This document shows positions 1 through 49,987 of a stretch of 49,987 bases of DNA, piece by piece. Below the pieces are notes generated by a model. That model saw only the letters and a program-made list of their open reading frames with translations. It ran no database searches and was not told where the DNA came from. The DNA lies in contig KV454011.1 of assembly GCA_001661245.1 (NCBI GenBank), positions 1,022,426 to 1,072,412 of the forward strand, given 5' to 3'. This DNA is from Pachysolen tannophilus NRRL Y-2460 (Eukaryota). A program made the position numbers and the translations under genes. Each line of letters starts with the position of its first letter. Within the stretch, counting starts at the first letter, position 1.

Positions 1-1
1 A

Positions 2-1363
2 CATTATTGTTCTTTCAGGTTTCCAACCAATTTTCAACAATTCGTTAAAACCACGAATGATCTCAATCATGACGGAACTACCAGAATTGGGATCACCAGC
101 ACCACCTTTTGTCCAAGAGTCCCTATGGTTTCCCAAGATAATAATCTCATCCTTCTTGTTTCCAACAATAGTTCCATAAACATTCCATAAAGGTGTAATA
201 TTATAGATTTGATCACTGTACAAATTTAACTTAAAATTAGGATTAGGACCAACATAATAATCATAATCAGGTAAAGCTCCAACCCAATCTTCACCACCAA
301 TTTTTTTTGATCTTATACCATGACCATTTAATTTGGATAAAATTGGTTTGATCTCTCTATAGCTGATAGTTAATACTGGAATTTCACCAATGGCACCATG
401 AGGATCTTCTCTTTCAATATTATCACCTTTTGATGGGAAGCCTGGAGTAGTTGGATCACCCGGCTGAAAGGTGATAAATTGAACCGAGCCTCTTTGAACA
501 CTACTAGGGTTTCTTGCAGGTCCATCGGGGTAAGTTTTATACCCATTCTCAGGAGTTATACCATTATCATCACCAGGATCTAAATAAAGTAACATACCAA
601 TAGCACCTGCTTCCTGAGCAAATTTTACCTTTAAACCACGAAATATGGCCCCATATCTTGCTATAGTAATTTTACCCTTAACATCAACACCTTGAGACAG
701 TAATAATTCAAAATCTTTCTTAGTACCATAATTGACATAAACATATTCCGCGGTAACGTTACCGTTTGCACCATATACCAAGAAAGTTGGAACTAATCCT
801 TCTCCCGTAGTAGTTACATCTTGTTCCAATTGGTCTTCCTTCAAAGAAGGCTTATAAACCACTTCATCAACCTCTTTATCACTCTTAGTAGTTTTAATCA
901 ATTTTAAAGATTGCTCATTTGGATAGCTGACGTAAACGTCATAATCATCAATTTCAGTTTGTAAGCCATATTCTTTAAATTTTTTCTCAGTCCATTCAAC
1001 AAGACCATAATTAGTTCCCAGTAAATGAGGTTCACTAGTATATTTCTGAGACCAATTACCACTTAAATTAGTTTCCAATGCTTTTAAGAAAGTATCAAAT
1101 AATAAATCTTTATCTAAGTTGGAACTAGTAATATGATTAACTGAATTGCCTTTACCTTTAATCAAATTGGTAACAAAATTTTTATTACAATTGCAAGAAC
1201 CAAGACCAAAAAAAATTGGAGAAACCCAATGAAATTGACTGATAATTAAAAATGCCAATGAAAGGCCAATAACTAATTTTGAAATTAAGATTCTCTTCTT
1301 CAGTGAGAAAGAGTTCTTACTGTCTTCACCCGACAATGAGTAATACGGAAATTTTTCATTCAT
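2..1363 (-). CDS. VPS70: M28B glutamate carboxypeptidase II / Vps70-like type II membrane peptidase; 3' end runs off the window start
   Basis: Not in the ORF track. Hand-read from ATG at 1363: MNEKFPYYS, an N-terminal hydrophobic segment, YTSEPHL[CTG]GTNYGL, PA domain (GNVTAEYVYVNYG; IARYGAIFRGLKVKFAQEAGAIG), PGDPTTPGFPS, and Zn-ligand motifs IILGNHRDSW and GAGDPNSGS, then GWKPERTIM at the edge. All segments read are in the same frame. Exact orthology (VPS70 vs TRE-like) is uncertain. Confidence 0.88.
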   Translation of the reverse strand, partial: MNEKFPYYSLSGEDSKNSFSLKKRILISKLVIGLSLAFLIISQFHWVSPIFFGLGSCNCNKNFVTNLIKGKGNSVNHITSSNLDKDLLFDTFLKALETNLSGNWSQKYTSEPHLLGTNYGLVEWTEKKFKEYGLQTEIDDYDVYVSYPNEQSLKLIKTTKSDKEVDEVVYKPSLKEDQLEQDVTTTGEGLVPTFLVYGANGNVTAEYVYVNYGTKKDFELLLSQGVDVKGKITIARYGAIFRGLKVKFAQEAGAIGMLLYLDPGDDNGITPENGYKTYPDGPARNPSSVQRGSVQFITFQPGDPTTPGFPSKGDNIEREDPHGAIGEIPVLTISYREIKPILSKLNGHGIRSKKIGGEDWVGALPDYDYYVGPNPNFKLNLYSDQIYNITPLWNVYGTIVGNKKDEIIILGNHRDSWTKGGAGDPNSGSSVMIEIIRGFNELLKIGWKPERTIM

Positions 1364-1868
1364 TTTGTTCAATATCAACTATTGAATTAAAAAATAACCA
1401 ACAAGCCATCGGATGGAAATGATATTCAGGTTAAATAGTGTATTTCAAAATCAAGATGGGGTGATAAGCTACTATTGTCGTTTCCGCTAAAGATTTGTCT
1501 GCAATTTCTTTTAATGTAATATGCAACTCGGATTTAAAAGCTCCAGCCGCACGAGTTCAAAACTAATAAATCCAAAGAAAGCTTTAACAACCAACATTTT
1601 TTACAATTCAATCAAAATAAAAAGTACAAATTAAAACAAGAATAGAAAGGAAATAAACAAACAAAATAATAATAAGAAAAATGCAGTCTGTAAACTGTTA
1701 GGTACATCAAAGTATTATAGGAACAATATGAAATGAAAACAAAAATAGTAAAAAGATAAAAAAAAAAATAAATTAACAAACTACTAGTTTTTCTTTTTTC
1801 CATATTTTAAAAAAAATCCTTCTATGAATGAAAAATTCATATAGTCTATTTATACTTATACTCTAGTT

Positions 1869-4800
1869 TTATTGTTTTAATCTAGCATCCAACACTTCAA
1901 TTTCTTGTTTCAAACTAGCTTCCTCAACCGACTTTACTAATTCTTTAGTACTCTTGGCCACATCAAATGCAATACCTGCTAATCTTTGTTTGAAATTTTT
2001 ATCAGCATAATCACCATCAGAAGTCTTTGGATTACTTGCACACAAAATCTCCATTCTTCTACTGCAGTCCTCTAAATTCTGTACCACCCAAGTACCATGC
2101 TCTTTCAATTGAATGTTTCTAGTTTGGTTCATTGATATATTTGTAGCCTCAGTCATTTGTCCAACAACAATATTGATGGCTTCTGCACCTTCACGTAATA
2201 ATCCTCTTGTAGAATCCTGCTTCTTAATTGCTGTCAATAAAGTTTGAATGGTAGAAATTACTTTCATTGTTTGATGTTCCAAATATAACAACACTTCATT
2301 TAAAGTATTATCTGGATTTGAAATATTAAACTCTTCAATTTTGAAATTTGCTGCAGCTACAGACTTGCTGGTACTAGGTTCGGAATCATTATTAACAACA
2401 TTGTCCGAGTGAGTTGCAGAAGCTTTATTATTCTCAGAGTATGGATTTTGAGAATATTGTTGCTGCGGCACTGGTTCATATGAACCATTATCATGTTGAA
2501 ATTTTTTGTTCAATTTGGACTGCAGCAGTTGTGATTGTGATACTAAATTTCCTGAATCAGCAGTGGTATTCATGTTATTTAAGGTAGACTTACTAGTTGG
2601 TAATTCAAATGTATGTTGAGAAGAAGGTAAATCATCTGAAATTTGCGAATCAGCGCTTCTCTTAGTATTAACCAGGTTATTAGATCTTATAGATTTCTTT
2701 AAATCATCATAAGTTTGCTCTGCAATTACATCGGCATCAATATTAGCATTGACATTAGCATTAGCATTAGCATTTGCATTTGCATCAGCATTAGCACTGG
2801 TGTTAGTGTTAGTGTTAGTGTTAGTTTGATCACCATTATTTTGACCATTCTTATTTTTAATTTCATTTTCTTTATTTTCAATGCTTGTAGTTGAAGTTTT
2901 ACTTTCAATTTCAGCTAAGCTTGATCTTCTTCTAGCACCAAATTTTTCAAACCCATCAGTGGTGATAATTTTAGAACCTGAATATGGTGACTTCTTTGTA
3001 GCGGAATTAACCTCAGCAGATTCTGGGGACTCAAATTGTTTAACCTTCAGTAAAATATTTTTAGAAGTAAAAGTTTGGGAACTTCTTTGACCACTTGCAG
3101 GTCTACTAGGAGGTGAAATATAAGAACCGTCATTATTCAGGTCCGATGCTGTGGAAAATTTCGAAGCTAATGAAGCAATACCAGAACCTTTAGTAAATTT
3201 TGGAGAATCTGGTGTTCTTGGATCATCATTATTATTATTGCTAGTACCACCAATGTTTGAAGTTTTCAAAGATAACCCACTTACTCCCAAACCATTTTCT
3301 CGCTTAACGTTGCTACTAAATTCTGATTGAGAAGGAGACATAACTCTAATTGGTGCAACTTTTGAACCCATTGGCCTAGTGATAACATTATCAGATGAAA
3401 GTTTAGAAGTGGAAGCAGATGGAGAATTTAATCTTTCAATCATCTTCAATGGTCTAACAGGAGATGCAGCAGAATCATTATTTTCAAATTTGGTTGGATT
3501 CATAAAAGATGGAGTTTCAACAGATAGGTTCAAGTTCCCATATTTGGAATTGTTTTTGGTGTTGTTACTAGTGGTGGCAGCAGTCTTGTTGTTTTTCAAG
3601 TCACCACCACTACCAATAATATCAGATGATTGAATCTTGGCAAATTTAACCAAGTCACAAACAGATAGTGCAACTTCGTTGACTGCAACATTAACAACTA
3701 ACAAGGGCAAGATTGGGCTACTTGTCATATAATAGCGAGCAACAGTTACACAGTGACTGGCCGCTGCTTTACAAAGTGCAGTTAAATCGGTAATAGAATT
3801 GTTTTCACTATCAACCTCACCACAAATTGCGCTTGCTTTAGTAACAATTGAAGTAATGCTTGTATATAGGATATCAACATCAAAGTCATTACCATTAACA
3901 AGTAAATAAAATAATTCAAGTGATGATTGAAAATCTGAAATTGCTTTTGAAGAAATTAAACCTTGTTCAGTAATATAAGGTTTTAATTCATTTTCTGATA
4001 AGTCTGCTTTTATCAATTCATCATTAATCTTTTCAGAACGAGATTTTTCATATCTTCTTTGCCATTTCAAAATTTGAGCTTTATAATTTTCTTCATTTTT
4101 CTCATCATCAACAATTGATTTATTATCAATTTCTCCATTTACAAGAGCTTCTAATTTTTCTTGTAATTTTTCTAAACGAGTATTATCATCAAAAGTTTTA
4201 TTATCTTTATTTACTAATGATCCTGATTGTTGTAAAGAAGTTTGTCTTGCCTTTAAATTTTCATTTTCTTGTTTAATTTTATTATAATTTTCTTCTAAAG
4301 AACTATGTTCATTTAATATAACTGAATGAGTTTTCTGTAAAGCATCAAATTGATCTTTAATATTATTATACTCTTCATTACCCATCAGTTTATTTCTTGA
4401 AAAATTTTCAAGTTTGGTATTTAATTGTGAAATAATATCATCTTTTGATTGGGTTTGATCATGATAATTCATAACTTGATTTTCTAAATCTTGAACTCTA
4501 CTTAGTAATGCCGAGTTTTCAGATTTTAAAATTTCCAGAGTTTCATTTGAATTCTTAAGTTCAGTCTTTGATAAAGCCAATAAACGTTCTAATTCAGTAA
4601 TTTTATCATCCATCTTAGTTCCTTCTTGTAATAACATTTGAATTTCTCTATCTTTATCAATACCATTGGCAACTCCACGTTTGGTTGAAGATATTGAAGA
4701 TGAATTTTTTAAATGACTTTTAAAATTTTTACTTTGAGGACTTTGATTAATATTATGGGCATGATCAGGTGAAGAAAATCCTGATTGTGCCTGAGATTGC

Positions 4801-5600
4801 GCCTGAGCTTGAGCTTGAGCTTGAGTGTTTGCAGCACGCTGTGGAGAGTATGGGGGTATCTCATCATCTTGTTCATGTTGTTCGTCTTCCCTATCTACTT
4901 CATTATCATTATCTTCTTCATCACTTGACCAAGCCATTGTTGCCTTTGTAGGAATAACAGTTTTCGAATGAATACCATGTTGAGAAGCCAGTGACAGGAA
5001 CCCATTCAGATCTTCTAATGAAGGACGAGAAGAATTTTTTTTACTATTAACATCCCTTTCAGCAGGGGTTTCATCATCAGGTTGATTTTCATCAAAATGA
5101 TCCAGGTCAATAATACTTGATGTTTGAATAGGTTCAAACTTTCCTTCTTGTACCAGTTTATTCTTTTCATCATTCGTCTCTTTAAGAAAAGGCTGTGTAG
5201 TGGCAGTATCATGTAATCCTCTTCTTTCAATCTCAAACAATATATCATTAACCAAATCTTTAAATCTTTGTGCGGGCAATGAAGCCAATTTTTTCCTAGC
5301 TTGATTTCTCTTTGGATGGAAATTATCCCTAGGCAATAAATGATCTGGTTCTTCTCTTGATTCATTTATTCTTCTTTGTAATTCATCATAAACATCAGTA
5401 CTTAACTCTATAAATTGTGCTTGTGATAATTTTAACAATTTTTCTCTAGCCTTAATAGCCCTTGAAGAAGTTACTCTTGGAGCGTTAGTCTTATCAAACG
5501 AAACATCTATAAATTGTTTTAAGCTCTTATGATGCTTCAATATTTCTTTTTGGACCTCTGGATTATCCAAAGAATTGGTCTTTTCTGAAGACATAGTCAT
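1869..5600 (-). CDS. SPA2: Polarisome scaffold Spa2 (about 1243 aa)
   Basis: Two Spa2/GIT homology repeats (LLKLSQAQFIELSTDVYDELQRR; RNQARKKLASLPAQRFKDLVNDILFEIERR), a coiled coil and a GIT-like C-terminus (FKQRLAGIAFDVAKSTKELVK). The ORF-track start lies in a TA microsatellite; first ATG is at 5600 (alternative 5594). Confidence 0.95.
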   Translation of the reverse strand: MTMSSEKTNSLDNPEVQKEILKHHKSLKQFIDVSFDKTNAPRVTSSRAIKAREKLLKLSQAQFIELSTDVYDELQRRINESREEPDHLLPRDNFHPKRNQARKKLASLPAQRFKDLVNDILFEIERRGLHDTATTQPFLKETNDEKNKLVQEGKFEPIQTSSIIDLDHFDENQPDDETPAERDVNSKKNSSRPSLEDLNGFLSLASQHGIHSKTVIPTKATMAWSSDEEDNDNEVDREDEQHEQDDEIPPYSPQRAANTQAQAQAQAQSQAQSGFSSPDHAHNINQSPQSKNFKSHLKNSSSISSTKRGVANGIDKDREIQMLLQEGTKMDDKITELERLLALSKTELKNSNETLEILKSENSALLSRVQDLENQVMNYHDQTQSKDDIISQLNTKLENFSRNKLMGNEEYNNIKDQFDALQKTHSVILNEHSSLEENYNKIKQENENLKARQTSLQQSGSLVNKDNKTFDDNTRLEKLQEKLEALVNGEIDNKSIVDDEKNEENYKAQILKWQRRYEKSRSEKINDELIKADLSENELKPYITEQGLISSKAISDFQSSLELFYLLVNGNDFDVDILYTSITSIVTKASAICGEVDSENNSITDLTALCKAAASHCVTVARYYMTSSPILPLLVVNVAVNEVALSVCDLVKFAKIQSSDIIGSGGDLKNNKTAATTSNNTKNNSKYGNLNLSVETPSFMNPTKFENNDSAASPVRPLKMIERLNSPSASTSKLSSDNVITRPMGSKVAPIRVMSPSQSEFSSNVKRENGLGVSGLSLKTSNIGGTSNNNNDDPRTPDSPKFTKGSGIASLASKFSTASDLNNDGSYISPPSRPASGQRSSQTFTSKNILLKVKQFESPESAEVNSATKKSPYSGSKIITTDGFEKFGARRRSSLAEIESKTSTTSIENKENEIKNKNGQNNGDQTNTNTNTNTSANADANANANANANVNANIDADVIAEQTYDDLKKSIRSNNLVNTKRSADSQISDDLPSSQHTFELPTSKSTLNNMNTTADSGNLVSQSQLLQSKLNKKFQHDNGSYEPVPQQQYSQNPYSENNKASATHSDNVVNNDSEPSTSKSVAAANFKIEEFNISNPDNTLNEVLLYLEHQTMKVISTIQTLLTAIKKQDSTRGLLREGAEAINIVVGQMTEATNISMNQTRNIQLKEHGTWVVQNLEDCSRRMEILCASNPKTSDGDYADKNFKQRLAGIAFDVAKSTKELVKSVEEASLKQEIEVLDARLKQ

Positions 5601-6508
5601 ATATATATATATATACAAATATATATATATATATATATGTATGTTATGTAAATTATATTAACAAAAAAACAAAGGAAAACTTTAATAACTAATCTCTAAA
5701 AGTATTAATTCATTAACAAACAATGACGCCTGATATTTCTAATGTTTGTTTAAAAAAAAAAAAAAAAAGAGAGACAGTAGAAAAAAATACCTTCTCTTCA
5801 CTTTTTAATTCTATTTTCTTTTTGTCTTGACTTTTCTATCTATGTTTGTTAACAAATAATAAACAAAACAAAACTAATTTAATTGAGAGAAATCAGATCA
5901 ACTTTAAACACGTCCCCTTTCAAAAAGGCGTTTTTATTTTATTTTTTTTTTTCTATTTTTTTTTTTGTTTGACCACAAAAACGCAAAAACGCAAAAACGC
6001 AAAAAAAAAAACAAAAAAAAAAAAACACAGAAAAATTTGTTACGCGCGCACACTACCAAACGACTAATTAAATGAACTTTCGTTATAGTAGTAATAAATT
6101 GTATGTATGTATGTATAGTAGGTAAATAAAGAGTTAAGTGATTTGTTTCTATATACAAAAGATGAATGAATAACTATATAATTTAATAAAAGAAGAAAGA
6201 AAAAAAAAAAGGAATCAAGAAACACGGTAATGAGAATTAGAAAAATTAATTCATGTTTATAAGCAATCTTTATTTGTTTTTGTTTTTTTAACTTGTGCCT
6301 TGAATCTTGTTCTTCTCTTGTGTTTATGCTTATATTCTATTTCAAGCTTAACTCTGCCACTTTATGCTTTTTTTTTATTTTTCTTTTTTTTTTTGTTTTT
6401 TTAAATTAATTTTTTTTGTTCTTCTTCTTCTTTCTTTCTTTCTTTGGCTTAGATTTGTTCTACTATCTAAGAACGAAAAATATTGAAAATAGTTTAGTTT
6501 ACTTTAAT

Positions 6509-7249
6509 TTAATTTATTTTATTTTTTTCTCTTCCTGATAAAAATTCTTTACTTAATTCGACTGCTGTTTTCACTAATGACAGCTCTTGGTTGTCCAATA
6601 GTTCTTCTTTGATGAATTCTTGTGCTTTAGTGGTTCCATGGAACAAATTTATTGCGCCAACTAATGCCGAGGTGACTTTACTATAAACTGCATTTTCACC
6701 ATTTGTCCTTGGATCTTCATCCAACGGGCTTGCTTTTTTCCAAAATATAATTTGATTTATATTTTTTGATTTGATAAATTTCAGTAAACATTCTTCATGG
6801 ATGATAAATTTTGAAACTAATGAACCTAAACAATCAAAATTTAAATTATTTATAGCAAATTTTGAATTTGTTGGAGATGAAATACTATAAAAAGAAGTAT
6901 AATACTTTAATAATTGGAAACCTATAACTGATAATTTCTCATTATAAGGTTTTGAACCATGTGCAAAAGATTTATGTGTAATTACTTGTAATAATAAATC
7001 ATCTGGAATTAAAAATTTACCATTTTCAACTTTAGTTAAATAATTTTTAATATATTTTAAATTATCCTCCGTCACACCATATCTATGATTCTTCACTGTT
7101 AAATACTCTTCCGGATCACGAATAGCACCTCTAAGTCTTTCCCCTCTTACAAGCGCTATTGATCTTGATTGAGTAAAAGGTGTTATAAGTCTGAACTGAT
7201 TATTTCTTATTGTTTTCAATGATCGTTGTAAACTCATATTCATACTCAT
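6509..7249 (-). CDS. MRPL15: Mitochondrial large-subunit ribosomal protein mL57 (RNase III-like)
   Basis: Arg/Ser-rich presequence and motif LQVITHKSFAHGSKPYNEKL; adjacent to SPA2, as MRPL15 is to SPH1 (SPA2 paralog) in S. cerevisiae. Confidence 0.9.
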   Translation of the reverse strand: MSMNMSLQRSLKTIRNNQFRLITPFTQSRSIALVRGERLRGAIRDPEEYLTVKNHRYGVTEDNLKYIKNYLTKVENGKFLIPDDLLLQVITHKSFAHGSKPYNEKLSVIGFQLLKYYTSFYSISSPTNSKFAINNLNFDCLGSLVSKFIIHEECLLKFIKSKNINQIIFWKKASPLDEDPRTNGENAVYSKVTSALVGAINLFHGTTKAQEFIKEELLDNQELSLVKTAVELSKEFLSGREKNKIN

Positions 7250-7410
7250 ACTCCAACTCCAACTATTCTATTTTATTTTATTTTATTTTTTTTTTTTTCT
7301 GGGTCTTTGTTTTGAAAATTTTTTTTTCTTTTCTCTTCTATACCTATATACTGTAATGTGAATTTTATTATCAGTCAATACGGTATTTCCAACTTTTTAC
7401 TTCTTTTTTT

Positions 7411-7455
7411 TTTTTTCACTTTTTTCACTTTTTTCACTTTTTTCACTTTTTTCAC
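7411..7455. repeat. Five tandem copies of TTTTTTCAC (RRPE-like) upstream of MRPL15
   Basis: Read directly: (TTTTTTCAC)x5, with TGAAAATTTT at 7313-7322 nearby. Confidence 0.85.
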
Positions 7456-7877
7456 TTGTTGAAATTTTTTTCATTTATTCATCAAAGGGAAAGAAAATGT
7501 CACATGATCAAAGTAAATGTGAAAAAAAGTGTTTAAATTCGTGTGACTTGCACACACGACCTAAGAAATAAGTCTATAAGTTTTAGATAGATGAAGATAC
7601 TACTATTTAATAATTTTGTGTGTGTGTGTTTTGAGAGATATAGAACAATTAATAGTTGATTGATCTTAATACTTTGAAAGAATTGAAAAATTACAATTAA
7701 TTAATTTTCAAAGAACAGAAATTTCAAAGTAAAATTTTATTTTTGTGTAAAAATTGTATACCAACTGTTGAAAAAAGTAAAAACAGGAAAAGTAAAAAAA
7801 AAAAAGAATAAAAAGAAAAAGAAACATTTTTCCTTCAACTTTTCTTTTTTTACAAATCTATCTATCATATATATAGA

Positions 7878-8366
7878 TTATAATTCACCTGAAGCATCAA
7901 TGATAATTTTAGCCTTTGTAGAACCAGAGTTTGAACCTAAAGATTCAACAGCTTTAACAACATTTGAACCTTCAATAACTTCACCGAAAACAACGTGCTT
8001 ACCATCTAACCAAGGACATGGAACTGTGGTAATGAAGAATTGAGAACCATTGGTGTTTGGACCAGCATTGGCCATAGATAATAAGAATGGTCTATCATGC
8101 TTCTTGGTGAAATTTTCATCAGCAAATTTATCACCATAGATAGATTTACCACCAGTACCGTTACCACGGGTAAAGTCACCACCTTGTAACATAAAGTCTG
8201 GAATAACTCTATGGAATCCGGATTTAGCATAACCATAACCTTTTTCACCAGTTGCTAAAGCTCTGAAATTTTCAGCAGTCTTTGGTACAATATCATTGTA
8301 TAATTTGAAAACAACACGACCTAATGGCTTACCATCAGCTGAAATATCGAAAAAGACTTTTGACAT
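7878..8366 (-). CDS. CPR1: Cyclophilin A peptidyl-prolyl isomerase (162 aa)
   Basis: [46 protein letters not shown] and [10 protein letters not shown]; no targeting peptide. Confidence 0.98.
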
Positions 8367-8701
8367 TGTAAATTTAGTATAATCTAGTTAATTGATTAGT
8401 TTAATTGATTTAATTTAAAGAAATTGAATCAATTGAAATAGTAGTATTAAATAATTTTAATTATTTGCTGTCAAGATGTAGTGGCGAAATTGGAATATTT
8501 TTATAGCATTAAATTACTTTTGCTTGAGTTTGTGATTCTCGCAGTTTTTTTTTTTTTTTTTTTTCCCTCTTTCTGCTTTCTTTTCTTTTTTCATTTTTTT
8601 TTTTCCTTCGTTTTTTCCGCCAGCCCAGCGGCACGTCGCCGAGAAAAAGTGACAGCGGATTTTTGGGACTTTTTTTTTTTCTTTCTTTCTTTCTTTCTTT
8701 T

Positions 8702-8708
8702 TCACGTG
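8702..8708. promoter_or_regulatory. Cbf1-type E-box (TCACGTG) in the CPR1 upstream region
   Basis: Exact TCACGTG next to a GC-rich island (about 8615-8670) flanked by poly(dT) tracts; function inferred. Confidence 0.45.
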
Positions 8709-8975
8709 CACATATTTTTATGGCATGTACTTACTTAATATTATTTTTTACTTAATGTACAATGATGACACTCACACCTGTTTTTTTTTTAAAAATAATT
8801 TAAGGTTTGGGTTTTAGCAGATTCTACAAGTTTAATAACCAATAACCAATAGCCAATGGAAACTGGGAAATGATGACAGTACAAGTTGTTTTATTTTTAT
8901 TTTATTTTTTTTTGGCTGCAAACTAATCGAAATAGAATTAATCTACCGAGGATTTGGTACTAATATGGATATGTA

Positions 8976-9018
<43 letters not shown>

Positions 9019-9490
9019 CATGGTGTAGTGTAGTGTAGTGTAATGTAATGTAGTGCACTGGAAGATAAAATGTCAATTTTGGGAAGGGGTCTTATTAATA
9101 CAAAAATACAAATTAATATTATTTAATTATTAATTAATTATTCATTAATATTAAATAATATTAATTTTATAATTGCCAAACAAGTAATAGGAGTATGATA
9201 ATGATCCAGTAATTTCTAAATTGAGATTCAGTATTGGATTTTTATCATACTATAATCAACTAAATGATTGATTGATTGATTTTTTTTTTTTGTTCTTTCT
9301 TTTTCTTGATTATTTTTACCGGCATAGAATAATACCAAAAAGTTTTTATTTTTTTTTAAAACTATAAAAACCATGTAAGGGCGCATAATACTAAGACTAT
9401 GTATTTGATAGCAGTATAACGTGGTTGACATTTTAATTTTTAAAAAATTTATTACCTTGTATACTACATACACATCATTTGAGATTCTAG

Positions 9491-10543
9491 TTAATAATCA
9501 TATTCATCTTCTTTCCCAAAATCTAGTTGGATTGGGAAACCACAAGTTTTCAAGATTTCATCCACACCATCTTTTAAAACCAAATCTTTTGTCTCTTGAT
9601 TCTTGGCTAATAATAAGCCTAAATAACCAACAGCATTTACACCTAATGTTTCCTTATAATGTGATTTTTGTCTTGGTACAATCATCATCCAATTTTCATT
9701 CATTAAAAAATTATAAGAAATTGGTAAATCATCTTTATAATCATCATTAGTTTCAGCATTAATTTTTTTGAAAAAATTTAAAATTTTTTTAAATAATTCA
9801 ATAAATGAAAATGATAATAATTCTTGTTTTTCTTGTTCTGATTCAAATTTTTTAGGTAATGGTAATATAAAATGTTTAAAACTTAAATCTGACTTAAATA
9901 ATGGATCTGTATCAGGATATCTTGCATCTGGTATGAAAAATTCTTTCCCTTCAACAACATAATCAGGGAAAGGTTTAGATTCTTTAAGTGGATATTTCAT
10001 AAATTGAACATGTTTATGTTGTTGTGAAAATCCACTTGCTGGTCCATTATTGAAAAATGCAAATATTCCTCCTTCATTTTCTTTATCATTTTTTCTACCA
10101 TTAACATTTTGTAAAATGTTGAAAATACAAGTCAATTCTGAAGGACTTAATAAAGTATCTTGTTTAACAAAATTTTTTGTTACTAATAAAAAATGATTTT
10201 CAGATACTGGGAATTTATTTAATAATATTTTATAATTTGAAAATAAATCATCAACAACAACCAATTCTTTATCAGGATTTAAAAATGGATCAAATTTTTG
10301 TACATTCTCCAATTTATCAATTTTTTGAGATTGTTTCTCAGTATCTTCTTCTTTTTTCACAAGTGAATTAATAATTTTTAATTCGCATGTTAAATTACCT
10401 TTATCGATTATTATGGTATCATTAGCTTTCGTATATATCACTTTACCTGCCTCAGTAGCTTCAATAAAATTTTTTCTAATCAATGATTGCAAGTCCAAGT
10501 TCAATAACTCTTCATGAGTCTTTACAGTTACAATGTCCGACAT
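9491..10543 (-). CDS. APA2: Ap4A phosphorylase / ATP adenylyltransferase, Apa1/Apa2 family, copy A (about 350 aa)
   Basis: DPFLNPDKEL, YKILLNKFPVSENHFLLVT, catalytic FFNNGPASGFSQQHKHVQF (HxHxQ), SYNFLMNENWMMIVPR. Likely start is MSDIVT at 10543; the upstream ORF extension is low-complexity. Confidence 0.9.
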   Translation of the reverse strand: MSDIVTVKTHEELLNLDLQSLIRKNFIEATEAGKVIYTKANDTIIIDKGNLTCELKIINSLVKKEEDTEKQSQKIDKLENVQKFDPFLNPDKELVVVDDLFSNYKILLNKFPVSENHFLLVTKNFVKQDTLLSPSELTCIFNILQNVNGRKNDKENEGGIFAFFNNGPASGFSQQHKHVQFMKYPLKESKPFPDYVVEGKEFFIPDARYPDTDPLFKSDLSFKHFILPLPKKFESEQEKQELLSFSFIELFKKILNFFKKINAETNDDYKDDLPISYNFLMNENWMMIVPRQKSHYKETLGVNAVGYLGLLLAKNQETKDLVLKDGVDEILKTCGFPIQLDFGKEDEYDY

Positions 10544-10793
10544 TACCCAATTTGAATTATAATTATAATTATAATTGCGATTGCAATTGCACTTGATTGA
10601 TTCAAAAAAAAAAAGTGATAAAATGGGAAATAATAATGGAAACAAACTTTCTACTTTCATTTTTATACAGGTTAAAAAAAATATTAAATTAACGCCCTTT
10701 TTTGGTAAAACTTTATAGAACTTTTTATTTTATAAAATGAATATATATATATAAATATATATATATATTAATAAATAATTTTAAATCTCATTA

Positions 10794-11840
10794 TTATAGT
10801 TTATAATAATCAATTTTATCATTGGGGAATCCTACTTTACTTAAGTAAGTTTCAAAACCTATTTTTAAAATTTTTTGTTTAACTTCTTCGTTTCTAGCAC
10901 TGAATAAACCTAAAAATTGTAAACTATTTGCCCAACAATCATTGAAATTAGTTGCTATTCTTGGTATTATAACCATATATTCTTCAGTCATAATATAGTT
11001 ATAAGAAATATTTGGATTTAATTCCAACTGTTTTGTTAATAATTCATCTTCATCTTTAGCAATTTTTTTAGCTTTAAAAAAATTTAAAGTAGAAATTAAT
11101 AATTTATTATAAATTTCTAATAATATTTTGCTTGTTATTTTAATTTTTAATTTAGGTAATGGTAATATAAAATGTTTAAATGCAACATCATGGAAAGTTA
11201 AAGGAACCATATCGGTATTATAATCACTACTAGCATCAATGAAATCATCAAAAAATGTCCTAAATTGAACTAATTTCTCATCATTATCATCATCTTTATA
11301 ATAAGGTAAACTTAAAAATTGAATATGTTTATGTATTTGAGAATATCCACTTTGTAAACCACTATTGAAAAAACTGAAAAATCGATCATTTGAACTCTTA
11401 TTTAAATTGTTTAAAATTGTAAACATTGTGAAAAGTTCATCTATAGATAACAACGTATCTTGCTTAATAAAATCTCTTGTTACCATTAAAAAATGGTCTC
11501 TAATATTTGGATACTTATTTAATAAGATCTTATGAGTAGATAATAAATTTTCAACAACCGTTAATAACGGATCATTTTTAGAAAAAGGATTCTTCAGCTT
11601 ATTAGCCTCTTCATCATCAGACTTTCTATTCACAGGCCTAACCGCTAATGCATTAATAATTTTAAAATAATAAACAAGTCTTTGTTTCTTATAAATTTCA
11701 ATATCCGAATCTTTATCTTCAACAAACACTAAATCATTTGATTTGATGGCATTGACAAAAACTTTCTCCACAAGATCTAGTAACGGGAATTGTTGCAATT
11801 CTTCAATAGTAAGTATAGATACTGCACTATGGTCTTCCAT
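10794..11840 (-). CDS. Ap4A phosphorylase, Apa1/Apa2 family, tandem paralog copy B (about 348 aa)
   Basis: KILLNKYPNIRDHFLMVT, FFNSGLQSGYSQIHKHIQF, SYNYIMTEEYMVIIPR. Likely start is MEDHSAV at 11840. Confidence 0.9.
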   Translation of the reverse strand: MEDHSAVSILTIEELQQFPLLDLVEKVFVNAIKSNDLVFVEDKDSDIEIYKKQRLVYYFKIINALAVRPVNRKSDDEEANKLKNPFSKNDPLLTVVENLLSTHKILLNKYPNIRDHFLMVTRDFIKQDTLLSIDELFTMFTILNNLNKSSNDRFFSFFNSGLQSGYSQIHKHIQFLSLPYYKDDDNDEKLVQFRTFFDDFIDASSDYNTDMVPLTFHDVAFKHFILPLPKLKIKITSKILLEIYNKLLISTLNFFKAKKIAKDEDELLTKQLELNPNISYNYIMTEEYMVIIPRIATNFNDCWANSLQFLGLFSARNEEVKQKILKIGFETYLSKVGFPNDKIDYYKL

Positions 11841-12575
11841 AGTCTCCACAAAAAACCTTTCTTCCTTCCTATATATAATAGTATAATAATATAAATAAAT
11901 AAATAAATAAGTATACATATATATATATAGAGAAAGAGAGAGAAAGAAGAAAAAAAGAGAAGGGTGCATGGGTTGTGGGGACAATGCGCACACATCTGCG
12001 TACACCGTGAATATACAAAGTGATGTACGCAATGTGCATTATAAGCGATGCATAGTTATACTTAAAGCGCACACAAGTAGTGGTACGCACTTCTAGTACG
12101 CACTTGTTTAAAATTTTTTTGTTTTTTTTTAAACCGAATATTTTGTTTTTTTTTACTTTACATTTTTAAAAAGCGTCGTTTATAACGAAGAAAAACAAAA
12201 GATTCAGCGGAATAACAATTAATATTTAAGAGATTAATAGTAATAGTTAAAAAAACCCTTTTTTATGGGCAAAATCAATAAGCGTTCTTTCGAAGACTAA
12301 AATATATTTTTATTTTAATTATTGTTTAGTCATATATATATATATATATATATATTTTTATTTATTTATTTAATTGTTGAAAGATAATAATAATATATTG
12401 AAAGAGGGCATAGGGCTTACTAAGCTTGATTTTTATTCGTTCTTTTTTTTTTTTTTTCTTTCTTTTGTTTTTGCTTTTGGTCTGTCTCCCTACAAGACCA
12501 ACAAAGAAAAGAACTTAAAAGAAAAGAACTGAAAAAAGGTGGTATCTGTACATAATAATAATAAAAACATAACAA

Positions 12576-13883
12576 ATGTCAGCATTGCCTTTAGTGGATA
12601 GAAACGATAATGCCATATCGCCTTCTTCGAGGTCATCTTCAGGAGGATCTCAAGAAAGTATTTATTCAAATTTCCATTGTCCGAATTCGATATCTTTAAA
12701 TGTTACAAATGCTCATATAGTGAGTAATTATGATGGGATAGCTCAAGAATCGATTCCAGAAACAAAAGATATAGCATTACCTAATAATTTGACAAGTATT
12801 AATCATGTTGCTATTGATATTGGTGGATCATTGGCTAAATTAATTTATTTTGCTAAAAATGATAATAAGATTGGAGGGAAAATGAATTTTGTTAGAGTAG
12901 AAACTGATAAAATTGATGATTTTATAAAATTAATTAAATTAGTTTTTAAAAATCTTTATAATTATAATCCTGATCAAAGAGATAAAGATGAAATTAATAA
13001 AGATATTTGTATAATGGCCACTGGAGGTGGACTGTTTAAATTTTATGATAAATTATTTAAAGAATTAAAATGTAATATAGTTAAAGAAGATGAAATGCAA
13101 TGTCTTATTATAGGATTGGATTTTTTCATAACTGAGATACCAAATGAAATTTTTACTTTAAATAATGAAGATCCTTCTGTATATATTAATGAAGATGTTG
13201 CATTTACTAAAGAAGATTCAATATATCCTTATCTCTTGGTTAATATTGGTAGTGGAGTTTCTATGATTAAAGTAACAGGTCCAAATAATTTTGTTAGAGT
13301 TGGTGGTTCATCATTAGGTGGAGGAACATTATGGGGGTTATTATCTGTATTAACAACAGCTCGTGATTTTGATGAAATGTTGGAAATGGCATTAAAAGGA
13401 GATAATGAAAATGTCGATTTATTGGTTGGTGATATTTATGGTAAAGGTTATAATAAAATTGGATTGAAATCTAATCATATTGCTTCCTCTTTTGGTAAAC
13501 TGTTTAAAAAAATTCAAGATGAAAATATAGATGAAAATGAAGATGAGAATGGTAATGATATAGATGATAAAGATGCAGAAAGGTTAAGAAGAATTAAAAA
13601 ATTTAAAGAATCCGATATTTCTAGATCATTATTATATGCAATTTCTAATAATATTGGTCAAATTTCATATTTACAAGCTCAACGTTATAATTTGAAAAAA
13701 ATTTATTTTGCTGGTAGTTATATAAGAGGACATCCACAAACAATACATACATTGAGTTATGCTATTAATTTCTGGTCTAATGGTAAACAAAAAGCATATT
13801 TTTTGAAACATGAAAGCTATTTAGGAAGTATGGGAGCATTTTTGAAAAAACCTAAAAATGATGTATTTGAAGAACCTACTTGA
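12576..13883 (+). CDS. CAB1: Eukaryotic type II pantothenate kinase
   Basis: AIDIGGSLAK, ATGGG[CTG]FKF, EDEMQCLIIGL, YPYLLVNIGSGVS, RVGGSSLGGGT; adjacent to APA as CAB1 and APA2 are in S. cerevisiae. Confidence 0.97.
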   Translation: MSALPLVDRNDNAISPSSRSSSGGSQESIYSNFHCPNSISLNVTNAHIVSNYDGIAQESIPETKDIALPNNLTSINHVAIDIGGSLAKLIYFAKNDNKIGGKMNFVRVETDKIDDFIKLIKLVFKNLYNYNPDQRDKDEINKDICIMATGGGLFKFYDKLFKELKCNIVKEDEMQCLIIGLDFFITEIPNEIFTLNNEDPSVYINEDVAFTKEDSIYPYLLVNIGSGVSMIKVTGPNNFVRVGGSSLGGGTLWGLLSVLTTARDFDEMLEMALKGDNENVDLLVGDIYGKGYNKIGLKSNHIASSFGKLFKKIQDENIDENEDENGNDIDDKDAERLRRIKKFKESDISRSLLYAISNNIGQISYLQAQRYNLKKIYFAGSYIRGHPQTIHTLSYAINFWSNGKQKAYFLKHESYLGSMGAFLKKPKNDVFEEPT

Positions 13884-13904
13884 ATCAAAAAAAAAAATAA
13901 AATA

Positions 13905-13906
<2 letters not shown>

Positions 13907-13952
<46 letters not shown>

Positions 13953-14240
13953 NNNNNNNNNNNNNNNNNNNNNNNNNNNNNNNNNNNNNNNNNNNNNNNN
14001 NNNNNNNNNNNNNNNNNNNNNNNNNNNNNNNNNNNNNNNNNNNNNNNNNNNNNNNNNNNNNNNNNNNNNNNNNNNNNNNNNNNNNNNNNNNNNNNNNNNN
14101 NNNNNNNNNNNNNNNNNNNNNNNNNNNNNNNNNNNNNNNNNNNNNNNNNNNNNNNNNNNNNNNNNNNNNNNNNNNNNNNNNNNNNNNNNNNNNNNNNNNN
14201 NNNNNNNNNNNNNNNNNNNNNNNNNNNNNNNTAAAAAATA

Positions 14241-14286
<46 letters not shown>
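13907..14286. repeat. (TA)n microsatellites flanking an assembly gap (N 13953-14231)
   Basis: Long TA runs on both sides of 279 Ns. Confidence 0.95.
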
Positions 14287-14289
<3 letters not shown>

Positions 14290-14365
14290 GCTTAATTTTT
14301 AATTTGGAAAAAAAAAATACTTTTCTCGTAGCTCGTAGATTATTAACTGAACTTCTTGGTCAATT

Positions 14366-15088
14366 TCATACTTGATATTTTGTAAACAATTTTTCAATCT
14401 TTAATTCATCCTCTTCTTCTAAAAAGATACTACCATTACCAATCATTCTATATATATTATACAAATTCACTAACCAACTAAGTTGATCAATCTCTAACAA
14501 TTCCATAATTTCAATAATACATAAACCAGAATTGATCAAAACATAGTTTTTAGCCTTTATGATCAAATTAACTATTTCTTCATTTACTCTATCAAGCACG
14601 TTTAATTTCCGTTCCAATTTAAATAATCTCCAATATCTCCATATCGAAGACTTAATTGTTAAAATTAACCAAATTTTAGAAAGTTTTAAAACTAATCCAT
14701 TCAAATAGTTTAATTTTTTATTAGAAATTTTTTTAACATTAATAAACCTTATTAAAAATAAAAAATTTTCAAGTATCGATATCACCACTTCTAAAACTTC
14801 AATCAGCGTCGACTCTAAACGACTATAGTTCAGCACAAACCTACCAAAATTAGAACCAGGAGCAGCAACTGTAGGCCTTATCACTCTCTTCTCCCTATTA
14901 TTATTTCCAGATATTAAATTGATATAAAAAACCGAATGAATCACTTTCTTCAAAGTCTTGGGCTGTAATTGTCTTCTCCTCCCATTCTTCGAACTTAACA
15001 AGTACTTCACTATATATAGAAACTTTACATTCAATCTATCATCTTCAGATTTCAAATTACCATTCTCACTCATAGCTCCACCACTCAT
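14366..15088 (-). CDS. Probable Pex11-superfamily peroxisomal membrane protein (Pex34/Pex36-like)
   Basis: The pattern E..LEVVISILENF...KLSKIWLILTIKSSIWRYWRLFKLE resembles Pex34 from memory. It lies in the block with PRD1, MIC10 and KRR1, which are neighbours of PEX34 in S. cerevisiae. Confidence 0.6.
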   Translation of the reverse strand: MSGGAMSENGNLKSEDDRLNVKFLYIVKYLLSSKNGRRRQLQPKTLKKVIHSVFYINLISGNNNREKRVIRPTVAAPGSNFGRFVLNYSRLESTLIEVLEVVISILENFLFLIRFINVKKISNKKLNYLNGLVLKLSKIWLILTIKSSIWRYWRLFKLERKLNVLDRVNEEIVNLIIKAKNYVLINSGLCIIEIMELLEIDQLSWLVNLYNIYRMIGNGSIFLEEEDELKIEKLFTKYQV

Positions 15089-15414
15089 CTAAATTATTAT
15101 CACCAGCATCCTTATTCATTTAATCAAATCTTCAACTAATCAATCAATTACCTTCTTTTTTTGGCCCTTATCGCAACAAAAACTAAAAATGGGTAAAAAC
15201 CCATGTCGTGTATTACCAAACCAAATTTCCCAAAACGGAGTTTACTAGGATTACAAAGTTGTGTTTACGTTTTTGACCTTTTCACTTTTCAACTTTTCTG
15301 TTTATCTCTTTAATTAATAAAAGGGAATAGAAGATTACAAGAGGTTTATCTTGTGGAAGGTTGAGAGACTTTGAGAGCAGGTAGTTTTTTTTGCTTTTTT
15401 TGCTTTATTGGATT

Positions 15415-16602
15415 ATGGTGGTATTTGATTTGAAAGATTATGGTGGGTTTATGAACTCGAAAGCTGTTTTTGAGTCATTGGTGAATGATTTGATTAATGA
15501 AGATCTTGAGAATAAGAGTTATAATCCAAGACTTGTTGATGAGTTGATTAAATCTAAGAAAGAGCTTTATTCGAAATTGAAGTTTCAGTATTTGGAGCAG
15601 GAGACCAAGGAGAAGTTTTTGAGGTTGTTAATAGATAATAAGCCGCTGTATGTGGAAGAGAATGATTTAAAAATGATTCAGGATGAAAATTTTAAGTTGA
15701 AGCAAGATTTGAAAGCGAAAAAATTAGTTAATGAGAATTTATTGGGAGAGCTCATTTTAACAGGAAATGATTTAACTAGTAAAATGGGTCAACTGGAAGA
15801 ATTACAAAAAGGGAATGATGTATTGTTGGAAGAATTAAAGGAAATGGATCTGAATATTGAGAAGATGTTGGATGATTCAGTGGTTATGAGACAAGAAAAG
15901 ATATTTAATTTAAATTCAAATGATATATTGTTTGAAAAAATAAAAGAATTTGATGATTATTTGGAAAATCGGGAACAATTTAAAAATGATGATTCAAGAT
16001 TAGTTTCAAATTCTATAAAGATATTAAGTAATATTTTGAACAATAGAAAAAAATTACTGAAAGAATTAGAATCTGAAATAAATTTGAAAAATAATACTAT
16101 TTTAACATCTAAAGACAAAATTGATAATTTATCTACAAATTTGAATAATTTAAATGCCAAAAAAATTAAAATGTCCGAAAATTTAAATAAAACTATTGAA
16201 TTAAGAAATAATTTTATAAATAATAGTAATTTGGATTCTAGTATTGAAAATATTAATAATTATAATGAATTTCTCAAATATGAAAAACTTGGTAATAATT
16301 TTGCCGAATTAATTTCAACTTGGTTGAAACTTAATCCAAATGTGGCAAATATTGATCTCAAAGAACAAAATGATCATGATGTATTATTATTAACATTCTC
16401 ATTAGGCACTGCAAAAGATGTTGAATTGTTATTATCAAACAACGGTTTTACCGGAAACAAATTTAGAAATTTTAAAATCTTGGCTCTGAAGAGTAATTTG
16501 CAATTAAACGAATTAAAACTTAAGAATATTATTCAGCTTTCAAATGAAAATAGAGATTGTGTAGGATATTTTGTTAGCAAATTAGACGAATTGCTAGAGT
16601 AG
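15415..16602 (+). CDS. KRE28: Kinetochore Spc105-complex subunit, Kre28/Sos7-like (about 395 aa)
   Basis: Signature KELYSKLKFQYLEQETKEKFLRLL followed by long coiled coils; KRE28 flanks CAB1 in S. cerevisiae. First ATG is at 15415 (the ORF track used TTG). Confidence 0.75.
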   Translation: MVVFDLKDYGGFMNSKAVFESLVNDLINEDLENKSYNPRLVDELIKSKKELYSKLKFQYLEQETKEKFLRLLIDNKPLYVEENDLKMIQDENFKLKQDLKAKKLVNENLLGELILTGNDLTSKMGQLEELQKGNDVLLEELKEMDLNIEKMLDDSVVMRQEKIFNLNSNDILFEKIKEFDDYLENREQFKNDDSRLVSNSIKILSNILNNRKKLLKELESEINLKNNTILTSKDKIDNLSTNLNNLNAKKIKMSENLNKTIELRNNFINNSNLDSSIENINNYNEFLKYEKLGNNFAELISTWLKLNPNVANIDLKEQNDHDVLLLTFSLGTAKDVELLLSNNGFTGNKFRNFKILALKSNLQLNELKLKNIIQLSNENRDCVGYFVSKLDELLE

Positions 16603-16979
16603 ATTGATTAGATTATTTAAACTAGTGAATCGTGTGTATTATAATTATAACAACTTTTTTTTTTTTTGCTTTCTCTCTCATCTTTTTCTAAATATATAAT
16701 ATGGTTTGTGATAATGGTTCAAATAGTGTGGTGTTGAGTTTTTTGCACATGCTACCATTTATTATGAGGATTTGCACATAAAAATCTTTACTTGGTTATC
16801 TATTTAAAGAGATAAAAATGATAAATAATAATCGCCGATAATATTAAATCTTTAAGTCCGTAAAATGCATCCTAAATCTATATATAAATATAGATATATA
16901 GATATATATATTAAGGACAAGATTACGCCGTCAATTGTAATTTTTATCTCTAGTCAATTGTTTGATAATATAAAGTAAA

Positions 16980-17702
16980 ATGTCTACAAAAATTGCAGTT
17001 TTTGGTGCTACTGGTGGAGTTTGCCTTGCAGCTGTTAAATTACTTTTAGCAGAAAAGAAATATAAAGTATCTGTATTAGTTAGGTCTAAAGAGAAATTTG
17101 AAAATTTATACTTTGGTGATGCAATTGCTGATGATAAGAGGGAATTCGACAAAAATTTAGAAATATTTGTTGGTGATGTGTATGATGAGGATGATACTAA
17201 TCTCAAGAATGTAATTAGAGGTTCTAAAATGATACTTTCCGGTCTTGGAGCTTTGCCAAAAATTTCTTTCTCATTATTCCCATCTCGATGGTTTCAGTTT
17301 AGTCAGCCTCACATATGTGAAGAAACTGGTAAGATAATTTTAAAAGCTGTTGAAAGTTTACCTGTTGAAGAAAGACCTTCTCGAATTATTGGAATTAGTA
17401 CATCAGGTCTTGATCATGATGTTCCTTTTCTTTTAGATTCCTTCTATAAGCTGTTTTTACATGTTCCTCATCAAGATAAGGCAGAATTAGAAGAGTTATT
17501 AACAAATCAAACTCTAATCCCAGAAGTCATTTTAGTCAGGGGTACATTATACACTACTGGACCGACTACACGTAAGTATCATGCAACTGAAGGTAAGAAG
17601 CTAGGATACACAATTTCAAGAAATGATGTAGGTCATTTTATATTCACTCAATGCATTGAGGGAGATGAATGGGTTGGTAAGAAACCGCTTGTTACTTATT
17701 GA
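16980..17702 (+). CDS. NAD(P)-binding atypical SDR, flavin reductase/BLVRB-like oxidoreductase
   Basis: N-terminal IAVFGATGGVC Rossmann motif, HVPHQDK and C-terminal GYTISRNDVGHFI. Confidence 0.85.
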   Translation: MSTKIAVFGATGGVCLAAVKLLLAEKKYKVSVLVRSKEKFENLYFGDAIADDKREFDKNLEIFVGDVYDEDDTNLKNVIRGSKMILSGLGALPKISFSLFPSRWFQFSQPHICEETGKIILKAVESLPVEERPSRIIGISTSGLDHDVPFLLDSFYKLFLHVPHQDKAELEELLTNQTLIPEVILVRGTLYTTGPTTRKYHATEGKKLGYTISRNDVGHFIFTQCIEGDEWVGKKPLVTY

Positions 17703-17930
17703 ACAGAATGGCTATAACGCTACAATTAATCAGTTTTTTCTTTTATTCTTATTTTCTTTTTTTTTTGCTTTTTACTTTAATTTTATATTTCACTATTTGT
17801 TAAGTTTGAAATATCGTTTCTTTGAGGTTATCACCATAGAAAATTAATAAATAAATGTTAAAAAAAAATATATATATATATATAAAAGAAAAAACCTAGT
17901 TACGCCATGTTGTTTTACTGAAAACAATAA

Positions 17931-18206
17931 CTAATAATTATTGTAAAACTTGTCCAAATACATTGGGAATTTGGTGATTAAAAAGCATGTACCGAAAGCT
18001 ACAACCACATATCCAGTGATTTGTTTACCAATTTTTGGTACCTGCGTTTTCAATTGAACACCTAAAGAACCAACATTAGTATCACTCTTTGTAGGACGGA
18101 CAAATGTCTCATTTACATGCAATCTTCTGACGGAAGCTTTATTTTGAAAAAGATTCATTCCAGTCCTCTTTGTGATGTTGATACCTGACCTGCTCAAAAC
18201 TGACAT
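17931..18206 (-). CDS. Small (91 aa) predicted single-pass mitochondrial membrane protein
   Basis: ATG in AAACATG context; Arg/Ser-rich, acid-free N-terminus; one C-terminal hydrophobic segment (ITGYVVVAFGTCFLI); GC higher than the flanks. Confidence 0.6.
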   Translation of the reverse strand: MSVLSRSGINITKRTGMNLFQNKASVRRLHVNETFVRPTKSDTNVGSLGVQLKTQVPKIGKQITGYVVVAFGTCFLITKFPMYLDKFYNNY

Positions 18207-18546
18207 GTTTTTCGTTATTTATTGAAGTAATTATGCAGATTGTATTTCAAAACTTGAAATTTATATAGTATAATTATTTAATTAATATCAATTAACTACT
18301 ACATATCTAAGAAAGAAATTAAAACAAATATAAGCAGTGGATATATATATATATATCTATATATTTATTAAGATTAATTTAAAGTATGTTTGCAACCAGG
18401 TTATGATATAATATTACTTTAAATTATACATATGTCGGGGAAAGAGCAACTAAAAGTTTAGAGGTTTTTTATACTACCTCAAAATATAAACTCAATAGAA
18501 AATTTGAAAATTGTATTATGAAGGTTCCAGAAAATGTATGATTATG

Positions 18547-20754
18547 CTAGTTAACACCTAACTCCTCTAAGAAAGCATCAGACTTAGGTTTTCTACCTAA
18601 TAACTCGACTAAATTATCCATTTCATCCCTGGTAGCACCTCTTGCCAATATAATATCTCTATATTGAAGACCGTTGACATTGCTCATTGGATCTTTCTTG
18701 AATTTTGAATAAAAGATATCGGCAGCAAATACCTGAGACCAAAGATAACCATAATATCCAGATTCATAACCTCCCAATAGATGTCCAAAAGAGGCATAAC
18801 CTTTAGTGACTTCACCAAGATTGTCAACTAATGCAATTTCTTCTCTTGAATCATTCCATAAGCTACAAATATCCAATTCTCCAGTTTTTGAAACATGTAA
18901 GGCCATATCAAATAAGGCGAAATGTAATTGTCTTAAATTGAATAAAGCACCATTGACATGTTTTGTACGAATTAAAGAATTTATGAGATCTTCAGGTAAT
19001 TTTTTTTCAGGATTTAAATAATGTGCTGATAATTCTGTTAATCCTTCTTTTGACCATGTCCAATATTCTAACATTTGTGATGGACATTCAACAAAATCTA
19101 ATGAACCAGCTGTACCATGGAATCTAGCATATTTGGCCCTTCCTAATAAATCATGAATACCATGACCTAATTCATGAAAAAATGTTGTAACTTCATCATG
19201 TTTTAATAATGATGGTTTCTCCTTTGTAGGCTTACTAAAATTACAAACTAAAGCTGTTACTGGATAAGCTTTTGAACCATCAGGTTTTGTATAACTTGGT
19301 GAAAGACCAAAGTTTGCAGCATGGCCATATTTACCTTCCCTTGGGAATAAGTCAAAATATAACCAACCAACAAATTCAGGTGATGATGGATCATCTAATT
19401 TCCAAACAGAAAATTGCTTAACATCTTCATGCCAAGTAGATTTAAATTTGGAATCGTTTTCAATTTCTTGAAATTTTAAATTAAATAATTTTTCAAAAAT
19501 TTGCAACATTTTAGAAACTGTTGATTCCATTGGGAAATATTCACTAATTTTCTCAGCATCAATTTGATATTCTTTTTCTAATAACATGTTATCATAAAAA
19601 CGTTGATCCCAACCAGGAAAAGTATTATCTTGAGGTAAATTTCTTATTTTCAAATCTTCTTTTTTCAAAGTAAGTATTCTTTCCTTTTCTTTTAATCCTA
19701 AAGGTTTCAATTTTGTTTTCAAATCATTTAAAAAATTTAATACAGTGGTGGAATTTTTAGCCATTCTCATTTCCAAGACATATTCCGAATAATTTTCATA
19801 ACCCAATAATTTGGCTAAATCTGCTCTAATTTTAATTGCTTCAGTCAATATATCAGCATTTTCAGGAACTTTGTTTTGACTTCCCAAGAAAGTAAGCTTT
19901 CTTGTATTTGCATTTTTACAATATTTTAATACTGGGAAAAAATCTGGATATTTATAAGTCATTTTCAATTTTTTAATTCCATTTTCATTTTGGACCACTG
20001 TAAATTGGTTTAAAACACTTTCTGGTACACCTTCTAACTCTTCTTTAGTAAATAAAAGAAATTCTGTTTCTTCACCTAAATTTTTACTAAATTTTAATTT
20101 TAAATTGGCAAGTTTTTTTTGAAGTTGTTTAATTTTATCTCTTTTATCAAGAGATAAAGCTAATCCATTTCTTTCATACTCTTTATTAACTTTTTCCAAA
20201 AATCTTTTAGTTTCAGAGTCAAGTTTATCAGAATTTTCATATTGTTTAAATAAATGATTGAAAACTTTATAAACTTCTTCTTTCAAACCAGAATCAATTG
20301 CAGTTTCATCAAATTTTTCTTGAGCTTGGTTTGAAGCATCTCTGATTTCTTTTGAAGAAGAAACATGTTGGAAAAAACTTAAATGTTCAATTGGAGTCAT
20401 ATGTACATTCTCTGCATCGGAATACGGTTTTAAAACCGATTCGATGGAGATTTTATCAATTGGAATAGCGCCAATTTTATCATCCATCTCATTACATTCT
20501 TTAATAACTTTTTCAGTTTCAGATAAAATTTCCTCCAGAGTATAATCCCATCTTAATGGTAATTGTGGTGGAATTAAACTTGGCATTATCGAACTAGACC
20601 CTGTGGTAGCTGTATGACTGAATGCTTTACGTAATGGTGTAAAAATTTGTTGATGAGAATTTGCTTGTAAAATATAACCAACTGATATAATAACTAATGA
20701 AGTTGTGACAACTGGGGTCCGATGTTTAACAATAGAACTAACAAGCCTCTTCAT
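18547..20754 (-). CDS. PRD1: M3A thimet-type oligopeptidase (saccharolysin)
   Basis: FFHELGHGIH (HExxH), DFVECPSQMLE, YFDLFPREGKYGHAA, GYESGYYGYLWSQVFAAD; syntenic with MIC10 and KRR1. Confidence 0.96.
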   Translation of the reverse strand: MKRLVSSIVKHRTPVVTTSLVIISVGYILQANSHQQIFTPLRKAFSHTATTGSSSIMPSLIPPQLPLRWDYTLEEILSETEKVIKECNEMDDKIGAIPIDKISIESVLKPYSDAENVHMTPIEHLSFFQHVSSSKEIRDASNQAQEKFDETAIDSGLKEEVYKVFNHLFKQYENSDKLDSETKRFLEKVNKEYERNGLALSLDKRDKIKQLQKKLANLKLKFSKNLGEETEFLLFTKEELEGVPESVLNQFTVVQNENGIKKLKMTYKYPDFFPVLKYCKNANTRKLTFLGSQNKVPENADILTEAIKIRADLAKLLGYENYSEYVLEMRMAKNSTTVLNFLNDLKTKLKPLGLKEKERILTLKKEDLKIRNLPQDNTFPGWDQRFYDNMLLEKEYQIDAEKISEYFPMESTVSKMLQIFEKLFNLKFQEIENDSKFKSTWHEDVKQFSVWKLDDPSSPEFVGWLYFDLFPREGKYGHAANFGLSPSYTKPDGSKAYPVTALVCNFSKPTKEKPSLLKHDEVTTFFHELGHGIHDLLGRAKYARFHGTAGSLDFVECPSQMLEYWTWSKEGLTELSAHYLNPEKKLPEDLINSLIRTKHVNGALFNLRQLHFALFDMALHVSKTGELDICSLWNDSREEIALVDNLGEVTKGYASFGHLLGGYESGYYGYLWSQVFAADIFYSKFKKDPMSNVNGLQYRDIILARGATRDEMDNLVELLGRKPKSDAFLEELGVN

Positions 20755-21178
20755 AAAGAATAAAAAATGACTTGTTTCCTTTCTTATTCTACCTCTCTCT
20801 CTCTCTCTCTCTCTCTCTTCACCTTCCTACAAGGGAATGGAAACAAGCAAGTAAAATTATCTGGACCCTTTATTGATCAAAAAAAGATGTATACAAAAAT
20901 GATGGTCTGTCCTTTTTGAATTGAGCAGCCATAATAAAAACAGTTACTCAATTTCCACACTACTTTATAATTTATATCTAATCTATTCATGTTCAAAAAT
21001 CTAAACTTAGAGTCATAAATATAATAAAAAAACTATCTAAAAATACATATAGTATGATATATCTGAGAGTATAAGATACTTGAGCCGTTGAAATGAAAAC
21101 ATTTTACCTTCTAATAATGCAAATATGACAAAAATAAAAATAAAAAAAAAAAAATTTAAAATTGTTGATAGCGATAAT

Positions 21179-22525
21179 TCAAATACACCATTCTTCAACA
21201 CTTGTTTCATTTTTGATTGGGACTTTTTCCAAGATTCTTATAGCCATTGCATCTGCAAGATCATCTTCTGTGCGGACGAGATTTAAACTTGAACCGCTAT
21301 TTAAATTACATTGACGAGAATGACTAAAATTAGAATCAATTGGAGTTGAAAGTGTTGCGTTAGTTGTGACATAACGATCTAATGGTGATCCAGTTACTGA
21401 AGTTGATGATGTTGTTGTATGTTCAGCCAAAGGAGATGTTAAAAATGCTGATATTTCTGCGCTATTGGCGGAATTCCCCGAGTCAAAAGAGATTTCTCTA
21501 TCCAATTGGAAATTTGAAGCAATTGGAGAAGTAAATTGCGATTGTGATTGTGATTTAAGACTTGAAATAGAAGACCTTAATTTCGACATTGATGTGTTTC
21601 TAGTTAATTGTGAAGTTAAAGTCATACTGAAATCTGCAGTCTGCACAGACAGTGTTGATGAGGATGAATTTTGAATAATCAGATCGTGCTGCTGTTGTTG
21701 TTGTTGTTGCTGTTGTTGCTGTAATTTCTGTTGAACATGTACAGATTCTGGGATGATTGGTGACAATTCTTCATATTTACAAGGCGGTTCTCCCTTTACT
21801 GGGATTGGCGGCAACAAGTCATCGGTCTTCAACAAAGGCGCTTTATCATGTGAATCAGAAGCGCCGCTATTTATTTCAGCAGAAGCAGAAGCAGAATCAG
21901 AAGCAGTACCACTGCCCACACTTGAATTCACTCCGTTTTCTTTTATTTCCAGTGATGTTATTTCCTGCACTCCCAGCGTGACATCCAGCTGATCTGCTGT
22001 ATTTGTATTTGTATTTGTATTTGTTATTATTTTGGTCACACTAGTAAATTCACCGGGAGTACTAATTGTTGATTTCCGAGAAGCATCGGATTTTGCAGAA
22101 TGTATCGATGTATTTCTATTATGGATCGAGGAAGCCCTTGAAGGCGCAGAGGAACTATTCTTGCGAGTTTTTGAATTTGTCCTTCTCAAATTGATTCTGT
22201 TGACAAGTGATGAGTCCTCTCGCACTGGCATTGACATTGTTTGCTGCTGCTGCTGCTGCTGCTGCTGCCGTATATGATTTAGGGCTTGTTCATCCTGCAC
22301 TGTCAACGAATCTTCATACTTCAAACTTATATATTCGTCCTCCTTACCAAACTCGCCTGGGGCAGAGGAAACTGGTACAACCTCCGACAAGGGCGATATC
22401 GAACAAGAGGAAGAAGAATCCACATCCCCCAGCTTCGTAGAAACCGACGATGACCGGATCCTAAGAGTTGTCTTGTTAATGGTCGATCTAACCTTTTTAG
22501 TGAAAGATCTCTTCAAAGTAGCCAT
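21179..22525 (-). CDS. Ser/Thr/Gln-rich, probably disordered protein of unknown function (448 aa)
   Basis: Long ORF, AAAATG context, clearly higher GC than the flanks, two polyQ tracts; no family recognised. Confidence 0.75.
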   Translation of the reverse strand: MATLKRSFTKKVRSTINKTTLRIRSSSVSTKLGDVDSSSSCSISPLSEVVPVSSAPGEFGKEDEYISLKYEDSLTVQDEQALNHIRQQQQQQQQQTMSMPVREDSSLVNRINLRRTNSKTRKNSSSAPSRASSIHNRNTSIHSAKSDASRKSTISTPGEFTSVTKIITNTNTNTNTADQLDVTLGVQEITSLEIKENGVNSSVGSGTASDSASASAEINSGASDSHDKAPLLKTDDLLPPIPVKGEPPCKYEELSPIIPESVHVQQKLQQQQQQQQQQQHDLIIQNSSSSTLSVQTADFSMTLTSQLTRNTSMSKLRSSISSLKSQSQSQFTSPIASNFQLDREISFDSGNSANSAEISAFLTSPLAEHTTTSSTSVTGSPLDRYVTTNATLSTPIDSNFSHSRQCNLNSGSSLNLVRTEDDLADAMAIRILEKVPIKNETSVEEWCI

Positions 22526-25075
22526 TTTTTCTTTCTATTTCTCTATTTCTTTCTCTCTCTTTGAATAAACCTACTCTATTTATGGGCGATGGACGCTGGT
22601 AAACTTTATACCTCTTATACTTGTGCTATGTCACTTTTTGTCCTTTGTTATATATCATCTAACAATAGTCTAGCTGTAGAATTATATATGTGCGAAAAAA
22701 TTAAAAAGAAAAAAAAAGAAGAAGAAAAAAAAAAAGAAATTCGGGGCTTTCCCTGCGGTGATGCTGAAGTGGAAAAAAAAATTTCTAGGAAATATTGGCG
22801 GTAAATAAAATGATTAAAAGTTTGCAAATATTACAAAAAATTTGATTTTTTTTAAAAAAAATTTTTTGATTCTCAGATGTAGATGGATATTTAAATATAT
22901 ATATATAATTATATAAATATAATTGATTGATTAATTTAATTTAATTTAATTAAATTTAGTGAAAAAATATATGTGCAACATTGAGCGAGATCCATCTTAG
23001 GATCTAAGTTTGGGGAGAGAATTTAAGGTTGAACGAAAAAATTTTTCTTTTTTTTTTTTTTTTTTTTTTGGTTTTTTTTGGAATTTTTTCATTTTTTTAA
23101 CTTTCTTCAACGGCTATACAGCTAATAAAGATGAATATGTATGCATATAATTAACGCAGGTATGTATACAATTTACGTTTTTATGCAATTATTATTAAGA
23201 AATATACTTGACTTGATATTTGAGTTGGGTTATAAAGAACCTTAAACTTGTATATAATTTTGAATTTGAATTTGGAATTTAAGAGAACAAGAAAAAAAAT
23301 AAAAAATTAATATCTTTTACATAATTGTGGGCTATGATAAGTTTGTTTTAATTAGTAAAGGATTTTTGATCCCATTATCCATGGGAGAGATTATTCTATA
23401 TTATTATATCTTATAATGTGGTACAAAAGGACTCTCTGTTTTTTTTTTTCTTTCTTTTCTTACTTACTTTTTATAGACAAAAGGGTTTGAAGCTTTGACT
23501 CTTTGCAGATTCTAGATTCTAGATTCTTTCTTTTTCTTTTCTTATTCGTTTTTTTCTCTTTTAAAAAAAACAGTTAGTTGATAAAAGGCGCATCGACGCA
23601 CCTTGTTTGGCTGTTGCAATTACATGCAACTTACTGTCTTTCAATTATTTCGGGTATGCCTTACGAATGTAGATCGGAAATCGTGCAGTTTAGGCAAAAA
23701 AAAAATAAAAGAAGAAGAAGAAAAAAATTTTACTGAAGATATACATGCGGCAGAGAGAGGTAAGAAGTTAAAGAATAAATAGTTAAACCATTAATATTAA
23801 CTATTATTGGTTTAAAGGATATTATTAATTAATTAATTAATTAATTTTTATAATGACGTGAATGAAATTATCTTGCCTTGGCGATAAGAAGATGAAACAT
23901 TTTTTTTCGATTAATGTTTCCCTTCTCTCTCTATCTCTCTCTCTCTAACTCTTTTTTGTCTCTTAGTCATCGCTTTAAAATATATACAAACTTTTTTTTT
24001 CTCCTCTTGGATAGCAACTCAGCGGTTACGGATACCGCGCGCCGTACCAACAATAGAAAACAATAAAATAAAATGTATAATAATTCATTTATAGTTTATT
24101 CTTTTTTTCTTTCCAGTGTACATCAGTTGTCGGAAAAAAAAATAAGATACAGAAAAATTACCCTAAATTTAAGAAATGTATTGTCGGTTTTTATGATGAG
24201 TAAAAACAAGTTTTTAATTTTTTTGTTCCCCTGTACATTGGGGGAAATACACACACACAGAAAAACAAAATAGAATTGACTTAAAAAAAAGTGGTCTGGA
24301 TTAAAAAAAAAATTCAATAAAGTGTTGTCCCAGATACATTGCATTTTGCATTTTACAATATTCGCCGAATATTTTAAATCTGCAATTACATTAACAAGTA
24401 TTCAAAAAGACAAATTACAAAGATAAAAATTTATGATACTCGGAATGCCGATAAAATGTATAGAGAGAAAAAGAGAAAAAGAGAAAGTGAGAGAGAGATA
24501 AAATAATAAGCAAAATAAAAAAAAAAAATTTTTTTTTTTGTTTGTTTGTTTTTGGTCCGAGGACCCCGGATTTGTCTCGAGTGAACCTCGGACAACTAAA
24601 TAACTAATTCTTTCGCTCTTTCCCTCTTTCCCTCTTCCCCTTTTTCTTTTTCTCCTCTTCTCTCCACTCCTCTCCTCTTCCCGGAAACCTCGAATCATCT
24701 TATTTTTCAATTCCTGTGCTCGCACACGCTTGATCTCCAATAACGTTTGTACCTGCTAGTTAATGTGTAAAAACTCAAAGTAAGGATGGAATTATAATGC
24801 AGGAAGCATAAGGCAAAGAAAAGTTAAAAGAACCAACCAAATGATGAGTATATATGAGAAAAGAATTAAAGAAATTTTTTATTTTTTTAATGTTTCAATA
24901 GCATCAAACCTAAGCTAATCCCTTGCTTATGGGAACCTATTTGCCTAACCTCACACGAGCAGGAAACAAACTAGGAGAGAATTTTTTGAATATAAAGGAA
25001 GAACAAGAAATCGGGCTGGAACTTTCTTTTTTATTTTTTTTTTTTTTTTTTTTTTTTGTTTTCTTTTCTAAATTT

Positions 25076-25548
25076 NNNNNNNNNNNNNNNNNNNNNNNNN
25101 NNNNNNNNNNNNNNNNNNNNNNNNNNNNNNNNNNNNNNNNNNNNNNNNNNNNNNNNNNNNNNNNNNNNNNNNNNNNNNNNNNNNNNNNNNNNNNNNNNNN
25201 NNNNNNNNNNNNNNNNNNNNNNNNNNNNNNNNNNNNNNNNNNNNNNNNNNNNNNNNNNNNNNNNNNNNNNNNNNNNNNNNNNNNNNNNNNNNNNNNNNNN
25301 NNNNNNNNNNNNNNNNNNNNNNNNNNNNNNNNNNNNNNNNNNNNNNNNNNNNNNNNNNNNNNNNNNNNNNNNNNNNNNNNNNNNNNNNNNNNNNNNNNNN
25401 NNNNNNNNNNNNNNNNNNNNNNNNNNNNNNNNNNNNNNNNNNNNNNNNNNNNNNNNNNNNNNNNNNNNNNNNNNNNNNNNNNNNNNNNNNNNNNNNNNNN
25501 NNNNNNNNNNNNNNNNNNNNNNNNNNNNNNNNNNNNNNNNNNNNNNNN
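25076..25548. other. Assembly gap (473 N) bounded by poly(T) tracts
   Basis: Run of N. Confidence 0.99.
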
Positions 25549-26085
25549 AATTTTTTTTTTTTTTCGAAAATAAAACTTAACGCGATAATCAGTTGAGCAT
25601 CATTGTTATTGCATTAGATCTTTATAAATCTACTAATTCTCTTTTTTTTTTTTTAATCTGATTCGAGATTTCTTTTATTCCTTCCTTCCTTCCTTTATTT
25701 ACATTTACATTACAGTATTTTTGTAAATCTGTTTTTTCTTTTCCCAAAAAAATGCTTAAAATTAAGAAACTATCTTTTTTAGTTTTATAGATATCTAATC
25801 ATTATAAAAAAAAAAAAAATAAAAATAAAAAAAAATAAAAAAAAAAAAAAAAAAGATTAATAATGAAAATATAAAAGTAATCAAAAGGAGAATATAGTGC
25901 TGGCTATAAGCCGATTGGAGTAAAACAAACGTAATGTAACATGGGAATAATACTTGAAATACTAGAAAAGTTTTTTTATTAATCGATAACTTTTTATAAA
26001 TTCTTTTTTTTTTTTTTTGTTTTTTGTTTTTTAAATTTTATTTTTCTTACCTTTTGCGTTTAAAAACATGGGGATTTACTTTTAT

Positions 26086-26461
26086 CTAAGCTTTAACATT
26101 TCTTATACCGACTGGCGATCTGAAAATAGCATCTCCTTCTGCGTATCCTCTACCAATACCAAAACCAATTCCTAACCAAACTGGCCAAGCACGTCTTTTG
26201 AACAATAATACCGAGGCCAATACACCACCACCAAAACCCAATCCAGTCTTAACTAATGTATTTGAAAGAACAACATCCCACTAAAAATACCAAAAAATAT
26301 AAATATATATTTATTTATTCATTCCGTTAGTTGATTACTTCATTATTTATTGCCAATTAAAAAAAAAAATAAATATAATATATTTAATGAATACTTACTT
26401 TATCGTTTAAAAGCGTCTGAGAAGAAGTTGTTGGTGTTGTTGTGACTGTTGTTTCTGACAT
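26086..26461 (-). CDS. MIC10: MICOS subunit Mic10, two exons (26461-26399, 26280-26086), 85 aa
   Basis: Not in the ORF track. Spliced: [85 protein letters not shown]. GxGxGxG motifs and the KRR loop are present. Intron 26398-26281: GTAAGT...AACTAAC (26332-26326)...TAG. Confidence 0.96.
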
Positions 26462-27227
26462 GTTTTCCCCTTTCTTTATCTTATCCACTTGATGTTAGTA
26501 AAAAAATATTGTGTTTCTGAAAAGTACAAGATAAAAGTTATTGTTTATGTTTCCCAAAAAAAAAAAAAAAAAAATTCGAAATCGAAATCGAAATCTATCT
26601 AATCAATATTTTTTCTTTTTTTTTAATGAAAATTGAAAAAATTCATCTCATGATAACACTACATTTGAAAGAGCGGTTATACACTTAAATGAAACACTTC
26701 AAAGTCAAATTAAAATAGAGCCAAAAAAAAAATAATCAAACTCAAAACTTCGTATAATTGACGTATAATTTATTCCTTAAAACTCTTTGAATTTCGCTAT
26801 TTATACATATTATGTAAAAAATTGTTGATCAGACATATATTCTCATTTCATTTTCTTTATAAACATATAACTTTCCTCTTTCCATTCATAACATTATTCT
26901 TCATCCTTTACTTACTATAGTTAGTGAATCAATTTATTTTTAAAAAATATATATATTTTTTTGTAGTAAACCCACAGTAATTTCTCTTTTGTTTTCAATT
27001 GATTGATTTCTAAATGCTCCCCCCAAAAAAAAAAGTTATGAAATAAAATGAAATAGAAAAAAAAAATTAAAAAAAAATTCAAATTTTAGTGTTTTGTATT
27101 GGTCCAGTGAATTTGCAACCGCTCGCACGACTTTAAAAATAAGTGCCATAAAAAACACAGGTGGTGTGCACAAATAGCATATATTCCGTATTAGGAAACA
27201 TGTTTTTACTTTTGTTGTAGGCAGAAA

Positions 27228-27363
27228 ACGCGTTTTGTTTTATTTTGTTTTGTTTTGCTTTTTCTTTTGTTTAATTTGATATCAGGAAAACTACCTCTTG
27301 TTCATATTCGTTTACTACTACTTATTACTATTACTACTACTGTTTTGTAAAAAAAAAACGCGA
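27228..27363. promoter_or_regulatory. MCB elements (ACGCGT 27228-27233; ACGCGA 27358-27363) upstream of MRC1
   Basis: Exact motifs in very AT-rich DNA; MRC1 is an established MBF G1/S target. Confidence 0.7.
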
Positions 27364-27468
27364 AGAAAAAATGGCTTTAGTTGTAACGGCGTCTAATAAT
27401 TATTTATATTTCTTATACTTTTAAATTTGATTTGTTAGATATACCTGTGATATATGTGTTTATGAGAT

Positions 27469-27966
27469 ATGGATCTCTTAGATGGGTTGGATGAGGTTCC
27501 AGCTAAAGCAAGAACTTTTAGCAGGAAGCAAATTGATTTCCAACTTTTATCTGATGATGAGAATGATTTTTTACCGGAACAAACCCAACAACATGTTGGT
27601 GAAGATGTTTCTCAGAATAAGTTTCCATTAGGTTTTGATTCAGATGTATTGGGCAATCTTGGTGCTTCTGAATTATATAGCGGTAACAATAACGCTAACG
27701 ATCATGAACTTTCGGAAGGAGTCGCTGTTGATAGGACTCAATTGATTCAAAATACTGCTACTACATCAACGCCATTTATAATGAGCGATACACAACCGAC
27801 AAATTTATTATTCAATTCTAAAGTTATTGAACGTGTTAGGAGAAGGTTGAATGGTGAATTGGCTTTGGATGAACAGAATAAGGAAAATAACGTGCTAGGG
27901 TTACCGGATATTACGCAAAAAATTCAGCCAATTTCTAATACTAGTAGTAGTACCAACAATGATAAT

Positions 27967-28009
<43 letters not shown>

Positions 28010-31000
28010 GTAGTGGTGGTAATTCCGTCACACAACTCATTAATGAAGAAAATAATTCATACACTGACACTCAGGTGGTGCCTACAGAAAGGGAACCCGA
28101 TGAGGCTATTTCTGATGATGCTTCTTCCCTGAATATTGAAATCTTGACAAAGGAAAAAAGAGCTAAAAAAATACAGGAATTAGTTGAAAAGAAAAATTTA
28201 CTTAGAAAAAAATTGGAAGAAGAAAAAAGGAAAACCCTTGAAGAAATGGATGATTATAATGATCTGGAAAACTCTAGAGTCATTTCCACTGTTAAGGCAA
28301 CTAATACTTCAAAGAAAAGTAGAGGGGATAAGAGAATTGCAGAAGAAACAAGAAGATTACTGCAACAGGTGGAATTTATTCCTCATATTTCAGAAAATAA
28401 AAAATTTAGTAAAAAACTGTTATTTAAAGATTTTGGTTTCGATGACGATGATGATGATAATAATGCTAGTCACAGCAGTCAAGATCAAGACATAGATACC
28501 AATATATCATCCTCGCAACCTCGTATGGATGATGACGAGAATTCTCCCACTACAAATCATAAATCAACTCCGTCTACTTCGCCAATTAATTCGCAATCGA
28601 AATCTCATTCCAAGGAATTTGAGATTCTATCGGATTCTTTGTCAGACAGTGAAAATTTTGAAAATGGTTTAAATTTATTCAATAAAGAAAAATTTAATAA
28701 TATTACTGAAAAACAAAATAAACAGTTAAATAATCAAGAATCGAACAAGACTGATATTTCAAAAACTCAGAAAAGAGCATTAAATAATCCATTACATTTT
28801 TATGAAGAAAAATTAAATGAGGAACTGAAAATTAATAAGAAAGGTGTGAAAGCAATTGAACTAGATTCTGATTCCGAAATTGATGATATTAATGATTTTA
28901 AAAAATCTACATCCAAGGCAACACAATTAGAAGTGAAAACAAAATTCATGAATAAGAAAAAAAAGAAACAAAATAATAAATTATCTGTTATAGATAAGAT
29001 GATAGCTAATCATTTGTTACCACAGAGACCAATGCCACTGGCTAATTCTTCAAGAATTTTTGTAGCAGATTTACAATATAAAACCACAAGACAATTGAAA
29101 AAACTCACAAAGGATAAGAATCTGCTCAGAGGTGACTTATTGGAGCAACTTTCAAATGAAGATGAAGAAAAAACTTTAAAAGTTCAAGATTTATTGGAAC
29201 AGGAAATTCAAAGAAATCTCAGATTAAAGGAAAAAGAAAAACGTCAGTCAAAAAACGAAGGAAAAAAATCAGATGATGAAGAAGAAATTGCAGACAGTGA
29301 ATATAGTGATGAAAATGAAGATAGCGAGGTTCCAGATAGTGACTCAGATAACGATGCATCCGAAGATGGAAATCATGAGATTGAAGAAGTTGGAAATAAT
29401 GGACAAGTTCAAGTACAAGTTCAATCTAGCGTTCCTGAAAATAACGAGAATATTCATGAAAAAGATGAACCTGAAGAACTCACTGTCAAATATAAGAAGA
29501 AACTGCGCAAGATTAATGCATTATCTGACGATGAAGATGACTCAAGTAATCAGAAATTTGTTGAAGATGACAGTTTCATGTTTGGCGCACATAATAGCAA
29601 TATCGATGATGATAACAATAACAATTCAGGTGAGTTTAATCTCGGCTCCTATGGAACAGACGTTGCAAATTTTAAAAATATGTTGAACATTTCAATGACA
29701 CAAGCTTTTGAATCAACTTTGCCGTCAATTCAGGGGGCCAACAGCAAAAATATTATGAACAAATTGAGAGATAGAGAGTTGAATTTAATTGAAGAAGTAA
29801 ATGAAGGTGATAGCACATCTATTAATAATAAATCATATGATTCATTTATAGGCTTAGATGATGGTGGTAGTAATAATGGGTCTTTTAGAGTAGATAGTAG
29901 TAAATTATTGCAAAATTTCAAGGACAGTGAAATTCAAGAAGATCAGGAAACTCAGGCTGCTAACAGCATTACCAATGACATGCCTTTTAGGACACAAGAT
30001 ATGATGATAGCCACGCAAGAGGACAGTAATAATTCCTTGAAAAATCTATCAAGCGAAAATGGAGTATTAACTCAATTACTAAAAGATTCACTGAACAATA
30101 AACCGAAGAGGAGAAAATTAATAAGAAAATTGGTTAAAATGCAAGAATCATCTGTTTTGTCCTCAGAGCAAGACGAAGAAGAAGATGATGATGATGAATC
30201 AGACGAAGAGTTGAGAAGAATGAATTTTGAAGTTGCCAAAGAAAAACAAAGACAGAGAGAAATTCGCCGGAGAAAGAAATTAAAGGAATGGAAGCGTAAA
30301 GGTGTTAGTAATATTGTAGATGCAGAAGCTGTGGAGTCTGACGACGAATGGCAGGGTCTTGGGGGTGCTGATGGTGAACTATCTGATGTTACTGACAGTG
30401 AGGATGAAAAAATGTTGGACGATACTTCCAAACTTGTTTTAAATGAAAGTGAATTACGTCAGAAGTTCGCACAAGAACAATATCAAAATGATGACAAAAT
30501 GATTAGAAGGCTTTTAGACGATTTGAAAAATGGTAATTTGAGGAAAAGACGTGCTGGTGGTTTGGGAAATAATGGCTTGGATCTAGAATTGAGTGATGAA
30601 GAAGAAGAAGAATTGAGGAACTACTATAAATCAAGATTGGAAAAACAGAAAAGAAACTTAATGCAAGATAGTAAAATGGCTGAAATTGCAAATGACGATA
30701 AGTCGAGAGCCTTTTTTGAGAGTATTGCAGATAAGCCAGTTGAATTCAAATTGGAAGATGATCTTGATGATCTTGAGGGTCCTGTTGAAGAAGAGCAAAC
30801 CCCATCTGGAGGGAAGGAAGATGAGTTAATCGAAGACCAAGAAGATAATCCATTTTTAGCTGACGAGAATCCATCAAGAAAAAAGAGAAAGATTAAAGTT
30901 ACTAGTGATTATATTAGCAAAACGTTATCAATGATTCTTGAGGATAAAGCAACGAATTATGAAGATGCAATTGAGAAAAACCAAACCTTATCTAAGTTGC

Positions 31001-31566
31001 AACATGGATCTGCGGATGAAGAAGATGATATTGCTGACTTGTATACTTTGAAAAAACAGTCAAGTATTACTATATCGTCATCGGGATCTATTAGTAGCAC
31101 TAGCAGCAAAAAACCTCTTTCCGTTCCATCACTAAAGCAAAAACAACAAGTTGAAGAGACAGAAGAAGACGAAATTATAACTGTTGACGAAGAAAATATC
31201 GGAAACAAAAAGACTGCAGATGATTCCTTTGATGACGATGAATTCAATCCAATGAAGGCATATTCATCTATGCTTAGTTCTTTCAAGAAACCAAAACATT
31301 CGGTTGTCAGTAGCAATAGTACTTCCTCACTTTTGATAAAAGAAGGAAGCAGTTCTGATGTTACGATTTCTAGGAGTTACAAGAACTCCAATGGTTCTAA
31401 AGGAAGTATTAGTTACATTGCAAATAAAAACAAGGTTAGCGGAAAGATGGGATTGATTAACAGTACTAGAACTTTGAAAGTCAAGACCATTGAGAAAAAG
31501 TTGCAGGACTCGAGTCATAGCAGAAACGAGTTAAGAGGAATTTTTAACGCAGGAAGCTTTGATTAA
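27469..31566 (+). CDS. MRC1: Replication checkpoint mediator Mrc1 (Claspin), 1365 aa
   Basis: Acidic, SQ/TQ-rich; Mrc1 domain IVDAEAVESDDEWQGLGGADGE...LKNGNLRKRR...KSRAFFESI; synteny with VAC17 and KRR1. Confidence 0.93.
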
Positions 31567-31828
31567 ATTTTTTCATAATTTGTTAATATTGTATATTAGT
31601 TTTGATTTTTGTTGTTGTTTTGTTGTTGAAGCAATTTATTTTTGGGAAATTAAAATAAATCTTTAGTAAATAAAATTATTATATTAAACCGAATGTGTTG
31701 GGGTTATTATATAGCAAAGTAAAAAAAAAAAAAAGACAATATTGAACACCTAATTCTACCGATATAAATAAATGCATATTAAAGAATGAAATCAAGAGAA
31801 AAGCGAGTAAGAAACAAAAAAGCTGATT

Positions 31829-32654
31829 TTAAGTAGAAAATGCAAAATCATCATGTAAGGCATCATTTAAAGCAGAATGACTAATTCTACTGCTCAATAC
31901 ATTATGATTATTGAAAGGACTATTGAATCCATAATTAGTTAATTTTGAACCTTTTGGACCTATTGTTATTGTAGAATAATTACCTTTGATCTCATTACTT
32001 CTGTTGTGGAAACCGCTGGTGTCATTTTTCGTGTAATTTTTTGATGATTGATTTATCGTATTTTGCGAAAAATGATGGTGGTGGATATTCTCATTGACAG
32101 GATGCAACGGTTTACCTATTTCAGAAGTCACGGTTAAGGATGTAGATAATGTCAATTTTTTCTGTAGCGATTGAGTCCATTGAAGGAACTGAGATGGAGT
32201 CAACTCATTTTTCTGACCCTGATGATGATGATTATGGTGACGACGTTTATCACTATGCCTTTGCAAGTGAGGATATTGATCTTCACCACATCTCATGCTG
32301 TCGTCAAGAAATAGATCAAGCATTTCTCCTTGAGGTCGCAAGAATTCATGGATGAAAACTGGATTTGATGAGGAATTTGTTTCATTTTTTTTAATATTTT
32401 CCCTTTTCTTAAAGTAACTATTCGCGACAACAGCACTTAACAATTCTTTTCCACTTTTGGCATTGTTGATATTTGACTTTATATCTTGTGGTCGCGGTGA
32501 TCGAGGTGATCGAGGTGATCGCAAATAGTTATCAAAACTATTCAAGAACGGGAGCGAACTAACAGACGCTTTCAATGATATGGTTCTGGAAGGTGTGGAT
32601 AGTGACTCTTGACTGGAAATATGACTTTTTAAAAAATTGGTATTTTCATTATTT

Positions 32655-32695
<41 letters not shown>

Positions 32696-34171
32696 ATTTT
32701 CTTGTGTTGCCAGGGAAACAGTTGGAGTCGCATTAATATGCATGGTTTCAATGGTTGGGTGATTTTTAGATCCGGAATTTTGAAATTTGTTTAACCAGAG
32801 CAACGTTTGTTTCTTTAAACGATCATTTTCCATAAAAGTGGCATTGTAAGGTTCAGGCGAAGAAGGAGATGATGAAATTGTGGAATAAGTAGTAGTTGGT
32901 AATGACAATGATAAACCTTGATTTGTAGAAAAAATACTATTATGAGAACCGGATCTTTTCATAGTAAGCGTTCCTGAAGAGGAAGTAGAGTCAGAATTTT
33001 GTTGTTCTATATGATGTCCCAAGTTAAATTGAGATAGCAAAGTAGAAGGACTTAAATCAAGATCTAATTCACTATTATCAAATTCAAAATTTTCAGTATC
33101 ATAAAAATTTAAACCTGTATCATAGGAAATAAAATGCCTAATATTTGTATTTAAGCAACGTTCTTTTTCTCTTGTCAAATATTTGACCATTTCATTTGAA
33201 TTGTGGTCATAATCACTTTCATATATTTCATTATCGGTAAAACTGTGCACAGTTTGAAACTCTGGAGTTTCGGGCATAGAACTACTACGTTTCCTCGATT
33301 GGGTTACCGTTTGTTCCTCTTGATTGTTGGGCATTGTATTTATAATAATATCATTCAAGTTTTTATTCAACTTCGGTATGCATTTTTCATTAGCTGGTAC
33401 CAGATCCAGTTCCAGCTCCAGTTCCAGCTCCAGTTCAGGGTATGTAGAGCTATTTGGAGTAGAGTAATACATAGTATTTAACGAATCATTAAATTCGTGA
33501 GTTGAATTGGGGGTTGGTGATAAAATCTTTTGAGTCTTGCATTTTATTGGTCTCAATTTAAAATCAACTACAGTATCATCATTTTCATTCTCATATTGTT
33601 GTTGTATTGTTTGATTCTGAGTCTGTTGATCATTTGTTAAAACAGTTGTTGGAAAATTTTCAGTAAAAATCTCATTATTTGAAAATAATTCATTATTATT
33701 ATTATTATTATTATGATCAAGTTTTTTCTCTTGTTGATTTATATTTATATTTAAATCTCCACAATCTTTATATTTACAACTGAGATATTCATATTCCAAA
33801 TATAAATTTTCAAGTGTTGCTTCAGTAGTTTTCCAATCCAATTTAGATCCTCCAATTCCTTTATTCATATTTGAAATATGATTTTCTTCATTAAACATGG
33901 CATGTGTAGCCAATACATTCAATTGTGCTTCAAAATAACTTGTTCTCAAATTCATTGCTTCCAATTGTCTTGCTAAAAAATCTGATTTAAAATTTGTATA
34001 ATTAACATCATTTTGTTGTATATTCTTAGTATGGTTACGTAAGCCCTCATGAAGATTTATTATGTTACTCATCAACCTTATACTATCATCCATAGATCGA
34101 ACTGTATCTGATGATAAGCGCTTCAATCTCTCTAAAACAATGGGGAGATTGAAATCATTAGAGAAATCCAT
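31829..34171 (-). CDS. VAC17: Vac17-like vacuole-inheritance myosin V adaptor (about 780 aa)
   Basis: C-terminal SSRISHSALNDALH resembles the Vac17 C-terminus from memory; N-terminal helix LERLKRLSSDT; convergent with MRC1 as in S. cerevisiae. First ATG is at 34171. Confidence 0.65.
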
Positions 34172-34295
34172 ACTCCATATGTATATATATATATATATAT
34201 AATTATTTATCTTTGTTATCAATTCTCTTTTGAAATATATTTAGTACATGGGTCTGCTAGTAGTTGTATACTTTTATACGCATAAATATATAAAC

Positions 34296-34328
<33 letters not shown>

Positions 34329-34691
34329 ATTAATTGAATTAATCCTATCTATCACTAACTAACCAAATCGATTTTCTTTTAAAACCAAACTAAAAATGTG
34401 AATTGGAACATTTAGATTCAAAAAGAAAAAAAATTAAATTAAAAATAAGAATAAATTATTCTCTCTTCTTTTAAGGCTAACAAAATTCCTAAAATCAACA
34501 TTTCATCTGCTAAAACAACAAAAAAGAAAAATAAAAAAAATTTAAAAAAAAAAAAAATTTTTTTTTTTTTTTTTGGTAAACAAAAACAAACTTCCTAATT
34601 GGGATTTTGGTGTTTTTGGGCCACGACTTTTGATTTTGATGGTTTCCTTTGATTTGTTTGAAGGTATGTTAATTGATGATTGTTGGAAGGT

Positions 34692-35639
34692 TTATTCTTG
34701 TGGAGGGACGTAATCTTTTGCTCTTTCCAGTTCTCTTTCGTGTTGTTTCTGTTGTTGTTTTTCTCTCTTTTCGTGGAGTTTCCGCAGTTCTTTTTCTCTC
34801 TTACCGAGGAAGTATTCACCACTTTCGATTTGAAGATCAATTTTACGAGGAGTTTGTTGTGGTGGGAAAGGTGTATATACTTTCTTTTCCTTTTTAATTT
34901 TCTTATTTTCTTGGTCGAGTACTTGTTTTGGCTTCTTACGTGCAACGTTTCTTTTCCTAAACATTGGAAGAAATCTACTCCAATCTTCTTGAGCCAATTC
35001 TGGTTTTTTCGCTAATTCTCTCTTTATCATTAACTCTTTAATATGATATATTGGATGCACATTCTTCATACAATCTTCTACTACTCTTCTTACTTCTTTA
35101 AGTCCTTTAAATGGACCCATGGCACTTACTGTATTTCCTTGTACAAGTACATAACATTTTGTTAATAATTCCAATGCTTTTAAAGTATTACCATTTGGTC
35201 CAACTAATCTTTGTCTTCTCTTAACAAACCTATCCTTATTTGAAACAAAGTTACCAATTTTTATAACATCACAAGCAATATCATCTTGAAGAATCTTTAT
35301 TGCTTGAGGTAATGGTACCGATCTTGCTAATAATTTAATCAAATCTCTAGCTTTTAAAATAGCAGCAGGATCAAATGTCTTTCTCGTTGTCTTAACAGTC
35401 ATCGAACCTTCAACCAAATTAAGCTCACACGCAATGTGATGCTTATCCAAGCTTCTAGTGACATCGTTCCAAACTTGTTTAAGATATGTTTCTCTATATT
35501 TTGGAAATAATGTCATAAAAGAAGATTCTTCAGCAAAAGGTTGACCAGATGCATTATCTTCTTCTTTAAAATCATCAATCTTCCACTTATTAATATCTTC
35601 AGTATCCCATGGCTTATCACGGTTATGAGTAGATGGCAT
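34692..35639 (-). CDS. KRR1: KH-domain 90S pre-ribosome factor Krr1 (315 aa)
   Basis: [53 protein letters not shown] at 35639. Confidence 0.98.
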
Positions 35640-35833
35640 GTTCACTTGATAAAAACTCTTTCGACTTGAATTTTATTGATTATAATTTCTTTAAAAATAA
35701 AAAAATTTTTTTACAAATTCTACTAAATAAAAAAAAAAATTTTTTAATTTTTTTATATATAAATTGAATGCATTAATAGTATATACAAAATTACAATATA
35801 TATATATATATGTATATATATCGGAAAAAGGTA

Positions 35834-36193
35834 ATGACAAAATCAATTTCAAATGATTCAAAGAAAGTAATGAGGAAAAGAGCTAAAGTGAAGGTGTCTT
35901 CAAAGATAAAAAAAAATCAAAAGTTGTCTAATCAAAAAATAAAATCATCAAAACATATGTTAGAAAAATTAAATAATTTAACTTCTATAGATGATGTTAA
36001 TAAGATAACATCATTGGCAAATACTTTTAGTGAGAGTGAGACAAGTCAAAATGAAAAGGAAAAGGCTTTTGATAATTTGGATAAGCATCGTGAAAGTGAT
36101 CTGAAATTGCAAAGGGAAAAATCAGATAAGGATGAAATGATGGAAAAGGATATTTTAAAACAATTGGAAATTATTGGTGGATTTAATTTATAA
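35834..36193 (+). CDS. ADF1: Adf1-like small basic protein (about 119 aa)
   Basis: Lys-rich N-terminus, LEKLN, and C-terminal DILKQLEIIGGFNL, which matches the Adf1 C-terminus as I recall it; divergent from KRR1 as in S. cerevisiae. Confidence 0.8.
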   Translation: MTKSISNDSKKVMRKRAKVKVSSKIKKNQKLSNQKIKSSKHMLEKLNNLTSIDDVNKITSLANTFSESETSQNEKEKAFDNLDKHRESDLKLQREKSDKDEMMEKDILKQLEIIGGFNL

Positions 36194-36240
36194 TATAAAT
36201 AATTTAATTGAAATGGATTATTTTTATTTTTATTTTTAAA

Positions 36241-38295
36241 TCAGTTGTTTAATTTTTTTTTTGAAGATTTTTTGGACCACCAAAACTTGAACAAAACTAA
36301 AGTTATTGCTATTACAACTTGTAGGATCCAAATTGAAAATAAGCAAACAGAAATATAGAGTTCATATAATAGTGATTTCCTATATTGTGATAATAACATT
36401 TCAAGAGTTTCTTCTAACAAATTTTTCGAATCGGTTATCAATATACTTGCAGTAGAAGTTGTATTATCATTATCATTATCAGAAGAAGAAAATGTATTTA
36501 ATGCATCCAACAAAAATTCACTACTTACATTTGGAAATGTAATTTGACTATGATCATAAACCCATGTTAATGATTCTTCAACTTTGTATAATTTATCCTC
36601 AATGACACATGAAACCACATCTTTTACTGGGTCATATAAAGGAGTACCGTTGAAAATGTCAGTTATTGCATCATTCATCTTGGTAATAAATCCTTCAACC
36701 GTTGAGTTAATAGCCAATGTACTTTCTTCAACCCAGCCAAATAAATTATCATTGATGGATTCTTGCAGTTGATAAATATATTCATTAGTAGCGAGTGTCC
36801 AATTTGCAATTGAAACATCAATTTCTTTATCAATAGAAGACGAAATTTTTTGGAAATCTTCTCTTAAAATTTTGAAGCTATAGATCAATATAGTAAGAAT
36901 GATATATTCTAATAAAACAGTTAACATTCCTCCTAAAGATACAGAGAGAATGGTTAAAGCGTTTCTAGTAGTGACAAAAGATACAATCCATCGCACAGCT
37001 GCTTGTTTTTCAGTGTATTCATCTGAGAACATCATCTGAGATAATAAAATTCCAATTCGAGACGAATATCTGCTATAATTTCTCTCTATTACTTCTAAAT
37101 AATCTACTGATTGTGCTTCACTTTGATGTTTTGAACCCAGTTTTCCATAATCATCAACATCTTCTTTATTTTTAATTTCACTCAACTGTTCTAATTCCAC
37201 AACCATTTTCCGTAATCTTGTCCAATGTAAAATTTCAGACCATGCAAGAGGCACTATAATTAGTAATGAACAAATAATTAATAATATTAGCATTGTCTTT
37301 GTCACAAATTCAATTTTGTTATTCAAATCAGAGTAAAATTGAGTTATATTTGTCGACTTTGAGCAAGTATCTGTGGTGATTAATCCAGGTACTGCTAATA
37401 ACAACTCGGTCTCAGTATCATTATCAATTAATGAACTTGATAGAATTTTTTGTTCTAATTCTTGGAAAGGAATACTAATTAAAGATTCAGTATAATTTTT
37501 AACTTGACTAAAATCTGGAACATTATTTTCTAATTCAGTTAATTTTTCATTTATACTAGGGGAAATTTCCCAATTTGTTAAAGACTCAATTGAAAGATAA
37601 ATTTTTGCAAAAGTTTTATTAATACTTGTATCATTATCATCACCGAAAAAACTTTCAACTTTATCAGCTACTGATAAGACATCATCAATAATTGAATTTA
37701 AATCGCTCAAATTTTTTTCCAAATCCGAGGCAAGATCTACCATTGTATCGTTTGCTAAATCAATTACTACTTCAGTTGCATTTAAGGCAACTTCAGCACC
37801 AGTATCAATTGCTGCTGTTAAAAGACATGCATAAGTCCCCACTGTAACATCAAGCATGAATATTATTATTTCTTCAACACCTATTACAACATAACTTAAT
37901 CCTTTCCGAAGTCCATTTTCCGAATCTTGAATAGTTTTTAAAATAATTTGATTTGACAGTTTAGCCATATAATGAGGTAAGGATGATACTATTGAAGAAA
38001 ATTGATCAATTGAAGAACATGTAGAAATAGTATGAATTTCTGCTATTTGTAAAGCAGAAACTAATGATTTTTTATAAAAAATTAATTTAAGAATAATTAA
38101 AACCAATAAAAGTGACCATTTATTAAGCCATACTTGAGATAATCTATCCCATATTTGTAAATATGGTTTGGGTATAAATATATAAGGTTCTTGTTCTTTT
38201 TTATAATGATGATAATAATAATACCTATTAACATCCAATTTATAATAAACACTGGGGTTTCTATTTTTTTGAAAAAATTCACCAAATAAATTCAT
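36241..38295 (-). CDS. PRM1: Pheromone-regulated plasma-membrane fusion protein Prm1
   Basis: PYLQIWDRLSQVWLNKWSLLLVL, SSLPHYMA, GTYACLL, INDNLFGWV, VVSCVI; multiple TM segments. Confidence 0.95.
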   Translation of the reverse strand: MNLFGEFFQKNRNPSVYYKLDVNRYYYYHHYKKEQEPYIFIPKPYLQIWDRLSQVWLNKWSLLLVLIILKLIFYKKSLVSALQIAEIHTISTCSSIDQFSSIVSSLPHYMAKLSNQIILKTIQDSENGLRKGLSYVVIGVEEIIIFMLDVTVGTYACLLTAAIDTGAEVALNATEVVIDLANDTMVDLASDLEKNLSDLNSIIDDVLSVADKVESFFGDDNDTSINKTFAKIYLSIESLTNWEISPSINEKLTELENNVPDFSQVKNYTESLISIPFQELEQKILSSSLIDNDTETELLLAVPGLITTDTCSKSTNITQFYSDLNNKIEFVTKTMLILLIICSLLIIVPLAWSEILHWTRLRKMVVELEQLSEIKNKEDVDDYGKLGSKHQSEAQSVDYLEVIERNYSRYSSRIGILLSQMMFSDEYTEKQAAVRWIVSFVTTRNALTILSVSLGGMLTVLLEYIILTILIYSFKILREDFQKISSSIDKEIDVSIANWTLATNEYIYQLQESINDNLFGWVEESTLAINSTVEGFITKMNDAITDIFNGTPLYDPVKDVVSCVIEDKLYKVEESLTWVYDHSQITFPNVSSEFLLDALNTFSSSDNDNDNTTSTASILITDSKNLLEETLEMLLSQYRKSLLYELYISVCLFSIWILQVVIAITLVLFKFWWSKKSSKKKLNN

Positions 38296-38362
38296 CCTGT
38301 TAAATTAACAGTACCCATATCACTTGATCAAACTTTCATCTCATCTTTTATACTTTATCCAA

Positions 38363-38403
38363 TGTTTCAAAAAACTACAAGTTCTTACTTCATAATTGTT
38401 TCA
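38363..38403 (-). promoter_or_regulatory. Two Ste12 pheromone response elements (TGAAACA) upstream of PRM1
   Basis: TGTTTCA on + at 38363-38369 and 38397-38403, 68-108 nt upstream of the PRM1 ATG. Confidence 0.8.
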
Positions 38404-38670
38404 TAATAATAATAATACCTTCTTATTATTAACTAATTAACATTAACCTATAATTAGGGCTGTATGTATATAATACATATATTTCAAATCACGTACATAA
38501 ATAATAGCTATAGGATATTATAATTGATTTATCCATAAAATATTTATTTATACACACATAAACTATTGCAATTAATTTTTTTAATTGACCATGCGACCCC
38601 TTTTAATGCAATGAAATTCAACTTAATTGAACTTATCTTTATTAAGTTGTTTAGTATTAAAACCTAAAAC

Positions 38671-38991
38671 TTAAAGTGAAGTACCTGATGAAACTGAAGA
38701 GCGCGCTTTCCCAGTACCTGCTTTTGGAGGGAAATTTGTATCAAACTCATCATCAATATGTCTACATGAACACCATAAATCTTGTGAAGTATTTTCCATA
38801 ACATTCAGGATGTGCTTACCACACCCAGTCCATGACTTTTTATCTACATCATAGTGAAAAATGCAATTTTACAAGTTAGTATTAAGAGTTTCAGACAACA
38901 AAGGCTGTTTTGTTCTTGAACTTGAACTTGATCTTGAACTTGTTTCCCGTATATACATACTGCAAATAGGACAGATAGCTGTATTACACAT
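38671..38991 (-). CDS. Small Cys-rich protein, two exons (38991-38961, 38843-38671), 67 aa
   Basis: Not in the ORF track. Intron 38960-38844 has perfect GTATGT, TACTAAC (38881-38875) and TAG. Spliced product: MCNTAICPICNKKSWTGCGKHI[CTG]NVMENTSQDLWCSCRHIDDEFDTNFPPKAGTGKARSSVSSGTSL. Confidence 0.9.
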
Positions 38992-39707
38992 AATAAATCT
39001 ACCGCTGTTGATCAAAAAGAGAAAATATGAAAATATGAAAATAAAAAGTAAAAAAAAAAAGGTTTTAAAAATATAAATAAATCAATATTAAATATAATAG
39101 ACCTTTGTTACGGTATTTATATTATTTTTGGTGGGGGAAAAAGCAATGACTTGATTATTCCTATTCCGAGATCTAAATTCGCATCAAAATGATCGAGAAA
39201 ATAAGAAATTGAGAAATTAAGAAAGAAAAACAAAAAAAAATCCGGGGAAAAGCAAATGACGTAATAAAAGACGATGATCGAGTTCGAGAAAGCGGGATTT
39301 ATTCCGGGTCTTTTGACATATATATAAATAGAGATATAAAGATATAAAGATAGAAGATTATTATTTAATAAATTTTGTTATTATCAATTTATCTTTAATT
39401 CAATGGCGGGTTATTTAAATTTTTCTATATAAATCCAAAACTTGTAATATCTTACTTTCCAAACAGAAAACATTTGATTTTTCTTAATAAAAAAAAAAAA
39501 AAAGCAAAAAAAAAAAAAGACAAAATGGAATATTTGGATCACGAGGGAGTAATCTTCAATTTCCAACTCTTTGTTTTTCTTTTTATTTATTTATTTTTTT
39601 AATTTTGATTTCGTATCTATAAGATAAAAACTATTTGTATGCCTAATTTTCTATTCTATGCCACATAAAGATTTTTTTTGATTGGGGGGTTTAACTTTTT
39701 TTTTTTC

Positions 39708-40574
39708 TTATGAACTTGCTGGAATACCTTCAATGATAACATCTGAATCCTCACTGCTATTGATCACAAATGTGACATTGCTTGGAGTTGATTCTGAGGC
39801 AGGAACAGTTGCTGCTGCTGCTACAGGAGCTGCTACAGGAGCTGGAGCTGGAGCTTTATTTTCTTCTTCTTGTTCTTCGGTAATGGTGGCTGTCTTTTTT
39901 GGTATATAAGTAGGACCACGGGTTTCTGTAATATCACCAAATCCCCATTGTGTCAACATTGAAATAAAAGCAGTACTTAATGCAACTTCTCTATCAATCT
40001 TTGCTTCATCTAAAACCATTTCAAAATCAAATTTCCATTGTCTCATCAATTTAACTTTGGCTAATCTTTCATGTATTTCTTCATCACCACCTTTTGGATT
40101 AATGATTTTTTCTAAAAATTTTGAACCTCTAGTCCAAGAATATTTGGCTCCATCATTTAAATAAAATGATCTGGTTCTACCAGTAGTTAATCCAGATTCA
40201 TTAGTGATAGCACGATGTTGAAGCCCTTGCTTATTATGGAAATCGATTGCTCTTAAAAAGAAACCAGCTCTTATAGTTGCAACTGCTCTTCTTGAAGGGA
40301 AAGCATACATGGACCAAACTGGATTTAAAGGACTCTTACGTTCAATAGTATATACTTTCTCACCATCGCCATTGAATACATTGACGACTTTCTGTCTATC
40401 AGCTCTTTCTCTACGAATGTAATAAACTGATGTTGGATTGGATAATGGAACAATATTTGCATCAGATGTATGGAAATCTAAAAAATCTTTTAAATATAAA
40501 TGTTCCATCATATATGTACAAATTGTAATACCTGTACTCCAAGCGTAAACAGCTGGTGCTTCAAAAATTGGCAT
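39708..40574 (-). CDS. Uncharacterised 288-aa protein, beta-rich core with an Ala/Pro-rich tail
   Basis: Clean ORF with globular composition; the VVNVFNGDGEKVYTIERK...VATIRAGFF pattern is reminiscent of tubby-C/LURP/scramblase folds (inference). Confidence 0.85.
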   Translation of the reverse strand: MPIFEAPAVYAWSTGITICTYMMEHLYLKDFLDFHTSDANIVPLSNPTSVYYIRRERADRQKVVNVFNGDGEKVYTIERKSPLNPVWSMYAFPSRRAVATIRAGFFLRAIDFHNKQGLQHRAITNESGLTTGRTRSFYLNDGAKYSWTRGSKFLEKIINPKGGDEEIHERLAKVKLMRQWKFDFEMVLDEAKIDREVALSTAFISMLTQWGFGDITETRGPTYIPKKTATITEEQEEENKAPAPAPVAAPVAAAATVPASESTPSNVTFVINSSEDSDVIIEGIPASS

Positions 40575-41284
40575 CTTGAATTATTTGCTAGCAATGATAG
40601 CACTGAGCAATGCAAAACAAAACAAAAAAAAAAAAGAGAGAAGCTGGATCGAAAAGAGTTGGAAAGAGCAACAACTATCAATAAATCAAAAGAAAGAAGG
40701 AAAGGAAAGAAAAGAAAAAGGGGGAAAAAAAACACAAGATTATATAAATGGTATATATTTGAAAAGAGAAAAGACAAAACTCAAACACTCGATTGAAAGC
40801 ATAAAAGTCCAAAAAAAAACAACTAAAACTTGCCAAGGGGTGGGGGCCAAGAGAAAGAAAAGAAAGAGGGAAAGATACAGAACCCCCACCATGGTGGCAA
40901 CAAGCAAACAACCATTACACCATGCTCTTCAACTTCAACTTCAACTTCAATCGAGTCTGTGATTGTTACACAAAAGACTTTGAACACACAGATCTGCAAG
41001 AATATGCAAATACTGTTCTTCCCCCAAATACAATTTCCTAAAAGAGTAAGAGATGAAATATTAAATATGAAAAGTTGATGATGTTCATCCAGTTCACCTT
41101 TGATTTGCTAGTTGAGTTGAGTTGTGTTTTTTTATTCTTTGTATATTTTAAGGAAGAGATATGATTTATGATAGTGATTGTAGAATGTAGTGGTTAAGTT
41201 TTGGTTCCGAAAAGTTTATTTATATACGGTTTTTTTTAAATTAAAAATATTATATATATATATATATATATAGGAACAGAATTT

Positions 41285-42019
41285 TCAAAGAATATCCCAA
41301 GCATCTTCACAACCATGACAAAACTTACTACAAGCAACAGAAGCTGATAATGGGTAGTTTGAAACACCGATTTTTTCATCAACGTATTCGTCTGCGAAAT
41401 TATCAGGACCTTTTGCCATAGAACCTACAAATACACAAATACTTTCATCTTCATCTAATGTTTCAACATAATCTCTTACTCTTTGTACTTTAGCATCAAA
41501 TGAAAGTGTTATCTTTCTACATTTTGTTGGTAAATGGTCTGTGATTGGATTCTTGATAACTTTTAACAATTTCTCTTCGGAATTTACCGACCGGATGGAC
41601 AACTTGTGCAAAAGCTGTACCATTAACCCAGAAAATCTCTTGAATGTTCTTGGAATACGAACACTTGGATTCACTTCTATAAGTACACCTCTTGCTGTTT
41701 GAATATATACTTGTAATTTACCAGCTTTGTTAATAGGTGAATCCAATAAAGTTAAAAGACACTGATGAGTAATATCCGGTCTAGCCTCTGAAATATCTCT
41801 CCCCATCTTCCGCAATAACCCTTGATGATCATCACAATTCAACAAGGCATATTTATCTCCACCCGGACCACTTGTACTGATTTTATGTGTCTCTAAACAT
41901 GCATGGGATAATACTACAATTAACCTTTTAGTTGTTTTGTCCTTTGAACTTAATGGAACTGGCTGTACAGGAATTAATGAAGCTTCTGGCACAGAAGGTT
42001 TGGACTTCTTGGATGACAT
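41285..42019 (-). CDS. EMG1: 18S rRNA pseudouridine N1-methyltransferase Nep1/Emg1
   Basis: [53 protein letters not shown]. Confidence 0.98.
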
Positions 42020-42110
42020 AATATCTATATTCTTTCTTTCCTTTATTTGATCACAGTATCAATGAATTAATTAAACTTGATCTTTTAAAAATTATTTAAA
42101 TTTTAAAAAC

Positions 42111-42120
42111 TGAAAAATTT
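42111..42120. promoter_or_regulatory. RRPE element (TGAAAAATTT) upstream of EMG1
   Basis: Exact consensus about 90 nt upstream of a ribosome-biogenesis gene. Confidence 0.65.
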
Positions 42121-42473
42121 TTTTAATTTTTCTTTTTTAAATACAAAATTTAAATAAAAAATTAAAAAAAAACCAAAAAAAAAAAAACAAAAACAAAACA
42201 AAACGAAACCGAAACCAAAATATTAATAAAAAATACAATTTATTGAAGGCGAAGAAGAAGAAGAAGAAGAAGACAAGCTAATTTCAGCTGAGATGTTGGT
42301 ATAATAGATGATAGAGGGAAAGAAATTAAGAGGTGAAAGCTGATTTAGGGAAACCAAATTCTAAAATTGCCAAGTATATATATATACATATATATATTTA
42401 TGCGTGCGTGTGTGTGTGTGTATATTGAAAACACTTTGAAATAGTTCTTCTTTTGATCTAATTTTTAATTGTC

Positions 42474-44888
42474 ATGTCTTCAGGAAGTGATTCTTTTGAT
42501 GATGACGACGATGATGTGTTTATCGCTTTGACTGCTAGGCATTCGGAAAAACAGACCCAAAATCATTCACAATTCCAACAACAAAGTGATGAATCAGGAT
42601 TGGTACTTCCTCCTCCTATGACTATTGAAGATGATAGTCAATTATTAGCTGTTCAAGGAGAAAATTCAATATTGAGGGCCAAACTTGAGGAATTGGAGAG
42701 GGCAAAGAACCTGGATTTGAAAAAACTGAGGGATAGGTATAATGCAGAAATTAATGAAAAAAATTCTAGGATTCAACTGTATAAAGATGCAATTATTAGA
42801 ATAGAAGATGAGAAAAAATTTCTTTCTTCAGAGATTAAGAGCTTATCTACAAAATCGAATTTGAAAAAAAGGAAATTGAATACCCAGGGAGCTGTTTCAA
42901 TAGATACTCAGAGGCCATCGGTTCATAATGATGTCATAAGTACACTGAGCGAATTTTCACCCAAAAGAGATGTTATAATGATTGACAATGAACGAAAAGG
43001 AGTAGGAATAGGAGCAGAAACAAATGCAAATGCAAATACAGAAGAAGAAGAAATTAAGAAAACGCAACTGCAAACAAGGTTCACCCAAGAAGCTCCAAAA
43101 AATATTACAATTTTAAAACAAACTACTATAATACCAAATGAAAAAGAGCTCTTTATAGAAACTATCTGCAATCATGTAATAAACGGTGCTCCAAGGTCAA
43201 CATTAGACTATTTATTTAAAATATCATCTGAAATCGATTTTGAGCATGAGGGTTTTATTGTGATTCTGGGGAAGGATAATATCAAATCATTGATTATAGA
43301 TTATTTAATACAATATAACAAGAGTAATTTGAGGTTAGACAATTTATTGTCTGAATTCATAGAGGTTTTGACAGTTTACATCCAACGTTTACTATTGGCA
43401 TCATCATTTTTACCGGTACCTTTCTTATTAGCATTAGTCCATTGTGCATTGATTTATAGACCTGTTGCAATAAGTGGCGATATCATTGAACAACTATTGA
43501 CTTTCAATGCTGATTTGATGTCAAGCTATATATCCACTCTTAAACCTATCAGTGATAATGCTATAGATGGTAGTGATAGTAATTCTATTTCAACATTACA
43601 TCAAAAGTCTTACCAACTTATAGTCTTGGAAAGGTTTATTGCAACTTTTTCATTGGATATTGTTGAAGTATTATCACAATTAAGTCAATTTAATGGTGTT
43701 TCCTCGATTAAGAAATTTTCGACAAATTTCCCAAGAACAATGTTAATAGCAGGACTAGCATTGACGACGCCAATAAACTATGTATTTAACATGATTGAGA
43801 TATTAATCAATTCCACTTCAGAATGTACGTTTGCATACACTCATTTGCCAGAGCGAGAAAATGGCGGTGATGGTAATGATGGTGATTCTACTGTAACTTA
43901 CATCTCCGAAGATGATAACACTTTATTACTCACAATGACCAAGCTATTGATGGATGGTTTGCCGTTAAAGGAAGGATTTAGAATCTATGGTTTAAATCGT
44001 ATTATTGGTAATAATGATGATATCGAGTTGTTGGATGCCTTGGTTCCAAATGATGATGTATCTGATTTACCGTTATCAAATCTCATAACTCAAAAGCCGT
44101 TACCAATTTCATCTGACAAGTTTTCTTTTTCAAAAAACACTCTGCAAAATAAGATTTCCCATGAATTACATGCTTTAGATTTAAGATTACAAATTTTGAG
44201 ACAATTGGAATTATTAGTATTATATGATAATTTCCATTTGTTAAAAAGTGAAACTTTATTATCTATAATTAAAATTATAATTTATTTATTAGCTGGTCAA
44301 CAGGAATATATTATGCGAGTACCTCGATGTGAAACAATTCAAAATAGAATTTTGATTATAAATTCCGTGGTTAAAATAATACATTATATTTGGACAAATT
44401 CCGAATTATCTCAAAGGCTTTTAACAAGATTATCAAACGATGTTTCTTACGAGTTGCTATTATCATTTGCAAGGATATCTTTCAGCACAACAGATAATCT
44501 ATCATCATCTGCATCGGCAGCTTTAACCCAAATACGAGAATCAGGTTTCAAACACGCAGTTTATAATAAAAATTTAGAATTTAAAAATTATGAATTAAGC
44601 AATTTAAAAGAAAATTATATAATGTATTTAAACAAAAAATTCAATAACAATAGTGAAAAAGATGATGAAATGATAATTCAAGAATTAATAAAGACAAACA
44701 TGTTACCGAACGGTTTAGAATTTCCTTATGATGATGATGTTATTGAGATGGCCAGAGATGTGCTAGAAATTTACACAACAGCTGATGAAGCTGATAATTT
44801 ATATTTTTCAATGAACTATGTTCCGGAAACTAATGATATTGATGAATTGATGTTGGAATATGCAGATGGTAGAAATGGTCGTCACTAA
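42474..44888 (+). CDS. LCD1: Lcd1/Ddc2 (Rad26/ATRIP) Mec1 partner, 804 aa
   Basis: Acidic N-terminus SFDDDDDD, QGENSILRAKL coiled coil, LKKRK basic patch, helical C-terminus; convergent with RPL37 as LCD1 and RPL37B are in S. cerevisiae. Confidence 0.82.
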   Translation: MSSGSDSFDDDDDDVFIALTARHSEKQTQNHSQFQQQSDESGLVLPPPMTIEDDSQLLAVQGENSILRAKLEELERAKNLDLKKLRDRYNAEINEKNSRIQLYKDAIIRIEDEKKFLSSEIKSLSTKSNLKKRKLNTQGAVSIDTQRPSVHNDVISTLSEFSPKRDVIMIDNERKGVGIGAETNANANTEEEEIKKTQLQTRFTQEAPKNITILKQTTIIPNEKELFIETICNHVINGAPRSTLDYLFKISSEIDFEHEGFIVILGKDNIKSLIIDYLIQYNKSNLRLDNLLSEFIEVLTVYIQRLLLASSFLPVPFLLALVHCALIYRPVAISGDIIEQLLTFNADLMSSYISTLKPISDNAIDGSDSNSISTLHQKSYQLIVLERFIATFSLDIVEVLSQLSQFNGVSSIKKFSTNFPRTMLIAGLALTTPINYVFNMIEILINSTSECTFAYTHLPERENGGDGNDGDSTVTYISEDDNTLLLTMTKLLMDGLPLKEGFRIYGLNRIIGNNDDIELLDALVPNDDVSDLPLSNLITQKPLPISSDKFSFSKNTLQNKISHELHALDLRLQILRQLELLVLYDNFHLLKSETLLSIIKIIIYLLAGQQEYIMRVPRCETIQNRILIINSVVKIIHYIWTNSELSQRLLTRLSNDVSYELLLSFARISFSTTDNLSSSASAALTQIRESGFKHAVYNKNLEFKNYELSNLKENYIMYLNKKFNNNSEKDDEMIIQELIKTNMLPNGLEFPYDDDVIEMARDVLEIYTTADEADNLYFSMNYVPETNDIDELMLEYADGRNGRH

Positions 44889-45047
44889 ATAAATGTTTTC
44901 TCGATTCAAGGCTAGCTACAAGTATTATTATTATTCTTATTATTATTATTATTATTATTAGCTACAATAAGTTTTTTTCTTCTTTCTTTTTAAAAAAACG
45001 AAAACACTAATACATATTTTATATTCATATTATATTTAATATCTTAT

Positions 45048-45749
45048 TTAGTTAGCAACTGTTGATTGGAAACCATTCTTGAATTTTCTAGAAACGTGTT
45101 TTAAGTAAGCCATTCTACCGGAACCTGTAGTTCTTCTTCTCTTGGCCTTAAGGGCCCAATTGTGTGATCTCATCTTAGCAGCTGGGTAACCACATGAAGA
45201 ACAAGTCTTCTTTTGAATGTGGAATGAACGACGGCCACAACGGTTACATAAAGTATGCGATTTGTTGTGACGTTTACCGAATGATGGTGTACCTTCTATA
45301 GAATGCGTTAGTATGTTATTCAAAAAGAATAATAAATAATAATTAATCAAGAAAAAAAAAAAAAATAACATCTTTTATTCCCTGTATCATCTGAATCCCA
45401 AATACTGCGTAAAAGCAAAATGAATCATTATTAAATTTATGGACTTTAAATTGTTTTGAGCTTAGGCAAATGAGTAAGAACAAATACATCTCCTCCATCT
45501 CTATCTTTACAGGTTTACACAAATAAATGTATTCCAGGTTCTTTTGATGGAGGGATTTTGTTTCCTAATTATCATTTCAACAATCTCTATAATATTTTCA
45601 CTCTTTAATAATCTTTCAACTTTCTTATTCTTCTAATATACATTCCAGAATCCAGCATCCAGAAAACAGGGAATAAAAAAACATCATCATTCATTAATCA
45701 CTTTAAGACTCAACGTCTCAAGGTCTAATATTCCTCACGTACTACTCAT
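45048..45749 (-). CDS. RPL37: 60S ribosomal protein eL37, two exons (45749-45743, 45295-45048), 84 aa
   Basis: Exon 1 ATGAGTA; 447-nt intron GTACGT...TACTAAC (45313-45307)...TAG; product [40 protein letters not shown]. Confidence 0.97.
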
Positions 45750-45851
45750 TTTGATTTATTAATACTGGTTGTAACCTAAAATTAAAATAAAATATTATTA
45801 AAGATTATATAAAAAAATTTGTTTTCTTCTATCCATAGAGGAGCAGTGGTG

Positions 45852-45887
<36 letters not shown>

Positions 45888-45950
45888 AAAAATTAAAAGA
45901 AAGTTGTGCAAACCAAAGCAAAAATACGTTTTGGGAAACTAAATATTTCA

Positions 45951-46062
45951 CAGTCACAACATTTTAAAGCAATTTCCCAAAACTGGAAACAGGGGCTTTC
46001 TTGAACTTAAAGTCGTGTAATGTAAGCTTAAAAAACAAAAAAACTAAGGGCGCAAACCCTAA
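45951..46062. promoter_or_regulatory. Homol-D box (CAGTCACA 45951-45958) and Tbf1-like site (AAACCCTAA 46054-46062) upstream of RPL37
   Basis: Exact motifs; both are established ribosomal-protein promoter elements in fungi that do not use Rap1 for this regulon. Confidence 0.6.
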
Positions 46063-46136
46063 TTAGAAAAAACATTGTATTTTGCGCACACGACCGATTT
46101 CTGTCTTCTTTTTATTCATTTAAAAAAATTATTTTT

Positions 46137-46182
46137 TCGCGTTTTTAATATTTTGTAAACAGAAACAAAGGGAAAATCGCGT
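46137..46182. promoter_or_regulatory. MCB/SCB-like TCGCGT x2 (46137-46142, 46177-46182) and forkhead site GTAAACA (46155-46161) upstream of TOS4
   Basis: Motifs read directly; TOS4/PLM2 are G1/S-regulated in S. cerevisiae. Confidence 0.55.
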
Positions 46183-46376
46183 CTTTTTTTGTTTTTTTAT
46201 TTGTTTTTGTCTTTTGTTTGTTTCCTGTATGGCCATCGGTCTTTGGTGATAATAACAATAATATTAGGAAAGGTATCATTTATAGGTTTTTTTTTTTTTT
46301 TTTCTTTTGAATGCTCCACATAGTGTATAGCTGAAAGAAGAGTAAAGAAGGATTTAGATTTGAGCAATACGGTAAG

Positions 46377-48062
46377 ATGGGCACAGATCAGTTTCCACCT
46401 TCATCACCATTGCTAATTGCGGAACAAGATCAAGATCGTGATCATGGTAAAGCTGGTGAACGTGATTCGTTTACTTTATCCATCAAGAAATCGTTGGAGA
46501 AGTTGAAAGGAAATAATAGTGGGAATTTGCCAATTGGTAATGCTAAAGAGTCTTTGGTTTATCAGAGGGAGTATCCGACTCCTAATCCATCATCTTCAAC
46601 CGGTGTTCGATTTTCATCTCCGGCCAGTAAGAAAATTGTTGATACTATAGGTGTTGCTGAAAGTGTTCCTTCATCGGAGCAATTGATGCATTCTGTAACT
46701 GGTGATACTGAGAAAAAAGTTGAGTTTCAATTGCCACCTCAAGTGAGTTCACCTATAGAAGAGGACTTGAGAGGTTTTAAGAAACAAATTAGTACGAGAT
46801 TAGTAGATTCTGTTAAATCATTGAAATTACCTGTTAACGGTGAAGAAGTTAAAATTGGTAGATCTTCTAAAAGTTCAGATTATCAAATAGATGGTCATAA
46901 TAAATTGATTTCAAGGATACATTTAACTGTTCAGTTATTACCTAATGAGGAATTAATTGTTATAAAATGTTATGGACATAATGGATTGAATATAACAATT
47001 CCAAGACATATTAAAGTTAAATATTTAGGTAATGAAAAAGATTATTTAATTGATATTCCTAAGAACGAAAAAAATATAGAAGGAATGGGAATAGAATTGG
47101 ATGAGAATGGAGAAATTCCAAGAATCATATCTAACGAATCAAATTTTTCAAATCTTTTCATTATGAAAGGTGAAAAATTGATTATTCCAAAGATGAAAGG
47201 TGTAGTATTAGATATTAGAGGTGAATTATTATCAATAGATTGTGGTGAAAATGGTGATGATGATAAAGAGAGTGAAGTTACATTAGGGAAAACAGATAAT
47301 CTTGCTATTATCAATACACCAAACATACCAAACACACCAGAGAGACCAAAGACCCCAATTCAACTAATTAACAAGACACCGGGAGAACCAACATCAGTTA
47401 CAATTAAAAATAATAAATTCAAAATATACAAAGATGATAATGAAACATCTTTTACATCACAACAACATGAAGATGTATTTTCTTCACCACCAAGACATGA
47501 AGAATATAATAATCAAAATACTGTATTATCTGAAAATTTTAACATCAATAATAATAATATACAGAAAAAGGCTATTTCTCATTTAAAAAGATCAGATGAA
47601 TCAATAAATAAATCACATTTAAAAAAATCTAAAAAACAAAATATTGGCGGTAAACAAGAAGAATTATTTAAAGATCTTTCTGAACTGGAAATTGATGAAA
47701 TTTTAAAGCCAATATCGGAAGATTTGAATTCAATTACAAACGTCTTGATTAACCATTTAGCATTTTCAAGACTTTCTTCAACCCCTGTTTCAATTTTGAA
47801 AACTGTTTCCAAGAAAATTGAATCTATGGATGAAAGGCAATTACGTGTTTTACTTGTAAAGAGAATCGATTGTATTGGTGTTATCTATAGAGTCGGTAAA
47901 GATGCTGCTGGAAAACCATTGGATGAAGAATACTATTACATTGTCGAAAAAGATCCCGATGATGAGAGAAGACAAATAGTCAACAGCTTAAAAGGTACCG
48001 GGTTAAGAAATTGTAGAAAAACCCATAAGCAATATTTCTGGAAAAAACCTGCTAAAAAATAG
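46377..48062 (+). CDS. TOS4: FHA-domain G1/S protein Tos4/Plm2
   Basis: QFPPSSP, YPTPNPSSSTG, FHA (IGRSSKSSD...ISRIH...GHNG), C-terminal GKDAAGKPLDEEYYY...LRNCRKTHKQYFWKKP. Confidence 0.93.
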   Translation: MGTDQFPPSSPLLIAEQDQDRDHGKAGERDSFTLSIKKSLEKLKGNNSGNLPIGNAKESLVYQREYPTPNPSSSTGVRFSSPASKKIVDTIGVAESVPSSEQLMHSVTGDTEKKVEFQLPPQVSSPIEEDLRGFKKQISTRLVDSVKSLKLPVNGEEVKIGRSSKSSDYQIDGHNKLISRIHLTVQLLPNEELIVIKCYGHNGLNITIPRHIKVKYLGNEKDYLIDIPKNEKNIEGMGIELDENGEIPRIISNESNFSNLFIMKGEKLIIPKMKGVVLDIRGELLSIDCGENGDDDKESEVTLGKTDNLAIINTPNIPNTPERPKTPIQLINKTPGEPTSVTIKNNKFKIYKDDNETSFTSQQHEDVFSSPPRHEEYNNQNTVLSENFNINNNNIQKKAISHLKRSDESINKSHLKKSKKQNIGGKQEELFKDLSELEIDEILKPISEDLNSITNVLINHLAFSRLSSTPVSILKTVSKKIESMDERQLRVLLVKRIDCIGVIYRVGKDAAGKPLDEEYYYIVEKDPDDERRQIVNSLKGTGLRNCRKTHKQYFWKKPAKK

Positions 48063-48283
48063 CTAAGTTTTAAAAGTTATATACCGCACGGCAAATACAC
48101 ACATAGATAAATACATAGATAAATACATACCTACTACAAACCTACATACATGTCCACTGCCATCTATCGTATAAACAGAGCAATTTCTCGTATATCTTTT
48201 TCTCTTTTTTTACAAAGCATGTGCGATTTTTTTTTCAAACGTTACTTTTTATCCATGTAATCAAACAATAAATTAGACCATTG

Positions 48284-48352
48284 CACGTGACTTTTAAACG
48301 CTAGATTTTGAGTTTCGAGGGTAGCACGGCGGTGCAATACACGTGATGTGGC
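48284..48352. promoter_or_regulatory. Sulfur-regulon module: two Cbf1 sites (CACGTGA 48284-48290, 48340-48346) and a Met31/32 core TGTGGC (48347-48352)
   Basis: Exact motifs about 280-345 nt upstream of SAM synthetase. Confidence 0.7.
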
Positions 48353-48388
48353 AGTACATTAGAGTGCTCTATTCCGAGGGCATTTTGT

Positions 48389-48419
<31 letters not shown>

Positions 48420-48629
48420 CAACAAAAAAATTTTCATGTGGTCAAGACGGGAAAACAACAACGTTTTTTTAATTTTACTTGTTATATATATTATTTATAT
48501 AAATAAATAAATATATTTAAGAATTTTTTTTTAAAAATTTTTTTTTTTTTTTATATTTTTTGTTATTTGTTATTTAAAATTTGCTAATCATTTTTTTAAC
48601 AATCGAATTAATTATATAGAGTAATAATT

Positions 48630-49781
48630 ATGTCACAAGAAACTTTTTTCTTTACATCAGAATCTGTTGGTGAAGGTCACCCAGATAAGATCTGTGATCA
48701 AGTTTCGGATGCTATTCTTGATGCTTGTCTTGCTGTTGATCCTCTTTCCAAAGTTGCATGTGAGACTGCTGCTAAAACTGGTATGATTATGGTTCTTGGT
48801 GAAATTACTACCAAGGCTCAATTGGATTATCAAAAAATTATTAGAGATACAATTAAACATATTGGTTATGATAATTCTGAAAAAGGTTTTGATTATAAGA
48901 CTTGTAATGTTTTAGTTGCTATTGAACAACAATCTCCAGATATTGCTCAAGGTTTACATTATGAAAAGGCTTTAGAAGAATTAGGTGCTGGTGATCAAGG
49001 TATAATGTTTGGTTATGCTACTGATGAAACAGAGGAAAAATTGCCATTAACTATTTTATTAGCTCATAAATTAAATGCTGCATTAGCTGCTGCAAGAAGA
49101 GATGGAACATTACTGTGGTTGAGACCAGATACCAAGACCCAAGTTACCGTTGAATATAGAAATGACAATGGTGCAGTTATTCCATTAAGAGTTGATACTG
49201 TTGTTATATCAACTCAACATGCTGAAGAAGTTACAACTGAAGAATTAAGATCTCAAATCATTGAAAAAGTTGTTAACAAAGTTATTCCAGCCAAATTATT
49301 AGATGCTAACACCAAATATCATATTCAACCATCAGGAAGATTTGTTATTGGTGGTCCACAAGGTGATGCTGGTTTAACCGGTAGAAAGATTATTGTTGAT
49401 ACTTATGGTGGATGGGGTGCTCATGGTGGTGGTGCATTTTCTGGTAAAGATTTCTCCAAAGTTGATAGATCAGCTGCATATGCTGCTAGATGGGTTGCTA
49501 AATCATTAGTTCATGCTAAATTGGCCAAGAGAGCCTTGGTTCAATTCTCATATGCTATTGGTGTTGCAGAACCATTATCTATCTATGTTGACTCTTATGG
49601 TACTTCGAAATATTCATCTTCAGAATTAGTTGCAATTATTAGAAAAAATTTTGATTTAAGACCAGGTGTTATTGTTAAAGAATTAAACTTAGCAAGACCA
49701 ATTTATTTCAAAACTGCATCTTACGGACATTTCACTAACCAAGAAAACACATGGGAACAACCAAAAGATTTAGTTTTATAA
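48630..49781 (+). CDS. SAM2: S-adenosylmethionine synthetase (SAM1/SAM2 pro-ortholog)
   Basis: [32 protein letters not shown]. Confidence 0.99.
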
Positions 49782-49904
49782 GATAAAAAAAAAAAAAAGA
49801 AAGAAAGTGAAAATTTTTTTTTTTTATTTTTGTTTCTAAATTAACTTTAGTTTCTACGTTTCTCAAAGCTCAACTCTTTGTGGAAATTGTTATTTGAATA
49901 ATTG

Positions 49905-49939
<35 letters not shown>

Positions 49940-49987
49940 AGAGGAAAAAAATTTTCTACATTACAATAGATGTCTTTTTAATAATGT

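Follow-up and report, generated by a model that had tools for sequence, protein, structure and literature searches.

The window, that is the whole stretch of 49,987 nucleotides analysed here, is very likely nuclear DNA of a CUG-Ala budding yeast, in which CUG is translated as alanine according to table 26 (probability about 0.93). The CUG-Ala group corresponds to the order Alaninales with the genera Pachysolen, Nakazawaea and Peterozyma, and its code is listed as NCBI translation table 26. Four independent lines of evidence agree on this assignment, namely the residues of homologous proteins in the alignment columns at CTG codons, resampling of the window's own codons, Pfam profile scores and public protein records, and they support the initial annotation, which had assigned CUG to alanine rather than leucine or serine. 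Going by the literature, CUG would be read by a tRNA(Ala) whose mutated anticodon is CAG, and all 65 CTG codons in the ORFs of the window would insert alanine instead of leucine.

The CUG-Ala code itself is already known; it was described in 2016 and has entered the NCBI tables as well as the diagnosis of the Alaninales. The remark in the initial annotation that the code had been described before is correct according to the published accounts (PMC4937558, PMC5951914). With respect to the code change the window therefore adds nothing scientifically, and the public records of this DNA already use it. Translation with the standard code would, in turn, introduce 65 incorrect leucines, spread over 17 of the 21 ORFs, including residues in the catalytic motifs of the pantothenate kinase and the M28 peptidase, and table 26 is therefore needed for this genome.

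CTG content of the window

The 21 credible ORFs (at least 150 aa, span 1019..49115) contain 65 in-frame CTG codons, corresponding to 0.60% of 10,759 codons or 3.1 per ORF, and at least one CTG was detected in 17 of them. A first tally had comprised 66 CTG codons in 22 ORFs; the final one was made without the ORF 24929-25573, which crosses a masked stretch of N, and the ORF 10794-11969 was shortened for the tally by setting its start at 11840. The four CTG sites that had been put forward initially were all confirmed to be in frame at their positions. On the reverse strand six GAR/GAT-CTG pairs are arranged in tandem (33401..33436), which read E-A-E-A-E-A-E-A-E-A-D-A under table 26. The GC content of the window of about 24-32% is that of an AT-rich budding-yeast chromosome. 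The stretch is contained in five sequencing-run entries from two studies, with no RNA run among those listed.

Neither ARAGORN nor Rfam detected a tRNA gene within the window, and both show no RNA gene there.

Conserved columns at CTG codons

Two enzymes show a conserved alanine column at a CTG codon. In the open-ended ORF of a peptidase with M28 and PA domains, codon 115 (1019..1021, reverse strand; TSEPHL[CTG]GTNYGL) falls on a conserved alanine column, in which 118 of 137 filled cells contain alanine, three serine and one leucine; the remaining cells of the 150 representatives are T (6), P (6), G, K and E (1 each) and gaps (13). The pantothenate kinase of the Fumble family carries CTG at codon 153 (13032..13034, forward strand; MATGGG[CTG]FKFYDK), where 106 of 119 homologues have alanine, 13 serine and none leucine, and where alanine is also found in yeast Cab1 and in the human PANK1 and PANK3 chains. 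Both family motifs that had been proposed for these sites, PHLAGT and ATGGGA(F/Y)KF, thus hold. A further CTG codon of each ORF is located on a column of a different kind: codon 222 of the peptidase ORF (698..700, reverse strand) faces a variable column (A 25, E 23, K 22, V 22, Q 19, D 11, R 7, L 6 and others; n=150), and codon 309 of the pantothenate kinase (13500..13502, forward strand) a conserved valine column (V 115, I 3, A 1 in 119 homologues), where yeast Cab1 has V and human PANK1/3 have M.

LCD1/Ddc2 (forward strand, 39 homologues) provides evidence in both directions. Codon 102 (42777..42779) lies in a column dominated by alanine (A 27, L 3, S 2, I 2, V 2, T 2, Q 1), and codon 85 (42726..42728) is situated in a conserved column with 95% leucine (L 37, I 2) and represents the main counter-example to alanine, which counts in favour of the standard code. 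Codon 557 (44142..44144) occupies an aromatic column with F or Y in 34 of 39 homologues (F 26, Y 8; L, D, I, V and P 1 each).

At three further enzyme sites the comparison was made with chains of solved structures. Codon 162 of the SAM synthetase (49113..49115, forward strand; L-x-WLRPDTK, with the context RRDGTL[CTG]WLRPDT) corresponds to proline in the five human MAT2A chains listed. The CTG in the K-x-KNPF motif of the second Ap4A phosphorylase paralogue (codon 125; 11595..11597, reverse strand) faces alanine in 4i5t, the Apa2 chain of S. cerevisiae; the window's own other paralogue shows leucine there, adjoining an alignment gap, and is ambiguous. In the M3 oligopeptidase, codon 73 (20536..20538, reverse strand; LRWDYT-x-EE) is matched by alanine in thimet oligopeptidase and by proline in neurolysin chains.

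The remaining sites contribute little. The CTG in GKHI-x-NV (38806..38808, reverse strand; GKHI[CTG]NVMEN) is located in the second exon of a short, Cys-rich gene, which is putatively spliced as suggested by the pattern GTATGT...TACTAAC...AG; its predicted structure on the reverse strand comprises exon 1 (38991-38961), an intron (38960-38844) and exon 2 including the stop codon (38843-38671). Exon 2 gave no Pfam match at E<=1, and this site carries no weight for the code. Spa2 adds almost nothing, as a consensus of at least 60% among 38 homologues is reached at none of its 12 CTG sites, and none of the nine sites in MRC1 falls within residues 892-1238, the only significant alignment with S. 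cerevisiae Mrc1. At the CTG sites in the tail of KRR1 the residues of yeast and Chaetomium are M/R and E/E, and the CTG sites of mL57 face C and L in S. cerevisiae, the leucine at site 223 again being in favour of the standard code. All four positions are variable, and these sites were therefore left out of the count.

Comparison with the window's own codons

The column statistics are based on 16 CTG columns from four alignments, hence on four proteins only. Six of the columns are conserved, with a consensus of alanine in three cases and of valine, leucine and phenylalanine in one case each. At conserved columns CTG thus falls mostly on alanine, with a leucine consensus at one of the six and a serine consensus at none. 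Conserved columns at other leucine codons have leucine as consensus in 100 of 128 cases and alanine in none, while those at GCN codons show alanine in 30 of 45. The alanine consensus at three of six conserved CTG columns versus none of 128 at leucine codons exceeds chance and argues against the standard code, as does the rarity of a leucine consensus at CTG.

Resampling points in the same direction. The log-likelihood difference between alanine and leucine, LL(Ala)-LL(Leu), is +5.8 at CTG, compared to -19.2 +/- 3.9 in sets of 16 true leucine columns, none of which reached the observed value in 2000 resamples. The corresponding difference between alanine and serine is +1.66 at CTG and -3.58 +/- 1.26 in true serine sets (0/2000 reach the observed value). 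Leucine and serine are each rejected by this test. Sets of 16 ordinary alanine columns score +18.3 +/- 3.5 for alanine against leucine, and 99.9% of these resamples lie above the +5.8 of the CTG columns.

The mean residue fractions of the relatives were compared between the 16 CTG columns and those of other codons. Alanine accounts for 0.199 at CTG columns, compared to 0.328 at GCN, 0.025 at leucine, 0.088 at serine and 0.056 at valine columns. The leucine fraction is 0.108 at CTG versus 0.517 at leucine columns, which is a further argument against leucine, and the serine fraction is 0.057 versus 0.282 at serine columns (0/5000 resamples). Several CTG columns are hydrophobic in the relatives, which counts in favour of leucine: the residues I, L, M, F and V together make up 0.370 at CTG versus 0.134 at GCN columns, a value reached by none of 5000 resamples. 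A crude per-column likelihood places valine (-45.86) level with alanine (-45.99) and cannot separate the two. Valine was nevertheless set aside, since alanine is the consensus at only 1 of 42 conserved columns at valine codons versus three of six at CTG, and since the Pfam scores described below are 12.9 bits lower for valine than for alanine. The hydropathy of the neighbouring residues is -1.31 at CTG sites, compared to -0.56 for leucine, -0.43 for alanine and -0.50 for serine codons (0/5000 each); because CTG sites differ from every class, this measure is uninformative with regard to alanine, leucine or serine.

Profile scores and public protein records

Pfam bit scores were determined under five readings of CTG for eight domains with 15 CTG sites and were summed by hand. 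Alanine obtained the highest sum (1302.5), followed by serine (1298.3), threonine (1295.9), valine (1289.6) and leucine (1287.0), the margin of alanine being 4.2 bits over serine and 15.5 bits over leucine, whose lowest rank speaks against the standard code. Serine or threonine equalled or slightly exceeded alanine in four of the seven families with a changing score; serine is marginally ahead in Ap4A_phos_N, NAD_binding_10, S-AdoMet_synt_M and Sos7. For S-AdoMet_synt_M the scores are 159.1 (Leu), 159.5 (Val), 160.4 (Ala), 160.7 (Ser) and 160.7 (Thr). The PA domain scored 40.9 bits under all five readings without any change.

Public copies of the window's proteins have alanine at 16 of 16 CTG sites in four proteins. 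Both sites in the copy of the pantothenate kinase (P0004) and all seven in that of LCD1 (P0124) are alanine, and the exact table-26 translations of KRR1 (2 CTG) and Sos7 (5 CTG) were found in the NCBI/UniRef collection. An exact look-up in the public collection did not find the table-1 forms of KRR1 and Sos7 or the table-12 form of KRR1. Exact look-up likewise gave no match for the SAM synthetase (tables 26, 1 and 12) or for the M3 peptidase (tables 26 and 1), which probably reflects differing gene models and is not to be taken as evidence. The table-26 records show the depositors' choice of translation, not the decoding in the cell.

Relatives of the window's proteins

The nearest named relatives belong to the Pichiales (Kuraishia, Ogataea), the pantothenate kinase sharing 63% with Kuraishia and 60% with Ogataea. 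For three proteins the nearest named relatives are Pichiomycetes, those of LCD1 being Serinales. In the tree of the pantothenate kinase a clade with 100/100 support unites the window with Kuraishia, Komagataella, Ogataea and Pichia, the window branching from its unresolved base; the tree, a single-gene one without rows for Serinales or named Alaninales, stops short of the genus and the exact placement. The CUG-Ala clade has been placed beside the Pichiales (PMC5951914, PMC4986446).

Serine, dual decoding and leucine

Among the alternatives, a translation of CUG as serine (table 12), as in Serinales or Ascoideales, appears very improbable. It is the second-best reading by Pfam score and marginally leads in the four families named above, site 153 of the pantothenate kinase is serine in 13 of 119 relatives, and Serinales are the nearest named relatives of LCD1. 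However, alanine outnumbers serine by 118:3, 106:13 and 27:2 on the conserved alanine columns, serine is not the consensus of any CTG column, and neither its mean fraction nor the likelihood difference observed at CTG agrees with the resampled serine columns. Furthermore, in its single-gene tree the pantothenate kinase groups with the Pichiales with 100/100 support, and the table-12 forms of KRR1 and of the SAM synthetase are absent from the public collection, the latter enzyme also being absent under tables 26 and 1.

An incomplete reassignment, in which CUG would be decoded mostly as alanine and partly as leucine, comparable to the dual decoding as serine and leucine in Ascoidea asiatica, seems similarly unlikely. 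It would explain the CTG codons left on hydrophobic or leucine columns, that is, the excess of I, L, M, F and V over the GCN-alanine columns and the one site on a conserved leucine column (site 85 of LCD1), and stochastic decoding has been reported for another yeast (PMC6041473). Yet GCN-alanine codons are likewise found on columns with a leucine consensus (3/45), and one of six CTG columns is therefore not unusual. In P. tannophilus, 907 CUG positions had full support from LC-MS/MS, and 97.2% of them were translated as alanine, with an ambiguity reported as not above that of AUG (PMC4937558). A simpler cause of the hydrophobic bias would be that CTG is one base away from codons for leucine, valine and methionine.

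The standard code, with CTG as an ordinary leucine codon that an AT-rich yeast uses rather rarely and with the alanine columns as chance substitutions, is disfavoured by the column, resampling and Pfam results given above despite site 85 of LCD1, site 223 of mL57 and the hydrophobic columns, and has hardly any probability left.

Placement of the CTG codons

Under the preferred reading of CUG as alanine, the position of the CTG codons is the sole part of the analysis that is perhaps worth more work, since it bears on how a reassigned codon repopulates a genome. The surroundings of the CTG codons are unusually hydrophilic, and Val, Leu, Ile, Met or Phe is found in the relatives far more often at these sites than at GCN alanines. 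It is conceivable, if rather doubtful, that this placement records the way in which a captured codon spreads back through a genome. Such a footprint would be consistent with single-base changes at tolerant sites, starting from leucine, valine and methionine codons, rather than with a replacement of pre-existing alanine codons. According to the published summary, the reassignment of CUG in Pachysolen took place "mainly at conserved alanine positions". A full-text search and the passages covered gave no description of this bias.

Comparison with known codes

In the CUG-Ser codes (table 12; the Serinales, for example Candida albicans, and the Ascoideales) the same codon has been reassigned via a CAG-anticodon tRNA of another identity. 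In contrast to these, the CTG columns of the window are rich in alanine and poor in serine, and serine is rejected by resampling. The CUG-Ala clade, or Alaninales (Krassowski et al. 2018, PMC5951914; Groenewald et al. 2023, PMC11182611), is described from the neighbourhood of the Pichiales, to which the basal position of the window's pantothenate kinase in its single-gene tree would correspond.

The closest published case is the code of P. tannophilus (table 26; Muhlhausen et al. 2016, PMC4937558), with which the window has in common the CTG codons on conserved alanine columns and the AT-richness. A total of 16,824 CUG positions in 5288 genes was reported for this species, with 80% of the genes affected (PMC4937558); dividing these published totals yields 3.2 CUG per gene, and both the number per gene and the share of affected genes are matched by the figures of the window. 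The tRNA(CAG) of P. tannophilus is reported to bear G3:U70 and A73 (PMC4937558). No difference in kind was found between the two cases, the code being indicated here by DNA and alignments and established there by the tRNA and peptides.

CTG codons in the window

The initial annotation proposed that CUG is read as alanine (NCBI translation table 26) on the basis of four CTG codons, all of which lie in frame: 1021-1019 (-) in the M28 peptidase, 13032-13034 (+) in pantothenate kinase (PanK), 49113-49115 (+) in SAM synthetase and 38808-38806 (-). This reading is supported by homologue columns, codon controls, Pfam scores and public records; it was already known, and this DNA has been annotated accordingly in public databases. 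The fourth codon is located in the inferred second exon of a small spliced gene (38671-38991, reverse strand) encoding a Cys-rich protein of about 66 amino acids, with a 117-base intron inferred from GTATGT...TACTAAC...AG. Since no Pfam family was assigned to this gene, its CTG is uninformative on the code.

Altogether 66 CTG codons were counted in 22 ORFs. After removal of a masked ORF and trimming of the N-terminus of the ORF at 10794-11969, 65 remained in 21 ORFs (0.60% of codons, 3.1 per ORF), 17 of the 21 carrying at least one.

Gene content

The 49,987-base stretch is AT-rich (GC content 0.24-0.32 across 5-kb windows) and contains 22 ORFs of at least 150 amino acids with ATG starts. One of these (24929-25573, 214 amino acids) is spurious, existing only through the N-masked stretch 25076-25548 (473 bases); a further masked stretch spans 13953-14231 (279 bases). 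According to Pfam the genes form an ordinary budding-yeast housekeeping set: an M28/PA-domain peptidase open at the window edge, Spa2, mitoribosomal mL57, a cyclophilin, two tandem Ap4A phosphorylases (9491-10660 and 10794-11969, both reverse strand), PanK, Sos7, an NAD(P)-binding protein, an M3 oligopeptidase, Mrc1, Krr1, Emg1/Nep1, Lcd1/Ddc2 and SAM synthetase. The Apa1/Apa2-like phosphorylases share 37% mutual identity. In the second of them (10794-11969) the opening 43 codons, rich in Phe, Tyr and Leu, appear to be non-coding, and translation probably begins at the ATG at 11840 instead.

Four ORFs of 240-780 amino acids on the reverse strand (39708-40574, 21179-22525, 31829-34171 and 14366-15088) matched no Pfam family (E<=0.001), and two of them are Ser/Asn/Gln-rich. 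The ORF at 31829-34171 includes six consecutive GAR/GAT-CTG pairs (33401-33436, reverse strand), giving (EA)5-DA under table 26 and a LELELELELELDL-like stretch under the standard code. Neither a tRNA nor any other Rfam family was detected within the window.

Residues of homologues at CTG sites

Among 119 PanK homologues, the self match being left out, codon position 153 was occupied by Ala in 106 and Ser in 13, Leu being absent; position 309 held Val in 115, Ile in three and Ala in one. The solved chains of yeast Cab1 and human PANK1/3 have Ala at site 153 and Val or Met at site 309. In 150 representatives of the M28 peptidase fragment, site 115 was mostly Ala (118; 13 gaps, six Thr, six Pro, three Ser, one Leu and others), site 222 was variable with Ala as the commonest residue (25), and site 21 consisted mainly of gaps.

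In Lcd1 (39 homologues) Ala prevailed at site 102 (27), and site 557 was aromatic (26 Phe, eight Tyr); sites 80 and 265 were variable and sites 158 and 199 mostly or wholly gaps. Site 85 (CTG at 42726-42728, forward strand), a coiled-coil position, falls in a 95% Leu column (37 Leu, two Ile). Solved relatives have Ala at the Apa2 site (a single relative), Ala in thimet oligopeptidase and Pro in neurolysin at the M3 oligopeptidase site, Pro in human MAT2A at the SAM synthetase site, M/R and E/E opposite the KRR1 sites, and Cys and Leu opposite those of mL57. None of the CTG codons of Spa2 and Mrc1 lies in an alignable region, and Pfam domains hold 0 of 12 and 0 of 9 of them, respectively.

Comparison with other codons and Pfam scores

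The controls were codons other than CTG from the window itself, taken from the four alignments. In conserved columns (occupancy >=0.7, top residue >=0.6) the consensus under other Leu codons was Leu in 100 of 128 and never Ala; under GCN codons it was Ala in 30 and Leu in three of 45, under Ser codons Ser in 31 of 60, and under Val codons Val in 27 and Ala in one of 42. The six conserved CTG columns had Ala three times and Val, Leu and Phe once each. A likelihood test was applied to the 16 sufficiently occupied CTG columns, a small sample from four proteins. The Ala-minus-Leu log-likelihood was +5.8 at CTG and -19.2 +/- 3.9 for sets of 16 true Leu columns; Ala-minus-Ser was +1.66 at CTG and -3.58 +/- 1.26 for true Ser sets, and 0 of 2000 resamples reached the CTG value in either case. 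The mean Ala fractions (CTG 0.199, Leu 0.025, Val 0.056, Ser 0.088, GCN 0.328) agree with both results.

Furthermore, Pfam scores were obtained for eight proteins (eight domains, 15 CTG sites) under five readings of CTG, namely Leu, Ser, Ala, Val and Thr. Summed scores were highest for Ala (1302.5 bits), followed by Ser (1298.3), Thr (1295.9), Val (1289.6) and Leu (1287.0), so that Ala leads Leu by 15.5 bits and Val by 12.9, which are large margins, and Ser by a modest 4.2. Fumble, LCD1 and Ribonucleas_3_3 favoured Ala; Ap4A_phos_N, NAD_binding_10 and S-AdoMet_synt_M gave Ser or Thr a marginal lead; Ser and Val tied for first in Sos7; and the PA score was identical under every reading.

CTG sites as atypical alanine sites

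CTG columns differ from typical alanine columns. Sets of 16 GCN columns gave an Ala-versus-Leu likelihood of +18.3 +/- 3.5, 99.9% of resamples lying above the +5.8 of CTG, and the mean fraction of I/L/M/F/V in relatives was 0.370 at CTG versus 0.134 at GCN codons (reached in 0 of 5000 resamples). The surroundings of the 65 CTG codons (698-49115) are markedly hydrophilic, with a Kyte-Doolittle mean over +/-4 residues of -1.31; the other codon classes (Leu, Ala, Ser, Val, Thr) range from -0.43 to -0.66, and 0 of 5000 resamples reached the CTG value in any of them.

A single substitution separates CTG from codons for Leu, Val and Met, against two for any Ala codon. The explanation we prefer is that, for this reason, new CTG-Ala codons may appear chiefly where constraint is weak and a change from a hydrophobic to a small residue is tolerated. 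Residual decoding of CUG as Leu would likewise explain the hydrophobic columns; however, the published proteomics of P. tannophilus speaks against it, PMC4937558 giving Ala by LC-MS/MS at 97.2% of 907 fully supported CUG positions.

Public records and comparison with the published code

Database copies of the PanK and Lcd1 encoded here have Ala at nine of nine CTG sites. For Krr1 and Sos7 (seven CTG sites), the exact table-26 sequences are present under NCBI/UniRef, and exact look-up in this collection found neither the table-1 versions of both proteins nor the table-12 (CUG-Ser) version of Krr1. The depositors had therefore already applied CUG=Ala.

Among named relatives, Pichiales come closest for PanK (Kuraishia 63%, Ogataea 60%) and Spa2 (Ogataea), and Serinales for Lcd1. 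In the PanK tree, a single-gene tree in which Serinales rows are absent, the window joins Pichiales in a clade supported at 100/100, branching from its unresolved base. This placement would be compatible with the published Ala clade beside Pichiaceae and, resting on one gene, is no proof of it. According to the literature, Pachysolen is sister to Pichiaceae/Ogataea (PMC4986446), the Ala clade was widened to Nakazawaea and Peterozyma (PMC5951914), and the order Alaninales is diagnosed in part by CUG-Ala (PMC11182611).

For P. tannophilus itself, PMC4937558 describes CUG as Ala, a tRNA(CAG) with G3:U70 and A73, and 16,824 CUG positions spread over 5288 genes, 80% of genes being affected; the CUG density of the window matches these figures. 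In PMC4986446, not one Pachysolen CUG codon across 26 proteins occupied a highly conserved Leu position, to which the CTG at residue 85 of Lcd1 is an exception.
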